NCBI GenBank assembly: GCA_012026655.1
Contig: JAAILG010000009.1
Location: 1-64,000 of the forward strand
Length of the DNA stretch: 64,000 bases
Source of the DNA: Hydrolagus affinis
Taxonomy: Eukaryota
Reading direction: 5' to 3'
A program made the position numbers and the translations under genes. The notes beneath the pieces are model-generated. The model had not been told where the DNA came from, made no database searches, and saw only the letters and a list, made by a program, of their open reading frames with translations. Shown here piece by piece: positions 1 through 64,000 of this stretch. Position 1 is the stretch's first letter. Every line of letters begins with the position of its first letter.

Positions 1-3000
1 CCCCACACCAATACACACAACACGACCATCACCAGCCTCTGTACCTTTCAAATATTAAAATAGATTCCCACAAACCGAATGTGCTGGCTAAGCAGAAACC
101 CTCTCCATATCTGGGTTATGTATTTTTAACTGGAATCTGCCTTACCATTTAGGGATCTGGACAGGCACAGACAGCCGTTCTGCACCAAAGGATTAAATTA
201 CTTGGGGAGATCTTGAGACACTTATTATCAGTGAAAGGCTCCTACAAACACCCTTGAGGTTCTAGACAGATAATGTTACATAGTTAAACATTCTCCCGAT
301 GCAAGGTATCTGAAGCTGGAAATTTTTGACCATCGTCTTTTAACATTTGACAAAATGCAACATTTTCAAGTTCAGTCTAAATTTTGGAACAGATTTGGGA
401 GACCAGTTTTCCAAACAGAGATTCGATTGAATAGTTTTCCATAATTCTTCGTAATCTGAACTGTTAAAGCCGTTTAAGATTACTTGCTTCACTCCTCCCC
501 ACCACCCCCCTCCACCCCCTACCCCTACCCACCACATACACACCTCTGCAGCACTATCACTGGCCAAGTTTTCAGCCTTTACCTTCCAACTTTCCTGTAC
601 CCATCTGCACACCATCCACCCCATCTGTCTTTAAACCAAATGTAAAATCTACTTATTTGACTCTGCCAACTGTCACCCTTCCCTTCATTTGATCTTGTTT
701 TATGTGATACTCTCCAAGGCATTATTCTACACAAAGGAAACTGTATAAATCAAGTTATTGATTTATACAATGACTGTCCAGCACCTTGGGACATCCTGCT
801 GACATGAAAGGCACTATACAAGTGTAATTTTTGTTGTTGTTGATTGTTGTTCTTTAGGCTAGGAGCATGTGAAATTTTGAGGCCTCTTTTCATAGCTTGG
901 CGGGTGTGCGGCCATAAGTAGAGGAAGGTTTTCAGGTGGGACTTGAAAAAGGGGAGAGCGAGGGCAAGGCGGAGAGATTGACAGCGTGTATTCCAGTGTT
1001 TCGGGGCAAAGTGGCTGATGGTGCAACCTCCGACGGTGGGGTGGAGGGTGCGAGGGACGATAGGGAGGCGGGCAATGTGACAGAGGTAGAAAAGGTTCTG
1101 ATTGAAATAAATATATACATTCACATTCACACATACATTCACATATATGAACACACTGCTGAGCACACGTTTTCTTATTACTGAATAAGATCCATTTTGT
1201 TTGCAATCACCAGCCTCTGGCATTTGTTGCAGCAGCTTATTTGACTGTAAATTTTAGTGTAGCAATGTCTCACAAACAGCCATTCGGTGAAATTATCAAA
1301 TTGATCTGAAGGATTGCAGGTTAGCTCTTTTTGAATAGTAACACAGGATATTTAACACACAGATTTGACCTCAGTTTAAAACTTCATCTGGAATCCTCCA
1401 CTGCAGCATCGGTGGTGAGGAGGAGTGAATAAGTTCCTTCAGCCACTACGCCCCGAAACTTTGGAACTCCTTCCCCCAAATCCCTTTGCTTCACCCCCTC
1501 CTTTCCCATCTTCAGGTTGCGCCTGAAGAACTTTCACTTCGAACACATTTAGCGTCACTTTCTCCCTCCCCCTGGCTCGGCTTCGGGCTCCGACATTGTG
1601 AAGCACTCTGACACGCTGCCCAGCGTGGAGGGCGCTATACAAATGCAAGTTTTTGTTGTTTGTACATTGCTGCACACTGAGCCAGACTGAGTTGAAAGCA
1701 TGAGATGTGTAAATAATGTGCTGATTGCATTATTTCTTAACAGATGATATTAATCTTATGTTTCTTAACAGATTAGGTCAATCAAATCTGCTAATTAATC
1801 AAATTAATTTTCATCCAAGCATCACAAACTGGTCTAATTGTACCAATATAAAGTTATTAATTTCCGCTTTTCCCCTCCCCTGAACCAATGTTAGTTCAGC
1901 ATTCTCCTAGGACATGCCAACAACTATTTGCTAAAGCACACACTTCAGGAATCAAATGAGCAATATACAGTACCACAAATTCACTTCACAGAAAATACAC
2001 GTGGAAAAACATTAGTTACAAATGCCAAACCTCTTCTCAGTCTGAATCAAGATCCTACCGTTTTCTATCACAAGATGCTACCGTTTTCTACAGCTGCAAA
2101 TAAAATGTTCTCTTCACCCACACCAGACTTAGGCAAACAATTCACCCAATGTATTAAATCATTTTCACTCTACAGATGCCGGATGCACTGTGACTAAACA
2201 ATGCTCTGCTCTCTGCTCATTCCTTGACTTCTTCATGACATCATCCTGTAGGCCAGCCTCACAATGATCCCCCTTCAACTCAATCTGGCACACAGATTTT
2301 GTTTCTCTTAAAGATCTGCAATCATAAGAGCAGGCAATTACCTTTATAAGAGAATGTTGCATGTTTCAACAAGAAGAACAACTTATTTATATTATGCCCT
2401 TCACACAGGCCAGCGTCCTGGAGCTTTTCAGAGTGAGAGAGAGAGAGAAAAAAAGTAGAGGGCAAAACACTAATATTTCATGTTTACAATGCCTTCAAAG
2501 GTTACCTGTACTCTCAAAATTGTAAATGTATAATTGAATTCATTTCATACTGACTAATATGGGAAGGAAATAGTATTTAAGGGAAGGGAGGTTTCCCAAT
2601 CATTGTGGCCAACAACACTTGGCATCAGTTGGCATCTTGGTAGTGCCAATGCTAGTCTTCAAATAACAAACACTACAGTTGCATCTAATTAATTATCTGT
2701 GAAGTGTTCTGTGATTTTGTGACATGATAAGGCAGCATAAACAGTTGTTTCTAATATAGTAGATTATATATACTGTATATATATTTTTAAAAGATTGGAG
2801 AAGAAGGCATGCTCCGAGCACATTCATCTTATAAATACTTTAATGTTCATCACAGTAAAGTGGTAATTGCTAAAAATGTTACATTATCTTTTTTGTTTAA
2901 AATGTGTCCTGTTCTTTCCTCCTCTCCCAATACTTGTTGGTTACTGCTTCCATTCCCATAGACATCCGAGTAGAGCAATCTACACACACAGACAGTAGTT

Positions 3001-4454
3001 AGATATCAATGTCAAGTGCTTCTTCATATGAGGAACTGCATATGTTAAAACCTAATGGGCAGAAAGAAATAATAAGTGTTTTGCTCTCCATCTGGTTCTC
3101 AAGCAACAAGTAGCTTAAGGAAGGAATTGCGACTTAAATCAATTATTTTAAAAAAAATTAAACAAAAGTAGCAGCCAACAAGTAAAACCACTGAAAAATC
3201 TCTATTACTCTATTAATATTACAGAGGGTCTTTATAATAAATTGACATGATTTTTCACTAACTTTTGTCAGTTGCAATTCGAACAGCCCATATCTGTTAT
3301 AACAAATTCGAACAGCCCGAAACGAAACTCATTTGTACACTTGGCCACAGTAGTGCAGGAATCTACATTTTGATTCAAAATTAATTGCCGCTAAATATGC
3401 TGCAAGAATGGATTTTCCTGCTGGAAAAATGTTTATAAATTTTCCAGTGACGCTGTCAATTTAAACCAGGCCAGTAATCAGGGTGCATTGACCTCGCAGA
3501 TCTACTTTTACAGATCTACTACATCACTTTTTCTTTAACCAATATTTTCATCTAAATGGTCATATCTGTATATCACAGAACAGAACATTTTATTGATGAT
3601 ACATGTTATGTACAACTACCAGACAGTCGCCCAGACACTGGTAACTTCAGTGCTCATGGATTCATTGATTTTGCCTAATCATATTTTATACAGAAAATTT
3701 CTTTCTTTTCTCTGCTGAAACATTCTACATTAAGTGCATTTTTCCTGCATATATTCTTGCATTTGTCTACATTTCATTTGTAAACATATCATCCACATCA
3801 TATGTGGTATATTGGTTAGAACACTTCCTCGCAAGCAAGAAAACTCAGGTTCGATTCCCAGGTGGGGCAAAATCTTAGGTACAATTCCTGACTCCATACG
3901 CCTCTGTTTACCTAGCAGTTAGTAAGAAATTGGTTGTTAGTCGATTGGTATGTGTGTGTTGGAAGGAATCCTTTACGGATGTTGGATGTATAGGGTAGAT
4001 AGACTCCCTGACTGTAACTATAGCTTTGTTTCCTTATGTACATTTGACACAGAATGAGCTTTCCATATGAAATTTAAGCAAATCCCAATTTAGGCACACA
4101 TGAGGAGATTTCAGGCCTGGTTTTCAAGGGAGGATCTTGCAAAGCACGTTTTTGAATTCATCCCTGAATCCGGAGGGGAATTCCATCCTAATCTCTTGCA
4201 TTTCTTCTTGTAAACACCAGATGATTCATGACCCATGCAAGATGTGAAAACTACAATGTTTTATAGGCAACGTGACAATTAATCACACACACGTTGGTAA
4301 ATGGTAATTATCGGCATTTTGGGCTGCATGAGTTTCTGCAGCATCTGGTGATTAAACTGCAAAATGACTGAAATTAATCGTGAAATAAGAAAATACACAT
4401 ATTCAACTGCTGGTGCAGCTCAATGAATTTTGTAATCACTCTTACGCGTATGCC

Positions 4455-4665
4455 AGCGTGGCATAGTTAACAGCACTCTTGCCTCTGAGCCAGAATATTG
4501 TGGGGCTTTAAGCCCCACTCTCAAACTCATATCGTCTTGACCGACACTCCAAAGCAGTGCTGGCATGTGCTGTGTTGTTGGAGTTTCTGAGCTTCAGATG
4601 AGTCAGTAAACATATGGCCCTATTAGCCTGTTCAGGTGGATGTTAAAGGTCTCATAGCACTATTT
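4455..4665 (+). mobile_element. DeuSINE-like (SacSINE/AmnSINE-type) central domain
   Basis: cactcttgcctctgag...cttcagatgag...ttcaggtggatgttaaaggtctcatagcactattt resembles the Deu domain from memory; related copy at about 53475-53640. Confidence 0.55.
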
Positions 4666-7081
4666 ATAAAAATAATCCTTGCGTTTGATACAGCATGTCT
4701 TCGCCACATCTCAGAGTGCTTCACAGAGTATAGACGGGAATTTTTCCAGTACCCTGGCCAACAATCTGCCAATGAAAATGGTCATTCATTTTATGGCTGG
4801 CGAATGGTACATTGCAATGCGCAAACTGGCGAATTTTGTGCACTCGCCCACAAAATACACAGTCACTATACTTTACAGTAAACCATGTGAAGTGCGTTGA
4901 GACATCTTCCTGGTGTGAAAGGTACTATACCAATTGGTTACTACATTTGTAAAAAGGAGGCAAATTTTTACATTCAATCTTTATTTGTTACCTGGTTTTC
5001 TTTTTAAGAATTGCAGAAAAGTGCCTTGTGAGTTACTTAAGAATTTTCCATAGGCCTTACATTTCAAGATAAATTGATCTTACAGGCAAAGTGCTTTACA
5101 TAGATGGTGCTGTATACTGAATGTGGATGCTAGGGAGAAAGGAGGAGGGAAGTGACCATAGGTACAGTTGAATTAGTAGTTTTAAGGAGGCTTTTAAAGG
5201 CAGAGAGAAAGAATGTGAGGTGGTAGGTGACATAACTGAGCAGACTAGAGATACACATACAAAGTGAAACAGTGGCCATTGAAGAGCTATCCTTATGTGC
5301 ACAGCTCAGTGTTTTTTCTGTCCTTTTCCATTGACAAGCGTCCTCATACTGCGGTGATGATGGTGCCTCCATCACCACTTGATTGTAATCTGCTAACTCA
5401 GCACTGGCCAGAAATGGACCAAATCCAAGGCACGTATTTATTAAAGAGATACATTTTGTGACAGTGGGTGAAAGGATTGTGGGAATGGCCATGATACTAA
5501 AGTTATTTATCTATTTTGCAAACCATTTCACGCTTTTGAAACGTCTAGAAGACATAAAAAGCGCTATATCAAATGCAAGGATTCTTATATATTATTCATT
5601 TCCAAACTCCTAGCATTGAATAATTTAATTTTATGAAGGTTAAATGATAGAAATCAAAAACAAATACAGCTATTGAAGCATAACCATCACATGGAGGTTA
5701 CTAAAGTGTATTTTAAGATGCAGACAACCCATGAAGGTCGTAGTTAATGTCACTAATAATCTAATTAGGAATAATGCATGCTCAAGACAGGTGATTGTCG
5801 ATTGAATTTCATACAAAGTACTGTGAGAAAACATGGCCTAACTATCTGTCAGTCAGTGCCTGGGAAAAGGCTTCATTTACACTTTTACAAGGTGGACACT
5901 GGCATACCCACCAGTCCTCTAATCTCTTGTAAGATCAGCAGAAATTTGCCTTGCAAATTAAAAAATTGTAAATTTGGTAGTATTTGAATTGAAGCATGAA
6001 AGACCAAAAAGAAAGGGGAGTTTCACTGGGTTTCCTGTAATAATCCAAATTAAAATGGACATTCATTTTGATGGATGTTTTGTGGGACATCGCTGTGTAC
6101 AATTTGGCTGCCGTATTTACCCACAAAACATACGGTCACCCTACTATAACCTTTGAAGCTCTTTAAGATTTTCTCCATGTGTCAAAGGTGCTGTGTCAAA
6201 CGTTACCATTGCTATGAAGACACCAGCCTATTTAGCCAATATTAAACGGGACACAGAACCTACTTTGAAGCCATTTATTTGAAGTCATTTTTAAATAAAT
6301 TTCAACTTCTCATTGTTAATTTCAGGTTTAAAATGAGGGCTATATTTAAGCAGTTGCAACATTCTGGATGTTCTAAAATGCGACATAAATAGAGTAAATC
6401 TCAACCTCTGTGGAATTTCTGCCACCTAGTTTAACAAGCCTTTAGATGAGCCTCTGAAACCTATGAAAATGGTCTGGTGGAACTCAAATGATTTTGTCTG
6501 TCTTATATCAATCTTACCACTGGGTGGCAGCAACAAACAGTGAAATCACTTCTATTGTGTAATACAGTATATAGTACTGTACTAGCCAGCAGAACAAGAC
6601 CAAGTTTGGCACAAAAGTTGCAGAAGAGAAACAGGATAATCTGATGAGATGATAGGAGGTTCCCCTGTTAAAGTCAGGAAAATGCAACCCTCCAAACTAG
6701 CAAGAGCCAGAGTAAGAGTTCGACTCAAAGACTAAATATGCCTTTCACGTCGGGGGGAATGTCATTAAGTGTTTCAAAGGATTTACAGCAGTGACTGTGT
6801 TTTGTGGGTGAATGTGGCAGCCAATTTCTACAGAGCAATGTATCACCAAACAACGATGAAGTGGATGACCAATTTAATTTGAGAGATTGTTAGCCAGAAT
6901 GCCTAGTGAAACTCCCACCTCTTTTTGATCTTTTTTGATTAACGTGAGCATTTATGCTTAAATCCAAATGTTACCATTTATCATGTCATTGAGACGTTTC
7001 AAAGCACTTCACAGAATATACTAAACAGGCCCCTGATAATTCAACCCTGCCATCATTTGTCACTATCACCTAAATCATCAT

Positions 7082-7389
7082 GGAGTCCCGTAGCTCAGTG
7101 GTTAGAGCATTCGCCTTACGAGCGAGAGACCTGGGTTCAATTCCAGGCAGGCAGGGTGAAACTTTGGGTAAGTTTCCTTATTCCACATGCCGAATAACAA
7201 TCCTTCAAAAAATAAATTGATCGTTTCAATCCATGACTGTGGGACACCGATGTGTGAAACTGGCTGCCATATTTTTCCCACAAATATACAGTCAATTCAC
7301 TTGTTAGTATATTCTGTGAAGCGCTTTGAGACATCTAAGAAGATGTGAAAAGTGCTGTATCAAATGCAAGGATTATTATTATTATTATA
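7082..7389 (+). mobile_element. tRNA-derived SINE with LINE-like tail
   Basis: A box TAGCTCAGTGGTTAGAGC, B box GGTTCAATTCC, shared body, (att)n tail. Confidence 0.85.
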
Positions 7390-7695
7390 ATGTTGTCAAT
7401 ATTCTGGCTCCATTTGTTTATGTTAAGGACATATCCACTCAGGATACCTCAGAGCCCCTTTCCCTTGGGAGTGAGGAGTGATCAGCAGTTTACTCTGCAG
7501 GGAGATTGCAAAGAGAAAAAGACCTGTCATAACAAACAATTGACTTTGTCTTCGCAAAGTGGATTCTAGGATGTACACACGACCTTGTCTCCGCTTCTTT
7601 GATTCTCTGCTATTGATTTACCTCCTTTCAGATCTGATGTTTTGCTCTGATTAATTTTGCGACTACATTTTCCTCTTGGTGTTGTATACTGTGCG

Positions 7696-7968
7696 GTCGT
7701 GTGGCACAGTGGTTAGCTCGCTCGCCTTTACAAGCCAGAGTGCTCGGGTTGGGTTCGCAGGTGAGGCAATACCACAGGCAAGTTTCATGCCTCTGTTTAG
7801 CGGGAACCCGGTTGTTAATCAATTGGGGGGGTACTTCTGCACGCTGTCGAGTTTCGCCCACAAAATGCACAGTCACTACACTTCACAATATATCCTGTGA
7901 AGCGCTTTGAGATGCCTCAGCGATGTGATAAGGCGCAGTACCAAATGCAAGGGTTACTATTATCATTA
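7696..7968 (+). mobile_element. tRNA-derived SINE copy
   Basis: Degenerate tRNA head and the same tgtgaagcgctttgagatg...aaatgcaag tail. Confidence 0.7.
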
Positions 7969-8574
7969 TTCGGAGAATCATAGAATCTTACGGCACAAAA
8001 GGAGGCCATTCGATCCATCGAGTCTGTGCCGGCTCTTTAAAAAGAGCAATTTAATCCCACTCCCCAGCTCTCTCCCCATAACCGCGCAAACCCGTCCTCC
8101 CCAAATAAGTATAAATGATTATTATCACTTTAGTGGAAAAAGGTCTGGCTCCTTTCTTCCCTGATGTGTTTTCCTTTTGGCTCTGATTCCCTATTTCCCT
8201 TTTATTTTTCCTTTCTCGCCTTTTCCATGTGTTGGGTCTCTATCCTTCCTCCCTCCCTCCCTCCCCCCCACCTATCTATCTATCTATCTATCTGTCTGTC
8301 TCTTCTCATCCATTTATTCTCCTCCTTCCTTTTCCTTCCTCTCTTTCTCTCCCTTCTCCTCCTGCTTTGCCCCTCCTGGGTCGGTTGGTGTCAGTGCTGA
8401 GTGAGGAACAGCAGAGGAAAGTTGGAGGAGCAAGTCGTGGCCAAGATCCGGAAAGAGCCAAGGCAATAATAATATGCAAGGCAGAGCCGATTAACCGGGT
8501 TAAAGCGAGAGCAGCCGAAAAGAGCCGAGGAAACAGGGATCAAAGCTTTACCAACACTATCTTCTTCACCATCA

Positions 8575-8835
8575 GAGAGACAGATAGACAGACACACACA
8601 GAGGCAGGGAGAGAGACAGACACACACATCTAGGCAGAAAGAGAGAGAGACACACACACACACACAGAGTGACAGAGACACACACACAGAGAGAGACAAA
8701 GACCGAGAGAGACACACAAAGACAGAAACACAGAGAGACACGGAGAGAGTGAGAGAGGGAATGAGACAGGAGAGAGACACACACACAGAGAGACACACAC
8801 ACACACAGAGAGACACACACACAGACACAGAGAGA
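8575..8835. repeat. Compound (GA)n/(CA)n microsatellite
   Basis: Directly visible; a (TC)n-rich partner tract lies at about 9115-9250. Confidence 0.9.
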
Positions 8836-10549
8836 GGCAAACGCTGGCAGCCAACTTTGCTGTAAACATTCCTCTCTCCTCCCTGCCGGACGATGTGAAG
8901 GTTCCTAGAGTTAAAGCGGCAACTCAAGAGCCATTTTAGTCCCCAAAACTTTAGACCAAACACTTCTCTCTCTCTCCCTCTCCTCCAACTCCTCGTCCCC
9001 ACAATCTTCGCCTTGTTTTATCCCCTGGGGGAGAGGTGGGGGGTGGGGGGTTAGTTTGGAAGCGATCGTGGAGTGCGACACCCTTCCCAGGTCAGAAACT
9101 CCAGAGCAAACCTCTCTTTCTCTCTCTCTATCTGTCTCTCTGTGTCTGTCTCTTATTCTCTCTGTGTCTGTCTCTTACTCGCTCTGTGTCTGTCTCTCTC
9201 TCTCTTTGTCTGTCCGTCTCTCTCTCTCTCTCTCTCTGACACACACACACTTTGGTGGAACTGGTGGTGTGTTTGTTTTTGTAGATTTATTTGGCGAGGA
9301 AATCAGGGACTGGGAGTTTAAACGGTTGAAAGACGCCATGATGCAGTTTGCATGTTGGTTGGGAGTTAGTTAAAGGTTAGTTACAAAGTGCTCTCTCTGT
9401 CTGACCCAGTTTGCACAGCCACCACAAATCTAATTCTGCTTTAATATCTGTGGCTTAATATGGGGGTGACACCAAAATGATTAAAGGGGTGAGGGGTGGG
9501 GGGTAAAGACTTTTTCTCTCAAGTAACAAGTCCCCGGGGACTGTTTTTACTTGTTCAGAAGGAAAGGAAGCAAGTCAAGGAAGGAAAGAAACTGGAATGG
9601 GAATGTGTGTGTGTGTCACTTCTGGAAAACATGCATAAGGAATGTGCATTCTCGACTGAGATTTATTTACATGGTTCGACTGAGCATCAGATGGCCAACA
9701 AAACCTTTTTAGTGATTGTATTTGGGTTGAAGTGTCTATTATTCCACCTGAAACTGGCCATTTCTGGGGTGAGGGGAAGGGGTGTAAGGATGTGAGGCGA
9801 TGCTGTGGGTGTTGGTTGGGCAGGAGTTGTCATTCCTGACATGAAAGGCACTATACAAATGTAATTCTGTTGTTGTTATCGCCACTTAAAGGCATTGAAA
9901 GCTGTGACCAATTGGGATTAGTCCAGGCGAGAGATAGTGGAAACTGTTTACAGTCTTTAGAGATTTCTTCCTGGCTTCCTCCCTTCCCCCCCCCACCGCC
10001 CACACACATGTTGTTGGAGTATGTAGAGATTGATCTCAGCTGTCATGGCACTAGTTATTTTTCGGTCAGCCGGGTGTCTTGACACATACAAAAGCATGAG
10101 TATCCAAACTGAGATTCTGTCCCTTGAATGGAATACTAGCCACCTGATGCTCCCCCACTATCTGGCCTCACTCTGTTTCCCCTCAGTTAAGAGTATTTTT
10201 AGAAGACGGATTTTGACCCGGAACGAAATGCCAGCCAGAGTAATTTCCATCGGGAGGTTTCAAGAGGAGAACATCAACAACAACTTGCATTTATATCATT
10301 AATAATCCTTGCAATATATATAGTACCCCATCACAATGTTGCAATGATTTAAAGTGCTTCAGCGCCTTGGGACATCCTCCCAACATGAAAGGCGCTCTAT
10401 ATATGTAATTTTGTTTGTTTGTTTGTTTGTGTTTTTTCATAGAATGTACTATAAAGTGATTCACTGTGTGTTTTGTGGGCAAAATGATATGTTTCCCGGG
10501 CTCATATTGGCAAGAGAAACTACTAACCCTGGAAAACAATAGTATTAAT

Positions 10550-10857
10550 GATAATCATTGCATTTCATATAGCGCTTTTCACATCTTCTAGACGTCTCAA
10601 AGTGCTTCACACTATATATAGTGTAAAGTGAATTGACTGTAATTTTGCAAGTGAAATGCAGAAGTGAATTGCACACAGCAGTGGCCCACAAACAGTGGTG
10701 GATTGAATGACCAGATTATTATTTTAGTTTTCTTCTTGAGGGATTATTAGCAGGTATGTGGAGTAAGGAAATTTACTTGCCCAAGGTTTCATCTTGCCGG
10801 GAATCGAACCCAGGTCTCTCACTTACAAGGAGGGTGCTCCAACCCCTGAGCTACAGG
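10550..10857 (-). mobile_element. tRNA-derived SINE copy
   Basis: Reverse complement of the family consensus (ggaatcgaacccagg...ctgagctacagg). Confidence 0.8.
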
Positions 10858-11725
10858 CATCAAAATAAGATCAGTTATTGCTCTGTTGTTTTCAGACATT
10901 TGAAGTTATTTTGGTAGCTTGAACCAGTGAATCAGTTTCAGGTCAGTGACTGTGGGGCTTGTGAAAGTGAAGAAAACAAGTTCAAAGGAAGGGGAGTCAC
11001 AAAAGAAAGTAAACATTTACCACCTTATCACTGGAAACATCTGACTAATGGTTTTTGGAGGGCAGCATTAGCAGTTGTTTCTGCCAGCAAAGCCCGACAA
11101 ACAATAGTATAATAGTAATAATCCTTGCCTTTGATATAGTGACTTTGGTATTTTTTTCAAGTGTTGATAGCACCAATCGATTACACTGCTTTGTGTATTG
11201 GAACACGGTGAAATGGTTGGGGAGCTGCAGGTGGAGATTAAGGTCAGGTAGTACAATGGTGAATTTAAGCTTTTCGAAGGGATGTGAGTTTGAGCAAATG
11301 ATTGAATAGAAAAATGTAACAGCCATAAATCTTCCCATACTTTGAAGTTACTATAATGCTGCTGGATCAATGAAATGTTTCAAGACTGGAGTGGATTCTT
11401 AGTTCAAGGGGCATCAAGGTGATGTGGAGCAAAGGTGGGTAACTGGGGTTGATGGGGTTGTTGTCAGCCATAATCTAATAGAATGATGGAACACGCTCTC
11501 GGGGCAGAATGGCCTACTTCAGTGAAAAGACGCTTTACAAATGTAATTTTGTTGTTGTTGTTCCTATGCCACTCACTGCTCCCTTGTGTTTTCCGGTGCT
11601 TGGGGTTTTAAGATGTGGCACAGTCGAACATACCTCTTGACTTCAAATGTTGCCGGGCGTAATGTTAACACAAAGCCTGGCTGGCTCGATTGATTCTGTG
11701 CATTTCGCAGGGCTCGGTGCGTGGC

Positions 11726-11975
11726 ATGGCCTCGAAAATCCTCCACCGGCTTCGAAGGAAGGCCCAAAAAGAGGACATCACGGAGGACACGGCTCAAGAT
11801 TTCCCCGAAGGATCGGAGCTTGAAGACGACACAGAGGGGCTGTCCTCCCGCCTGAGCGGGACACTGAGCTTCGGGGATGCGGACACGGTGGCTGAGGAGT
11901 GGCCCCAGCCCAATGTGGTGGACAGTGACCCTGACTTTTTACAAAGTTGGGAGAGCGGTGGAGTGGAGAACGTGG
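11726..11975 (+). CDS. SNX21: Sorting nexin-21, first coding exon
   Basis: MASKILHRLRRK...FPEGSELEDDTEGLSSRLSGTLSF matches the SNX21 N-terminus. Acceptor tttcgcag ends at 11710; donor G|gtaag after 11975 (phase 1). Confidence 0.93.
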
Positions 11976-14900
11976 GTAAGCGTTTCACTTTAAAGCTTGT
12001 TTTGGTGATGTTGGGTTCTCAAAATTCCAACGATAGTTTCTAGTCTGTTAATATTGATTCTGTGCTGAGGCTCAAAAGGATTCTGGCTTTACAGGTTTTA
12101 TCAGTTAGGCTACACCTATTTTATGTTAATAAGCTTGGCACAATTAACCGACTTGCATAACAATTTGCATGCATATACACAGTCACTACACTTTACAATA
12201 AATTCAGGTGACGTGCTCAGACACATCTCAGAGGCACAATCAGGCGCTATTATTGAGTCCAAGTATTGTTAACATTCTGCGGTAAATTGCAAGTTTATTA
12301 CGTGTTTTTAGATCAACATCCTGTTTTTGGTTATACTGTCTGTTTCTGTCTGCTGTGGGTCTGCTGTGGGTCAAGGCTGCAGATATTAAAGACAGATCCC
12401 AAAGTCTGATTTGCTTGATCACTCATGTAGTGGGGTGTAGGGAGGATCAAGGTAGGCTGTGGTGTTGACGGTGACTTTTGCAGCCGACTTTGGAAGTTGT
12501 GAATTGTCCGAGATGTATTTTCTCTCTCCCCGAATGGGCAATGAGTCAGTGTTCCTGAATGATGTGTACTTGGAATATTGTGTGGGATGTAGAATGGAAT
12601 CCTTTTGGAAGTATCAGGGTATATGCAGCAAGGGTGGGTAGATGGAGAGTGACGTGAGGAAATTTCAGATATTTGTGACTAACACAATTAAGGATCATTT
12701 TGAATTGTTTGCTGGAAGAGCAACTTTTTTTCTTTTTCCATTTGGAGTATGTTTTGTATCTGGGCAGAGTTTCATTGTTTTTCAATGGTTTGGTATGTTT
12801 TCTTTCTTTGTTGTTATAATAATAATTAGATTTCCTTGGGGAAGTTTCCTTACTCCACCTGCCGTTTTTTACCTAGCGGTAACTAGTTTGTTATTCAATT
12901 GGCGAATTGTTTTCTGGGAATAATAATCCATCCCCTAAAAAATGTGGTCACTCACTCCACAGTTGTTTGTGGGATGCTACTGTTCACAATTAGTTGCAGC
13001 GTTTCACCCTCAATATACACAGTCAATCCACTTTACAGTATATTCTGTATAGTACTTTGAGACATCACAATGACTAAAAATCAAATGCGCTATATCAAAC
13101 AGAAGAATTAGTATTATTATTAGCAGGGATTGCTTGTTCCTGGTCTTGAGTGCGAGTCCTGACTGACTTTCTCTCCTAACTCTAATCCTTACGAGCCTGC
13201 AATTATAGAGTAATCACCGAATCCCCTCAACACTGCTCCAGTTCGGATCAGATAAGAGATTAGATCAGGATGTGGGCCCACGACCTAGTGTTGACATTGT
13301 GATGTGGAGCTGACAGTACAAAATGCAGCCTGTGTCAGTGCAAGGCCAGCAGTCTAGTGAGGGGAGCTCAGTGGTGGTAAGGGACTTGTATTATAATCTA
13401 CGTGCCAAGTGTCAGATGGGTGTTATTATAATCCCTCAAGGCAGTGTTATTTGGTGTTTGTGGATCACACTTCTCTAAAACAGAAACCAGTGTGAAACCA
13501 GGTTAAAGATAATCAGTGGTTAGTTGCTGTCTGATTTAAAACCAATTGATACTGTATTCCTTGGTATTGCAGAGGAATGGCTGTGTGCGTTTACAGAGAA
13601 AACCACATAAGCTGGGAGGGCAAAGAGAATCATTGTGGATGGAACAAAGCTTCCCTTGTATCTAAAGCAGATCACAGCGTTGTTTCCCCATATCTGCTGT
13701 CAGTTCGGGGAGTGGAAGGGGATGCATTTTGTCCTGTACGTTTCTGTCGGTTGCTAATATTTGCAAAGAGACATGTGATTTTAACAGGATATAAAGAAAG
13801 CCAAGCTGTTTGTGTGGACAAGGCAGAAATACAGAGGCACCAGGTAGGACTGAAATTAGTAAATAAATCAACAACAACAACAACAAAATTACACTTGTAT
13901 AGAGCCTTTCATGTCAGGAGGACGTCCTAAAGCACCAAAACACATTTCACGTAAGATTATTTCTCCCAAGTGCTTCACCAAGGAAAGGGAAGGAAAGAGA
14001 GTTTGAGGCTGCCCACCAAAGGCTTGGCCAAAGGAAACTTAAGAGGGTTTTGAAGATGTGGAGAAAAAAATGCAAAGGTGAATAGTAGAGTGGGTCAGTC
14101 AATGACTCTTAACAGCCAAGCCTACTGGAGATGTAGCAACGGCTCAGAGTGTAAAGTGCATCCGTAAAGCAGGAATCTAGTGTCAGCAATCAGAATTCAG
14201 AAACCATTCTTGCAGTTTGTAACTATCGTTCGTTCCTCCGTGTCTTCAAATCTGAATGTGTTGGTTCCACAACTGCTGGTTGTACCCGAGCACAGAGCGC
14301 ATGGCGCAGGCTTCAGGATTGGCAGATTGTAAAGATCAGAGAGTGTTCGAAAATGCCGTGGAGAAGGAATGATCGCACCAAATGTGCCTGATGTTAACAC
14401 CCAACTTTGGGTGTTGGTTGTTGCTGTTTCTCCTTTTACCAAATGTTATACTTTTTCATTTACTATGGTTATATTGTTGGGTGACGAGTAACATTTATTG
14501 CAAAAGGTGAACAATGAAACTGAGCGCTTTGAGATGTCCTCTTCATGTGAAAGGTGCTACTTCAACGTGCTCTCGTTGTTGCAAATTATATATCAATGTA
14601 AATCGTAATGAAGTTGACAGCCCTGTGGGTGCCATTGAGGAAGGATATAAACTGTGGTTGATAACATGTAGAAGTTCCCTGTGAATCATGCACAAAGAGG
14701 GGATCAGACACAAAGGTTGAGGCAGCAATATGGAGTTCACAATGATCTATCATCACAGCAAACCTCAGCTAATTTATGTTTTTAATGCTGTACTTAGTGT
14801 TCTTTGAGAACGTTCAGTCGTGTTTGCTTTGTGAGCACATCAACTGCCTGCTGGTAGCCAGTCCGCTGTGTTTTGGGTGTAATCTCCCTAGTCAATGGTT

Positions 14901-15103
14901 AATGATTGTGTTGCAATTGCTGTGGGGGGTTTTGTGGTTGCTCTGTGATAACAGCTGATATCAAAGGAGTGCCACAGTCAATGTGTGTACTTTTAACAGT
15001 ACTCTTCTTTACCGTGTAAGCCTTTAGGTAAAGTTCACTAAGAGTGAACCCACTTTACATTTCAAGTACTTGTTCCCCCCCAAATAATGTTTTGTCCCCT
15101 CTT

Positions 15104-15812
15104 CATAGAATCAGAGAATTTTACAGCACAGAAGGAGGCCATTCGGCCCATTGTACCTGTGCCGGCTCTTTGAAAGAGTTACCAATTAGTTCCACTCCCC
15201 TGCTCTTATCCCATAGCCCTGCAAATTCTTCCTTTTTAAGTACCTATTTAATTCCCTTTGGAAAGCTATTATCAAATCTGCTTCCACGAGCATTGTATTT
15301 CAGACCATAACAATTCTCTGGGTAGGATTGTCTACTCGCCTTATCTCAAATTTGTGACTTCCAGTTACTGATCCATCCGCTAGAGAAAACAGTTTTGTCT
15401 ACTCTAGTAAAATTCCTCGTAATTTTGAACACCTCTTTTAAGTCTCCTCTAAACCGTCACTGTTCCAAAGAGAATAATCCCAGACTCTCTAGTCTCTCCA
15501 CATAATTGTAGTCCCTCGTCTCTGGTATCATTCATGTAAATCTTCTCTGCACCTTCTCCAAGGCTCTGACATCCTTCCTAAAGTGTGGAGCCCAGAATTG
15601 AACACAATACTCTAACTGAGGCCTAACCAGCAATTTGTAAAGGTTCAACAGAACTTCCTTGTTCTTATTCTCTATGCTTCTATTTATAAAGTCAAGGATC
15701 CCATAAGCTTTTTTAACCACTTTCTCCACTTGTCCTGCCAAAGATTTGTGTACATGAACACAACAGGTCTCTCTGATCCAGCACTCCCTTTAGAATTGTA
15801 CCATTTATCTTG
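15104..15812 (-). mobile_element. CR1 LINE fragment
   Basis: KKAYGILDFINRSIENK...LVRPQLEYCVQFWAPHFRKD...QRRFT, followed by a CR1-type 3' end (catagaatc...ggaggccattcggccc on +). Confidence 0.85.
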
Positions 15813-17137
15813 TAGCTTACCTTTTGTCAATTCACTTATGAACAATACAGAAACAAAACTAAATATTAAAGCAGAGAGTTCCCAATGTTGTGGTTTTAGT
15901 ATTTGGCTGAGCAAAAAACAGGAATCAACACTTATCTTTGAATGAATTTAGTTTTAACAAACTGAGATATCCTTCATTAGGCAAAATCTTATGTGATGTA
16001 AATTATAATCTCTGCAACTCAGTACGCCTAGCAGACCATAGATCTATAACTTGCTACTCTGTGCTTCAAACTCCTCTTCTAAGTTGTAGTAAAAGTTGCT
16101 GTACGTTAAGTTTGGTTTGGAATATCAACTGGTCTGTCATGTGTTTGAACTTGTGGCCTTTGACACGCACTGTTTAATAAATTATTTTTTTTCCGAACCG
16201 GAACCACAGGTTGATTTATGTGAAAGGCACTGTGTTTCGTGAAACATTCATTAAAGATCCTTGCCCTGGAGTGTTTGGCACATGATTGAAAGGCAGTGCC
16301 TTCGAATTCTTATCTTCTAACAATACAGATATTATTATTCTTCCTTATTCCTCCTTCCCACACAAAAACAACTTGCTGATCAAGAGCAAGATTTCTTTGC
16401 CATCATTTCTAGTGATCAGCCCGTTGACTCCAGCTTGTGCTATTATCTTTCACTGTGACTTTTACCGATTTGTGAATAGTTCCAAAGGAACTAGCAGTTT
16501 TGCAGTATCTTGTCTAAATGTTGGCTCTTTATCTGTTATAGTGAACGATTTGATCACAGAGGGTAGCAATGCTTGGTCCTGAGCTCATCCAGAATATACA
16601 TTGACATACGTTGCCCAACTAGACAGAGATCAGCAATCGTAGATGAAAGGAAAGGCATGGTTTTAGGAAACATGTCTTCTGTATTTTTCATGAGACAAAT
16701 CTACCATTGACCTGATTTCCCCCCCACTTGAGATACACATTTACTACACCTTAGGAGTTCGAAGTCCCATTTTACAGGACCTGGGTAAGAACGAGCAGAA
16801 TTTTGGCTTTAACACAGTAATGTTAATAATGATAATAATGCTTGCATTTCTAGGGTCTTATCAAATCATGGAGATGTCTCAAAGTGCTTCACAGAATACA
16901 TTGTAAAGTGAATTTACTGTATATTTGGTGGGCTAAAATGCGGTAGCCAAACGTGCTCGGCAGGGACCTTTGTGGATTGAATGACCATTTTTTTAAAAAA
17001 AAAGTGCTTTGAGATGTCCCCCTGACAATAATTTGTTCATGTAGATTCGTCTCAAGGTATAAGCAAATGCACTGGATGCATTTATAGCTGCTGTATTTCC
17101 TTTGCAGTGGAAATATTTGGTTGCTTTGCTTTCGCAG

Positions 17138-17289
17138 AGAAGCCCTTGAGCGAACCCCATCAGGGCAGCCTGCTCACAAAGCAACTGCAGGAGAATTGGA
17201 AGAAAACCAAAGGGAAGTTCATTGTAGAGAAGCTGATGTTTGAGGTGACCAGTGCCAACGTGGTGCAGGATTCGTCCTCCAAATACGTG
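17138..17289 (+). CDS. SNX21: Sorting nexin-21, second coding exon (start of PX domain)
   Basis: ttcgcag|AG restores the GAG codon; LLTKQLQENWKK...KLMFEVTSANVVQDSSSKYV; donor |gtgagt at 17290. Confidence 0.93.
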
Positions 17290-20040
17290 GTGAGTGTTCC
17301 TGCTGTGGAAGCAATCTGATCAAGCAAGCGACACCTTGTGGTCCGGAGGTACCCGTTCTGTTCAGATGCTCAATTTAAGTAATAATATTAATAATAATCC
17401 TTGCATTTATTTGAGACAGCACCTTATTGCCTCATTTGAGACACCTCAAAGCGCTTCACAGAGTATACTGCAAAGTGAATTGACTGTACATATTTGGGTG
17501 AAATGTGACAGCCAATTGCAAACGTGCATTGACCATATTATTTATTTATTTTGAAGGGATACCCCCGAAAAAGCGATATGCTAATCAACCAACGACCAGG
17601 TTTCTACTTACTCATAGGTAAACAGACATGTGGTTCAATATCTCTCGCCACGCCCGGGAATTCAACCCAGGTCCTCTCATTTGTGAAATGAGCGCGTTAA
17701 TCACTAAGCTCTAATGTAGCTTTCAAGAAAGAATTCGACTTGAAGGGTTTGAAGGCATATTGAAATAAGGCAGTGTGGTGGGATTCAAGCAATATTCCTG
17801 TTCTGTGAGCTGAGCCTTGATGGGTCAAATGGCCTCCTTCTGCGCAGTAGATTTCTATGAGTGTTGAATGTTGCAGGAATTAAATTATCCTGGACTCGGT
17901 GTAGCTGTGTTACTGGTGATTTTCAGCAGTGGGGTCTGCAAGCTGAAAACATACCTGATGTTAAAGTTCCTCAGAGACAAGAGTTTGCATAGATCAGCTA
18001 TAAAACTAAAGGGCTGTTGCAACTTTTACCACATCCTTATTCTGCACTGTGCCTCCCAAGGCACTAAAATAACCAGAGGAGGACAAACTGGAAGGGCAAG
18101 AGTTGTTAATCTTGTTGCCCAACAATCGCGCTACAAACCATTTTGACAGTTGTTTGATTGTACCTGTTGGGGTGAGGGGGAGTAGTGGAAGATGGGGTGA
18201 AGACTATTTGATTTACGCTATTTTCTTAACATCTCAGTGCCAGCGCTTGGCGAATTGTTAAATTCTGTTCTGTAGAATTTCTTTGGCGTTTGAGCAGTGA
18301 GCAATTATACCATTGCTGCAAGTTCACTTTGAAACTTGAACATTGGCCCGATTAACTGGGGGTTTTTAAACTATGTTGCGTGACACCCTCAGTTAGAAAA
18401 CAAGGAAATATTTACAGATTCTTCTCTCAACTCTGGCCTACATCACTTCACACTGCTTTGCTGTCTTAATAAAATAATCCTTACATTTCATACAACACGT
18501 TTTGCATCAGGAGGATATCTCAAAACTGTCTGCCACAAAATAACAGCTCACTCCACTGTATAGTACGTTCTGTAAACCGCTTTAAGATGTATTGATGATG
18601 TAATAAGGCACTATACCAAATGCAATGTTATTAATGTTATTATTGAGTCTTCCAGGCTGGGATCAGCCAAGTTGAAGTCCTACTGGTACTTGCATACAGC
18701 ATGGATTTTAATGCCTTTACCCAATAAGTCATCAGGAAGCTCAATTGCACATCTTCAGATTGGCCAACTAGAAAAAGGAAATAGATTTGCATCAGGGATC
18801 AAATATATAACAATATATATATATACACACACATATTTTGGGGAATCAAAATTGCACAAAAGTTTTTTTACTGAGCATCGACAGTAAGACTATATATAAA
18901 GTGCAGACCTGTAAATCAGACGGGTTTGAGCCATGAGTCACTCACTCACTAGCTGAGCCGTCTATTTAAGGAATCTGTTCACTCGCAACTTGACACACTG
19001 CATTTCCTACCCAGCTGTCCTCAGTAACATCGCGAATCATTAGAGAGGTTGCACAGTGTTCAGTGATGGAAAAAAAACAGATTGAATTATTAATGCTGCC
19101 CTGACTCAACCCTAACTTTGAAATCATGAATAAGCACCTTTCAGCAGCTTTAGATTTTCATGTTCAGGCAGAAAACAACAGGAGACCACTGAGCACTGAC
19201 GTCACAGTTAATCCATTACTGTTCCAGAGAACTGAGTTAGCAGAAACCGGCAGAATAATCCACATATGATACACCACCTGCCAGCGATACCAGTAACTTG
19301 AGAATTACAGCCTCAAGGCAGAAGAACAAGGCATCTGCCAGGCTGGGGCTGCTGAGCCTTTTTCACTGATGTGCTGGTTATTTAATAGTAACAATAAAAG
19401 TCCTGGCATTTGATATAGCGCTTTATCACCTTTTTGCAGAGCTTCACGGAATACACTGTGAAGTGAAATGACTGAATATTTTGTGTTTCAAACAAAGTGG
19501 CCAATTGCGCACAGCAGTGTGTTAGGAGACTTTCTCATAGAGGCTCAAGGTCAAATACAATGTTTCTCACTTTCCTCTTCCTCCCACCAAACAACTGCCA
19601 GATTTATGTTGTACAGAATGTCTTTGGATCGTTCAATGTTACTGTTTCTTGGTTTAAAAAAAACATTGACCCAGAAGAAGAGCCTTTTTGTCAACTCAGC
19701 TGACCAGGTGCATTTCTCCGATGACATTTTTCCTCTGTCTTGAAAACTTGTAACACTCAAGTTCCATAGCACAGTTTGTACTTCTCTCTCCTGCTCTATC
19801 TGGCATTCTTCAACTAATGTTGGCTCATTTGGTATTTGTCTGACTGTTATCCAGATGTGTGACCATTTGCGAAAATCTGGCCTGGCCAGCCTCAATAAGA
19901 GTGGTTGCAATTGCAATGCAGTGAGGGAATGAGCGTTAATACGTGACTATTTCTTAGTGTTAGTGAGTTTAGTCACTATACAGGGCAAGATTCTTTTTAG
20001 CCTGAGAACAAAATTAACAAGCTGCCTCCCTTTCCTACAG

Positions 20041-20712
20041 GCCTACACCATCCACGTGATCAAATCTGGCACCTTCGATGCTAACAAGGCACTAATCGTT
20101 CGACGCTATACCGATTTTGCAAAACTGAACGAGACGCTGAACAAAAACTTCAGGGAGGAAATGGACAACATAGTGTTTCCTCGGAAGAAAATACGCAAGA
20201 ATTTCACGCACGAAACGATAGCCAAACGCAGCCGAGCTTTCGAACAGTACCTGCAGCACATCCACTCGATTGCAGACATTCGCCGATCCAAAGTGTTCCT
20301 GGAGTTCTTTTACCTGAGAGATCTAAAGGCAGGCCAGGAGTTACTGCGAGCTGGGATGAATGAGGAAGCCATTGAGACCTTAATCAACGCTCTTCATTTG
20401 CAAGAAAAGCTGGCCTCCTGTGACATGGAGCACTTGGTTTTCACTCTGTCTGCTCTTTCTGTGTGCTACCAGGAACTGGATCAGTTGGACCAAGCTCAGA
20501 CATACTGCGAGCGGGCCGTGCAAATTCTAGAAAATCAGGACAACCATGCACTTTTGGTTCCGTTACTTCAGTCCAATATCAGACTTTCCTGGAAAATAGC
20601 CAAAGACAAACGTCAGTGTGAAGCCAAACTTCAGCAACTTCAGGATGCAGGAACAGATGTTTTAAACCAACCTAGCCTTAAAGAACATCTAATTAAAGAT
20701 CTTTTAGAATGA
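20041..20712 (+). CDS. SNX21: Sorting nexin-21, last coding exon (PX plus helical PXB region)
   Basis: tttcctacag| acceptor; RRYTDF, FPRKKIRKNFTHETIAKRSRAFEQYL and C-terminal PSLKEHLIKDLLE* match SNX21. Confidence 0.95.
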   Translation, partial: AYTIHVIKSGTFDANKALIVRRYTDFAKLNETLNKNFREEMDNIVFPRKKIRKNFTHETIAKRSRAFEQYLQHIHSIADIRRSKVFLEFFYLRDLKAGQELLRAGMNEEAIETLINALHLQEKLASCDMEHLVFTLSALSVCYQELDQLDQAQTYCERAVQILENQDNHALLVPLLQSNIRLSWKIAKDKRQCEAKLQQLQDAGTDVLNQPSLKEHLIKDLLE

Positions 20713-22726
20713 GTAATAGGCAGTAATAGCTTGACGTTTACTTTTTGTGGAGCCTGACTGTATAAAATTTCATTCACATTACTATTTTATATTTGAGCAC
20801 ATTAAAATGGACCAAATATCCAGTTGATCAAACAATTGTGTAAATCCAGGATCACTGTGTACAGTATTCAATGTACAAATTTCATGCAAATATTTGTACC
20901 TTCCCAGAATTCAAAGTATTAGACTCGAAAAGCCATTCACCCGTGTCTGATGCAAATGAAAGTACACTGGGCTGTTCTCATGCTTAATCCAAAGTAACTC
21001 ATTTATCTATGATTCGGCAGCCGCTATTGTTACTAGTTTCAAAGAGAGTTGTTCTTCATTGTAAATATCTGCACGAAACATCTATAGGGTCAGACTGACT
21101 TCATTAACAATGGAGACGCAGGTTAGCAGGGAAATGCTGTGGCAATAAGTTTGGTTGTGCTCTAAGGTTATTTTAGGGACCTAATGATGAGGTATGTCAT
21201 CTTTCCTCTCCCCACCCTCCATTGGCTCCAACTTGGCACCCAAGCAAGATTGTTAAGTGTTTTGGGATGTCTTCCCAATGTGAATAGTGCCACATAAATG
21301 AAATACAATATTGTATTACAATATATTGGTTTCAGGAACAGTTGATTCCAGCTCCTGTCCATTTAAGTGGCTTTGTACGTGTTATTGAATTCTGCCGCTC
21401 CAAAAATGAAACGTCTGCACTCACAGCATGGATTTCACTGCTCACTACAAAATTAGTCCTCACAAAATTATTAGACACAATGTTAGTTTCTTTAGTGGAA
21501 GCATTTTATGTTGACGATTTTGGTACAACACAGCGTAGATTTTAAGAATGAGACTTGTGTAGTGAATACTTTTAAAGTAAATATTTATAAACATTAGTTC
21601 CTATTCTGTATCACTATTGCACAATAAACCTACACGAGGTCCTTCATTTATTGCTATTTTTGTTTTACTAGCTGCATAGTTTCATTTAATTGGTCTTCTG
21701 TCTTTCATGTGGCAATTACATTTGTCCCTGAAAGGCTTGCTCCTTGGGTATCTTTATCCCTTAAGATTAAGAAAATGTGCTATAGAACTCATTAGCATCC
21801 CTTATTCACATATTTGCACATGTATCCTTTTGGAAGGACTCCTATTAGGACTCCTTGCTGGAGTCGATTTATGTGTGATGAGCTTATTTAGGTAACGATA
21901 GATTTCCCCCCCACCCCACACACAAAAAAAAAGGCCCATGACACTCCTCTATGCAAGATCTTTCAGATCTGGTATAAATCATGTCCTTATGTCAATCGGT
22001 TGATGCATTCTCGGTGGTCACACAAACAGACATTTTGTCTTTATTAGCATAGATGACAATGGGCTGAAGAAGAGTTGAAATGTTTTGTTCCAATGCCAAG
22101 GTTTCACCCTAGGCATCTTTCAAGAATGCTGTTTGGATCCGTACCTCTGCCCACTTGGTTTTTCAATGCTGGATTGCAGCTCAGGTGAACATAGTGGAGT
22201 AGGGAGACTTGCCTGAGGTTTCGTCCCACCCGGAAATCAACCAGGTTCTCTCGTTTGCAAGGCGAGTGCACTAACCACTACACTGTTGGACTCCACATAA
22301 TGGCAGTACGTATCGACAGTAATAAATCCCCAAAACACATACGTTGGTGAGTTTAATGTTAAACATCTGAATTGTAAAAAGTTACATTTTACCTTGCACT
22401 GAGGTTGCTCTCAGGTGCACAAACACTGTACAACACATATCGTGAAATACTGAGCTCTTTCACAGCACAGTGGATGTATATAATGCCCGGGATTTAAAGC
22501 CATCCCTTGATTTCTTTTCTAAACAGTGTGCTTTACCAGAGCCAACATCCCCCCAAAAAACACTTTGAACAAACATTTGTAACCGCTGTAGGTTTGCAGA
22601 ATAATTTACCTATTAATATTACACAACAAATTACACTGAAATATCCTGCAGAAGCAGGACTTAAATTAAAATTACAACTAAATGTGCTCGCTGTGCAGAA
22701 AGTCTCTGGATCATTCTGTGGATCGG

Positions 22727-22845
22727 TCACAATTTGCTTTCTCCAGCCGATGGTTTCACGTAAAAGACTCCTTCCTGTGCGCATGAAACTGCCAAACCTC
22801 CATCTTGCTTCCAGAGACGACCCTGGACCAGACCTCTACAGGAAC
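22727..22845 (-). CDS. ACOT8: Acyl-CoA thioesterase 8, exon 6 (last), C-terminal PTS1 SKL
   Basis: Manual translation GSCRGLVQGRLWKQDGGLAVSCAQEGVFYVKPSAGESKL*; the SKL terminus fits peroxisomal ACOT8. Confidence 0.95.
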
Positions 22846-23357
22846 CTACAACAATAACAACAATTTGGATTGATATAGCACCCTTCACGCAGAGTAGCAT
22901 CCCTAAAAATCACACAACAGATAAAAGAAAAAACACACTTATTAGAAATAACCTGATGCTGTGGTTACCAGAACACTGAATACCCACACCCGCACCCCCA
23001 GCTCATTAAAACACCCTCTTTCTTTCCATTCCCCCCCTCTATTCACACACTTTCCTTTTGGAGGTGTTCCATAACCGCCAAAGCTGCTTTTGAAACTGTT
23101 GCTAAGGAATGGATGAGAGAGGTTCAGAGTGACCCATAATCCTAATGGCCATTACTACATAGGAAATTCATTCAGCTTCTTTGCCTAACTGCCTGGCTAA
23201 ATTTACAAACAACTGTAAAGTTACGTTCTGCCACTCTGCACATCCATGTCCAGACAGGATTCCTTGGTACAGACGAAAAGTTTTTTTTTTTTTTAAAAAA
23301 GGATCGCTTGTGATCAATTCTGTAAGAGGGTAACAGAAATAAAAAGCAAGAACTCAC

Positions 23358-23549
23358 CTGCCCAGGGACTCTCGCATTCATACAACATCCATTCGTCCGA
23401 CCGGAATGGGGCATGAAACCACATGGAATGGTCCAGTGATGCCATAAACTTGACCTTGTACTGGAAGTGAGGCAGAAGTGCAGTTCTCAGGAAGGAGTAG
23501 TCAGAGATATAGGCAGCAACACAGCAATGCAATTTCATGTTCCCTTCAC
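23358..23549 (-). CDS. ACOT8: Acyl-CoA thioesterase 8, exon 5
   Basis: GEGNMKLHCCVAAYISDYSFL...MASLDHSMWFHAPFRSDEWMLYECESPWA; donor |gtgagt. Confidence 0.96.
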
Positions 23550-23738
23550 CTAGTAAACATTCAGTTAAAAAACAAAAGTTAATACTGCGATTGACAGTGG
23601 TTACCAGAATACTTATTTGATACCTCCCCAGCATGTAATTTTTCTCCTCGTTAAAAGTATTCTTTCTCTCGCTTTCCATTCTCGACCCCCACACATACAC
23701 CTTTCTCTGTGGACGCAACTCTGTACTGTTTATTGATA

Positions 23739-23943
23739 GAGTAAAAGCCTGTTTATCCAGCACCCGATCAACCGGAACTTCCGTATAACCGGCATCACAA
23801 AAAAAAAGGTCCGCATTCGATTAACCGGAATTTATCCAGAAAAATGCATTAATTTTTTGTGGAGTTTTCGGCCGAATATCCAGCACGCGCTTTAACCGGC
23901 ATTGGCCAGGTCCCGAGAGCACTGGATAAACGGGCTTTTACTG
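23739..23943. mobile_element. Short MITE of the same Tigger-like family
   Basis: TA|GAGTAAAAGCCTGTTTATCCAG ... CTGGATAAACGGGCTTTTACTG|TA; subterminal sequence shared with the element at 24593-25310. Confidence 0.85.
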
Positions 23944-24592
23944 TATTAATCCAGAATCTTTTTTTTTGGAACGCTTTCCCTCAATCCCTCCCCTTTCCCT
24001 CTTTTAAATCACGAGTGAAGACCTCCCTGTGTGAAGAGCCCTATATAATGCAATTTGTTGTAGAGTTGATATAAAATCACAACAGAATGCAGTTGAACCA
24101 GAAGCAAATGAAATCTCAGATTGTATTTCACTAAACTACCCTGTGGCAATCTCCGAAGTATTGCAGGGTTTAAGCACACATACTTAAACTTTAACTTTTA
24201 CAACACATACACCATCAACATCTCAACGTACAAAGGATAGGAAAGTTACCATTAACTTTGACCCAAATATTTTCACCACTGTCCCGACAGTTCCTCATAT
24301 TTTAAAGGAGTTAAACACAACAGAATGTGTTCATGCAAGACAATTTTTTTTTTTTTTAAATGGTAATAATTTCAGATTAATAGTCACACTATTAACATTA
24401 TCTGATAATAACAATAATTTACATAATAAAAGTATAAAATGCAAGGACTATTATTAGCTAAGTATCCTCATAATAATTATCAAAATTAACAAAATACATT
24501 TAAAAAAAAATTATGGGGCATAAAAGTCCACAACCCAACAGCACTTTGTCCAGTGATATGTAATAATAGAATTCTGCCAAATAACCAGATTA

Positions 24593-25310
24593 CAGTAGAA
24601 GCCTGTTTATCCGTGACTCGATGAACCGGCATTTCCGTATAACCGGCACGCCAAAAAAAGTCCCCATTCGATAAACCGGAACTTATCCAGAACAATAGCA
24701 GTGGAGCATTTGTAAATGCATAAATAATAACATAATAGCAGAATATTGTATTGGTGCTTATTATTAAAACTACTCTCTTGCGCTTTTTACCTTTGCTGGT
24801 AGATGCTGCGCTTGAAGCCATGAAGCTGCAGTTGAGGTTTATAGTCCAGCGATTCTTTTTAAAATGGAGCACACCAAGTAGGTGAAAAAAATGGAGCGAG
24901 TATGACTTTGAAGTCAAGCCGATAACCCACACTGTCGCTCAGGTGCAGTATTTTGGTTTGCCGCTAGTAGAGTCTAGGGCTTTGGCTTGCAGCTAGCAAA
25001 GTCGCGCAACTTTAAAATCACGCTGCCATTTTTTTCACCTGCTTGGCGTCCTCCATTTAAAAAAGAATCACTGGACTGTAAACCTCAATCAGTAAAGGTG
25101 ACAAGCGCAAGAGAGTAGTTTTAACAATAAGTACCAATATAATATTCTTTTATTATCTGTTATTACTTGGTCTGGTGTGTATGATGTGTGTTAAAAGAAC
25201 TTTAATTTTTTTGTAGTGGGTTTTCAGCTGCGGGCCGCCCGAATATCCAGCAGATGCTTTAACCGGCATTGGCCAGGTGCCAAGGGGGCTGGATAAACAG
25301 GCTTCTACTG
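24593..25310. mobile_element. Non-autonomous Tc1/mariner (pogo/Tigger-like) MITE with internal inverted repeats
   Basis: Perfect 20-bp TIRs CAGTAGAAGCCTGTTTATCC / GGATAAACAGGCTTCTACTG flanked by TA; internal arms about 24745-24895 and 25025-25145 are reverse complements. Confidence 0.88.
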
Positions 25311-25761
25311 TATTAATAAAATTACATAACAGGGCTCCCTCTAGTGATGGTAAATATTATAAAGATAGCACAACTGTTGCAACATTTTGTTGCCATCTCT
25401 TCTCCCTAGATAATAGAAAGAGAAAGTACAATTTTCCCACACATCACGATATTAACCCTTCAGCAACCTGTGAAACATTGCACAAAATTTGAGTAACCGC
25501 AAATATGTATGCCTTCTGTTCACTAAATATGGATTAAAATGCTCACTTGTCACAAGAGATACAAATAACAACAAATAATATTTTTATAGCCCCTTTCATG
25601 ATGGCGGGGGACGACGACATCCCAAGGCACTGATTTGCACCTGAGCTGGGCTTGGGATCAGAAGGTGAAGGGCAGGGAAGGTGACCGGAGGCAGGAACGA
25701 AGCGGAGGGTCTTGAGATGGGCTTGCTTTCAACATAAACAATGACAAAACCAGATTCTTAC

Positions 25762-25919
25762 CTATATAGCCTCGTGCTCTGACCCAGAACTGTTGTTTCC
25801 CCTCCAAGGCTACACGTCTGTAGTATTCTGGTGGATTGATGGGTTTAATTTCAATAGGCACCTCCTCAGCCAATAATTTGGTCAGACCGACTTTATATTT
25901 CTCAGTTAAGGCTGGATCT
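25762..25919 (-). CDS. ACOT8: Acyl-CoA thioesterase 8, exon 4
   Basis: DPALTEKYKVGL...EVPIEIKPINP...QQFWVRARGYI; ttttcag| acceptor and |gtaag donor. Confidence 0.95.
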
Positions 25920-26273
25920 CTGAAAATATTTTTTTTGAAAAACACACGAAAAAATGAAAATTCTGAGTGACAATGTAATGAAATTGCATTCATCCTGTCT
26001 GCTACAGACTTATATCAGCATTGCTTTTTTTAATGCATTTTTTTTTATTTGTGGGCAAAATACAGCAGCCAATTTCACACAGCAGCATCCGATAAACAGT
26101 CGTGAAGAGTTACCATTTTGTTTTCAGGATTATTATTATCACCGGAAATGTGATTGTAAGATTCTAAAATTGGTCAGGGGAAGTTTGGTGTAAGGGCGTT
26201 TGTTTGTGTGTTTAAATCAGGATTTTAGTTGTGTGGCACAGTCTTGTCAACAGTTATAGGGCTATTTTCATAC

Positions 26274-26499
26274 CTCAAGTACTTCTGAATTAGTTCCTCT
26301 TGGGTTAGTAACTCGTCAGGGGAAGGGACTACAGGCATGGTAAACTGGTGATGAATTGGACTCTCCATTTTCCTCTGGAATGAAGATTGGCAGATCAGGA
26401 TCGGATTCCCATGTTGAATGGCCTTCACAGAACGGACGGAAAAGCTCTTCCCATCTCGGATACGATCTACTTGGTACAGGACTGGCACTTTGGGGTCAC
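26274..26499 (-). CDS. ACOT8: Acyl-CoA thioesterase 8, exon 3
   Basis: GDPKVPVLYQVDRIRDGKSFSVRSVKAIQHGNPILICQSSFQ...LIQKYLR; GT-AG boundaries. Confidence 0.95.
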
Positions 26500-27204
26500 C
26501 TATGACAACAAAGTAGATTGTAAAAGGAAAGGGTTAAATGCTGGACAACAGCAAAATACAACTGGTTGACACATTTCCGTCTTATTAAATTTGACAGAAC
26601 ACTTCATAAGCTAAAAGAAAATGAAATATGCTATTAAGGACACAACCGGTTTAGAATGATGTTTAATAACTCAAAGCCTTTAAATTAAGTTTATTTTTGA
26701 ACTCAGAAACCAGGCCCATCAATGCTATGCCCCAACAAAGCCTGTACAGTGAAGAGGTCTAAAAGGTTTTTTTTTAAAACAAACCAAATGAAACCAAATG
26801 AGAAGAATTGGTTAGGCAACACTGAAAACCAATAAGGTTTATGAAAAAGGGAGGAAATGAGGAAGAAAGAAGTTGCACAGATTTGAGATGCTGGCAAAAA
26901 GTTTGGATTTCAGTACATTCAGGCAACTGCAGAAGAATGCGGGTAATTTATTTATAGTTTGGGAGGAAGAGAAACAAATCTTCCTTCAGCTCACACCCAC
27001 TGAAGTGCACCAAAGTAATCATTTCCAGGCTTTTCAAATTCCCCTTTCCAAACCCTCCAAATTTGAAAGGAACTATCTAAATGTAAATTAATACATTACA
27101 CTGAATTAATAAGGGTGTCAGGTTGTAAGTAAAATCAGGACAATTTTGCTACATTCAAAAAAACTACGATATATACACTGTGGTTCCACAACCCTTGACC
27201 TTTG

Positions 27205-28047
27205 GGATGGATATTGATAGGCTAGGGGACTGGGCGAGTAGGTGGCAGATGGAATTTAATGTGGGAAGTGTAAAATTATTCACCTAGGTAGCAAAAATAA
27301 AAAAATATATATTTTCTAGACGGGCAGAGGTTAGATAGTGTTAGTGTACAAAGGGATTTGGGTGTCCTTGTACATCAGTCTCAAAAAGTTAGTTTGCAGG
27401 TGCAGCAAGCAATTAAGAAGGCAAACGGCATGTGAGCGTTCATTGCAAAAGGTTTAGAGTACAAGAGTAGGGAAGTCTTGCTGTAACTGTATAGAGCCTT
27501 GGTGAGATCGCACCTAGAGTATTGTGTGCAGTTTTGGTCACCTTATTTAATCAAGGACTTACTTGCCTTAGTGCAGCGTAGATTCACTAGGTTAGTTCCT
27601 GGGTTGAGGGGACTGACCTATGAGGATAGGTTGAATAAATTAGGGCTGTATTCTTTATACAGAAGAATTAGGGGAGATCTTATTGAAACATATAAGATTC
27701 TTAAAGGGCTCGATAAAGTAGACAGTGAGGGACCGTTTCCCCTGATAGGAGAATCTATAACCAAAATTAAGGGTCAGCCTTTTAGAACAGAGTTGAGGAA
27801 ACATTTCCTCACTCAGAGGGTAGTGAATTTATGGAATTCACTACACCAGAAGGCTGTAGATGCTCAGTGCTTGAACATTTTCAAGGCTGAGACTGATAGA
27901 TTTTTAAAAAATAGAGGGATTAAGGGATATGGGGATAGAGCAGGTAATTAGAGTTAGGTCAGAAGATCAGCCATGATCTTATGAAATGGTGGGGCAGGCT
28001 CGAGGGGCTGAAGGCCTACTCCTGCTCCTAATTCTTATGTTCTTATG
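27205..28047 (+). mobile_element. 5'-truncated CR1 LINE (ORF2 C-terminus and 3' end)
   Basis: VRSHLEYCVQFWSPY...QRRFTRLVPGLRGLTYEDRL...RVVNLWNSL; ends in ttcttatgttcttatg tail; stops and indels upstream. Confidence 0.9.
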
Positions 28048-28090
28048 AACAGAAGGAAAAACACTAACGGATAACTACTTGCCGTCTTAC

Positions 28091-28227
28091 CTGCTCGTAC
28101 AAAGTAACAATGCAATGAATGTGCATAAATATTCTCAGAAACAGACATTGCAGCTGCTACTAGGGCCTGTCCAACAATCTGACCACCAAATAACATGCGA
28201 CTCCTTGGGACCCAATGATGCGTTCCT
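28091..28227 (-). CDS. ACOT8: Acyl-CoA thioesterase 8, exon 2
   Basis: Manual translation GTHHWVPRSRMLFGGQIVGQALVAAAMSVSENIYAHSLHCYFVRA (TesB-type motifs); tag| acceptor and |gtaag donor; phases match neighbouring exons. Confidence 0.95.
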
Positions 28228-29996
28228 CTATAAAATATAAATGTATAAAGAGTGTATACTGAGGCTCAGAAAGAAATTGAATAAAATAACCTTTTAAACC
28301 TCAAGTAACTTATCTTCACATTGTTACCAAGCCATCCCCCAATATACCTTAGATCTCACTTGTAAGATCAAGGATACTGATACCTATAAGTTTTATGTTC
28401 ATTTAACAGTTTTTTAATCTTTGTGACAAATCTAGTTTTCCCTTTCCACTTATTCCTTTATTGAATACATTTAAACATTACTTGTATCAGAGATCCCCAA
28501 ATTTGTTTTAAAGTTTCATGTGATTTGACAGACTGGACAGCAATCCGTTTTATAATATGGCGCAACTCTTTAATGTTGAAACAAACACAAAGGAACAACA
28601 ACAAAATTACACTGGTATATATAGCTCCTTTCATGTTGGGAGGATGTCGCAAGGCACTGGACAGACACTAAGGAACAGAGTCAGTTGGTGGTAATAACGT
28701 TTTATCAAAAGCTTTGGAATTAATACACACTGTATTAACATCAATTAGAACCAATCCAATTGGGGAATAGTAGCTTTAAAAATCCATGTTCAATAGAAGG
28801 ATTCCATTCAGTTAATGGGAGAATGAATTAAACAACTGCTACTATGAATACTGCTGTAATATACACCATTAGTTTGTGAATTTTCACGATGGAAAGTCTG
28901 AAAAGGGTACAGTAACACAGACCAAATGACTTCATAAAAACCATACATTTATTGAAGTAAGCTTCAACGAATTTACAAACACCACAATACACACAGTGGG
29001 GGGAAACTGCTCCCCTTACATTTAATTTAGATATAACACAGTCTCTCTTCCTAAAATTACAGTATGTTTTCAGGGCTGTCTGATGCTTTTCAAATGGAAG
29101 TCAGCAGAGGAAAAAGGTAAGCATGCACCTTCAATACATAAACAAGGATTAGAGTCAGACTCACGTGAAAGTGTGCTTGCTGTGCTCATTGCTGTGGAAA
29201 CATAGTGGTTGAAAAAGTGAGTGCAAGTTAAATCCTATCAGCCTGCGTTGGGGTTTTGGTGGACACCAACATTTGGCTGGTTGGACACTGTCCCCTTGAA
29301 GGAATACGCAGAGAATGGGTCTAGGACAATCTGGTCATATTTGTCTCTGTTCAATGATGGCAAGGTCCCACAGATATAGAAAATCGGTGTCAAACTATCC
29401 TCCTTTATAGATCCAAGCTCCTGGGGCAGCTTGGGGGATGTCACTGAGTATTCTGGAGGCGGCATCACAACGGCACATCTATTTGCCAAGGCACCTCACA
29501 GGAGGACCTGGAAAAAAACAGCTGGTGCTGAGTAAGCCTGGTACACAGTATTGAACTTGGACCTCGAACATCAAGGTGGCTAGCATATCATTAGCTTTCC
29601 TTAAAGATCCTTCCATCACACTGAAGACAAATGTCCATCAGATAGTTGATGAATAAACTCCAAGTACCTCATCGAGGATTTGGTGGCAACAGCTTCTGCA
29701 AGGATTTACCTGTAATCCAAGTTCATGAACAAGCGCTTGGAGTCCATCAACTGACATCACCGAGCCTCTCTACCCCTTACTTTACACCTGGTATCAGGAC
29801 AACTGGCTCAGCATTACTCCCATTGAGACCCTGACACAACAGGGATGTTCAATGTCTAGTCAGCCTACACTCCTGTTGTTAGTGTAGTTTGTTCATCCTC
29901 ACAGTGTACCCCGTTCTCTAACACCTTACCTGGCAGGGTATTATCAGGGTGTTTATTGTTAAAAACAAATTTTGTTGTTTATTGTTGTTGTTTGAT

Positions 29997-30390
29997 TCCC
30001 CCCCTCTTGCCCCCCACCCCATCTTCTTCTTTCCTCACTCCCTTTCTCTCCCCCCTTTCCCCTTCCCTCCCTCTTCCCCCTTACTCCCTGATTTTAACCC
30101 ACCACCACCTTTCCCCCCTCTCCCCCCTTAACCCCCTTTACCTCCCTGATTTTACCCCACCTTTGCCTCCCTCTCCCCCCTTATCCCCTTTCTCCCCTGG
30201 CCCCACTTCCACGACTGTTTGTGGGACATTGTTGTGCGCAATTTGGCTGCCGCATTTCTCCCACAAATAGTCAATCTTCCTACTTTCCTTCTGCCAACCA
30301 CAACTCCTCCCCACCCTGCTCTGGTCCCTACCTCTTCTCCCCACTTTCTTCCCTCTTGTCTTCTCCTCCCCCCTGCTCTGGTCCCAACCT
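29997..30390. repeat. Polypyrimidine low-complexity tract
   Basis: Long C/T-rich runs, interrupted by a SINE fragment. Confidence 0.75.
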
Positions 30391-30659
30391 TGGGACGTTG
30401 TTGAATTCTGTGAAGCGCTTTGAGACGTCGATAAGACATGGAATGCGCTATATAAATGTAAGGATTTTATATATTATCTTGATTTGCTTGCTGAGGGACG
30501 AGCTGCTGCTGCTTAAGCTCTGCACCTCCAACTGGTTGAACCATCACTCAATGTGAGCTGTAGGATGGAAGATGGTGGCAATGCTCTTCCGAGTTTCCCG
30601 CTGAGCTATTTTGCCCACCAGGAAACTGGCTGAGTACCTGACATCCATCCAGTAGGGCT

Positions 30660-31078
30660 CAAACAACAACAACAACAAAATTGCACTTATATCGTGCCTT
30701 TCACATCGGGAGGACGTGCCAAAGCGCTGAACAGTCTGGTCGGGACCCGAGCGGGGGGGGCGGAGGGGAGGGTCGAAGTAGGGGGAAGGAGAGTGGGAGA
30801 GGGGGAAGAGTTAGTGGGGCAGCCGAAGGCGCGGTGGAAGAGGAAGGTCTTGAGACCGGCCCTGAAAGAGGAAAGGGAGGAAGCGAGGCGGAGGGGCTGC
30901 GAGTCTGAGTTCCACGGTGTGGGAGCAGAGAGGCTGAAAGCCCCGCCGCCGATGGTTGGGTGGTGGACGCGGAGCAGGCCTGAGTCTGCTGATCGGAGGG
31001 TGCGGGCAGACTGATAGGGAGACAGCAGGTCAGAGAGATAAGTGGGGGCAAGACCGTGAATGGCCTTGAAAGTGAAGA
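30660..31078 (-). mobile_element. L2-type LINE 3' end running into an assembly gap
   Basis: (caa)n tail plus ttgcacttatatcgtgcctttcac...caaagcgctg, the same 3' end as other copies (about 780-850, 1440-1660, 13870-13930). Confidence 0.6.
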
Positions 31079-31178
31079 NNNNNNNNNNNNNNNNNNNNNN
31101 NNNNNNNNNNNNNNNNNNNNNNNNNNNNNNNNNNNNNNNNNNNNNNNNNNNNNNNNNNNNNNNNNNNNNNNNNNNNNN
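31079..31178. other. Assembly gap (100 N); others at 43745-43844 and 58995-59094
   Basis: Runs of exactly 100 N are placeholder gaps, so reading frames across them are not reliable. Confidence 0.98.
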
Positions 31179-31242
31179 GAAGGGGGCGGCAGGGTCAGGG
31201 TGTGGGGGTCAGAGTAGGGGGGAGGCGGGGGTCAGGACCTAC

Positions 31243-31469
31243 CTGTACAAGTCCAGGTCCAGCCGCTCCAGGTTCAGGACGCTGGTCACCAACACGCTGT
31301 GCAGGTCCGCATTCCGGCAGGATTTGCTGCTGCAGCCGCTGGCGGAGAGGAGGGCCTCATCGACCGGCTTCTCTGAGGAACTCTTCCTGGGGACGGAGCT
31401 CTGTGAGGAGGACGAGGCCCCTTTGCTCGGCTCCGGCAGCGGCTTCTTCCCTCCGCTGGAAGCCGCCAT
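31243..31469 (-). CDS. ACOT8: Acyl-CoA thioesterase 8, exon 1
   Basis: aaaATGGCGGCT start; DLHSVLVTSVLNLERLDLDLYR; donor AG|gtaggt. Confidence 0.92.
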
Positions 31470-31670
31470 TTTACCGGCAATGCCCCATCACGTGACGCGG
31501 CCTCTGTGGGCCCGCCTTTCACAGGGGCGGCTATTTCCGGCCTACCTTCCCCTCCCCCCCTGCTGCAATGTGGGTGAGCTGAATGGATCAGCTGCGTTTG
31601 AGTGACGGCCAGGCGGACCAACCACAAGGCGACATGCGCCCGAGTGACAGGCAGACTATCCAATCAGATA
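31462..31670 (-). promoter_or_regulatory. ACOT8 GC-rich promoter with YY1-type motif, E-box/CLEAR-like site and CCAAT box
   Basis: GCCGCCATTTT (31462-31472) overlaps the ATG; TCACGTGAC at 31488-31496; GGGGCGG at about 31524; CCAATCAG at about 31660; CpG-rich. Confidence 0.55.
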
Positions 31671-32954
31671 GCGCAGTCTCTGAGTGAGTGACAGCCTGGA
31701 ATTTCACAGCGTGGAGTTTTGAGCTCTTTGGACTAGATCAGGAGCTATACATATGCCACAAACATGATTATAAACACAGGAGGTTCTTTTTTAAAAATAT
31801 ATATAACAATCATACACATACATATATATATATTTATAAAAACTCCTTTAAGGGTCATATTTGGGTGCAGATGTGATGCCACTGGAGATGAAATGCCCAA
31901 GAGTACACATTGTATGACATTGCACATCAGTTCTGATGTGGTCCATTATTTTGTGGATCATATCCATTGTCCAAGTCAACACTGGTTGTTTTCCTCATAT
32001 ATATATATGTATGTACGCATTGAGAGTTACTGCAGGAACAGGCCATTCCGCTCGAGTGTATCACCATCTATACTGTATTTCCATTAATTAATTACTTGTT
32101 TCCCCCATAGTATTTATCTACCTTTATGTGGCTTTCCACCTTCCATCGCTCACTCCAACTAGTTCCAAATATCCTCTACCTTTGGCCATTGCTGTCCTCT
32201 TTGCCAGAGTCATACTTGCTGAGTCAATTTTCCTTTGCCCACTTACACTGGATGAAACCAGGTTGGGTGGCTGGTCTATGCCGAGTTGGCTAAAATTCAT
32301 ACCTTGGAATCAGTGGAACATAGCAATTAGCTAAATGACCTCCAGCCACTTTAAACATAACAACTTGCATTTATTTATTTAGCACCCTTCACATGGGGGT
32401 AGCATCCCGGAGTGATCGCAATATACAGTACAAAGAACTACAACACATTTATAACTTGAAAAATAATGCAAGAAAACCAACAAAGGATTATTCTGTCAAA
32501 TAATCTGATAACAATTTAATGTAATCAGCACAAATCGAAACTGCTCCAAGACAATGATAATAAGCATCAGTGTTTTGTGGATGAAAGCGTTAAACCAAAA
32601 GCCATGAAATTAATGACCAATTTTATTGGTCTGGGAAAAATTCCTTATTCTTTCAGAATAACAACGAAAACACACCGTCGTTTCTTTGATCACATTATTT
32701 CTTGTACCAATAGCAAATCAAGCTTTTCAATTATATGTAGTAAATGCCTTGTAAATAAATATAATTCAAAATCAAATGCATTACATATTATAAGGGGTTG
32801 GATTTCATATGCTCATATTACTAAGTGTTACAAAAATAATCTCCATGCAGTGTGTTATGCACAATGTACTTCAAATAGGTTACATATTAAAGCCTGTGAA
32901 ATCACCTGTACTGTAGTTTCATATTTTCTACACATTACTTTGCCTGGCAGGAAT

Positions 32955-33070
32955 TCACTCATATTTGCAGTAATCCTTTAACAATTCCGGTAGTTTTAGC
33001 CAGTCGATGGCTAGTCTGTGTATGATGTGTTTCTGAATAACCTGACGACACAAAGTCTGCAGAGATGGAA
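32955..33070 (-). CDS. NEURL2: Neuralized-like protein 2, exon 2, SOCS box
   Basis: ctgcag| acceptor; manual translation FPSLQTLCRQVIQKHIIHRLAIDWLKLPELLKDYCKYE* is the NEURL2 SOCS box. Confidence 0.95.
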
Positions 33071-34606
33071 CTGCAGCCAGAAAAAAAGAGCAAAAGTGAA
33101 ATTGTTACTTAAGCATTCATATGTGAGAGATTGCACGTATACCATTAAGTTTGCAGGAAAGACAGCAAATCTGAAAAATTACTCGACAGCAATCGTATGT
33201 CTGCTCAGGAACAACAATAATTTTACATTCATTTAGCATCTATCACATGAAAAGGATGTCTCAAATCGTTTCACACAGTTGCCTGGTAACGTGAGGTCGG
33301 TGTGGGGTAGATGAGAAAGGAAGAGGGACGGAAAATTTACTAAGAGTGTGGTAAAAAAATAAATATGAGCTTTAAAGGAAGAAAAGGATACAGTAGCATG
33401 TTCAGTTGCATTACTTTAACAATGTCTGCTTTTTATGGGAAGCCACTCAACTGAATTTTTACCATACAGCTGTGTAATTCCCTCTTAATAATAATAATAG
33501 TAATCCTTGCATTTGATATAGCACCTTATCACATATTTGGGACATCTCAAAGCACTTCAAGGAATACACTTCAAAGAGAATTGACTACATTATATGGGCG
33601 AAACACAGAAGCCAACTGTGCACAGCAGTGTCCCACAAACAGTTGTGGATTGAAGTGACCAATATATTATTATTATTATTTTCTGGACAGGCTTCAGCAA
33701 TGAACTAGCCTTCTAGTTGCGGAAGGCTACAGGTTGCTGTGACTGTCCAGTTACATCTTGAAAACTCTCTGGGTTACCCTATTGCGGAGAATGTGGAACT
33801 ATGGTTAAAGCCAGCAATTATTATTCCAATTATGGAATTAATTAAATATTCCAAATTAAATTCATTGTAAAGTTGTAACCTGTTGTAATTAATAATCCTT
33901 GCATCCTTTGTATAGCGACTGTCAACAAGAACAACAAATTGCAATCATATAGCACCCTACACATCAGGAGAACATCCTAGCTGGACAGTCAAGGTTTATA
34001 CACAAGCTGGGGGTTAGATTCAGAGGGTGGGACCCAAACAGTGTAACAGGATAAGTTAACTGAAGGCTCACTCAAAAAGGAAAGTTTTGAGATGGACCTG
34101 GAAGGAGGTTGGAGGTAGGTGGTGCTCGAGGATGAAGTTCCAGAGGGTGGAGGCAGAAAGGCTGAAGGCCCGACTGTTCATAGCGTGGAGCAGGCAAGGC
34201 AGGGATGCAATGCCTACTAAGTAGTGGGAAGACGTGAGTTTATAGGTTTTAAAGCTAAAGGAGATTTATGCTGTCAGTGCTAGAGGTGAAAAGGTGGGAG
34301 CCAAGCAATGTCTCACAAACAGCCATGAAATTAATCAGCAAATGTATTTGGAGGATTTTTGGCCATAACACCAGGAGAGACAAACTTCCCTCTATTTCAG
34401 TAGGGCCATGAAATCTTTCACACACGTGAATGGGAACTTGCCGACAGGAAATATAAATTTGTTCACAGAATTTGCCTCCACCATATCCCTTTGTAACTTA
34501 TTCCTAATTTTTGTTAGTAAATAAATCAAGCTGAAAGGTTGAGTAAAATAATTGATTTGTCCTGTTTTTGGTCAGCAGGGTTTCTGATATGTGCGGAAAT
34601 ACTTAC

Positions 34607-35294
34607 AGCCATATTCCACTTGTATAATCCTCACACTCTTAGTAGAAGCAAACACATCCACGACTGCATAAAGTGGCTGGTTAATGGGGATTCCTCTTGC
34701 ACAGGGACCCATGTCCTCTCCATTGATGACAATGTGCATGTCCCCCACTCCAGCACTTTTGATGATGTATAGAACCCCAACCCTGCTTCTCCTGGCTGTC
34801 GCTGGAAGTATATTACTCTTATATAGTTCATCTAAGATATGACTGTACCTCCCCGGTCTACTTCTACCCACTAGCTTATCCTTTGGGATCTTACATTCTC
34901 CAATTTTCAAATAGGCTTCCATGGGAGAAAATGATGGTCTTGGGGGAAGATTTGGGCCCTCCTCGTCAGTTGAGACTTTATTGTGATTCCTTGTTATGGC
35001 AAAAACCCAGCTGTTCCCCAAATTTACCAGGTCAGGGAGAGAGTATTCAGGAACAATCTCCAGTTTCCTTGGGTTGAGCGATGTTAATCCAATCCTAAGG
35101 TGCCCACACCATCCCAGTTCTTTTTCTTCAATTTCCACAAGAAAAATTGTAGAGGGTTCCAAAGGGTCTTGACTGAAACACACCCCATTGGCAAAGCTCT
35201 CGACCCTGCTGGCTTGGGTCCCCGACTCATCCAGCCTCACGTTGGTTCCATGAATGCAGTGGAAACGCAAACAGGGATCAGCTACTGCAGCCAT
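34607..35294 (-). CDS. NEURL2: Neuralized-like protein 2 (Ozz-E3), exon 1, NHR domain
   Basis: MAAVADPCLRFHCIHGTNVRLD...ESFANGVCFS...ELGWCGHLRIGLT...LVGRSRPGRYSHILD...YAVVDVFASTKSVRIIQVEYG; donor T|gtaagt. The start could lie further upstream in the same open frame (to 35477). Confidence 0.95.
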
Positions 35295-36797
35295 TTCTTC
35301 AACGCGGAATGCCTCGGCTATTTTTAACCACTGTGTTTTGTGTGAGAGGTCAAGTCTGACAGCTGGTGTGGAAAGTCTGATAGGATTCAAATCATATCTA
35401 AAAAAGCCTGGTGCTTTAGTTCTGCGTGTCCTAGTGCCAGTCAGTGGAGCTGCCTCAACGTGATATAGAAAGAACATTGCTTTCCCAAGATATGCCTCAG
35501 TTGAATTTGGGTTATAACATAAGTGTTTATATTACTATTAAGGTAAACATTTAATTATTAACCAAATATAGTGATTATTATTTTATTGATAAAAACATAC
35601 TTTTGCCTCATTGATTTAGTTGTCTTTAATGAAGAAACAACAAAATTATACTTATGGAGCGCCTTTCACATCAGGAGGACGTCCCAAGAAAGCTAAGGCA
35701 CAGCGTTTGTCAGAGGTCATTGATAAAGTCAATTAGCGCCTTGAAAAGAGTAGTAAAAAACTCTCTACAAAAGTTGGGAATGAAGTTGGAAAGTACATAA
35801 TAAGGCAAAGACTGACTTTTTTTCATTAAATACCTGCAGTGTGAGAGGAATCAATCTCGGTAGTTATAAACCAATTTCCATTTGCTCATCAAACAAATAG
35901 TTAAATTGCTTTGTGTTTCTAGTTTGGAATGAACACAAAAGCTTTGTGTGGGGCTTTCAGTGGAGTATTGTCAGACTCAAATACATATTGAGTTGATATT
36001 TTATTTCCTTGTTTCCGACTGATTTTCTAGTCTGACACGTGTGGAAACCCATCACTATGGTTAAGTGTATCCAAACCAAATTGAGAATTCGACTCATCCC
36101 ACCTACACATAGAAATTCCAGAGAAAAGACTGCTGGAATGGAAAATGGGCACTCTCTCCCTGGAGACACACATTCCTGTTTACCTGTTTTCCCCCCAAAG
36201 TATTAGGCACAGGTTGGCAAGCGCCAAGGCCGGGGGACCTCACCTGGAAGTATTGCTTGGAGTTAGAGAGAGAGAGAAAAAAAAACTAGCACAGCCTCAT
36301 AGTCAGTCAGACAGTGAGTCAGTTACAAGGGAGGTGGAGGGATATTTAATATTCACAGGACATTTCTGTGGAGGAATCATCCTGGGATTCACCATCGGAG
36401 TCCAGGCTCAAATACGAACCATCGTTGTGTTTTCTGGAGGAACCCTGTTGCCCTTGACAGAGAGAGACTTTAGCCAAGTCAGGACACCGGCTAGAAAAAT
36501 CTGAAAGCGTTTTTGGCGTGTTTCCACCCCTCTCCCGTCTGGGTTGACGCTGTGCTACAGGTGTCTGATGTGTCCAGGATGCTGGAGCTGAGGCAGTGCT
36601 CAAAGGGCTTTTGCTGAAGCTGGAAATGAGATCTGTAAAGGAAACGCAAGGGACTGGTTTCACCATCGCCATGTCTGTTTGCGGGCATGTTTGTGGGCGT
36701 GAGACAGTGTGGTGGTGGAGGTTGAGAGCGGAGTGGTGGAGGAGAGAGGCAGAGGAATGGAGAAGGCCCGGAGAGGCAGGGCGGTGGAGGAGAGAAG

Positions 36798-37529
36798 CTA
36801 GATCCTTGTTGGGGAAGAACGATGGAGTGTTCGTGGAGGAGAGTGGCTGTGTGGTGGAGAAGTAGGGGGGCGGCGTGATGGAGGAGAGGGGCGTGGTGGT
36901 GCAGCAGTGTCTACTGGAGGGAGGGAGTTTGCTGGGGGGAGGGTGTTTGCTGGGGGGAGGGTGTTTGCTGGAGGGAGGGGGTCTGCTGGGGGGTGGGGGT
37001 TTGCTGGGGGGAGGGAGTTTGCTGGTGGGAGAGTGTTTGCTGGAGGTAGGGAGTCTGCTGGGGGGAGGGGGTCTGCTGGGGGGAGGGGGTCTGCTGGAAG
37101 GTAAGGTGGTTTGGGAGGATCTTTCGGAGCCGATTTGCTTTTGACTTTCAATATCCGATCCTTGGTGAATTTGAAGACCACTGAGCTGGCGCCCACCCCG
37201 GGGGGGAGGTCAAACTCGTTAGAAAAACCACGGATGCTAAAGCTGGTCGCCCCATTTAGACCTCTGTGCTCCACCAAGTGTTCTCCAAACACTTTTATTT
37301 TCCCGTCCTTGATCTTCAGAAACACCTCCTCTGGCTTCATGCACCCCAGCTGCAAACAGTAGGAAAACCTGCCCCGACAGGCGACCCGCGGGTCCTGCGG
37401 TGGACCTTGGGGAGGTGGGTTGGGAGTTGAGTCCTCCGGTGGCGGGGCGTCTTGAGGGGGGACTTTTGGCCGCTTTTGAGGAGAAGTCAGTGATTGTTTG
37501 GGCGTGGGAACCTGCGGTGGGTTTTGCAT
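36798..37529 (-). CDS. Cluster gene A: alpha-crystallin-domain (sHSP-like) protein with Pro-rich ends and PPADPL repeats
   Basis: FSYCLQLGCMKPEEVFLKIKDGKIKVFGEH...GFSNEFDLPPGVGASSVVFKFTKDRILKVKS fits the ACD strand pattern. ATG at 37529, shared upstream motif, AATAAA on the - strand at 36000-36005. Confidence 0.75.
   Translation of the reverse strand: MQNPPQVPTPKQSLTSPQKRPKVPPQDAPPPEDSTPNPPPQGPPQDPRVACRGRFSYCLQLGCMKPEEVFLKIKDGKIKVFGEHLVEHRGLNGATSFSIRGFSNEFDLPPGVGASSVVFKFTKDRILKVKSKSAPKDPPKPPYLPADPLPPADPLPPADSLPPANTLPPANSLPPANPHPPADPLPPANTLPPANTLPPANSLPPVDTAAPPRPSPPSRRPPTSPPHSHSPPRTLHRSSPTRI
36915..37098 (-). repeat. 18-bp coding tandem repeat encoding about 10 copies of PPA(D/N)(P/S/T)L
   Basis: Repeated gggggagggggtctgctg-type units; translation PADPLPPADPLPPADSLPPANTL... 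Confidence 0.9.
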
Positions 37530-37680
37530 TCCTTTCTGCCTATCTCTTGAAAAGCGAGGACAAAAACACAATCAGTCCTATGTAATAATTCGTATTTTTC
37601 TCGCCTTTTGCTGCCCCACTGAACCCCAAATCACAGGTTAATCTCTCCGGAAAGGGCAAGGTCAGACAGACAGGGCAAGT

Positions 37681-37755
37681 GTATTTCCTTACGCCACAGG
37701 TTTGTAAGCGTGAGATCACACTCGTCTCCTACACATCAGCGATGAAAAATGACTA
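37681..37755 (-). promoter_or_regulatory. Shared cluster upstream motif, copy A
   Basis: Coding strand: gtagtcatttttcatc...TGTGATCTCACGCTTACAAACCTGTGGCGTAAGGAAATAC, about 150 bp before the ATG. Confidence 0.7.
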
Positions 37756-39852
37756 CAGTTAAAATTGAAGCATTATTTTTTGAATAGAAAATAGTGGTGA
37801 TACATTTGACCCTAGGGAGCAATGGGTGAGTAGAAACCTGCGAAAAAAAAAAGAACAGCGTGTAAAAGAAAGTGTTTAGCCCACAATCGCTGTGATGTTC
37901 AGTGGGTCACTTTAATGGAGAGAATTGGAAGTTGAGTTTCACCATTTGCACGTTGTTTTTCTACTTTGGAATTAAGAAAAGGGATCGTCGACACTGTTGG
38001 GCGATTGGCAATTTACTGTTTTTTCAAGGAGTTGGGTGAGAGTTGCAGATAAGCACATAACCTTTGGTGGGAATTGGTTTTGATAGTGTTTCCAATTAAC
38101 AAAAATGACACCCGGAAAATACTCATTCTTCGGATGGTATTGGCAATTGTCAGGATATGGTCAGTCCTATTCGACTTCGATCCAGGCTAGGGTTACTTAT
38201 ACATTAGGTTGAAACGTTGGAAAATTAACTCATCTGAAAAAAAAACAAGGCATAAAAGTTGGGCTAAACTTTGTGCTGATTATTCGATTCTCCCAAGAAT
38301 TTCACCACGCCTATAGTTGAACTCGATTTTCTGAGCTGAACAGTAACATCATTATACATGTCCTATAGTGCGAACACTACTGATTAATTACTCACCCTCC
38401 TCTTCTCGCAAGAAATAATAAGTCCAATTGTAGCATTTCTCCGCAGTCTTAGAATTAAATCAGTGGTATTTAAATAATTGTCCTTTTTTTATTGCCACAG
38501 TTCACATGCCATACCATATGGTTACTGAATCGTTGAGAAACGCAATATAATTTTTTTTTTGTCCTTGATATGATTGAAACAGATGAATAAAACATAACGG
38601 TATTACTAGGGAGGGGAAGTGCTGAAGCGTCATTTTATGGAACCAACATTTGTGTAATGTGAGGGTTTGAGTCTTTTACCAGGACATTTAACATGGGGGA
38701 TTAACATGCTTTATCCCAACCATAAATTTGGAGATTTGGTCAAATGTTGCCATGTTCCCACCAATATTATTGCTAAACTCATTCAGTGACTGAGGCAAAT
38801 ATAACCGTCTCTCCTTGTTGAAGAAGTTCCTATTGCTACCATTCACGTGCATTCAATTTACCAACGTATTTGACAGTAAGAAACGCGCAACGTTCAAGTG
38901 AAGACATGTTAATGTTTAATAGTAAGGAAATAACCATTCAAAGTCTCAGAGAGCAGTGAAGATAGCCTTCTTTTTCATACAATTACTGTATTATTAACGC
39001 ATTTACCTTACATTTACTTTATTTTATTATCTGATTGCCTTGTATAATTAATGTATCTTTCGCGTGTGAAATAATGGTTTGTTTGTGTTTCACGGATATA
39101 GGAGTCGGGAAACTCAGTGTGGAAAAGAAAAGCAGATGAACGGTGATGAAAATACGATAGATTTCCGAATTATGGATGAGAGACAATTCTTGAGGTGAGT
39201 CCAATTTCAAACATACAATAGCAGTTCCTCTCCCATCGCAGTCCTGGCGACCATTTACTTTGTTAAACTGTATTATGCCACACGGAATGGAATATGTTAG
39301 ATCAGAAGACGGTAAAAGTATAACATTGCCTCAGTTAGTTAGTTAGTTAAGCGCAGTATAACTTATACTGATATACAGCCTTGCAATAATCCCTTCTCAA
39401 CTATAGGCTGTTATATAGACTTTATGATAAGATTTTGTGTGTTCCCACAGTGTTCCCATAACTAATAGCCTCACCCACTTTCCTCTCACAAGGACGTTAT
39501 ATGTAGGAGTGGGATTCATTGAATGACTGTAACAAACATTAATTCTGAATTTTATTTAACGAAAACATATTAGAGGTTCCTGATTCACGTTCTAAATTAA
39601 TGTAAAGGTAGATTTTCTGGAATATTTGGAATATTCCAGAATACAAACGGCTTTCTTTCTCTGTCTTTTCGGAAGGTGCGTTTTAACCTGTCCTGGCCAA
39701 AGTTTGCTCAGGAAAGACTTTGTCTGTCTTTCTGTCTCTCTCTGTCTCTCTCTCTCTCTGTCTGTCTCTCAGTCTCTCTCTGTGTTGGGAGCTCAGAGGC
39801 AGGATAGTCCAGGTTCCCCCTTCGAAGGAGCGGTCAAAACCAATCTGGAGTT

Positions 39853-40722
39853 TCAGAACAGTCGTGGGCAACAACAGAGCGGGAAATTTTCAAACGCGCC
39901 CTTGTTTTTTTTCTTCCTAACCCTTTTGGGGTCAGGTTTGCGTTTCCTGGGGGCAGGTTTCGGGCGGGTCCCACGGGTCTGAGCTGTTGGTTTCGAAGCC
40001 ATCTTCCCACCTGTGGGGTACTGCTCTCCAGTGGAGGTGTTGGTCGACTTGCTGGTACCAGTAGACTCCGGTGGACTGGACGCGATGGATAGTTTGCTTG
40101 TGTCGGTGGTGACAAGACGCATGGAGCGGACCGAAGACTTTTTGGAGTCGGTGGTTTCAGTCGGAGTGAAGCTGAGGGAACTCTTCGAGTCCGAGCTGCG
40201 GTCCGTGCTGGACTCGCGTCTCCGGCTCGGCTGTCTGGTGGATTTCATCGACCTCCCTACCGCCTGTAAATTGGTTCTTCTGGGCGCAGGGCGCCTCGGT
40301 TCCCAGGAACGATCGTCGGAGTCGTAGGTCTTGGGTTTGAAGGGTAATTTGAATCTGGGGTCTGACGGCGGAGATCTTCTGGAGGCAGCCCCTCTGGGGT
40401 GGCGACTTGCCTTGGACAGCTCCAGGTTCTGAACCTCGGCCGTCTTCGGCTCCGCTTTACAGGTGGAGTAATCGGCTTCAATCAGCAGCGTGTGCTTCTC
40501 GCACACGGTCAGACTCACGGTTCTCGGGTCCACCTCCTCGGGTAGGCTGAAGGTGTTGGAGAAGCCGTGGTAATTGCGCCTGAGCATGCCATCCTCCTCC
40601 ACCGTCATTTCAACCCGTTCGCCAGACACATTCACCGTACGGTCCTTGATGTTCCCTTTTATATTCTCTGGCAAAATATCCCCCAGGTTTATACGGACGG
40701 AAAACTTCGGGCGAGGCTTCAT
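39853..40722 (-). CDS. Cluster gene B: ACD protein with Ser/Thr/Arg/Lys-rich tail ending PLCCCPRLF
   Basis: FSVRINLGDILPENIKGNIKDRTVNVSGER...HGFSNTFSLPEEVDPRTVSLTV; shared upstream motif; AATAAA (-) at 39551-39556. Confidence 0.8.
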   Translation of the reverse strand: MKPRPKFSVRINLGDILPENIKGNIKDRTVNVSGERVEMTVEEDGMLRRNYHGFSNTFSLPEEVDPRTVSLTVCEKHTLLIEADYSTCKAEPKTAEVQNLELSKASRHPRGAASRRSPPSDPRFKLPFKPKTYDSDDRSWEPRRPAPRRTNLQAVGRSMKSTRQPSRRRESSTDRSSDSKSSLSFTPTETTDSKKSSVRSMRLVTTDTSKLSIASSPPESTGTSKSTNTSTGEQYPTGGKMASKPTAQTRGTRPKPAPRKRKPDPKRVRKKKNKGAFENFPLCCCPRLF

Positions 40723-40867
40723 TTCTACTGAACATTGGATGTATCTTTCCAGAAGTTTTCGCTTTCCACTCCTATTGCTAATATCCAGAGAGGGGTAGGA
40801 TCCATAGCTATCCCATGTTAGCCCGACTTGATGTAGTTCACTGAAGTTGTAATTTTCTGAAAAACGT

Positions 40868-40931
40868 CAGTGCATTTGCTTACGCGGCGGATTTGTGAGC
40901 GTTTGATGCACCTCTATGATGAAAATGACTA
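40868..40931 (-). promoter_or_regulatory. Shared cluster upstream motif, copy B
   Basis: Coding strand: tagtcattttcatc...TCAAACGCTCACAAATCCGCCGCGTAAGCAAATGCACTG. Confidence 0.65.
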
Positions 40932-41937
40932 TATACCGTTAAAGCATCAACATTGGTATAAACGGTGGCACCCAGCGCGTAATGGTTAAAACAATGCGTC
41001 CAAGAAAAATGTTCCAAGGAGTTTGTTACCTGGAGAGATGTTTGTTTTTCCCTCCCACCCTAAATTAAACTCCAATTCATGTCACAACCAGAAGCTTGCA
41101 GTATAAAGCCGATAGTATGGAGGGGGCGCGGGCAGGAAGTGAGCAACTGTAAATGCAAGTGATATGTAGATATATATATATATATATAAAGCGCAACTTC
41201 ACATTAGCTATAGGTGTTGGAACTCAGCAGAAAGGGTTAAAAATGGCGGCGTCTCCTTTTACTGCATGCAATACCTGCGACATGGAATGACTAGCTATTT
41301 CACCCACAAAATACAGTCAATTCACTGAACGGTGTATTCTGTGAAGCAGTTTGAGACGGCTGAACGACATGATAAGGCGTTATATAAAATGTTATATAAA
41401 ATGCAAGGATTATTATTTACTTTTATAAACCCAGTCCTTAATCCAACCATTAATTTTGCCTGAAATTGAACCATATGCGTAATGCAGAATCATTGCATAC
41501 ATATGCGGAGTAAGGCTGTTAAGCTTTCGTTTCTAGTCACATTATGTGGTATGGTGCAAAGGATAATACCATTCATCTGATTCGAAGGTTATATAAACGC
41601 TGAGTGCTTGATGTTAATTCTAAAGTTTCTTCTTCAACCGAGTTATGAAATATATTCACTCTGATTTAGAAGATCGGAATGTATTTTCAATCAGTTCCGA
41701 AAAAAAGTCAATTTCAAAAATGTATGTGAGTTGTACCTTTGTTCCAGTGAGACCCAAGTCAAGTTCTGTTGGGCTGTATGTGTGTGTCAGGCATATATTG
41801 AAAGTGTACTCTTTTCTCAAAGGATCTACACACATTCTCACAGAGGCCGACCCCCCACCCCCACCACCCCCACCCCAACACACTCCATGTGAATTTATGT
41901 TTCTTACATAAGAAAATGCTTATCTAAAAAAGACTGT

Positions 41938-42285
41938 GGAGTTCTGTAGCTCGGTGGTTAGAGCAAGCGGGAGGGTCTGGGTTCCATTCGGTCAGCTCAA
42001 AACACTGGGCAAGTTTCCTTACTCCACACGTCTCTGTTCGCCTAGCAATGGGGAGGAGCCCAGTTGTTAGTCAATTGGTAGATCACTTTTCCGGGGGTAT
42101 TCATTCCAAAAGAATTTGGCCACTCAATCCGAGACTGTTTGTGGGGACTGCTCTTTCACTCACTGTTTCCGAGATGATGCAAGTCGCATTTCCACAAAAT
42201 CCACAATCAACCCTATTTACAATGTGTCTGTGAAGTGCTTTGAAAGTTCCTGACGAGGTGCTATATGAAAAGAAAGGATTATAAT
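41938..42285 (+). mobile_element. tRNA-derived SINE copy
   Basis: gtagctcggtggttagagc head with the shared body and tail; a partial second copy follows at about 42315-42430. Confidence 0.75.
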
Positions 42286-43095
42286 GATTTTTAAAAAAAA
42301 ATATATATATAATCGTGTAACTAAGTAGTTGGAGCATTTGCCTCGCAGACGAGAGACTTGGGTTTGATTCCCAACGGGGCAAAGCCTTTGGTAAGGTTCC
42401 TTACTCCACGCATTTGATAATAATCCCTCAAAGTAGATCTAAGGGAAATGTCCCAGAGAGAAAATTAAAAGCTGTCAACTTGTTTTTATTATTATTAATT
42501 AATTCATCAAAGAGTTACTGCTGTGTTACTTTATAGCCTCACCTCCCCCCCACCCCTCCCCCCTCTTCATCTATTGAGAAAGACGGGGGTGGGGGGGGGG
42601 GGAGAGAGTGGGGAGGGACCGGGGAAAGCGAATACAAACAAAAATCCAAATAAAAACTCACAATTTATTTATAAGATACAATTTATAACTTTTGATATAC
42701 TGTAATTCAATTTTTAAATTATAAGCATGTCTCTATAAGTACTGTATGTCCAAAGCTAAATACGATGGATCAACTAATTTATATTAATATTATGCTTTGA
42801 GACTTCTCATGGTGCTGGACCAAATACAAGAATTATTATTATTATTTATTGTTTTGTTAATCAAGTATGACATCTGTTTGCCAGATGTAACAAAAAATTG
42901 AAGAAGACAAACCTCGTGTCTCAGTTTTATTAAAGTAACAGCCCGAGGAATTGATTGGTAAATTGTTTTACAGAAGTAAATTAAATAAACGCCCTCATCG
43001 CCTTATTAACTGACTGTCTAATGTCACCCCCCGTATCCCGAGGACATCTGTACTTTGGAGGGAAAAGTGTCTAAGAGTTTCCTGAAGTCCCACCG

Positions 43096-43698
43096 CTAGA
43101 CTGACCCACAGCACAGAGGACAACATGGCTTTGGGGCTGGTGATACAGGCTGTAGTTTAACCCAATTGCTATTGGGTTCACAGGCTATCACAGAGGCAGG
43201 TTTGCGCTTATTATCTCGGCTGTCGCCCTTTGACTTGGAACCAGCTCCTCCTCCTTTCTTATTATCCTTCGAGTTCTGCGGGGATAAGTCCCTCACTGAT
43301 TTGCGATTCTCAGTGGGATTTTTGTGAGTTCTCGGCGGCTCCTGAAACTGTGTCTTGGAGCCAGCGTTCTTCCTGTTGGGCGCTCGTCCGGCTGCATACT
43401 TGTCCCCCTGGATGAGGATAGTGTCATCGTTGGGGACGGTCAGGATCAGGGAATCTGGATCCACGTCGTCGGGAAGGTTAAACTCGTTGGAGAAACCGTG
43501 AAAGTTATAGCTGATCTCTCCATTCTTGTTCTTGATCTCATCCACGTGTTGGCCAAACACGTTGACCCGACTGTCCCTGACTGTGGCGTTCACTTTGTGT
43601 GGGGATTTCCCATTGCGCAAATTGATTGCGACATTGTACTTCGGTGGGTGGGCGAAGGAAGCAGAGTGTAGTTTCTCTCGAGACTTTGGTTTTGACAT
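43096..43698 (-). CDS. Cluster gene C: ACD protein with basic tail ending PKPCCPLCCGSV (true start may lie in the N-gap)
   Basis: YNVAINL...VRDSRVNVFGQH...FHGFSNEFNLPDDVDPDSLILTV; frame is open up to the gap at 43745-43844; AATAAA (-) at 42926-42931. Confidence 0.78.
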   Translation of the reverse strand: MSKPKSREKLHSASFAHPPKYNVAINLRNGKSPHKVNATVRDSRVNVFGQHVDEIKNKNGEISYNFHGFSNEFNLPDDVDPDSLILTVPNDDTILIQGDKYAAGRAPNRKNAGSKTQFQEPPRTHKNPTENRKSVRDLSPQNSKDNKKGGGAGSKSKGDSRDNKRKPASVIACEPNSNWVKLQPVSPAPKPCCPLCCGSV

Positions 43699-45928
43699 GT
43701 TTCTCTGTGCCTCTCGGATGCCTAGAGATACAGGTTCCCGGGACNNNNNNNNNNNNNNNNNNNNNNNNNNNNNNNNNNNNNNNNNNNNNNNNNNNNNNNN
43801 NNNNNNNNNNNNNNNNNNNNNNNNNNNNNNNNNNNNNNNNNNNNGTTGGAAGAACAGAAAAATTATTGAGAAAAGTTGGACAGTTTGGGGGAGAAAAAAT
43901 AATGTGGTAAATATATTCACTAAAAAAAAGTTTTCACTTAATTTTAGCAAAATGATAAGTAATTGTACTGAAACTGGGGATGGTTTCACCGCATTGTCTG
44001 CTTCTGTCAGCCGCCCCCAATTTACATTGTTTTGTACTTCATGTTTAAACTTGCAAGAAAGGAGAGCTGTCCTTGTATATATAACACGCTGTTTTCACCC
44101 TTCCGAATGCCTTTAATGATTGGTGGTGATGCAGGGAAACAATTTATTCATGTTTCATGATTCTTTTTGTTTTTCACCATCGTGCTGGCCAAAGACGGCT
44201 GAACTAGTCAAAGTTAGTTTTGCTGTGCAATAATCTTGCAAACGCAAAAGCGTCAACTCAACCACCCTCCCAAGTCCTACGCCCTCCTCATTCGTCCCGC
44301 CAGCTCCACGATAGACAAAATCCAATGTAATAAAAACTCAGTCACTCATACATGTACAAATGCAAGATGTTTATGTGGGTCTGATTGTAACATACGCGAA
44401 TTACTCACTGCCGAGAATCTGGTGGTCGGTCCAATTTCGGAAAATAAGTAGGTGGACTGCTTCCAATCCCTTGAAGAGCACAGTCGCAAAGAAGCAAAGA
44501 AATCTAGTGATGAAAATATTTCTCTATAATTCAGCCCCAATGCAGCATTCCGTTTGCCACGTACTAATGAGTAAATCATTGGTATTTGTAACATCTTATT
44601 CATGTTGCCTTTCCCATTTGTTGTGTCCCTATTGATTCAGTGACATCAGAATGGGTTCATTGTTCTGTTGTGTGACAGGAGTCTGAAATGGTGAAGACTC
44701 ACAAACAAAATGTTGTAGTCATTTGGAGATGATTGCACCTCCATTTTTTAAAAAATACTGCATCAAATTTTCGAATTGAATACAATGGTAAATTAGAATT
44801 GACTAATGACTGAAGTCTGCCACATAGTAATTATGTGTGGTATACCCACTCTGTTTCATGAGAAAGGATAAAATATCTATATTACACATACCTAAGAATT
44901 ATTAAATCAAAAAAGGTTAAAATATCAGCAAGCCCTGTTTATAATAACCATAATAATAATCCTTGCATTTGATATAGTGCCTTATCATATCATTGAGATG
45001 TCCCAAAGAGCTTCACAGAATATTCTGAGTCTGCTTTCGCCACACTATGCAAGTGTTAGCCAGATTAAATAAATCAGATTCTCCTCACTATTAAGTAATT
45101 CCTGTATTTGAGAATATAAATTTGTTTGGAAGTGAGATTGTAATAATAAATAATGATTCCTGCATTTGGTACAGCAGCTTATGTTGGAAAGACGTCTCAA
45201 CGTGCGTCAAAGGATTTACTGTGAAGTGGAGTGACTGTGTATTTGAGGCAAATGTGGCAGGCTAATTGCGCACGAACAACCATGATATAAATGACTATTT
45301 TTTACTTTGAGAATTGTTGGCCAGGACATCTGGAGAAACTCCCTTTTCTTTTCAAATAGCCCAATGTGTTCTTTAACTTCCACCTGAACATGGTAACATC
45401 TCATTTGAAAGAGTGCACAGCCTTTTTTGCTGAGATTTGAATTCTGAATGACTTATTTGAGAATGAATGTGAGGAAACAAATCACTTATGTGTTTTTAAA
45501 AACACACTTTCAACCAAAAAGCCCTATCAGTTTTTGTCCTCTGTCTACTTTACTGTAAGTGTTTCAAAGGCTGATTGATATTTATCAGAAATAATTTCAG
45601 GAGCTGTTACTAATGTTATTTGTGATATATAATTATGGATACATGTGTAAATTAACTTGGAGAACTGAAACAAATATCAGACCTGCATTTTATTAAACGT
45701 CATTGACAACTGTTGTTTTCACTTCCAAATGAAATTGGTTTTACTGCACCAGCGGTTCCAGAAACGTTCTTTTTCTTCCCCATCATATATTAAATACCAC
45801 TCACGTCCATGTTGTACTTAATATTAGAAAGGTCAGAGTTTGCCTTCACCTTGTACTTAACTCTTGTTTAGGCTGAAGAGATTTGTATTGTAGAAGTTGC
45901 AAAATAACCTGTTGGGTTTCAAATAAGT

Positions 45929-48900
45929 TTAGTGTAACTCAGAGCAGCGGCACATCTTGGTATTTGATGACACAGGTGTTCTTTTCTTGTTGCAAATGCA
46001 TTGCAGCAGAAATCGTCCCTGGGAGCAATCATTTTCTTCATTGTCAGTGTCACGTTCCTCTGCCATAGATTCACTGGCTTGGTTGGAGGTTTTTAGAAAA
46101 GTCATTGGGCGTTTTGAGTTGGATATGGATTTACACTTGCAATGGATTCTTTGCGGGATGTTTGGTCGCCCTCGGCAATGGATTTTTGTATGATTTTGGG
46201 AAGTAGTTTCAGGAAGATATTGAGTGTTTTGTCTGGGGGATTTCACAGAAACCTGTGCACCCCCAGGTAGAGATTTCGAGGTAACGTGCACATCTTTAGG
46301 GAGGATTTTTATGAAATCTTGCTTGCTTGGAGTCTGTTGCTGCCTTACATTTTCTACATCTTGAGATTGGATTGGGAGCTGCGCATGTTGGGAAGATAAA
46401 TCCCCAGAAACTCGTCTGCTGTGAGAAGTGGACTGTGGGGCATCTTCCCCATCTTCATAGGCAGTTTCCGAGCGTCCTAGGCTTTGCCTTCCAACTTTTC
46501 TGCCATATTCTGATTCATGCAATCGCATTTCTGGGACATTTTGTCCATTTTGGTTAAGTGATTCCAGAAAACTTTGTCTGCTGTGGGGTTGATAGACTGG
46601 GGCATAACCCTTGCTTACAGCTCTGTTTTCTAAGAGATTTTGGCTTTGTCTGCTGATTTTCCTACCATTTTCTTGTACTTGAGGGTTCATTTCCAGGTTA
46701 CCTTGCATATGCTGAACTCCTCGTGTGCTTTCGGATGAAGTCAGTAGGTCCTGATTTTTATAAACAGTAAGTACCTGTATATCCAAAGGATCTTGACTTG
46801 ATCTGATGAGATTTCTGCCATGTTTTGATGCTTGGGATTGCATTGCTTGGACCTCTTGCAAATTTGGGATGTTCGATTGATGAGTACCTCGTTTGCTGTG
46901 GGGCAGAGAACCTAGGTCATGTTCCCCAGTTAAAGATTTTGGTTGTGGTGGATCTTGCCTTTTGAAATTCTTGCCAATTTCCTGGACAGGCAATTGCAAT
47001 TCTTGGGCAATTCGCCCGTTTTGATCATTTACTTCCCGTCTGCTTGGCATTGGAGTTGTGAGGGCAGAATCCTTATAAACAGTATGTGTCTCCAAGATAT
47101 CTTGGCTTTGTCTGCGGAGATTTCTGTTGTTTTTTGGTTGCATTTCTTGCTCAGATTGGAAGTATGATGCCCGAGTATTTTGTCTGCTGTGTTTCGTCTG
47201 CAGAGAAACTAGATCATATTCCGCAGGTATAGTTTTAGCTGGTATTGAAATTTGGTTTTGTCTGCTGCCATTTCCGCCATTTTCTGGGAACTGGGGATGT
47301 GTTGCTAGGATATCTTGGATGGATATTTCCTCAGATATTTGTTTACTGTGGGATTGATATACTAGGGCATATTTCTTACCCAAATTATTAGTTTGGAAAG
47401 GACCTTGGCTTTGTCTAAGTGCATTTAATCCAGTTTGTGATACTTCTTGTTTGATTTCTGAAATACTTTCACAGTATTTGAAAGGAAATTCTTGGGAAAC
47501 CCATCTACTGGGGGGTTCACTTACAAAGTCAAATTCCCAATTGATAGGACAGGATTCTGCAAAATCTTCTTTTAGATCTTGGCCTTGCCTTCTGACTTCT
47601 CTGCTGCTTTGTGGGGTTTGGGTTTCTGATAGATCTTGCTGATATTGATTGGAAAATACCTGAGAAACTGGCCTGCTTTGGGAAGAGGATTTTCTGGAGT
47701 GCTGCTTATCTTCTGTATTAGTGTGTACAGAATCTTGGCTTTTTCTGTGAGCTTTCCTTGCATTTTGTGAGATTTGGGATTGGGTTCCTGAAATAACTTT
47801 TCCAACTTTAGAAGCAGATTCCTGAGAAATTTGCCTGCTTTGCAAAGAAGGCTTTCGGGCATAATGCTTATTTTCAGAGAACATTTGCATCGGATCTTGA
47901 CTGTTTTGTTTTGGGACTTTACTATCATTTGGTGGGTTTTCTGATTGAGCTTCCGGCCGATCCTGCTGATATTGGAAAGAACTTTCATGGGAATTGTGTC
48001 GGCTTTGCAATTTCGGGGTAGATTGCTTATGTTTAGAGTTGGATTTTGGAAGATCTTGGCCATCTTGGCTGATAACACTCTTGACATATTGTGGGGATTG
48101 GGAGTAAGCTTCTGGAAGATCTTGCTTGGATTGGGAGGGACCATGCATGGCAGTTTGTCTGTCTTGAAAATCTCTCAGATGTGTTTTTAGCAGTACTTGA
48201 CAGTTTTGGAGATGAAAGTTTTTGGCATGTTGTGGATCTTTGCTAACTAATGCTGAGTCATAGGAACACAGGAACAGAGGAATATTAGAAATTAAATATT
48301 GCCCATATTGGGTTGTATATTCAGATAGACTTGGTTCAACTTGAGGATGGTACTCTGGTTTAAGTTCCTTGTGTCTAGAGTGGGTTTCCAACTGATTTGG
48401 GCTGTGACTGTTTCTAGAATGTTGTGGGATTTCGCTGTGGGTTTCTGAGAAATCTTGGTCATATTGGGAATGATATTCCTGGGAACCTCGTATGCTATGG
48501 TGATCAGACTTTAGAGCATATCGTTCATCAATAAATTGGTTCCCTGTGATATCCTGACTGTAGAGTTTAACAAAATATTGTGGGTCTTGGGATTCTAAGT
48601 CTTGGTGTCCATATCCAGAATATAATTTCCGAGGAATTTGCCTGCTATGGGGATGGACTCTTGGAGCATATTGTTTATCTTCAGTGTGAATTCCTATGAA
48701 ATTTTGGCTGTTTCTCTGAACATCTCCATATTGTGGGTCTTGGCTTTCTGGGAGATCATGCCCATTTTGAGTGGATAATTCCTGGGAACCTTCATGTTTA
48801 TTTTGAGTCTTATTTTGATTTTCCTCTGAGGAACGATTTGGAAGATAATTCTGTTGCTGGTGAGTGGATGACAAGTTCTCTTTGTGCTCTTCAAAAGAGC

Positions 48901-51900
48901 TTGGCTCCATGTAAATAGGCAGGTCCTGATTTTTAGGCTCAGGACTACCTGGCAGCGATTCAATGTCAGGTTTTGAAATTTTGGATTCTTTTGGAGTCAC
49001 TGGAAGAGCAGATTTTGCGATCACATTACCACTTTCAGATGGAGATTCTTTGGGTCGAAGTTGTATTGTTTCCTTACTTTCCCCATGGATGATATTCTTG
49101 GATAGTTTATTTTGAGGTGAAGGACCATTCTGTTGTTTCTCATTAACTAGGCTTTCCTCTGAGGAAAGATCTGAAAGATTGTCTTGTGGCTTATCACTGG
49201 GCTGAAAGTTTTCATTGTATTCCTCAAAGGGGGTTGGCGTCATGGAAATAGGCAGGTCTCGTTTTTCAGGCTCAGGGCTGCTTGATGGGGACTGACTTTC
49301 AGAGCTTGAATTTGAGGATAATTCAGGGCTTAATGGAAGAGGTCTTGTTCGTAGGCCATCGTTCCCTAGTGAAGATTTTGCAGATCCTGGTATTTCACTG
49401 TCTTTCCCATTGAAAACAATCTTGGAAAATGTGGGTTCCTTTGTGGGGGGTTGAATTTCCTTTTGTTTATGGAGATCTGAGGTTTCCTCTGAAGAAAGGT
49501 TTAGAATATTGCCTTGTTGCTCATCAGTTAGTGACAACTTGTCAATATGTTCTTCAGACAAATTTGGCTCCATGGAAACTGGCAGATTTTGAGGACCTGG
49601 GCCTTCCTCCAAAGACAGATTTGTTTGGTTGTTTTGTTGATCATTGAAGTTTTCATCATGTCCCTCAAAGGAATGTAACTCTATGGAAGTAGGTAGGTCC
49701 TGGTTTGGGGGCGTGGGGCTTCCTGGTGAGGATTCAGTACCATGGTTTAAAGCTTGTGATACTTTAGGCATCAAGGAAGATGATTTTTTACCAATGCTAT
49801 CACTTTCTGTTGAAGAATTTGAAGGTTTGAATTGTGATGTTTCTTTGCTTTTCTTGTTGAAAGGGTTCTTAGCCAGTTTGGGTTTCTTTTTGGACGAGGG
49901 AATTTTGTTTTGCTTGCTGAGATCTGAGCCTTCATCTGAGGAAGGACTTGAATGGTTGTTTTGTTCATCTTCAGTGGGTGGTAAGGTTTCGTCATGTTTC
50001 TTAAAAGAACTTGGCACCATGGAAATAGGTTGGTCCTGTGTTTCAGGCTCTGGGATACTTCTATGTGATTCAGTGTTATGGTTTGAATCTTGGGACCCTT
50101 TACCAGTCAAGGGATGAAGTATAGATCTCAGCTCTTCATTTTCAAGTGCAGATTTAGCTTTTGTAGTTTCTTTGCCTTTCCCATTGAAGATATTCTTGGA
50201 ACCCGTGGAGCTTTTATGGAGTGAGGAAATTTTCTTTTGCACATCAAGTACTGGGCCTTCCTCTTCATCTGCTGAAAGATTTGGAACATTGTCTTGTTGC
50301 TCGCTTTTCGGTTCCATGTTTTCAGCAGGTTCCTCAAAAGCATTTGGTTCCATGGAATCAAGCGGGTCCTGGTTTGGTGGCTCAGGGCTTCCTGGTGAGG
50401 ATTCAGTATCATGGTATAAAACTTGGAATACTTCAGAAGTCAACGAAGAAGATTGTGTGCCAAAGTTTTCACTTTTTGTTGAAGATTTTGCAGATGTTGT
50501 GCTGCTTTTCCTGTTGAAGATGTGCTTAGCCAGTTTGGGTTTCTTTCGAGATGAGAAAATTTTCTTTTGCTTGCTGAGATCTGAGCTTTTCTCTGAGGAA
50601 AGACTTGGATGGTTCTTTTGTTTGGTGGGTAGCAAGTTTTCATCATGTTCCTCAAAAGAACTTGGCTCCACAGAAATAGGGAGGTTCTGTGTTTCAGACT
50701 CTTGGATATTTTTATGGGATACAGTGTCTTGGTTTGAATCTATGGAATCTTTACCAGTCAAGGGATAAAGTGTAGATCTCAGCTCTTCATTCTCAAGTGA
50801 AAAGTTTGCAGACTTGACTTGTGTAGTTTCTTTGTCTTTCCTCTTGAAGATACTGTTGGAATCCATGGAGCCTTTTTGGAGTGATGGAACATTCTTTTGC
50901 TTGTCAAGTACTGGGCCTTTCTCTTCCTCTGTTGAAAGATTTGGAAGATTGTCTTGCTGCTCACTTTTGGGTTGCATGTTTTCAGCAGGTTCCTCAACAG
51001 CATTTGGTTCCATGGAAATAGGCAGGTCCTGGTTTGGGGTCTCTGGGATTCCTGGTGAGGATTCAGTACCATCGTTTAAAACTTGGAATGCATTAGCAGT
51101 GAGGGAAGATGATTTTGTGCTCATGCTATCTCTCTCTTTTGAAGATTTTGCCGGTTCGAATTGTGATTCTTTGCTTTTCTTGTTGGGGAGGATCTTAGCC
51201 AGTTTGGGTTTCTTTTGGGATGATGGAATTTTCTTTTGCTTGTCGAGATTTGAGCCTTTCTCTGAAGAATGGTCCTGAATTGTTTGTTCTTCCTTGGAAG
51301 ATAATTGGCTAGTTTCCTTTGAAAATGATATTGATCTATGGTTAGCTTTCTTAGCTTCATTTGGCAAATGAACAGCAGGAATTGGATTGATGGCAGTTGG
51401 TATACCTGTCAGGGATCCTGATTTGGAGGAGCTCTTCAGTGCCATGGGATCAGGTTTTATGGGCTCATCTCTCTCAGGTGGAGAGTGTGATTCATATTCG
51501 TCATTCTCCTCAAGAAGTGGTATTGACACTTTATTACCTTCTTCTAGGTCAGTTGGTAAAGCAGAAACATGGCTTGGGGTTGCAGAAACATTTGGAATTC
51601 TGCCTTCCAAGTCAACTATTTCTGGCTGGTCTTCAATGGCCCATTTGGAGGTTACTTTTTGTTGGCTTTCAGTTGTCACTGGTTGATGTACTGAGGGTTT
51701 TTCCGTAAGTGAATGCAGGGAAATATTAGTAGCTTCAGGCAACTGGTTTTGTTCCTGGTTGGTGGAAATAAAGTGTTCATTCATGGTAGTAGAGACACCA
51801 TGATCCATATCTGGTTGGTTGGTCATATTGTTTGTTATTTGTTTGTCAGTTGTTGCTGTGCTCAGGTGTTTATATCGAGTAGCTGTGACTGTGACAGTAT

Positions 51901-52177
51901 GACTACTAGTAACAATAAGGTTCAGAGTATCTGGATCTGTGTCTTCAGGGAGATTGAATTTGCTGTAAAACCCATGAAAGACATTTCTGGTCATTCCATT
52001 TTCTTCCTGAAGATTTACTGATTGATCTCCAAAGACATTTACTCTTCTTCCATTGATTGTTGAATTCACTTTATTCGCAGAAATATGTCCAAGATTTAAA
52101 CAGATAGAAAAATCTTGCAACTTTGTTTCATTGCTTCTTCTTTGCTTTGTATTATCAAACAGATCTTTTGGATCCAT
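45929..52177 (-). CDS. Cluster gene D: 2082-aa single ORF with N-terminal ACD and a very long repeat-rich S/Q/E/K/P tail
   Basis: 6.2-kb uninterrupted ORF with ccATGG start; FSICLNLGHISANKVNSTINGRRVNVFGDQ...FHGFYSKFNLPEDTDPDTLNLIV; internal repeats; AATAAA (-) at 45689-45694. Confidence 0.85.
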   Translation of the reverse strand: MDPKDLFDNTKQRRSNETKLQDFSICLNLGHISANKVNSTINGRRVNVFGDQSVNLQEENGMTRNVFHGFYSKFNLPEDTDPDTLNLIVTSSHTVTVTATRYKHLSTATTDKQITNNMTNQPDMDHGVSTTMNEHFISTNQEQNQLPEATNISLHSLTEKPSVHQPVTTESQQKVTSKWAIEDQPEIVDLEGRIPNVSATPSHVSALPTDLEEGNKVSIPLLEENDEYESHSPPERDEPIKPDPMALKSSSKSGSLTGIPTAINPIPAVHLPNEAKKANHRSISFSKETSQLSSKEEQTIQDHSSEKGSNLDKQKKIPSSQKKPKLAKILPNKKSKESQFEPAKSSKERDSMSTKSSSLTANAFQVLNDGTESSPGIPETPNQDLPISMEPNAVEEPAENMQPKSEQQDNLPNLSTEEEKGPVLDKQKNVPSLQKGSMDSNSIFKRKDKETTQVKSANFSLENEELRSTLYPLTGKDSIDSNQDTVSHKNIQESETQNLPISVEPSSFEEHDENLLPTKQKNHPSLSSEKSSDLSKQKKIFSSRKKPKLAKHIFNRKSSTTSAKSSTKSENFGTQSSSLTSEVFQVLYHDTESSPGSPEPPNQDPLDSMEPNAFEEPAENMEPKSEQQDNVPNLSADEEEGPVLDVQKKISSLHKSSTGSKNIFNGKGKETTKAKSALENEELRSILHPLTGKGSQDSNHNTESHRSIPEPETQDQPISMVPSSFKKHDETLPPTEDEQNNHSSPSSDEGSDLSKQNKIPSSKKKPKLAKNPFNKKSKETSQFKPSNSSTESDSIGKKSSSLMPKVSQALNHGTESSPGSPTPPNQDLPTSIELHSFEGHDENFNDQQNNQTNLSLEEGPGPQNLPVSMEPNLSEEHIDKLSLTDEQQGNILNLSSEETSDLHKQKEIQPPTKEPTFSKIVFNGKDSEIPGSAKSSLGNDGLRTRPLPLSPELSSNSSSESQSPSSSPEPEKRDLPISMTPTPFEEYNENFQPSDKPQDNLSDLSSEESLVNEKQQNGPSPQNKLSKNIIHGESKETIQLRPKESPSESGNVIAKSALPVTPKESKISKPDIESLPGSPEPKNQDLPIYMEPSSFEEHKENLSSTHQQQNYLPNRSSEENQNKTQNKHEGSQELSTQNGHDLPESQDPQYGDVQRNSQNFIGIHTEDKQYAPRVHPHSRQIPRKLYSGYGHQDLESQDPQYFVKLYSQDITGNQFIDERYALKSDHHSIRGSQEYHSQYDQDFSETHSEIPQHSRNSHSPNQLETHSRHKELKPEYHPQVEPSLSEYTTQYGQYLISNIPLFLCSYDSALVSKDPQHAKNFHLQNCQVLLKTHLRDFQDRQTAMHGPSQSKQDLPEAYSQSPQYVKSVISQDGQDLPKSNSKHKQSTPKLQSRHNSHESSFQYQQDRPEAQSENPPNDSKVPKQNSQDPMQMFSENKHYARKPSLQSRQISQESASKVGKVISGTQSQISQNARKAHRKSQDSVHTNTEDKQHSRKSSSQSRPVSQVFSNQYQQDLSETQTPQSSREVRRQGQDLKEDFAESCPINWEFDFVSEPPSRWVSQEFPFKYCESISEIKQEVSQTGLNALRQSQGPFQTNNLGKKYALVYQSHSKQISEEISIQDILATHPQFPENGGNGSRQNQISIPAKTIPAEYDLVSLQTKHSRQNTRASYFQSEQEMQPKNNRNLRRQSQDILETHTVYKDSALTTPMPSRREVNDQNGRIAQELQLPVQEIGKNFKRQDPPQPKSLTGEHDLGSLPHSKRGTHQSNIPNLQEVQAMQSQASKHGRNLIRSSQDPLDIQVLTVYKNQDLLTSSESTRGVQHMQGNLEMNPQVQENGRKISRQSQNLLENRAVSKGYAPVYQPHSRQSFLESLNQNGQNVPEMRLHESEYGRKVGRQSLGRSETAYEDGEDAPQSTSHSRRVSGDLSSQHAQLPIQSQDVENVRQQQTPSKQDFIKILPKDVHVTSKSLPGGAQVSVKSPRQNTQYLPETTSQNHTKIHCRGRPNIPQRIHCKCKSISNSKRPMTFLKTSNQASESMAEERDTDNEENDCSQGRFLLQCICNKKRTPVSSNTKMCRCSELH
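48830..51280 (-). repeat. Coding tandem repeat in gene D, about 330-bp units paired into about 660-bp higher-order units
   Basis: cttagccagtttgggtttcttt (KKPKLAK) at about 51195, 50525 and 49868; QDLPISMEP-like motif recurs about every 330 bp. Confidence 0.85.
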
Positions 52178-52245
52178 GGTTTCATTGATCCAGTTTTATT
52201 CAACTTGGAAGTGTATAATTTTCTGGAAATGACAAGATAGAAAAC

Positions 52246-52296
52246 AAGTGCTTGCTTGCATCTCAGATTTGTAGGCAAATTATTTACTGCTAAAAT
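52246..52296 (-). promoter_or_regulatory. Shared cluster upstream motif, degenerate copy D
   Basis: Coding strand: gtcattt...TGCCTACAAATCTGAGATGCAAGCAAGCAC, same position relative to the ATG, with the CpGs lost. Confidence 0.4.
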
Positions 52297-54382
52297 TAAA
52301 TGACGTTGTAAAGCTGATGCCTTATAGTTCCAATGCATTATTTATTTACCGATCCCATAATACAAGTAGCCACTCCACTCAAGATTTAAAAAGAGCACAT
52401 TTTAAAGAAATTATGCCATTTAAAACAATTACCTTATAAATTGACCCTATTATTTGTTCCATGTTATGGCACTAATATTCATTACATTAATGAGCAAAAT
52501 ATATGGTAATAATCTCCATAAATAAACATATGCTGTATATTGAAATGCATGGGATAAGAACTATTTTCTGCAGTTAGATTCGCTGCATTACCTTTGCACC
52601 ATTCCTATATTGAGTTGAAGCAATCCTGTACTCAACCATTCTAAACAGCAACATGCACCATGAACTTTGCACCTTATAATGTTGTTTACCAAATAACCTT
52701 TTTTTAAAAAAAAAATTACCCTTCTGTACAGTATAAATTTTAATGACAGTATTACCATAATCTCACTTTGTTCAGTTCATATAGCATTTGTCATATGTTG
52801 CCTCAAAAAATAATGACTAGCACTATTTATGGTTTACAGTTCATGAAAATTTCTGCGTTATCCATTACTGATTAATTATTAGGAAAAACACCTCACCAAT
52901 GAACCTGAAAACTGTTGTATAGATTGCCAACATCATACTCTGCTTTACCTCTCCATACTTGTGTACATCCAACCGAGTAAAAGTCATACTGTATTTGCTA
53001 CAATATCATAATGAAACAAATTATATCATCTAGCGGTTTCCTCTCATTTTCATATCCTTCAAAAGCTGCAAAACATAAACTGAGTTCATAACGTAGAAGG
53101 GTGATATTGTGATCAGCAATCAAATTTGATAAGGCTGAAAATAAAGTTTGGGTCTTCAGGCAAACCAGGTGCCAGGTAGCTGGTGTGGACAGTAAGAGGA
53201 GAGAATTGTAATGTACTATTTGATCCAATCATGATTAACATCAATAATATTTAATGATATTAATTACACTTGCCCTATCAAGTCAAAATGACTCAAAGTG
53301 CTTTGTCCAATAAATATTACAAATTAGCTGTTATACAGGCAAGTCAAGTGCCTATATAACAAATACCTCTTTGTGTAATGCACTATGTGTCATTTTCATT
53401 TTTTTTAAAAACACACAGAAGAGAAATATATAAACCCAAGTCAGGACTCCAAGTTTTATCACTCAAATTGATTGGGGGTGCACTGCATTGTGGGGTGATG
53501 TTATTTGGAAGAGATGTTAAACCGAAGTAGTATCTGCCTTTTAAGCCGGACATTAAAGATCCCATGGTTCTATTCGAACAGGAAAGGGAGAAGAGAGTTT
53601 TTCATGGTATCCTGGTCTACAGTCCCCCAGATAAAATTGGCCATTCACTTCCTGGCTATTTGTGGGCCATTGCTGTGCACAATTTTACTACAAACTCTAT
53701 TTCATTTCACAGCACAGTCACTGCACTTTGCAGTAAGTCCTGTGAAATGCTTTGAGATGTGATAAGGCGCCATGTCAAATTTAAGGATTATTATTACATG
53801 AGTTTTATATCCCTATTATAGAATAATTACATCTACCGAAGGTCAAAACAAGATGGTCAAAAATATAGCTAAACATCCATAAGTACCAAAGCTAAGGGGC
53901 CCCGCAATTTATTCGAAAAGTGGTATAAGTGAAGGATTGTGATTAGTACTTTCATCCAATAACATTATACATTTAAACTAATTGTACTTTAAAGTCTCAT
54001 GTATGTCATAGATATACACATCAAATTTATATAAAATGCAAAGAATATTATTATTATTACTACTATTATTTGTGCTATTAAATCGTTACTCTATAAATAA
54101 GATTTTTTCTATATAATGTAACATATTTTATATATTGATAATATATTTTGAAAATAAATAATATTTTTTCTACATTTCTACACCAAATGCAAGGATAATT
54201 ATTGATATTATTATTATGGTTATTATACGTAGGTTAAACCTTTGAGCAGGAAGGGAAAAAAACATCGTTTTATTTACGTTACTTGCTGCCTAAAGTCATT
54301 TCAAAAATAGTTGTATTCGGTCCCGATTCTCTTGTGATATTTTATACAAATAAAAGCAAATCACGTTTCAAAGATACCACCA

Positions 54383-54445
54383 CTTTCATCACAGTGGCGA
54401 GGTAAGGCGTGGGCCGAGAGACCTGTGGCGTAAGCAAAGACACTG
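54383..54445 (+). promoter_or_regulatory. Shared cluster upstream motif, copy E
   Basis: ctttcatcac...ACCTGTGGCGTAAGCAAAGACACTG, about 70 bp before the ATG. Confidence 0.65.
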
Positions 54446-54513
54446 TGGCGTTTGCATATATGCTGTCTCGCTTTCACAAAGTTATGAATCTGTGAATTTT
54501 GCAAAGCAAATCA

Positions 54514-55029
54514 ATGGATCCCCTGGGTTCCGGACCACAACCAGATAACAGGACTGGCCCCAGCAATCCCAAAAAGTTTTCCGTCTTCGTAAACCTTGGG
54601 AATGTCGCTCCTGACCAAGTCGTGGTGAAAATCAAGGACAGGACAATGACTGTCTCTGGGGAACATATGGAGAAGGTGCGGGATACCAGTGGGGTGGCGA
54701 AATATACTTTCCACGGTTTTTCCAACGAGTTTGACCTACCCGCTGGTGTGGAGTTCAATTCCCTGGTCTTCACGGTCCTGGACAACCACGCAATGAAGAT
54801 TGAAGTGGAGGAACCTCAACCTCAGGACCACACTTCAAACACTGAAGTGCAACCGTGTGCCTCCATGTGTTTCACCCCCAAGTCATCCGTCTTTACCCCC
54901 ATGAGGTGTTCCAACCAGAGAAAGGTCCACTTAGCAACAAAACTCAACAGCCAGAAAGGCCACAGTCATCGACAAGAACAGCCTCATCGGGCCAGGTCGA
55001 TCTCCCCCAGCCATTGCTCCAGAAATTAA
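54514..55029 (+). CDS. Cluster gene E: compact ACD protein, the most ODF1-like by eye
   Basis: MDPLGSG...FSVFVNLGNVAPDQVVVKIKDRTMTVSGEH...KYTFHGFSNEFDLPAGVEFNSLVFTV; shared upstream motif; ATTAAA at 55364-55369. Confidence 0.8.
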   Translation: MDPLGSGPQPDNRTGPSNPKKFSVFVNLGNVAPDQVVVKIKDRTMTVSGEHMEKVRDTSGVAKYTFHGFSNEFDLPAGVEFNSLVFTVLDNHAMKIEVEEPQPQDHTSNTEVQPCASMCFTPKSSVFTPMRCSNQRKVHLATKLNSQKGHSHRQEQPHRARSISPSHCSRN

Positions 55030-55804
55030 GGCACTTCCTCTACAATCCAGCAGCCGACCTGAGCTCACACATTCGAGATCGCCCAGGTTCACCTTGACAG
55101 ATTCCAAAACACGAGCTGTGCAACACTGGGGGGAGATGTCACAAGCCAATGTCTCTTCAGGCTGCGACTTCAAGAGGAATCTATACCTACTCTACCATTT
55201 CGAGCGGAGGCTCTCCTCCCCACTCCCCAGCCCCACCTCCCCCGGCACCCCCCCCGGCATAACAACATCACCTCCGAAGGAGATCTCAGTCTCATTGCCT
55301 CACTCGCATTTATAGATCTGTCTTTTCAATGAGAACTTTCGAAGCTTCTGTCCCAGTTTTGCAATTAAAAAAGATTGCTGAGGTGGAAGCACTAAACGTC
55401 AGTTTTATTTAAAATTCAGTTTTAATTATTTTATGGGTGAAACGCGGCAGTAGTGTGTCCCACAAGCAGCCATGGAGTGAGTAACCAATTTTATTTGGGG
55501 GATTGTTGGCCATGACAATGGAAAGAAGAAATTCCCTTTTCTTTTCTACTTCAACAGGCAGATGAGACCTCGGTTTAAAGTTTCATGTGAACCCACAATC
55601 TTCTGACTGAGAGGCAAGAGTGCTGAGCTAGGCTGGATTATCAGCATTACCAAAACGGAATAAGCTTTGATTTGGAATTATCTATTTACTGAATTATAAG
55701 CTTCATATTAGCAAATAAAAATGACCACAATGACTCTCCCTACTGGACATTAGAACTTGATCTGTAATCAGCTACATATCATTGATATCTCATATTGCAG
55801 TCAT

Positions 55805-56100
55805 AGGGGGTCCTGTAGCTCAGTGGTTAGAGCACTCGCCTTACAAGCAAGAGACCTAGGTTCGATTCCAGACAGGACAAAACCTTGGGCAAGTTTCTTT
55901 ACTCCATGTGCCTAGTAATAATCCCTCCAAAAAAAATCAATTGTTTATTTCAATCCATGACTGTTTGTGGGACTCTGCTGTGCACAGTTGGCTGCCACAT
56001 TATGCCCACAAATATAATCAATTCATTTTATAGTATATTCTGTGAAATGCTTTGAGACGTCCAGAAGACATGCTATATTAGATGCAAGTTTTATTATCAT
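55805..56100 (+). mobile_element. tRNA-derived SINE copy
   Basis: gtagctcagtggttagagc...ggttcgattcc head, colinear with the copy at 7082-7389. Confidence 0.85.
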
Positions 56101-56979
56101 TTAGTGTGAACATTAATTACATGAAGTGAGACTCATAATAGGTCCTGGAATTAGAAATGTTGGCATCACAGTACAGACACCAAAATAAATAAAACCCCAC
56201 AGTGAATTCAATATGTTTCATGTTCGATATACATATATCCCTCTCCACAAAATGCAGATAATTATTTTATATCTGTAATATGGCAGGTTTCAGAGGATAG
56301 TTTACAAGGTAATTGAATTCCCTCCTTTCAAATACAACTGCCATCAATCAATAGGAAGATTACTGTGCTCGTAAAATCCAGGACCTTCTGTCTCTCGGTC
56401 TCTCTTTCTCTCTCTAACCTGTTATTTTGTAAGATCATGTGTAATGACTCCACAGCAGTGGATATGACTTAAAACTATTCTATGTAATCTAAAGCAATTG
56501 GAGGTTCAGATGTGTAACAAAATCCTGGATGTTTTATCATGGTTATCATGTAGCATATTGATTAGAAGATTTGCCTTGCAAGCAAGTGAACCTGGGTTTG
56601 ATTTCTGGGCAGGGCAAAACATTAGGCAAGTTTCCCTACTCCATACGCCTCTGCTGATCCAATAGTAAGAAGGAACCCGGTTGTTAGTAAATTGACAAAT
56701 TGGTTTCCTCAATCCATGACTGTTTGTGGGGCACTACCTTGCGTCATTGGCTGCCATTTTTTGCCAACAAAATATACAGTCAATTCACTTTACACAATGT
56801 TCTGGGAAACCAGAATATAAAAATACTCCATATAACCTAAAGTACCTGTAATTGGACATTCAGATAAGTAACAAAACATTGCTTTTGCCAGTGCCTCTGC
56901 ACCTCAGGTATTGGCAGCATTAGCAGCCACGAACGCACACTCCACCTCACCAAGCCTGTCAGGAGGAGCCTTGTTCGAC

Positions 56980-57670
56980 CCTCAGCCGTCCTTTCTCCCC
57001 ACATCAGTGTCATGACCTGCTCTGCCTTCCCCCACCATCACATCATTGTCCGACACCGCTTAGGCTGCTGAAACCCTAATTCACATATTTGTCACCTCAA
57101 GTCCTAAGGAAATGTTGGCCTCGTCAACACTTCTCTCCACAAGCTGCAGATCACACCAGAACTCCATCAACCCAACCATTGGGTCCCCATCCCTCAGAAG
57201 ATAGAACTCAAAATCCTTGTCCTCAATTTCAACGTCCTCCACAGGGTTGTCCCCTCCTACCTCTCTGGTTTGCTAACCCCCTACCAACCAGCTCCCTAAA
57301 TTCAGCAGGCTCCAGCCTACTCCAGGTCTCCTGCCCGACCCGCGCTATCATTGGCGGCCAGCCTTTCAGCCTCTTTCCCCCCACCCCCCACCCAACGATG
57401 TGGAGGAAAAAGCCTCTGGAATCCCACAATCTCTTCGCCTCACTCCCTGCCTCGCCTCCTTCGAGGTACCGCTCAAAATCCTCCTTTTTCCACTGTGCCT
57501 GCAGCTGCCTTCCGACCTCTCTGCCCTCCCTTATCCCAACTCCGCCGTCCCTCCCTCCCTCCCACCCACACTCGGGTCCGGATCCCTGACTATCCAGCAC
57601 CTTGGTGTGTGTCCCCGACATGACATGAAAGGCGTTTTTTACCAATGTCATTTTGTTGTTGTTGTTGTTT
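56980..57670 (+). mobile_element. Degenerate L2-type LINE 3' end
   Basis: gctgctgaaaccctaattcac (AETLIH-like ORF2 end); 3' gcaccttgg...catgaaaggcg...(ttg)n tail seen many times in the window. Confidence 0.6.
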
Positions 57671-57971
57671 TCTTTGCGTGCTGTAACACAGACACACACA
57701 CAGACAGACAGACAACACACTGCCACGCGTGCTCCCGGGAACCAAACCAACCTTGGTTAGAACAAACCTGTTCCTCGCCCATAAGAGTCCAGGTCCCCGC
57801 TCGCTCTCTAATTTCCCACTCTTTCCTCAACTGCAGGGATCTGAATCATCGGAATAATTAAACAAATCATCTGCATAGGTTTCAGTGCCCTATGTTTAAA
57901 AAATAATAATTCTCCGGCCTCCCGGTTGTATCATTTTTCTTGAAGACTAAAAAAAAAATCAACACTGTGAA

Positions 57972-58050
57972 GTTATTTTTTTTCATCACATAGGTGAAAG
58001 ACGATGTGAGTGATCTCACGCTTACACGTTTGTAGCGTAAGCAAATCCTG
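57972..58050 (+). promoter_or_regulatory. Shared cluster upstream motif, copy F
   Basis: tttttcatcac...GTGATCTCACGCTTACACGTTTGTAGCGTAAGCAAATCCTG, about 80 bp before the ATG. Confidence 0.7.
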
Positions 58051-58128
58051 CGTGTTTTGTTATTATCAATAACACCGTTTTCCACGGTCATAGGACAAGA
58101 GTTATGCCGAGTTATGAACCTGTAAATT

Positions 58129-59320
58129 ATGCCAAAGGGATCAGGAGCGGATCCGAATAATTCATCTCAAGAATCGGCGGCTGAAAACAACAAAGCAACA
58201 GGGAAGAGTAACTCACACAAGGGGGAGGATGAGGAGCAGTGTCTCGATGGAACCAGGCAGAAAGCGTTCAGCGCGACTTTAAACGTGGGCGATGTGAACG
58301 TGGATGAGATGACTGTCAAGGTGAAGGGCAGAAAGCTTTGCGTGTCTGGTCAACACGTAGAGAACCGGGCCAACGGGTTCTGCTTTCAAAGCTTCAGCGG
58401 TGAATTTACTCTCCCTCTGGACTTGGACCACGCCACCCTGACCGCCACCATTTCCGACGACCACACCATGAGAATCGAAGGGTACCGAGCCGCGCATATC
58501 AGTTCGAGTTCGCAGACGGACGAGAGGCTCTCGGAGGTGAGAGCGGCGCTGGCGTTGAGGAAACGCGCCGCCTGCACCGCCGGTCGCAAGACACCGGATG
58601 CCAAACGCCAGCAGTTAATCAGCAGGAAAAGCAGCGTCTGCTTTGCTAACCGCGCCTCGAACGCGTCCAACCGCCTGGATTACACCGATCACATTGCCAC
58701 CGAACACATCTGCTCCACCATAGTCACCATCCCCCAGAGGTGCAAGTCCAAAGTGAACTGCAGCATCAGGAGCACAACCTCCAAGGCTTCCTTCTCACTC
58801 AACCCCAGGAACCCCAAGATAGACATGACTCACGCTTTCCCCACCAGCGAGGTCCAACCGATCAATGACATCTCCCGCCAACCCACCAACACCTCACTAC
58901 CCGATACCTGGCTTCAGACCAACACCAGCACCAATAACACCGCCGCCGCCGCCACCGCCGCCGCCACGCCTGTTAGCTCAACCGTTGGTTTGAANNNNNN
59001 NNNNNNNNNNNNNNNNNNNNNNNNNNNNNNNNNNNNNNNNNNNNNNNNNNNNNNNNNNNNNNNNNNNNNNNNNNNNNNNNNNNNNNNNNNNNNNCTCGGT
59101 AAAGCCTCTTGCATGACTGCACTTGCCAGCACCCTGCACCCAATCCAATTTGCATAACAGATCGATAACTACAGAAGAGATCATCACCTCAAATCCACCC
59201 CCCCCTCCCCCCCCCACCCCACCACCACCCTCCTCAGGCACCATCAGTGGGAGAGTCTGTCAAAAAATGACAGAACCAAACTCCCCATTGCGAAGCAATA
59301 AAGAGCTTCTAGGGAAATGA
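58129..59320 (+). CDS. Cluster gene F: ACD protein with S/T/A-rich tail, interrupted by an N-gap; 3' end uncertain (59157 or 59320)
   Basis: FSATLNVGDVNVDEMTVKVKGRKLCVSGQHVE...FQSFSGEFTLPLDLDHATLTATISDDHTMRIEG; gap at 58995-59094; a Pro-rich frame after the gap ends at 59320; AATAAA at 59444-59449. Confidence 0.75.
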
Positions 59321-61003
59321 TACCAATCGCTTGGATGGATTGAAGGAAGCAGTTTCTACGACTTCGAGTCTCGTCTGGCGATGGAGAAGAATGATCTCGC
59401 CTTCAATTGGTCTCCGAGCGCCCAGCCACAATCTGTAGTTATCAATAAATAAAACGCAGATTTGAGCTTGTTGTTGCCATTGTCCAAATTCATTCACACG
59501 TGTAAGATCTTCCAATTGGGTGTTGTAACTAACAAGGAATTCGAATTGATTTACCTCCCACGAATTCAGAGCAGGACATGGCAGGTCAGTGTCACGATTG
59601 TAATAAGCTTGCACTTTGGGGTTTGCTAGGTCACTCAGCTTGTCAATCAAACGATTTATTTGTTTAGCTTTTGGCGATCACTCCAGTTGTTCCTTTGAAA
59701 GCGACCGACTGCAATGGATTCAAGAAGATGGCCCAGAGGAAACTTCTCAATGAAGCAAAGTGTAAGGTGTCACCAATATAATCCTGTACAAATGTTTCAG
59801 TTCGATGCAGAATATAGAGTTGTTGTGGTCCTGGACTAACATAGCAAACCCTGATAGTGCTGATGTAGTGTTTTGGAGAACTCAACACCCTGAATATGTC
59901 ATATCCTCCCAGTACAATCGTTGAAAGGCTTTGCACTGTATGAAGTCTAAGGTTTTTTTTTTTTACTTTGAACCAAATTAGTACATTATTGGCCAAATAC
60001 AAGTAAGAGTTTTGAAAGCGATAACTGCAAACAGGACTGAGCCCTTTTGAGGATTCTCAACAACGGGAGGAAAGCTTCTCCCACTGTCAGTACCACTATT
60101 AGTCCTTAGCTGCTTTTATCACCTGGTACTGAACCACATAACCCCGATGATTTGTCCACTTTAAATTCCATCAACCTATTATTTACCACTTTGGTGTCGA
60201 TATTTATATCAAACAGTCCCTTGCAGCTGACTGCTTTCTTCTAAAAATTTCTCTATAACTGTTTGATGATATTAATATTAATCTTAGGCGTTGTGACTTT
60301 CTTTCCAGATTTACATTCAAGTAGTGATCTGCTAAACACACAATTCACACGATGAAGGTATACACCGAACTGTATGTCCAGAACAGTGGAGTCTCGGAGA
60401 CGAGTACGTTCGAGTCCAGTAGATGTTGGCAAGTCTGGAGGTAAACATGGTAGCGACTACATCCAACAGTATCGATACTATATTTACAGTCTTATCTCAT
60501 TGTAGCATCCGATACTGTATGATCTTAAACAACACCATGCAAACCTCATAGCTGGCACAATTACAAGGACATGATTTGAAAGCCATCTTTGGGTTAGGGT
60601 TAGGGTTGGTGGTATTTCCCAGTTCACATATGGATTTCAGGTCATATACTTTCATGGGTATATTCGAAGTTATATCACCGATATCCGCTCGCCCAATATT
60701 TTGTGGTTAATCGCACATTCCCCGCCAACCCTGGCCGAGCAAATACGTCGGGCCCTTTGTGGCGTAATATCTTTATTGCAACTTTGGAGCATCCCTCTAC
60801 AACAACAACAACAACAACTTCGATTTACATAGCGCCCTCCACGCCGGACGGCGTCTCTCTCAGAGCGCTTCAAATACACTCTGCACACTATACAGTGTCA
60901 GCTCGCCCGCCGCACATCATGTCACTTCCAGTGACACAGTTGCAGGACATAAAAACTCTCTTGTAAAGCAATGCCGCAGGTCACAGAAGTGTACAATGAA
61001 GCC

Positions 61004-61043
61004 TGTGATCTCACGCTTACAAACACGTGGCGTAACAAATACA
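61004..61043 (+). promoter_or_regulatory. Shared cluster upstream motif, copy G
   Basis: TGTGATCTCACGCTTACAAACACGTGGCGTAACAAATAC, almost identical to copy A. Confidence 0.7.
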
Positions 61044-61076
61044 TCTGTCGCATGTGTCTCCGTTGCGATCAACCTG

Positions 61077-61356
61077 ATGGACTCTGTGAATGATGATAGT
61101 AAGATTTTTTTTTCAGCGACGGACCCTTCCATACATCTCCTCCCAGTTGGGACGTTGGTAACACTTAGATAAAAGAAGAAGAAGAAGAAGAAGGCAACTG
61201 AAAGGCGGCAGCGATTCGTGAAGATCTCGCTTTGGGTCTGCTCGTCTCTCCTCTTGGTGAAAAACCACACTTGGGGAACAGATTGAGAGAGAGGCGGAGC
61301 TGAGGGGTACCTCGAAGAGAGCTGATTCCAGAGCTGATCGTGCCCTCGGTGCTGGC
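61077..61356 (+). pseudogene. Disrupted 5' part (ancestral start and decayed ACD) of cluster gene G
   Basis: The ATG GAC frame reads MDSVND...VTLR*KKKKKKKATERRQRFVKISL...VKNHT; a frame change then gives LGEQIEREAELRG, which runs into the 576-aa ORF. Confidence 0.45.
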
Positions 61357-63087
61357 ATGCCTTTTGCTGACACTGTGATCCTCACCATATCAAGTGACCG
61401 GCCGGTCAACATCCGGAGGGATGACCAGCCCACCACCAATGCTCACAACAAGTGCATCAGCATCCGCTGCCACTCACGCAACCTCAGGCTCCGGATCAGC
61501 GCCGAGTCAAAACGCGGCGCCCAAGTCCGCGTTGCGCAAAGGAAACGCATTTCCTCCTCCCGGAGTCGCGCCCGCAAGAGGTCCCGTACTTGTCCCAGAT
61601 TGACCTCCGGGAGACACACTCGCCGCCGTTCTCCGCCGGTGTCCGCCGGCCCCCTCCGCCGGCGACCCCTTCCCTCCAAATGCGCTCGAAGGAAACCCAA
61701 GCGATCGCTTTGCGGGAGGAGCCCGCGTCCCACGGCGGGCGGCTTCTCAAGTCGGAAGAAACGCAGGCGCCTCCTCAAACCCCCTGGAAATCCGTGCCCG
61801 ACCCCCGTCTTGCCTTCCCCCAAACGGAGGAAGCGTAGGTTGTCCAAGAGATACGCTCGGCAGAGGCGAGAGCCAAGTCCCAATCCCACCACCAGTGGGA
61901 TGTCAACGCCGAGGCAGTGTCTCTGCTTCGTTACCACTACTCTGGACAACCGCACCCCTTTTCCAGCCGGTGCCTCCCGGCATTGCACCTGCCCAGCTTC
62001 CCTCCGACAACCCTTCTCCAAACCGCGGGTTCGGAGGCCGATCCAACCCCCACCCGACTTGTCGGGAGGAACCAGCCGCGATCCCGAAAGGGCTGCCGTC
62101 CAATTCACCCAGTCGGCTTTCAGAAAATGCGAGGAGACGTTTAGGAACGTCATGGGGGCTCTGAGGATCACCAGCCCCCCTCCCACTGCTCACAACCCGT
62201 GCAACCGCGCCTGCGATCCGGTCCTGAGAAAGTGTCTGCCAACTGGGAATCCTCAGCCACACAAAATGCCCTGCGGGACCCCTCACCCCGCCACCTCCGA
62301 TAGAAGCGTCCAATGTAGTCGCCATCCCTCTCCTCCGAGCAACTGTGAACGTTTGATCCCAGAAACCAGGGTTGAGGCTTTTAGCCAGACCGGGCTCCCC
62401 TCCTCCCCCCACCGCGGGCTCCCGACTCGGCCCAAGCGCAAGAGGGCTGCAGATCCCGTGGTCCACATCTGCTGCGTCACTGGGACTTCCTCGTTCGCGT
62501 CGCCTCCACCCGAGGAACCGGCCGGCAGCAAGAGCAACCTGGAATCCCCGTCAAGGGATTCAACCCCCCGGAGGTTTGGCCGTCAGAGACGCCTCCCCAA
62601 ACGGGAGAAACAGACCTGTCCAAGGTGCCTGAAACCTACATACAGGAGCTTCCCGGTTTACTTGGCGGAAACGTGCCTCGGGCCTCAGGATTTGGCCTCG
62701 GTCCCGCCTGTCAACTCACAGGACCAGACGAGCTGGAGACAGAACGAGCCGAAGCCTGGATGTGACCCATGTACCACGTCCCCACGATCAGTTTCGGAAA
62801 TATTTTACATGCCACCGAAACCCTCTAAGACCGTCAGAAATTCCAGTGAAACTATGTGGTGTAGCTCCCCTCAACCCGGTACCATCAGGTTTTGTAAATC
62901 TGCTGAACCCAGTGCGGTGAAATCCTGCAGCCCGGCAGCCCCCAGCTCAATGACCTCGTATGCCTCTTCCAAACCCAGTACATCCACCATCTTCATGTCT
63001 CCGGAGATGTGCCTTTTCACTCCAAACCCCGCCTCGGTTCCTCGCAACACATCACCAGATAACTACCCGAGAACGTGTCAAACCTAA
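61357..63087 (+). CDS. Cluster gene G: 576-aa Arg/Cys/Pro-rich ORF with only a remnant of the ACD
   Basis: Long GC-rich ORF. N-terminal DTVILTISSDRPVNI aligns with the last ACD strands of C, D and F; upstream motif near-identical to gene A's; AATAAA at 63442-63447. Confidence 0.65.
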   Translation: MPFADTVILTISSDRPVNIRRDDQPTTNAHNKCISIRCHSRNLRLRISAESKRGAQVRVAQRKRISSSRSRARKRSRTCPRLTSGRHTRRRSPPVSAGPLRRRPLPSKCARRKPKRSLCGRSPRPTAGGFSSRKKRRRLLKPPGNPCPTPVLPSPKRRKRRLSKRYARQRREPSPNPTTSGMSTPRQCLCFVTTTLDNRTPFPAGASRHCTCPASLRQPFSKPRVRRPIQPPPDLSGGTSRDPERAAVQFTQSAFRKCEETFRNVMGALRITSPPPTAHNPCNRACDPVLRKCLPTGNPQPHKMPCGTPHPATSDRSVQCSRHPSPPSNCERLIPETRVEAFSQTGLPSSPHRGLPTRPKRKRAADPVVHICCVTGTSSFASPPPEEPAGSKSNLESPSRDSTPRRFGRQRRLPKREKQTCPRCLKPTYRSFPVYLAETCLGPQDLASVPPVNSQDQTSWRQNEPKPGCDPCTTSPRSVSEIFYMPPKPSKTVRNSSETMWCSSPQPGTIRFCKSAEPSAVKSCSPAAPSSMTSYASSKPSTSTIFMSPEMCLFTPNPASVPRNTSPDNYPRTCQT

Positions 63088-64000
63088 AGTACAACTTCCA
63101 CCAGGACTTTGGGCACCCGCTCTGAACCTGACCTCATCTCAGAAGACACGAGTGGGCTGAAAGCCAGGACAGTTTAACGGCTGGAGTGGTCCAGGCTTCC
63201 TCTGGGAAGCTAAGGAAATATGTCACACACGCAAACACACACAAAAAAAGAGTCAAACCAGCCAAGCCCACCTCACCAAGAGACGAGGCTCACATTTATG
63301 CCGTGGTTCCGGGAAAGATGGATTGTTTGGAACTTAGAATATGCTGAAGGAAGAGGCAATTTCTGAAATTACTGTCAAAAAATTACATTAATTTGGAACT
63401 GTAATTAAAAGAAAGCAGAAACTCGTCAATCGAGCCATCAAAATAAAACAAACAAACTTGAAGTTTATAGCGGTTATTCATAATAGTTTATATTTATTTA
63501 GTTATTCACTTCTCCCCCTCGTTTATCTGAAAAGCCAATGCGGCCAATCGGAAAAGCCTAATGTAATGCATTACTGTGGACATAACCGTTGTGATGTTGT
63601 AATGTTCACGTCAAGTTAAAGTTTGTTAAATGTAAAAGTTAAGTTCTTGAAGTGGGCTCCTTGTCCAGCCCTTTGCCCACTTTACAATCCTTCTGCACCA
63701 CGTGGACTCAATGTAAATGAAACTGAACCTATTTTATCAACCCTTTTGTTTGTGTTTTGCCTTGGTTCAACTTTAGGCTCGGAGAATTAAATTGACAGGT
63801 CTCGGATAATGGCATGCTTCAGTTGGTGGCTGGGATATGTGCAACAAAGGGTTTGGTTGACTCCGCGTCCAATGTTTCCACCTTATTGGCCTTGCATGGT
63901 CTCACAAACTCCATCACCTTGAATCCCTTCCCTTCATCCCCCCCACAACCCCAGCTCGGGTCTGAAACACTGAATGTCCAGCGCCTTGGGACGTCCTCCC

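What the first reader, a model, noticed from the sequence alone, without database searches (positions are those of the whole stretch)
36798..63087. Tandem cluster of seven intronless genes: a diverged alpha-crystallin (sHSP) domain fused to unrelated low-complexity tails
Seen: six ORFs (A-F) share an approximately 75-aa block, F-S-x-x-[LIV]-N-[LV]-G...[VI]-K-D-[RG]-x-x-x-V-[SF]-G-[EQD]-H...H-G-F-S-N-E-F-[DN]-L-P-x-x-V-D-P-x-[ST]-[LV]-x-[LF]-T-V, and G has a remnant of it. Outside that block the proteins are unalignable and range from about 170 to 2082 aa. Each has its own candidate poly(A) signal, and six have the shared upstream motif. Known: this pattern is the ACD beta3-beta9 core of small heat-shock proteins; Hsp30 and HSPB9 genes are intronless; canonical vertebrate sHSPs are about 150-250 aa. 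Inference: a lineage-specific expansion that uses the ACD as an assembly module carrying fast-evolving structural tails. I know of no described family like this at this locus.
Basis: partly seen in the sequence, partly recalled or inferred. Interest (0 to 1): 0.92.

Follow-up and report, generated by a model that had tools for sequence, protein, structure and literature searches.

The report
ODF1-like crystallin-domain gene cluster, cartilaginous fish
Next to NEURL2 lies a real tandem cluster of single-ORF genes that join a small-heat-shock (alpha-crystallin) domain to long disordered tails; the family is old, shared by sharks, rays and chimaeras, closest to the sperm-tail protein ODF1, and unstudied.

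Summary
The observation mostly holds. Six ORFs (A-F) each carry one alpha-crystallin domain (ACD). Pfam HSP20 passes its cut-off in 5 of 7; D falls just below it but scores 118 bits on a family profile, and its model folds as an ACD. G has no detectable ACD.

The tails cannot be aligned between paralogues, but they are conserved between orthologues. The expansion is not private to one species. Of 30 best hits looked up, 21 come from nine shark, ray and chimaera species, and each window gene pairs with its own orthologue group.

In an ACD tree the family forms one group (support 92/91), sister to ODF1-like proteins (95/83) and apart from Hsp30/HSPB9/11. It shares with ODF1 the loss of the dimer-interface arginine. 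A common upstream block marks A, B, E, F and G. I found no excess of heat-shock elements.

My best reading is co-regulated, ODF1-like structural proteins, possibly of sperm. Expression and function remain untested, because the RNA runs were uninformative. I found no paper on the family. Public records call its members "uncharacterized", or give them misleading names.

The first gap lies upstream of C's coding sequence. The second lies inside F's tail. Unchecked notes from this scan place five more ACD genes just beyond the window's end, in the same genome.

The parts
36798..37529 (-). Gene A: 243 aa from the first ATG. ACD at about residues 54-137, then a Pro-rich tail (38% Pro, pI 9.2).
   Evidence: ORF. 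First ATG. Pfam HSP20 28.7 bits. Family HMM 94.3 bits. Orthologues P0026 and P0029, 45% identity in the ACD. Tail composition.
36909..37097 (-). Tandem repeat inside A's tail: 18-nt period, 10.2 copies. It encodes the repeated Pro-Pro-Ala-Asn/Asp-x-Leu units.
   Evidence: 87% matches; translation.
37684..37748 (-). Shared upstream block of A, ending 155 nt before the ATG.
   Evidence: Exact 17-mer. 15-mer with 1 mismatch. Box 1 with 3 mismatches. Local score 65 against a control maximum of 29.
39853..40722 (-). Gene B: 289 aa. The ACD starts at residue about 5. Basic Ser/Arg/Pro/Lys/Thr tail (pI 11.3) ending in a Cys-Cys-Cys-Pro motif.
   Evidence: 36.6 bits; 126 bits. Orthologues P0011, P0007, P0006 and P0012, 60-64% identity in the ACD.
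40875..40925 (-). Shared upstream block of B, ending 153 nt before the ATG.
   Evidence: local score 35 against a control maximum of 29.
43096..43698 (-). Gene C: 200 aa from the first ATG. ACD, basic tail, and a C-terminal Cys-Cys-Pro-Leu-Cys-Cys-Gly motif that is conserved in the shark orthologue.
   Evidence: 22.5 bits; 113.5 bits. P0008 is 49% identical over the whole length.
43745..43844 (.). Assembly gap, 47 nt upstream of C's ATG. It lies outside the coding sequence and probably hides C's upstream block.
45929..52177 (-). Gene D: 2082 aa in one ORF. ACD at residues about 20-103, then a 1979-aa Ser/Gln/Glu/Pro/Lys tail (pI 6.0).
   Evidence: Pfam 18.2 bits, below the cut-off. Family HMM 118 bits. 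AlphaFold pLDDT 93-96 over residues 21-100, and alphaB-crystallin ACD as best match with TM 0.82. Orthologues P0016, P0013, P0017, P0027 and P0030.
48820..51291 (-). Imperfect internal repeats of D's tail, spaced about 330 and 660 nt, 60-84% identical.
54383..54438 (+). Shared upstream block of E, ending 76 nt before the ATG.
   Evidence: Exact 15-mer. Box 1 with 3 mismatches. Local score 28 (control 95th percentile 24, maximum 29).
54514..55029 (+). Gene E: 171 aa from the first ATG. It has the best-scoring ACD and a short basic tail.
   Evidence: 39.6 bits; 129 bits. Model and fold matches. Orthologues P0005 (59% in the ACD) and P0009 (42% over 156 aa).
57980..58045 (+). Shared upstream block of F, ending 84 nt before the ATG. 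It was the reference copy.
58129..58994 (+). Gene F, the part before the gap: 288 aa. ACD at residues about 44-121, with a 5-residue shorter loop, then a Ser/Ala/Thr-rich tail.
   Evidence: 28.3 bits; 100.5 bits. 59% identical over all 288 aa to Callorhinchus milii P0160.
58995..59094 (.). Assembly gap inside F's tail. Length and frame are unknown.
59095..59157 (+). Probable end of F's coding sequence: 20 codons plus a stop. AATAAA follows 139 nt later.
   Evidence: The likeness of this short flank to P0160 is weak.
60981..61040 (+). Shared upstream block of G, ending 317 nt before G's ATG.
   Evidence: Exact 17-mer. Local score 49 against a control maximum of 29.
61357..63087 (+). Gene G: 576-aa ORF with no detectable ACD. 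Pro/Arg/Ser/Cys-rich (pI 11.2, 29 Cys). The distal 326 aa are conserved in the chimaera.
   Evidence: No Pfam hit. No family-HMM hit. 52% identity, E 1e-67, to P0160 residues 310-627. Composition.

Best explanation
This is part of an old tandem gene family found across cartilaginous fishes. Each gene is a single ORF. Each encodes one metazoan-type alpha-crystallin domain near the N-terminus, followed by a long tail that is poor in hydrophobic residues. The tail is usually basic, rich in Ser/Pro/Arg/Lys, and often ends in a Cys motif.

The domains form one group whose nearest named relative is outer dense fibre protein 1 (ODF1/HSPB10). Like the ODF1-like proteins, they lack the conserved dimer-interface arginine.

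Proposed mechanism (inferred, not shown):
- The ACD acts as a pairing or assembly module with an altered interface.
- The tails supply bulk and cross-linking, by charge and disulfides.
- A shared upstream block switches the genes on together in one cell type.

The result would be an insoluble cytoskeletal or matrix structure, not a stress chaperone. By analogy with ODF1, the most likely site is the spermatid and sperm, for instance the two accessory columns of the cartilaginous-fish sperm flagellum.

G is a neighbour with the same upstream block. It has lost a recognisable ACD but keeps a conserved basic, Cys-rich tail.
For: SHOWN.
- ACD by sequence and fold.
- D's 2082-codon ORF.
- A profile search of 1.84 billion representatives gave 1520 hits at E <= 1e-3. 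Of the 30 best hits I looked up, 21 are from nine chondrichthyan species, 2 from invertebrates and 7 unnamed.
- The hits have consecutive locus tags in Chiloscyllium (chiPu_0003377-3383), Leucoraja (LOC129707384-6) and S. torazame (scyTo_0003307-3310).
- Window genes pair one to one with orthologue groups.
- Orthologous tails are conserved.
- ML tree of 72 rows by 101 columns: family of 32 rows on one side of a branch (92/91); family plus 4 ODF1-like rows 95/83; Hsp30/HSPB9/11 apart.
- P0064 is named ODF1 of the frog Discoglossus pictus (Atlas).
- Bit scores with the same profile: ODF1-like 62-69.5; Hsp30C-like 62.3; human alphaB-crystallin 48-52; HSPB1, HSPB6 and HSPB8 42-44; HSPB7, HSPB2 and HSPB3 22-30.
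- At the arginine column: Arg in 0 of 32 family rows (Asn in 18) and Asn in 4 of 4 ODF1-like rows, against Arg in 9 of 13 Hsp30-group rows and 10 of 15 other rows (the column was tied to HSPB1 by the alignment).
- Shared upstream block.
- No excess of heat-shock elements: 22 found, 24.5 expected.
- Tails are 11-20% hydrophobic, with pI 9-11 in six of seven, and are modelled at pLDDT about 50-60.
- Elasmobranch sperm flagella carry two accessory columns (passages of PMC11856307).
Against: - There is no expression evidence at all.
- The sperm role rests only on kinship with ODF1 and on tail chemistry.
- The ODF1 link rests on four sequences, of which one is named. It uses 101 columns and has moderate support.
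- HSPB1-8 could not be put in the tree. I have only bit scores for them.
- The tails show no similarity to ODF1.
- D's tail is acidic to neutral, unlike the others.
- No canonical CRE (up to 1 mismatch) lies in any of the upstream regions, so a CREM-type spermatid promoter is not indicated.
- D's upstream block is not above control.
- In A's tail, the 18 differences listed against a related genome fall 8, 6 and 4 on codon positions 1, 2 and 3 (my count). That shows no sign of purifying selection, although the stretch is a tandem repeat where misalignment is likely.
Confidence: 0.5

Rival explanations
1. The genes encode structural or matrix proteins of a tissue other than the male germ line, such as skin, egg-case gland, lens or sensory jelly. 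The logic is the same: the ACD pairs the proteins and the disordered tails build the material.
For: The architecture evidence fits this equally well. Nothing here fixes the tissue. No canonical CRE lies in the upstream regions. D's giant, repetitive, Ser/Gln/Glu-rich tail resembles secreted or cornifying matrix proteins in composition; this resemblance is recalled, not tested.
Against: The nearest named relative is the sperm-tail protein ODF1. I saw no N-terminal hydrophobic signal-like stretch in the translations, by eye only; no predictor was run.
Confidence: 0.27
2. They are stress-inducible small heat-shock chaperones, a local counterpart of the intronless, clustered Hsp30/HSPB11 genes.
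For: The ACD fold is intact. Hsp30C-like proteins are the second-nearest named group: 62.3 bits at rank 87.
Against: The family lies apart from the Hsp30/HSPB9/11 group in the tree. Heat-shock elements are not enriched, and none lies in the conserved block. The interface arginine is missing in 32 of 32 rows. Tails of up to 1979 aa are unlike any chaperone sHSP I know (recalled). Sharks keep separate, numerous Hsp30C-like/HSPB11-like genes.
Confidence: 0.13
3. The ORFs are decaying or non-functional relics, or gene-prediction artefacts.
For: G lacks an ACD, and a stop lies just upstream in frame. No transcripts were seen. A's tail differences show no third-position bias (partial table). Public models such as P0160 and P0001 chain neighbouring genes together.
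Against: D has a 2082-codon open frame in 41% G+C DNA. There are six intact domains. Orthologues are conserved, tails included, across sharks, rays and a chimaera. The upstream block is conserved.
Confidence: 0.04

Closest known systems
ODF1 / HSPB10 (outer dense fibre protein 1)
   Same: It is the nearest named relative by profile score: frog ODF1 scores 69.5 bits, E 1.8e-14. It is also nearest in the tree, as sister group with support 95/83. Both have Asn in place of the interface Arg, within a shared Phe-Ser-Asn-x-Phe-x-Leu-Pro stretch. Cys-rich ends occur in B, C and G and in one ODF1-like row, P0088. That mammalian ODF1 is a non-chaperone structural sHSP is recalled knowledge and from abstracts listed.
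   Different: Here there are many tandem paralogues, not a single gene. Tails reach 1979 aa and show no similarity to ODF1. The locus is next to NEURL2, not at the ODF1 locus (human positions are recalled). Expression and location in the cell are unknown. It is unknown whether cartilaginous fishes also keep a true ODF1.
Hsp30 / HSPB11 / HSPB9 group
   Same: Single-ORF genes, often in tandem arrays (recalled). It is the second-nearest named group: P0087, 'heat shock protein 30C-like' of Chiloscyllium, scores 62.3 bits.
   Different: It forms a separate group in the tree (99/96). It keeps the interface Arg in 9 of 13 rows. Its members are about 220 aa with no long tails. There is no excess of heat-shock elements here.
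alphaB-crystallin, HSPB1 and HSPB6 alpha-crystallin domains
   Same: They share the same six-strand fold with the long beta6+7 hairpin. Target-normalised TM-scores are 0.68-0.82. Sequence identity is 17-27%.
   Different: Profile scores are only 42-52 bits. The interface Arg is absent. The domain sits at the N-terminus, with no sHSP-type N-terminal region. The tails are long.
S100-fused-type proteins of the epidermal differentiation complex, such as filaggrin and hornerin. This is an analogy only, and it is recalled.
   Same: A small folded N-terminal domain is joined to very long, repetitive, fast-changing low-complexity tails, and the genes lie in a tandem cluster.
   Different: The folded domain is unrelated (S100, not ACD). 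Those genes have introns. They are tetrapod skin genes. No homology is implied, and nothing was tested here.

Membership tests
Small heat-shock protein superfamily (Pfam HSP20, PF00011) | Alpha-crystallin domain detectable by sequence | tested here: met
   5 of 7 ORFs pass Pfam's cut-off. D scores 18.2 against 20.8 bits but reaches 118 bits on the family HMM. G has none.
Small heat-shock protein superfamily (Pfam HSP20, PF00011) | Beta-sandwich ACD fold | tested here: met
   Models of E and D (2 of 6 domains modelled) have pLDDT about 90-96 over the domain. Best PDB matches are human HSPB1, HSPB6 and alphaB-crystallin ACDs, E about 2e-6.
Small heat-shock protein superfamily (Pfam HSP20, PF00011) | Conserved dimer-interface arginine (the position of HSPB1's Arg in Phe-Thr-Arg-Lys-Tyr; its equivalence to alphaB-crystallin R120 is recalled) | tested here: not met
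   Arg in 0 of 32 family rows: Asn 18, Ser 6, Lys 3, Glu 3, Gly 1, Thr 1 (column tied to HSPB1).
Small heat-shock protein superfamily (Pfam HSP20, PF00011) | Small subunit size, about 12-43 kDa | tested here: inconclusive
   A (243 aa), B (289), C (200) and E (171) fit. D (2082) does not. F is incomplete. G (576) has no ACD.
Small heat-shock protein superfamily (Pfam HSP20, PF00011) | ATP-independent holdase activity and oligomer formation | not testable with these tools
   This needs recombinant protein.
ODF1 / HSPB10 | ACD groups with ODF1 ahead of other sHSP groups | tested here: met
   Family plus 4 ODF1-like rows form a branch with support 95/83. Bit-score order is ODF1-like > Hsp30-like > alphaB-crystallin > the rest. 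HSPB1-8 are not in the tree, and only 1 of the 4 ODF1-like rows is named.
ODF1 / HSPB10 | Orthology: one gene at the ODF1 locus | not testable with these tools
   The family is a sister group, not nested within ODF1. It lies beside NEURL2, ACOT8 and SNX21. No vertebrate genome search was available.
ODF1 / HSPB10 | C-terminal Cys-x-Pro repeats (recalled for mammals) | tested here: inconclusive
   B and C end in short Cys-Cys-Pro motifs, and G has 29 Cys and 15% Pro. There is no Cys-Gly-Pro repeat array.
ODF1 / HSPB10 | Spermatid expression and location in sperm-tail accessory fibres | not testable with these tools
Hsp30 / HSPB11 / HSPB9 | Groups with Hsp30/HSPB9/11 sequences | tested here: not met
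   That group (13 rows) is separate, with support 99/96.
Hsp30 / HSPB11 / HSPB9 | Heat-shock elements in the promoter | tested here: not met
   22 matches with up to 1 mismatch against 24.5 expected. None lies in the shared block. This is a simple consensus scan only.

The most novel reading that the evidence does not exclude
The cluster is the surviving sister copy of ODF1 from the early vertebrate genome duplications. It was kept and multiplied to a dozen or more genes in cartilaginous fishes and lost in bony vertebrates. Its products build the sperm-flagellum accessory columns peculiar to cartilaginous fishes. That would be an independent, ACD-based solution to the problem mammals solve with nine outer dense fibres.

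In support: the family is sister to ODF1. From memory, the human NEURL2 region on 20q13.12 and the ODF1 region on 8q22 lie in paralogous blocks that also hold SDC4/SDC2 and MATN4/MATN2. Passages of PMC1464127 confirm that the syndecan and matrilin regions are paralogous. The positions of ODF1 and NEURL2 within those blocks are recalled and untested.
Probability: 0.22. Interest if true: 0.8.

Novelty: new variant of a known kind. Interest (0 to 1): 0.6.

Why it matters
Vertebrate small heat-shock proteins are usually counted as HSPB1-10 plus a few fish and frog extras. This is a further, old clade with at least ten orthologue groups, confined so far to cartilaginous fishes.

It shows the alpha-crystallin domain used as the head of very long disordered proteins of up to 2082 aa. 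It also gives ODF1, an isolated and odd family member, a set of close relatives that share its loss of the interface arginine.

If the proteins prove to be sperm or other structural components, they would explain the make-up of a structure specific to cartilaginous fishes. They would also be a natural test of how an ACD without the canonical dimer contact assembles.

In practice, public names for these genes ("mucin-4-like", "transcription factor MYB120-like", "EF-hand calcium-binding domain-containing protein 5-like") are misleading, and some public models chain neighbouring genes into one.

Tried and rejected
- The word-indexed protein search with E found nothing: 10 candidates, none scoring. 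This reflects a limit of the tool, not absence. The exhaustive profile search found the family.
- The Atlas search with E gave only generic sHSP clusters at 0.87, below the 0.9 lead level.
- G as a recent copy of F: rejected. There is no DNA or protein similarity between 57900-60900 and 60901-63600 apart from the upstream block.
- G spliced onto F, as the chimaera model P0160 suggests: no GT donor is visible at F's end. F has its own stop and AATAAA, and G has its own upstream block. I take P0160 and P0001 as chained models. This is unproven without the chimaera DNA.
- G against the basic N-terminal part of P0001: no significant match; best E is 1.1.
- G's ACD remnant: not detected by HMM.
- A weak HMM hit at 55831-56052 (E = 1) does not look ACD-like when translated.
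- CRE-like core of the upstream block: no TGACGTCA with up to 1 mismatch lies in any upstream region.
- The self-BLAST of D printed no internal pairs. The DNA repeat finder did find them.
- Reads: only one DNA-like run holds the stretch, with contigs that differ by 1.3-6%. The three RNA runs carry a different organism code and touched only repeats. So nothing can be said about expression.
- Literature. Seven searches found no paper on this family: searches returned listings, and one search returned none. I read passages only of PMC11856307 and PMC1464127. Supplements were not opened.
- Tree. I chose the 72 rows by hand. 92 of the 150 best hits were left out, mostly multi-ACD proteins. 62 of the 70 further Hsp30-type hits were also left out. 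For multi-ACD proteins only the best domain was used. The label 'other' is mine; only P0002 (firefly) and P0003 (nematode) are named as invertebrates.
- Species. I did not identify the window's species. The tree suggests it sits on the chimaera side: F pairs with the Callorhinchus protein (100/88), and B lies outside the shark and ray B-type genes.

Full report
WHAT IS THERE

The window carries SNX21-like (PX plus TPR), ACOT8-like and NEURL2 (Neuralized domain, 34572-35477, minus strand) coding pieces. Seven long ORFs follow from 36.8 kb.
- A to D lie on the minus strand and E to G on the plus strand. The two sets diverge from the D/E spacer.
- Taking the first ATG: A is 243 aa, B 289, C 200, D 2082, E 171, F at least 288 (cut by a gap) and G 576.

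GAPS

- Gap 43745-43844 lies 47 nt upstream of C's ATG. C aligns almost end to end with a 191-aa shark protein (49% identity, residues 4-200 against 2-191). C's coding sequence is therefore untouched, and the longer ORF read through the N run is an artefact.
- Gap 58995-59094 lies inside F's tail. The last residues before it and the first after it resemble nearby stretches of the Callorhinchus milii protein P0160. The right flank is only about 20 residues, so this is weak. F probably continues to the stop at 59157, but the length and frame across the gap are not known. I filled nothing in.

THE SHARED BLOCK IS AN ALPHA-CRYSTALLIN DOMAIN

- Pfam HSP20 passes its cut-off in A, B, C, E and F. D scores 18.2 against 20.8 bits. 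G has no hit.
- A profile of 32 family domains, run over all 2660 six-frame ORF pieces of the window, finds exactly six domains at 94-129 bits. Nothing else scores better than E = 1.
- AlphaFold models of E (16-row alignment) and of D's first 130 residues give pLDDT of about 90-96 over the domain and about 40-60 outside it. The strand pattern is that of a metazoan ACD, including the long hairpin.
- Foldseek puts human HSPB1, HSPB6 and alphaB-crystallin ACDs first, at E about 2e-6 and target-normalised TM 0.68-0.82.
- Among the six paralogues, identity to E in the domain is 24-38%, with only six invariant columns. Outside the domain they do not align.

THE TAILS

- They hold 11-20% hydrophobic residues. 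They are basic (pI 9.2-11.3) in all genes except D (pI 6.0). Ser, Pro, Arg, Lys and Thr dominate.
- A's tail has an 18-nt tandem repeat of 10.2 copies.
- D's tail has imperfect repeats spaced about 330 and 660 nt, 60-84% identical.
- B and C end in short Cys-Cys-Pro motifs. G has 29 cysteines.

RELATIVES

- The word-indexed search found nothing. The exhaustive profile search of 1.84 billion representatives found 1520 proteins at E <= 1e-3 and 115 at E <= 1e-10.
- I looked up 30 of the best hits:
  - 21 are from nine chondrichthyan species: Chiloscyllium punctatum, Scyliorhinus canicula, S. torazame, Rhincodon typus, Heterodontus francisci, Leucoraja erinacea, Amblyraja radiata, Narcine bancroftii and Callorhinchus milii.
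  - 2 are multi-ACD invertebrate proteins (a firefly and a nematode).
  - 7 are unnamed Logan sequences.
- Public names are 'hypothetical', 'uncharacterized', 'SHSP domain-containing', or misleading ('mucin-4-like', 'transcription factor MYB120-like', 'EF-hand calcium-binding domain-containing protein 5-like').
- Consecutive locus tags (chiPu_0003377 to 3383; LOC129707384 to 386; scyTo_0003307 to 3310) show that the genes are clustered in those genomes too.
- Each window gene has its own best partners:

| Window gene | Best partners | Identity |
|---|---|---|
| A | P0026, P0029 | 45% in the ACD |
| B | P0011, P0007, P0006, P0012 | 60-64% in the ACD |
| C | P0008 | 49% over the full length |
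| D | P0016, P0013, P0017, P0027, P0030 | 57-64% in the ACD |
| E | P0005; P0009 | 59% in the ACD; 42% over 156 aa |
| F | P0018 (a 116-aa fragment of the C. milii protein whose longer model is P0160) | 72% in the ACD |

- F is 59% identical to P0160 over all 288 residues, tail included.

GENE G

- G has no ACD by Pfam or by the family profile.
- G does carry an exact copy of the 17-nt box shared with A and F, 350 nt before its ATG.
- G's residues 255-570 are 52% identical (E 1e-67) to residues 310-627 of P0160.
- P0160 runs F-like, then G-like, then a second ACD of another subtype. I read it as a public model that chains three neighbouring genes. F has its own stop and AATAAA, no donor site is visible at F's end, and G has its own upstream block.
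- So G is a conserved coding neighbour in the same order in a chimaera, and it no longer has a recognisable ACD. Its first 254 residues (Arg/Pro-rich) have no match anywhere in my data.

PLACE AMONG SMALL HEAT-SHOCK PROTEINS

- The best single-domain hits outside the family are a group of four proteins: P0064, P0080, P0088 and P0150. P0064 is named outer dense fiber protein 1 of the frog Discoglossus pictus, and the Atlas puts it nearest to ODF1 clusters at 0.91.
- Next come Hsp30C-like/HSPB11-like proteins of sharks: P0087.
- With one and the same profile the bit scores are as follows:

| Group | Bit score |
|---|---|
| Family members | 77-115 |
| ODF1-like | 62-69.5 (P0150: 53.4) |
| Hsp30C-like | 62.3 |
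| Human alphaB-crystallin | 48-52 |
| HSPB6, HSPB1, HSPB8 | 42-44 |
| alphaA-crystallin | 38-42 |
| HSPB7 | 30 |
| HSPB2 | 28 |
| HSPB3 | 22 |

- A careful ML tree of 72 domains by 101 columns (the quick version is) gives these results:
  - All 32 family rows lie on one side of a branch (bootstrap 92, SH-aLRT 91).
  - The four ODF1-like rows are their sister (95/83, starred).
  - The Hsp30/HSPB9/11 rows stand apart (99/96).
  - Within the family, the C, D and F orthologue groups are starred, the A and E groups have 100/93, and B sits next to its four elasmobranch partners.
- Limits of the tree: few columns; rows chosen by hand; no HSPB1-8, because no stored sequences were available; only one ODF1-like row carries a name.
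- One character agrees with the tree. It is the column that aligns with the arginine of HSPB1's Phe-Thr-Arg-Lys-Tyr stretch (I recall this as the equivalent of alphaB-crystallin R120). At this column:
  - 0 of 32 family rows have Arg (Asn 18, Ser 6, Lys 3, Glu 3, Gly 1, Thr 1).
  - 4 of 4 ODF1-like rows have Asn.
  - 9 of 13 Hsp30-group rows and 10 of 15 other rows have Arg.

UPSTREAM BLOCK

A two- to three-box block of about 65 nt lies 76-155 nt before the ATG of A, B, E and F, and 317 nt before that of G.
- The 17-mer occurs three times exactly, against 0.11 expected.
- The 15-mer has 10 matches with up to 3 mismatches, against 1.66 expected. Five of them lie in these upstream regions and five elsewhere.
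- The first box has 4 matches against 0.35 expected.
- I aligned F's block locally to each 400-nt upstream region and to 176 control windows. The control maximum is 29 and the 95th percentile is 24:

| Upstream region | Local score |
|---|---|
| A | 65 |
| G | 49 |
| B | 35 |
| E | 28 |
| C | 18 |
| D | 14 |

- So five genes share the block. D does not clearly share it. C's copy may lie in the gap.
- The block is neither a heat-shock element (22 matches in the window against 24.5 expected, none in the block) nor a canonical CRE (none in any upstream region).

EXPRESSION

- Only one run holds the stretch. It looks like DNA, and its contigs differ by 1.3-6%.
- The three RNA runs offered are single-cell libraries under a different organism code. 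They covered only two high-copy repeats within 35900-41899.

READING

Shown:
- A real, conserved, clustered family of ACD proteins with long disordered tails.
- Duplications older than the split between the window's lineage and the elasmobranchs.
- The family is nearest to ODF1 and shares its loss of the interface arginine.
- At least five genes carry a common upstream block.
- There is no heat-shock signature.

Inferred:
- The ACD serves as an assembly module with a changed interface.
- The tails give bulk and cross-links.
- The products are structural and not chaperones.
- The most likely site is the spermatid and sperm. This rests on kinship with ODF1 and on the fact that elasmobranch flagella carry two accessory columns of unknown make-up (passages of PMC11856307). 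I give the sperm part about one chance in three.

NOVELTY

Seven literature searches turned up no paper on the family, its accessions or its locus. The supplements were closed and may hold expression tables that list these loci. The proteins are in public databases without a function. I class the finding as a new variant of a known kind: sHSP superfamily, ODF1-related.

Unchecked first-stage notes of this scan place five more ACD genes just beyond the window's end in the same genome, so the cluster is larger than what I examined.

Noticed in passing
window 35900-36299 and 41100-41499: Two interspersed high-copy repeats. Summed contig depth is thousands-fold above the flanks in run X1. These are the only places in 35900-41899 touched by the three RNA runs, always by partial reads.
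   Followed up: partly
window 19957-20712 (+), 23314-23763 (-), 34572-35477 (-): Coding pieces of an SNX21-like gene (PX plus TPR), an ACOT8-like gene (acyl-CoA thioesterase) and NEURL2 (Neuralized domain). From memory, this is the gene order of human 20q13.12.
   Followed up: partly
window 27499-27951 (+): A 150-aa ORF with no Pfam hit. By eye it looks like the C-terminal part of a retroelement reverse transcriptase; this likeness is recalled and untested.
   Followed up: no
P0160 (Callorhinchus milii XP_007883821.1) and P0001 (Chiloscyllium punctatum GCC24974.1): These public gene models appear to chain two or three neighbouring cluster genes into one protein. P0160 runs F-type, then G-type tail, then a second ACD. 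P0001 is a basic Cys/Pro-rich part followed by an ACD.
   Followed up: partly
P0041, P0056 (chiPu_0011803/4), P0160 and P0164 C-termini: A repeated Pro-Gly-Thr/Ser-Arg/x-Cys motif occurs twice near the C-terminus of several family members from other species. The two Chiloscyllium genes lie on another contig, so a second cluster may exist. I did not look for the motif in the window's genes.
   Followed up: no
P0002, P0003, P0004, P0010, P0025 and many others among the 150 best hits: Over 100 of the 150 best hits carry 2 or more ACDs in one chain; the family HMM finds up to 6. Two are named, a firefly and a nematode. They score high because of their many domains, and in the tree they lie outside the family.
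   Followed up: partly
window 31079-31178 and surroundings (30-32 kb): A third assembly gap lies inside a G+C-rich stretch (52% G+C, against about 40% around it). It may be a CpG island or a first exon of an unidentified gene.
   Followed up: no
window 46000-52000: Strong strand asymmetry over gene D: AT skew -0.25 to -0.28 and GC skew +0.15 to +0.25 on the plus strand. Several 150-200-aa antisense ORFs lie there and are probably by-products of the biased composition.
   Followed up: no

What the first reader, a model, noticed from the sequence alone, without database searches (positions are those of the whole stretch)
37681..61043. Conserved upstream motif shared by six cluster genes, better conserved than the proteins
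Seen: TGTGATCTCACGCTTACAAAC(CT/AC)GTGGCGTAAG(C/G)AAAT lies about 35-150 bp before the first ATG of A (37681-37720), B (40870-40905), E (54421-54445), F (58010-58046) and G (61004-61043), and degenerately of D (52248-52277), always in the gene's orientation. A TTTCATC element sits just upstream in A, B, E and F. The core has inverted arms GCTTAC-N11-GTAAGC and a TGGCGTAA octamer. Known: TGACGTCA/TTACGTAA-like sites bind bZIP factors, and CREM-tau drives post-meiotic spermatid genes such as Odf1 and protamines through variant CREs. I saw no obvious nGAAn heat-shock arrays at these positions. Inference: a common tissue-specific promoter module (or 5'UTR hairpin) rather than heat-shock control.
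Basis: partly seen in the sequence, partly recalled or inferred. Interest (0 to 1): 0.82.

Follow-up and report, generated by a model that had tools for sequence, protein, structure and literature searches.

The report
Shared switch before shark chaperone-like genes
A short two-armed DNA signal sits just in front of most genes in an old cluster of small-heat-shock-like genes in a cartilaginous fish, and it probably switches them on together in one cell type, though neither the protein that reads it nor the tissue is known.

Summary
The motif is real. Leave-one-out profiles recover it before genes A, B, E, F and G (E 3e-10 to 2e-4). D is not significant alone (E 2.9), C's upstream lies in an N gap, and no other full copy exists in the window. 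A-F are intronless HSP20-domain genes and G keeps a weak remnant. Each of A-F groups with its own relatives elsewhere, and B, C, D and F have named shark or ray orthologues, so the duplications are old. In A, F and G a 17-nt left arm is invariant, the 9-nt right arm matches at 8-9 of 9, and the 5-nt spacer and flanks are at background. This fits selection on an ACGC-N13-GCGT dyad better than gene conversion. 'Better conserved than the proteins' holds clearly only for A/F/G. CREM/bZIP is unsupported (no CRE half-site in 6 of 6 cores; the octamer in 3 of 6), as are an RNA hairpin and heat-shock elements. Best reading: a shared proximal-promoter module read by an unidentified paired-site factor. 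Spermatid expression is only an analogy to ODF1. The right arm weakly resembles an antisense SINE segment.

The parts
37683..37720 (-). Full motif copy before gene A
   Evidence: Leave-one-out E 2.9e-10; 154 nt before the ORF's ATG
40874..40911 (-). Diverged full copy before gene B; keeps ACGC-N13-GCGT and GCGTAAGCAAAT
   Evidence: Leave-one-out E 1.6e-6; dyad count
52250..52287 (-). Decayed copy before gene D; dyad and CpGs lost
   Evidence: Leave-one-out E 2.9, not significant; colinear flanks with A and B only
54402..54439 (+). Copy before gene E; only the right arm (about 54421-54439) is kept, with a second GTGGCGT at 54445
   Evidence: Leave-one-out E 1.6e-4; left arm 5 of 17 and right arm 9 of 9 against A
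58009..58046 (+). Full motif copy before gene F
   Evidence: Leave-one-out E 6.7e-7
61004..61041 (+). Full motif copy before gene G, with a 1-nt deletion after GCGTAA
   Evidence: Leave-one-out E 1.9e-5; 34 of 38 identical to A
37741..37747 (-). Upstream TTTCATC box of A
40918..40924 (-). Upstream TTTCATC box of B
54384..54390 (+). Upstream TTTCATC box of E
57981..57987 (+). Upstream TTTCATC box of F
54479..54498 (+). Downstream block of E, holding an in-frame three-codon upstream ORF (M-N-L-stop, ATG at 54484)
   Evidence: weakly conserved (pairwise p 0.005 to 1 for this region)
58109..58128 (+). Downstream block of F, holding the same in-frame M-N-L-stop (ATG at 58114); related blocks without that ATG lie at about 37631-37645 in A and 61066-61080 in G
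36798..37529 (-). Gene A: HSP20 domain plus proline-rich repeats; a second open frame runs on to 36346
   Evidence: PF00011 E 1.4e-6; frames
39853..40722 (-). Gene B: HSP20 domain plus Ser/Arg-rich tail ending in CCC; start codon uncertain
   Evidence: PF00011 E 5e-9; orthologues align upstream of this ATG
43096..43698 (-). Gene C: HSP20 domain plus a conserved PCC..CCG.V end; no motif visible
   Evidence: PF00011 E 1.1e-4; orthologues
43745..43844 (.). Assembly gap (100 N) 46 nt before C's ATG, where C's copy would be expected
45929..52177 (-). Gene D: HSP20 domain plus a low-complexity tail of about 2000 residues
   Evidence: PF00011 E 0.0027, below Pfam's cut-off; orthologues
54514..55029 (+). 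Gene E: HSP20 domain plus a short tail
   Evidence: PF00011 E 5.4e-10
58129..59157 (+). Gene F: HSP20 domain plus tail, crossed by an N gap at 58995-59094
   Evidence: PF00011 E 2e-6; orthologues
61357..63087 (+). Gene G: 576-codon Arg/Ser/Pro/Cys-rich ORF; probable remnant of the end of the HSP20 domain at 61367-61426
   Evidence: No Pfam family; nhmmer E 0.016, the only non-training hit at E under 5

Best explanation
The motif is a DNA cis-element of the proximal promoter (or the start of the leader) that stood before the ancestral intronless small-heat-shock-like gene. It was copied with each tandem duplication and has been kept by purifying selection (shown: sequence pattern and old paralogy; inferred: selection). 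It has two arms in inverted orientation around a free 5-nt spacer, forming an ACGC-N13-GCGT dyad at fixed spacing. It is therefore most likely read by a dimeric or two-module sequence-specific factor, helped by an upstream TTTCATC box at variable distance (inferred). The factor would switch these TATA-less genes on together in one differentiating cell type, not after heat shock (inferred). Spermatids are the most likely cell type, by analogy with ODF1/HSPB10 and HSPB9; I put that step at about even odds and it is untested. The factor is unidentified and is probably not CREM.
For: Five of six copies are recovered by leave-one-out profiles, with no other full copy in 64 kb. Among A, F and G the left arm matches 17 of 17 in all three pairs and the right arm 8-9 of 9, while the spacer matches 1, 3 and 0 of 5 and the 10-nt flank bins 0-7 of 10. 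Third codon positions in the HSP20 domain are only 24-45% identical, and far-upstream DNA shows no similarity in 13 of 15 pairs. Each of A-F groups with its own relatives from other genomes (4 groups at 99-100, B 91/83, E 90/86). ACGC-N13-GCGT occurs 5 times in the window, 4 of them in motif copies, against 0.125 expected; the spacing was chosen after seeing the copies. CpG observed/expected around 5 of 6 copies is 0.71-1.13 against a median of 0.36 in 202 control tiles, which fits a promoter unmethylated in the germ line. All 7 genes have a poly(A) hexamer 140-448 nt after the stop. No TATA match lies within 350 nt of any of the 7 ATGs.
Against: No transcription start, expression or binding data exist for any of the genes, and the motif could not be checked in another species because no shark DNA was reachable. 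E keeps only one arm and D has lost the dyad, although D has named orthologues in four species. Distance to the start codon varies from 11 to 316 nt. An invariant 17-nt stretch is long for one factor's site. No direct evidence links the family to testis or to ODF1: C-x-P counts are only 0-4 per protein, and no named vertebrate HSPB was in the tree.
Confidence: 0.65

Rival explanations
1. The motif lies in the 5' leader and acts in the mRNA, as a hairpin or a protein-binding site that delays translation, together with the M-N-L-stop upstream ORF of E and F.
For: It lies 11-154 nt before the first ATG and always in the gene's orientation. The inverted arms can pair, and F turns a G-U into an A-U pair in one register. 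E and F share an in-frame three-codon upstream ORF.
Against: Sense-strand folding z-scores are -1.75 to +0.61, antisense folds better in 4 of 6 copies, there is no two-sided change among A, B, F and G, and B and G break pairs. E lacks the left arm. Rfam has no match over the copies at gathering score and only chance-level matches near A and F. The first 8 nt of the invariant left arm lie outside both tested stems.
Confidence: 0.13
2. The A/F/G identity comes from short gene-conversion tracts in this lineage and not from selection on a binding site.
For: High identity (30-34 of 38) is confined to three copies; the other pairs are at 18-26 of 38. The genes are clustered within 27 kb.
Against: Identity collapses in the 5-nt middle and returns in the right arm in all three pairs, and the flanks are at background. 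B keeps the dyad at the same spacing despite 12-13 differences.
Confidence: 0.08
3. The right arm is a variant CRE or PAR-bZIP site read by CREM-tau or a relative.
For: GCGTAA is invariant in 5 of 6 copies and CGTAA is a bZIP-type half-site (recalled). The upstream box reads TGATGAAA on the other strand in B, E and F, like a C/EBP-ATF composite site (recalled).
Against: TGGCGTAA is in 3 of 6 copies, and no TGACG/CGTCA half-site is in any of the 6 cores. Half-sites within 600 bp occur in 3 of 7 genes against 0.37 expected per region. This reading leaves the invariant 17-nt left arm unexplained.
Confidence: 0.07
4. The right arm and adjoining leader descend from an antisense fragment of a tRNA-derived SINE that inserted before the duplications and was exapted. 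This is compatible with the best explanation as an account of origin.
For: Motif profiles give repeated weak hits inside three SINE copies (E 0.5-5). A matches the copy at 10547-10857 at 23 of 26 and scores above all 368 control tiles; E matches the copy at 41943 at 19 of 22, reached by 2 of 368 controls; ungapped 22-mers give A 17, E 18 and F 17 against a control maximum of 15. A's antisense strand beats all 294 control strands with 3 of 3 SINE profiles. With longer tiles A exceeds all 230 controls and G is reached by 1 of 230.
Against: The likeness was noticed after the fact. The whole-SINE profile found nothing in the six promoters. A's E-value is only 0.03-0.07 within the test set, B was not scored by any of the 3 profiles, and D stayed at background. 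The invariant left arm is not colinear with the SINE; it resembles the tRNA head, in the wrong order.
Confidence: 0.15

Closest known systems
Small heat shock proteins (HSP20/alpha-crystallin domain, PF00011)
   Same: Genes A-F carry the domain (5 of 6 above Pfam's cut-off). The best solved relative is the alphaB-crystallin domain (E 7e-13).
   Different: Long, fast-evolving low-complexity tails (up to about 2000 residues), a tandem cluster of intronless genes, no HSE enrichment, and close named relatives only from sharks and rays.
ODF1/HSPB10 and HSPB9 (testis-specific small HSPs)
   Same: Divergent alpha-crystallin domain with added extensions; Cys-rich C-terminal ends in B, C and D. PMC8913478 (passages) describes both as testis-confined and HSPB10 as having a C-X-P-rich domain.
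   Different: No C-X-P repeat domain (0-4 C-x-P per protein); a cluster of seven or more genes, not single genes; kinship and expression untested.
Shared promoter modules of duplicated crystallin and small HSP genes (HSE and Pax6 sites)
   Same: Duplicated genes that retain 5'-flanking elements, as argued in PMC5737492 (passages and one section). Both arms contain a T(C/T)ACGC core that resembles a Pax paired-domain core (recalled; the paper's consensus is in a figure I could not see).
   Different: No HSE arrays; two inverted cores at fixed spacing, not a single site; no matrix test was possible.
CRE/CREM-tau spermatid promoters
   Same: Proximal position, TATA-less, CpG kept.
   Different: No CRE half-site in 6 of 6 cores.
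Exapted SINE fragments acting as cis-elements (recalled class)
   Same: Weak antisense likeness of the right arm to the segment 3' of the SINE's tRNA head.
   Different: Only A clearly exceeds controls, and the best-conserved arm is not colinear with the SINE.

Membership tests
Small heat shock proteins (genes A-F) | Alpha-crystallin/HSP20 domain | tested here: met
   PF00011 in 6 of 6, D at 18.2 bits under the 20.8 cut-off; PDB profile search
Small heat shock proteins (gene G) | Alpha-crystallin/HSP20 domain | tested here: inconclusive
   No Pfam match; 60-nt remnant at E 0.016
Heat-inducible sHSP promoter | Trimeric HSE near the start (consensus from PMC5737492) | tested here: not met
   1 of 7 regions with a one-mismatch site; 0.21 expected per region
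CRE/CREM-tau target promoter | Full or half CRE at the conserved position | tested here: not met
   0 of 6 cores
CRE/CREM-tau target promoter | Binding by CREM and post-meiotic expression | not testable with these tools
   No expression or binding data found
Structured cis-regulatory RNA | Sense-strand fold kept by compensatory changes | tested here: not met
   Sense z no lower than -1.75; no two-sided change among A, B, F, G; no Rfam family
Interspersed repeat unrelated to the genes | Full copies away from the genes | tested here: not met
   None in 64 kb; genome-wide not testable
SINE-derived (exapted) element | Colinear homology to a SINE above chance | tested here: inconclusive
   A above all controls; E, F, G marginal and model-dependent; B and D not
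ODF1/HSPB10-like sperm tail proteins | C-X-P repeat domain | tested here: not met
   0-4 C-x-P per protein; feature from PMC8913478 passages
ODF1/HSPB10-like sperm tail proteins | Grouping with ODF1 in a tree; spermatid expression | not tested
   No named ODF1, HSPB9 or HSP30 sequence came from any search, so the tree holds none
Pax paired-domain site | Match to the full bipartite consensus, and binding | not testable with these tools
   No motif library available; the likeness of the core is recalled only

The most novel reading that the evidence does not exclude
The element is the site of an unrecognised paired-site factor that acts as a master switch for a cartilaginous-fish-specific battery of ODF1-like structural small HSPs in spermatids. 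One arm was seeded by an antisense SINE fragment before the genes duplicated, and the element has been held nearly invariant since before chimaeras and sharks split, even in gene G whose chaperone domain has decayed.
Probability: 0.1. Interest if true: 0.75.

Novelty: new member of a known kind. Interest (0 to 1): 0.46.

Why it matters
Paralogues that keep a shared promoter module are a known phenomenon, so the kind of system is not new. The element and the gene cluster, however, did not turn up in ten literature searches (open-licence papers only). Public databases name the orthologues 'hypothetical', 'uncharacterized' or 'mucin-4-like'. A 17-nt arm identical across paralogues whose third codon positions are near saturation is a ready-made probe for finding the factor and the tissue. 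It could also be used to find further regulated genes genome-wide. If the genes prove spermatid-specific, they would bear on where ODF1-type sperm-tail chaperones came from.

Tried and rejected
Single-protein homologue search with gene E: 8 candidates, none significant. ESM Atlas gave only generic HSP20 clusters at 0.87 or lower. G against the Arg/Cys-rich front of P0001: no significant match, best E 1.3. Rfam: three tRNA-like SINE heads and nothing at the motif; chance hits only near A and F. MYB, CCAAT and TATA patterns (recalled consensus) show no shared position. A copy for gene C: none found by any profile; a lone TTTCATCA at 44515 has no core at the usual distance. Expression: the catshark atlas supplement was too large to read, the catshark testis proteome paper had no readable supplement, and the catshark sperm proteome table lists only UniProt accessions that I could not map; these files may hold the answer on tissue. 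Motif strings in print: 26 papers, 25 listed, none on this subject by title; the two opened were a Smarcad1 shRNA. The hit list at the top is a left-over file from the full-length SINE model and was not used. Likenesses to snRNA-promoter, FOX, RBPJ, DMRT and CTCF sites were considered from memory and dropped, because the key positions are not kept across copies. Prokaryote, phage and plasmid collections were not searched, as they cannot hold the orthologous DNA. Metagenome and viral contigs stayed unchecked.
Full report
Setting. The window is vertebrate DNA. A PX+TPR gene (plus strand, about 11.7-20.7 kb), an acyl-CoA thioesterase gene (minus) and a Neuralized-domain gene (minus, 34572-35477) precede seven long single-exon ORFs, A-G, at 36.8-63.1 kb. 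The names SNX21, ACOT8 and NEURL2 are my reading from those domains and from recalled gene order. A-F carry an HSP20/alpha-crystallin domain (D just under Pfam's cut-off) and G has no Pfam match. A DNA profile of the six domains finds one further hit, at the start of G's ORF (61367-61426, E 0.016), so G is probably a seventh paralogue whose domain has decayed.

Age of the cluster. A profile search of 1.84 billion representatives gave 1276 hits and listed 150. I compared the top 58 with the window proteins and built a tree from 30 family proteins (25 of those hits and 5) plus the six window domains, leaving out the multi-domain and weaker hits. Each of A-F groups with its own set of relatives: A 99/96, C 100/99, D 100/100, F 100/98, B 91/83, E 90/86. 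The relatives of A and E are unnamed. The window proteins are 37-62% identical to named orthologues, against 59-82% among those species. The organism is therefore a cartilaginous fish outside the named sharks, probably a chimaera (inference), and the duplications predate that split. The tree holds no named HSPB, so kinship to ODF1, HSPB9 or HSP30 is untested.

Is the motif there? Yes, at the stated places and in gene orientation. Leave-one-out profiles recover A (2.9e-10), F (6.7e-7), B (1.6e-6), G (1.9e-5) and E (1.6e-4), but not D (2.9). The ungapped matrix agrees for A, B, F and G and fails for D and E. D rests on colinear flanks with A and B only. No seventh full copy exists in the window, and C cannot be judged because 100 N begin 46 nt before its ATG. 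TTTCATC is upstream in 4 of 6, at 39-54 nt. A third, weaker block lies near the start codon and holds an in-frame M-N-L-stop in E and F.

The octamer TGGCGTAA is in 3 of 6 copies and the perfect GCTTAC-N11-GTAAGC arms in 1 of 6. Distances are 11-154 nt to the first ATG and 73-316 nt to the long ORF. Motif identity is 30-34 of 38 among A, F and G but 18-26 of 38 for the other pairs. The domains are 25-38% identical as protein and 47-57% as DNA, yet their best 38-nt stretch is 24-32 of 38 and beats the motif in 8 of 10 pairs. 'Better conserved than the proteins' is thus true for A/F/G and doubtful otherwise.

Anatomy. Among A, F and G the 17-nt left arm (GTGATCTCACGCTTACA) is identical in all three pairs. 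The 5-nt spacer matches at 1, 3 and 0 of 5, the 9-nt right arm at 8-9 of 9, and the flanks at 0-7 of 10 per bin. A, B, F and G share ACGC-N13-GCGT. The window holds 5 such dyads against 0.125 expected, and only one dyad at any other spacing from 8 to 19; the spacing was picked after seeing the copies. Third codon positions are 24-45% identical and far-upstream DNA is unrelated in 13 of 15 pairs. Two conserved arms around a free spacer, between otherwise saturated paralogues, fit purifying selection on two binding surfaces better than one conversion tract. CpG observed/expected is 0.71-1.13 around five copies (top 1-4.5% of 202 tiles, median 0.36) and 0.28 around D.

DNA or RNA? Sense-strand folds have z from -1.75 to +0.61, and the antisense strand folds better in 4 of 6 copies. 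Neither pairing register shows a two-sided change among A, B, F and G. Rfam has nothing at the copies. A DNA element is the better reading, but the start sites are unknown.

Which factor? A trimeric HSE (consensus from PMC5737492) appears in 1 of 7 upstream regions, at chance level, and no TATA match lies within 350 nt of any start. No core holds a CRE half-site, so CREM is unsupported. Both arms contain T(C/T)ACGC, which resembles a Pax paired-domain core, and the upstream box resembles a C/EBP-ATF site on the other strand. Both likenesses are recalled and were not tested against any matrix. The factor is unidentified.

Transposon test. The window holds 35 copies or fragments of a tRNA-headed SINE, and none holds the whole motif. 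The right arm resembles the SINE segment after the tRNA head, in antisense. A matches one copy at 23 of 26 and beats all 368 control tiles; E matches another at 19 of 22, reached by 2 of 368. A beats all 294 control strands with 3 of 3 profiles, but at E 0.03-0.07. E, F and G are marginal and model-dependent, B and D show nothing, and the left arm is not colinear. The full-length profile found nothing in the promoters. A SINE origin for one arm is a lead, not a result.

Tissue. I found no expression data. PMC8913478 (passages) describes HSPB9 and ODF1/HSPB10 as testis-confined divergent small HSPs. These genes resemble them in divergence, added tails and Cys-rich ends, but lack a C-X-P repeat domain. 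From memory, the human region with this gene order is paralogous to the one that holds ODF1; I did not test that. PMC11979771 (passages; supplement unreadable) discusses alpha, beta and gamma crystallins and has no text match for HSP20 or small heat shock. PMC3466250 (passages) describes oligo-capped chimaera testis libraries that could map start sites. PMC13052469 (passages; no supplement) and PMC11083954 (passages; supplement searched twice and part 1 of 6 read) did not help. Six orthologue locus tags occur in 0 papers.

Verdict. The element is real and probably functional: a two-armed proximal cis-element shared by five, perhaps six, genes of an old and apparently undescribed small-HSP-like cluster of cartilaginous fishes. 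The kind of system is known; this instance, its reader and its tissue are not. Confidence in the promoter-module reading is 0.65, and about even odds within it for spermatids. Interest 0.46.

Noticed in passing
window 36798-63087: The seven-gene cluster itself seems undescribed. Other genomes hold further paralogue types not in this window (P0018/P0031, P0041, P0043/P0052 groups), so the cluster may go on past base 64000.
   Followed up: partly
window 43096-43130 (C) and 39853-39885 (B), minus strand: Cys-rich C-terminal ends are conserved in orthologues while the tails are not: PCC..CCG.V in C and F.CCCP in B. C's end looks like a lipid-anchoring signal (recalled).
   Followed up: partly
window 40722-40866, minus strand: B's orthologues align about 20-35 codons upstream of its first in-frame ATG, and three out-of-frame ATGs lie in that stretch. 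The start is uncertain; a small assembly indel is possible.
   Followed up: partly
window 36346-37200, minus strand: Gene A has two long overlapping open frames through its proline-rich repeats; the second runs to 36346. A frameshift or assembly error is likely. A weak motif-like stretch at 36678-36709 lies in that second frame and is not significant.
   Followed up: partly
window 61077-61356: G's ATG at 61077, 36 nt after the motif, opens only 31 codons and is out of frame with the 576-codon ORF; a T run and a GAA repeat lie between.
   Followed up: partly
window 54484-54495 and 58114-58125: Identical in-frame three-codon upstream ORFs (M-N-L-stop) before E and F; A and G have ATT and ATC at the matching place.
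   Followed up: partly
window 60759-60766 and 54445-54451: Extra lone right-arm copies (GTGGCGT) 270 nt upstream of G's motif and just downstream of E's.
   Followed up: no
window 7086-7380, 10547-10857, 55811-56097 and 32 other places: A tRNA-headed SINE family, with copies about 70-80% alike, with and without an internal segment after the head.
   Followed up: partly
window 45929-52177: Gene D's 2082-codon single ORF is much longer than its relatives (273-1110 residues) and contains long internal repeats.
   Followed up: no

What the first reader, a model, noticed from the sequence alone, without database searches (positions are those of the whole stretch)
54574..54810. ACDs look ODF1 (HSPB10)-like, suggesting sperm flagellar accessory-structure proteins
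Seen: gene E VNLGNVAPDQVVVKIKD..VSGE..KYTF..EFDLPAGV and gene A KPEEVFLKIKDGKIKV..EFDLPPGV. Known, recalled from memory rather than searched: the ODF1 ACD reads approximately [39 protein letters not shown], and ODF1 is a Cys-rich outer-dense-fibre protein. Chondrichthyan sperm tails carry accessory longitudinal columns. Inference: the cluster may supply such fibres. Hsp30/HSPB9 ancestry is the main alternative.
Basis: inference. Interest (0 to 1): 0.72.

Follow-up and report, generated by a model that had tools for sequence, protein, structure and literature searches.

The report
Shark-lineage cluster of ODF1-related crystallin genes
Cartilaginous fishes carry a tandem cluster of fast-evolving small-heat-shock-type genes whose core domain groups with the sperm-tail protein ODF1, which makes them testable candidates for sperm structural proteins, although nothing yet shows that they are made in testis.

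Summary
The stretch is the alpha-crystallin domain (ACD) of gene E, one of six single-ORF ACD genes (A-F) plus a domain-less ORF G beside NEURL2 in a chimaera-like fish. Paralogue-specific orthologues exist in sharks, skates and elephant shark, with locus tags in the same order. The family joins frog ODF1 at 99/91 support, a clade with Hsp30 is rejected (AU p 0.01-0.04), and calibrated long-branch simulations never reached the observed support (0 of 140). Both groups lack the HSPB1-R140-equivalent Arg and the beta8-beta9 Gly. The genes are not ODF1 proper: no N-terminal helix, no C-X-P array, and neighbours unlike those recalled for ODF1, so probably an expanded paralogue. Five of the seven genes share a 35-bp upstream element (an identical 17-mer before A, F and G), and no perfect heat-shock element lies near any of them. 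Sperm function, and above all a role in the longitudinal columns, is untested: no testis data, amniote ODF1 or HSPB9 sequence was reachable.

The parts
54574..54810 (+). ACD of gene E (the finding)
54514..55029 (+). Gene E ORF, 171 aa: short N-terminus, ACD, 69-aa S/T/K/R-rich tail with 4 Cys
   Evidence: orthologues P0004 and P0007 (Chiloscyllium chiPu_0003379), tree 98/93
54406..54440 (+). Shared upstream element of E (right half well kept; core 86 bp before the ATG)
36798..37529 (-). Gene A ORF, 243 aa, ACD plus Pro-rich 18-bp repeat tail
   Evidence: orthologue chiPu_0003383
37682..37716 (-). Shared upstream element of A, with the identical 17-mer at 37703-37719
39853..40722 (-). Gene B ORF, 289 aa, ACD plus basic S/T-rich tail ending in a Cys tip shared with the catshark orthologue
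40873..40907 (-). Shared upstream element of B
43096..43698 (-). Gene C ORF, 200 aa, ACD plus basic tail with Cys tip; an assembly gap (43745-43844) lies where its element would be
   Evidence: orthologue chiPu_0003381, 49% over 199 aa
45929..52177 (-). Gene D ORF, 2082 aa, N-terminal ACD plus very long low-complexity tail
   Evidence: below the Pfam cut-off; D clade 100/100
52249..52283 (-). Weak candidate copy of the element before D (8.9 bits against 37-50 for the training sites)
58129..59157 (+). Gene F ORF (spans the N gap 58995-59094), ACD plus tail; 59% identical to the Callorhinchus model over 288 aa
58013..58047 (+). Shared upstream element of F, 17-mer at 58010-58026; the bin is at single-copy depth in a related DNA run
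61357..63087 (+). ORF G, 576 aa, no ACD, rich in Arg, Pro, Ser and Cys; residues 255-570 are 52% identical to the Callorhinchus model; start uncertain
61008..61042 (+). Shared upstream element of G, 17-mer at 61005-61021
34572..35477 (-). Neuralized-domain exon (NEURL2-like; name recalled), left flank of the cluster
   Evidence: Pfam Neuralized 112.9 bits
23314..26014 (-). Exons of an acyl-CoA thioesterase (ACOT8-like; name recalled)
   Evidence: Pfam Acyl_CoA_thio on 23317-23679; the 25658-26014 frame had no Pfam hit and is assigned by position
19933..20712 (+). Last exon of a PX+TPR sorting nexin (SNX21-like; name recalled)

Best explanation
An old tandem family of cartilaginous fishes (at least A-F here; H and I follow in other species; a J pair lies on another scaffold), descended from the same ancestral sHSP as tetrapod ODF1, most likely as its duplicate at another chromosomal site rather than ODF1 itself. 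Each protein is an N-terminal, interface-altered ACD plus a paralogue-specific disordered tail. SHOWN: domains, orthologues, tree position, loss of the R140-equivalent Arg, shared upstream element. INFERRED: the element switches the genes on together in one cell type, most likely spermatids; the ACDs act as self- and hetero-assembly modules of an insoluble structural scaffold rather than as stress holdases; basic S/T-rich tails with terminal Cys bind partners and cross-link by disulfides; the scaffold is a sperm accessory structure (tail columns, neck or midpiece). Odds: ODF1-lineage ancestry about 0.7; male-germ-line expression about 0.6; specifically longitudinal columns about 0.25.
For: 61-row ACD tree: family (32 rows) plus frog ODF1 (5) at 99/91; SH-aLRT 90 in the 119-row quick tree; 97/90 with only the six window domains and 98/91 in a 43-row subset; 98/85 after dropping four diagnostic columns. 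AU rejects family+Hsp30 (p 0.010) and family+Hsp30+cyclostome rows (p 0.038). Calibrated simulations recovered the clade in 63 of 70 when true, in 9 of 70 and 7 of 70 under two rival trees, and reached the observed support in 18 of 70 versus 0 of 70 and 0 of 70. Arg at the HSPB1-R140 position (register): 0 of 36 family rows, 0 of 5 ODF1, 5 of 8 Hsp30, 42 of 67 others; Asn there in 20 of 36 and 4 of 5. Gly lost and followed by Thr/Ser at beta8-beta9: 26 of 36, 5 of 5, 0 of 8 Hsp30, 1 of 67 others. The family profile's best single non-family domain is frog ODF1 (66.3 bits); solved HSPB1-8 chains score 49.6 or less. Identical 17-mer before A, F and G, 0.00 expected, while their ACD coding DNA is only 52-61% identical. 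ODF1 is testis-confined and structural in mammals (PMC8913478 passages); chondrichthyan sperm carry accessory columns (PMC11856307 passages).
Against: Pairwise similarity is a tie: mean identity of the family to ODF1 23.7% and to Hsp30 24.3%; best non-family BLASTP hit was Hsp30 for 14, ODF1 for 12, others for 10 of 36 domains; the full-length frog ODF1 profile ranks shark Hsp30 (up to 59.2 bits) above the best family member (52.8). A tree with ODF1 beside Hsp30 is not rejected (AU p 0.15). Only 88 columns, both groups are long-branched, and amniote ODF1, HSPB9 and vertebrate HSPB1-8 are absent from the trees. Shared losses at the dimer interface could be convergent, and cyclostome rows also lack that Arg (Glu in 3 of 3). 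No N-terminal ODF1 helix and no C-X-P array. No expression evidence of any kind.
Confidence: 0.55

Rival explanations
1. The cluster (or its J pair) is the direct co-orthologue of ODF1: the gene moved or its neighbours were rearranged, lost its N-terminal helix and expanded. Function as in the best explanation.
For: Same tree evidence. No separate shark protein resembling ODF1 appeared among the 150 listed of 1004 hits or in the two ODF1 searches. The Callorhinchus model carries six CPxxPC-type units after its second ACD.
Against: Searches also missed amniote ODF1 and one search missed one of its own query rows, so the blank has no weight. Neighbours here are SNX21/ACOT8/NEURL2-like, whereas UBR5/KLF10 are recalled for ODF1. 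J nests inside the family (99/96).
Confidence: 0.15
2. An independently accelerated offshoot of the Hsp30/HSPB9/HspB11 lineage (or an unresolved third lineage) that looks like ODF1 through convergent loss of the chaperone dimer interface; it could still be testis-specific, as HSPB9 is.
For: Pairwise tie; profile-profile scores close, 109.0 with ODF1 and 101.9 with Hsp30; the long beta5-beta7 spacing (18-20 residues) is shared by family, ODF1 and Hsp30; single-ORF domains fit intronless Hsp30-type genes (PMC5101479 passage on chicken HSP25). Uncalibrated simulations gave the false clade in 16 of 60 and 12 of 60.
Against: AU p 0.010 and 0.038; 0 of 140 calibrated rival simulations reached the observed support; sharks have their own Hsp30C-like genes, which group with coelacanth Hsp30C at 100/84.
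Confidence: 0.2
3. Whatever its ancestry, the cluster serves a somatic structural or stress role (for example egg-case gland, skin, muscle), and the shared element drives that tissue or is a regulatory remnant of a mobile element.
For: Tandem, co-regulated, low-complexity proteins with Cys tips also typify secreted or cornified structural clusters (general knowledge). The right arm of A's element matches a SINE-like repeat over 26 nt at 88%.
Against: No perfect heat-shock element within 500 bp of any of 7 genes; one-mismatch sites at 2 of 7, against about 1.2 expected from the window rate. The 17-mer occurs only before A, F and G, and F's element lies in a single-copy-depth bin. Closest named relative is a testis protein.
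Confidence: 0.1

Closest known systems
ODF1/HSPB10 (frog proteins named so by NCBI: Discoglossus, Pelodytes, Spea; mammalian features from PMC8913478)
   Same: ACD groups with it at 99/91; shared Asn at the R140-equivalent position, loss of the beta8-beta9 Gly, long beta5-beta7 spacing
   Different: A multi-gene tandem family, not one gene; ACD near the N-terminus with long variable C-terminal tails (69 to 1979 aa); no N-terminal helix or leucine zipper; no C-X-P array in A-F (0-2 each; frog ODF1 also has 0-2); neighbours differ from those recalled for ODF1
Hsp30 / HSPB9-like sHSPs (shark Hsp30C-like, coelacanth Hsp30C, trout SHSP rows, hagfish HSPB11-like)
   Same: Long beta5-beta7 spacing, EFxLP and KYTF-like motifs, ACD in one ORF, equal pairwise identity
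   Different: Keep the beta8-beta9 Gly (8 of 8) and mostly the Arg (5 of 8); form their own clade (93/90 with cyclostome rows and P0135); exist as separate genes in sharks; no perfect HSE here
Canonical vertebrate sHSPs (HSPB1, CRYAA, CRYAB, HSPB6, HSPB8)
   Same: Same beta-sandwich fold
   Different: Lower profile scores (49.6 bits or less); they use the R120-D109 dimer salt bridge (PMC8913478 passage), whose Arg is missing here; no I/V-x-I/V in the tails of A, B, C or E

Membership tests
Small heat-shock protein / ACD superfamily | Alpha-crystallin domain by profile | tested here: met
   Pfam HSP20 above cut-off for 5 of 6 (A, B, C, E, F); D 18.2 bits against 20.8
Small heat-shock protein / ACD superfamily | ACD beta-sandwich fold | tested here: met
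   Model of E, pLDDT 86.7, six strands; Foldseek to HSPB1, CRYAB and HSPB6 ACDs, TM about 0.7
Small heat-shock protein / ACD superfamily | ATP-independent holdase activity and oligomers | not testable with these tools
   needs protein assays
ODF1/HSPB10 | ACD falls with ODF1 in a tree | tested here: met
   99/91 with five frog rows, three of them named ODF1 by NCBI; no amniote ODF1 in the tree
ODF1/HSPB10 | Extended N-terminal domain with helix / putative leucine zipper | tested here: not met
   A profile of the frog ODF1 N-terminus finds the fifth frog protein at E 1e-6 but no family member better than E 0.56; E has only about 20 residues before the ACD
ODF1/HSPB10 | C-terminal C-X-P repeats, Cys-rich | tested here: not met
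   0-2 CxP in A-F; E orthologues 0.6% Cys. Frog ODF1s lack the array too, so this feature may be amniote-specific
ODF1/HSPB10 | Orthologous chromosomal position | tested here: inconclusive
   Neighbours here are PX+TPR, acyl-CoA thioesterase and Neuralized genes; the ODF1 neighbourhood and the 8q22/20q13 paralogy are recalled, and a paper search gave no support
ODF1/HSPB10 | Expression confined to spermatids; protein in sperm tail | not testable with these tools
   No RNA holder listed; relevant supplements unreadable
Hsp30 / HSPB9-like | ACD forms a clade with Hsp30 | tested here: not met
   AU p 0.010 and 0.038; mammalian HSPB9 itself not available
Hsp30 / HSPB9-like | Heat-shock elements in the promoter (Hsp30; feature recalled) | tested here: not met
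   0 of 7 genes with a perfect HSE in 500 bp upstream; part of C's upstream region is a gap
Hsp30 / HSPB9-like | Intronless coding region | tested here: inconclusive
   Each ACD and tail lies in one ORF, but no transcript was available to exclude 5' exons

The most novel reading that the evidence does not exclude
ODF1 has a lost sister: a genome-duplication paralogue that survives only in cartilaginous fishes, where it expanded before the chimaera-shark split into about ten co-regulated, non-chaperone ACD proteins, driven by one shared cis element, that build the helical accessory columns of the sperm tail. This would give the first molecular parts list for that structure and date the sHSP-to-sperm-skeleton co-option to the jawed-vertebrate ancestor.
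Probability: 0.25. Interest if true: 0.8.

Novelty: new variant of a known kind. Interest (0 to 1): 0.6.

Why it matters
ODF1 is usually discussed as a single mammalian sperm gene. A conserved, multi-gene ODF1-related family across sharks, skates and chimaeras would put the lineage in the jawed-vertebrate ancestor and show a large expansion of chaperone-derived structural proteins that databases label 'hypothetical', 'uncharacterized', 'mucin-4-like' or 'MYB120-like'. It offers named candidates for chondrichthyan sperm accessory structures and a shared cis element, both checkable at once in existing catshark organ RNA-seq and testis proteomes. No description of the cluster turned up in ten searches of the open library; subscription papers are not covered.

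Tried and rejected
Word-indexed search with gene E found nothing. Searches with frog ODF1 returned only frog proteins, so amniote ODF1 and HSPB9 are missing. No genome is held for this window. The ESM Atlas gave only generic HSP20 clusters for E (score 0.86) and nothing for G. No RNA holder was listed. Three single-cell RNA runs of one sample, of unknown tissue and under another organism label, laid almost only on repeats and gave next to no reads on the ORFs of C-G; the closeness of that organism is not shown, so this is no evidence (A and B were outside the laid stretch). Run X1 covered D to G in long pieces about 97% alike, at a flat low depth, which shows the region in a relative and nothing on expression. 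Stem length as a statistic under plain C20 simulation was dropped because the positive control failed too (0 of 100); it was redone with alignment-mimicking simulation. A constrained-likelihood simulation timed out without output. The upstream element as a conserved RNA hairpin was rejected: only 1 of 6 copies folds clearly better than shuffles (A, z -3.65; F -1.77), and Rfam has no match there. X-box or CRE identity of the element was considered from recall and left open (loose pattern at 3 of 7 genes). Three look-ups of earlier findings returned nothing.

Full report
OBSERVATION. Pfam HSP20 hits five of six candidate ORFs above its cut-off (A, B, C, E, F) and D just under it; ORF G has no hit. 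A model of the E domain is a six-stranded ACD sandwich (pLDDT 86.7) that matches solved HSPB1, CRYAB and HSPB6 domains. A-D lie on the minus strand, E-G on the plus strand, directly 5' of a Neuralized-domain gene, with acyl-CoA thioesterase and PX+TPR exons further left (the names NEURL2, ACOT8 and SNX21 are recalled).

THE FAMILY. A profile of the six domains found 1004 proteins at E 0.001 or better, of which 150 were listed. I judged 26 of the 150 to be family members; 20 were looked up, 15 of these have a named source and all 15 are cartilaginous fishes (Chiloscyllium, Scyliorhinus, Heterodontus, Leucoraja, Amblyraja, Callorhinchus), 5 are unnamed. Window genes A, B, C, D, E and F each group with their own orthologues at 97 to 100 bootstrap. 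Locus tags fit the same order: Chiloscyllium 3383 (A), 3381 (C), 3379 (E), 3377 (a model holding two further domains, H and I), and S. torazame 3310 (F) and 3307 (I). A J pair lies on another Chiloscyllium scaffold. Window F joins the Callorhinchus protein at 98/91 and is 59% identical to it over 288 aa, so the window is probably from a chimaera, and the paralogues predate the split of chimaeras from sharks and rays (inference).

ODF1 OR HSP30. The same search returned frog proteins, three named outer dense fiber protein 1 by NCBI, and shark and coelacanth Hsp30C-like proteins. Similarity alone does not decide. Mean identity is 23.7% to ODF1 and 24.3% to Hsp30 (E alone: 28.5 and 24.5). The best non-family BLASTP hit was Hsp30 for 14, ODF1 for 12, unnamed others for 8 and cyclostome rows for 2 of 36 domains. 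Profile-profile scores are 109.0 and 101.9. Trees do decide, within limits. The 119-row set (36 family, 5 ODF1, 8 Hsp30, 3 cyclostome, 67 others that were not looked up and look invertebrate; 18 near-duplicates and weak or short domains left out beforehand) put family and ODF1 on one side of a branch at SH-aLRT 90 in a quick tree. A 61-row set (51 others and 7 redundant or odd rows dropped) gave 99/91 under LG+C20, and subsets gave 97/90 and 98/91. AU tests reject family+Hsp30 (p 0.010) and family+Hsp30+cyclostomes (p 0.038) but not ODF1+Hsp30+cyclostomes (p 0.15). Because both groups are long-branched I simulated data on the rival trees. Plain C20 simulation gave the false clade in 16 of 60 and 12 of 60 and in 32 of 200 and 37 of 200, with 2 of 200 each at the observed support, against 61 and 14 of 100 when true. 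Simulation matched to the real alignment gave 9 and 7 of 70 false recoveries, none at the observed support or stem length, against 63, 18 and 10 of 70 when true. Shared derived sites agree: the Arg equivalent to HSPB1 R140 (register; its alphaB counterpart R120 forms the dimer salt bridge, PMC8913478 passage) is absent from 36 of 36 family rows and 5 of 5 ODF1 rows, mostly as Asn, and the beta8-beta9 Gly is lost in both but kept in 8 of 8 Hsp30. Removing those columns leaves 98/85. Limits: 88 columns; no amniote ODF1, HSPB9 or vertebrate HSPB1-8 could be fetched; the latter were only scored (49.6 bits or less, against 50.2-66.3 for four frog ODF1 rows, 34.9 for the fifth, and 50.5-61.2 for Hsp30 rows).

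NOT ODF1 ITSELF. ODF1 is described with an extended N-terminal domain bearing a putative leucine zipper and C-terminal C-X-P repeats (PMC8913478 passages). The family has the domain near the start, matches no frog ODF1 N-terminal profile, has 0-2 CxP in A-F, and E orthologues have 0.6% Cys. Short Cys tips are conserved in B and C. From recall, not from a call: human ODF1 lies at 8q22 between UBR5 and KLF10, the SNX21-ACOT8-NEURL2 block at 20q13.12, and the two regions share duplicated gene pairs; HSPB9 lies elsewhere. If right, the cluster is an ohnologue of ODF1. One paper search gave no support.

A SHARED UPSTREAM ELEMENT. Five of the seven genes (A, B, E, F, G) carry a related 35-bp element 86-327 bp before the ORF start. 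In leave-one-out scans the left-out site ranked 3rd, 5th, 6th, 5th and 5th of 127,932 positions, and the next-best sites with the full matrix are at 36705 and before D. An identical 17-mer stands before A, F and G only (expected 0.00), although ACD coding DNA of A, B, E and F is 52-61% identical. It is not an Rfam family nor a conserved hairpin; F's copy lies in a bin of single-copy depth in a related DNA run. A's right arm resembles a SINE-like repeat over 26 nt. No perfect heat-shock element lies within 500 bp of any gene. The element ties domain-less G to the cluster and implies joint, constrained regulation (inference); the factor is unknown.

MECHANISM. Most likely the genes are switched on together in spermatids, and the proteins use an altered ACD as an assembly module and their basic, S/T- or Pro-rich tails and Cys tips to build an insoluble scaffold, as ODF1 does in mammals. 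Only the anatomy and ancestry are shown. Chondrichthyan sperm do have columns beside the axoneme (PMC11856307 passages; PMC8812575 passages), but a review classes them with the fibrous sheath, treats outer dense fibres as a mammalian addition and notes that some chimaeras lose or reduce one column (PMC11276731 section 2.4). A reference title seen ties mouse ODF1 to head-tail linkage, so neck or midpiece roles are equally open. No expression data could be reached.

PAPERS SEEN. PMC8913478, PMC5101479, PMC11856307, PMC8812575, PMC11979771 and PMC13052469: passages only; PMC11276731: passages and section 2.4; PMC3964593: searches of one supplement file. All others: search listings. Ten searches showed no description of this cluster, and six locus identifiers gave 0 papers; subscription journals and unread supplements may hold one.

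VERDICT. Observation confirmed; ODF1 affinity supported by phylogeny rather than by the cited motifs; sperm-fibre role plausible but untested. New variant of a known kind, interest 0.6.

Noticed in passing
window 36346-36705 (-): A 108-aa ORF (36346-36672) follows gene A in another frame, and the sixth-best copy of the upstream element (36705, 9.6 bits) ends at its ATG. It may be a small extra gene, or A's true C-terminus behind a frameshift in the low-complexity stretch.
   Followed up: partly
window 40723-40860 (-): B's frame is open upstream of the first ATG and resembles the longer N-terminus of B orthologues; an out-of-frame 26-codon ORF lies there. The start codon may be misassigned or the base calls wrong.
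   Followed up: partly
window 61077-61172 (+): A 31-codon ORF just behind G's element loosely resembles the N-terminus of paralogue H; G's real start or first exon may lie here.
   Followed up: no
P0161 (Callorhinchus) and P0001 (Chiloscyllium): Public gene models appear to fuse neighbouring cluster genes (F + part of G + H; an N-terminal Cys/Pro-repeat region + H + I). The window's G has no BLASTP match to the N-terminal part of P0001.
   Followed up: partly
P0039, P0049 (chiPu_0011803, chiPu_0011804): A second locus of the family (J pair) on another Chiloscyllium scaffold; its neighbours could not be seen.
   Followed up: no
P0058, P0073, P0088, P0133, P0160: Frog ODF1 proteins lack the C-terminal C-X-P array (0-2 CxP), so that feature may be a later addition.
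   Followed up: partly
window 55809-55880, 44950-45030, 56018-56800, 60806-60857: High-copy repeats between the genes, one with a tRNA-like head (Rfam tRNA, 49.9 bits); they attract nearly all laid RNA reads.
   Followed up: no
window 39629-39641: The only perfect three-unit heat-shock element pattern in the window lies about 210 bp past B's stop and 2.1 kb before A; probably chance.
   Followed up: no
window 27487-27948 (+) and 30690-31208 (-): Reading frames that look like LINE reverse-transcriptase remnants between the thioesterase and Neuralized genes (judged by eye).
   Followed up: no
window 45929-52177 (-): Gene D is far longer (2082 aa) than the D orthologues found (273-1110 aa) and contains internal repeats of about 200 aa.
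   Followed up: no
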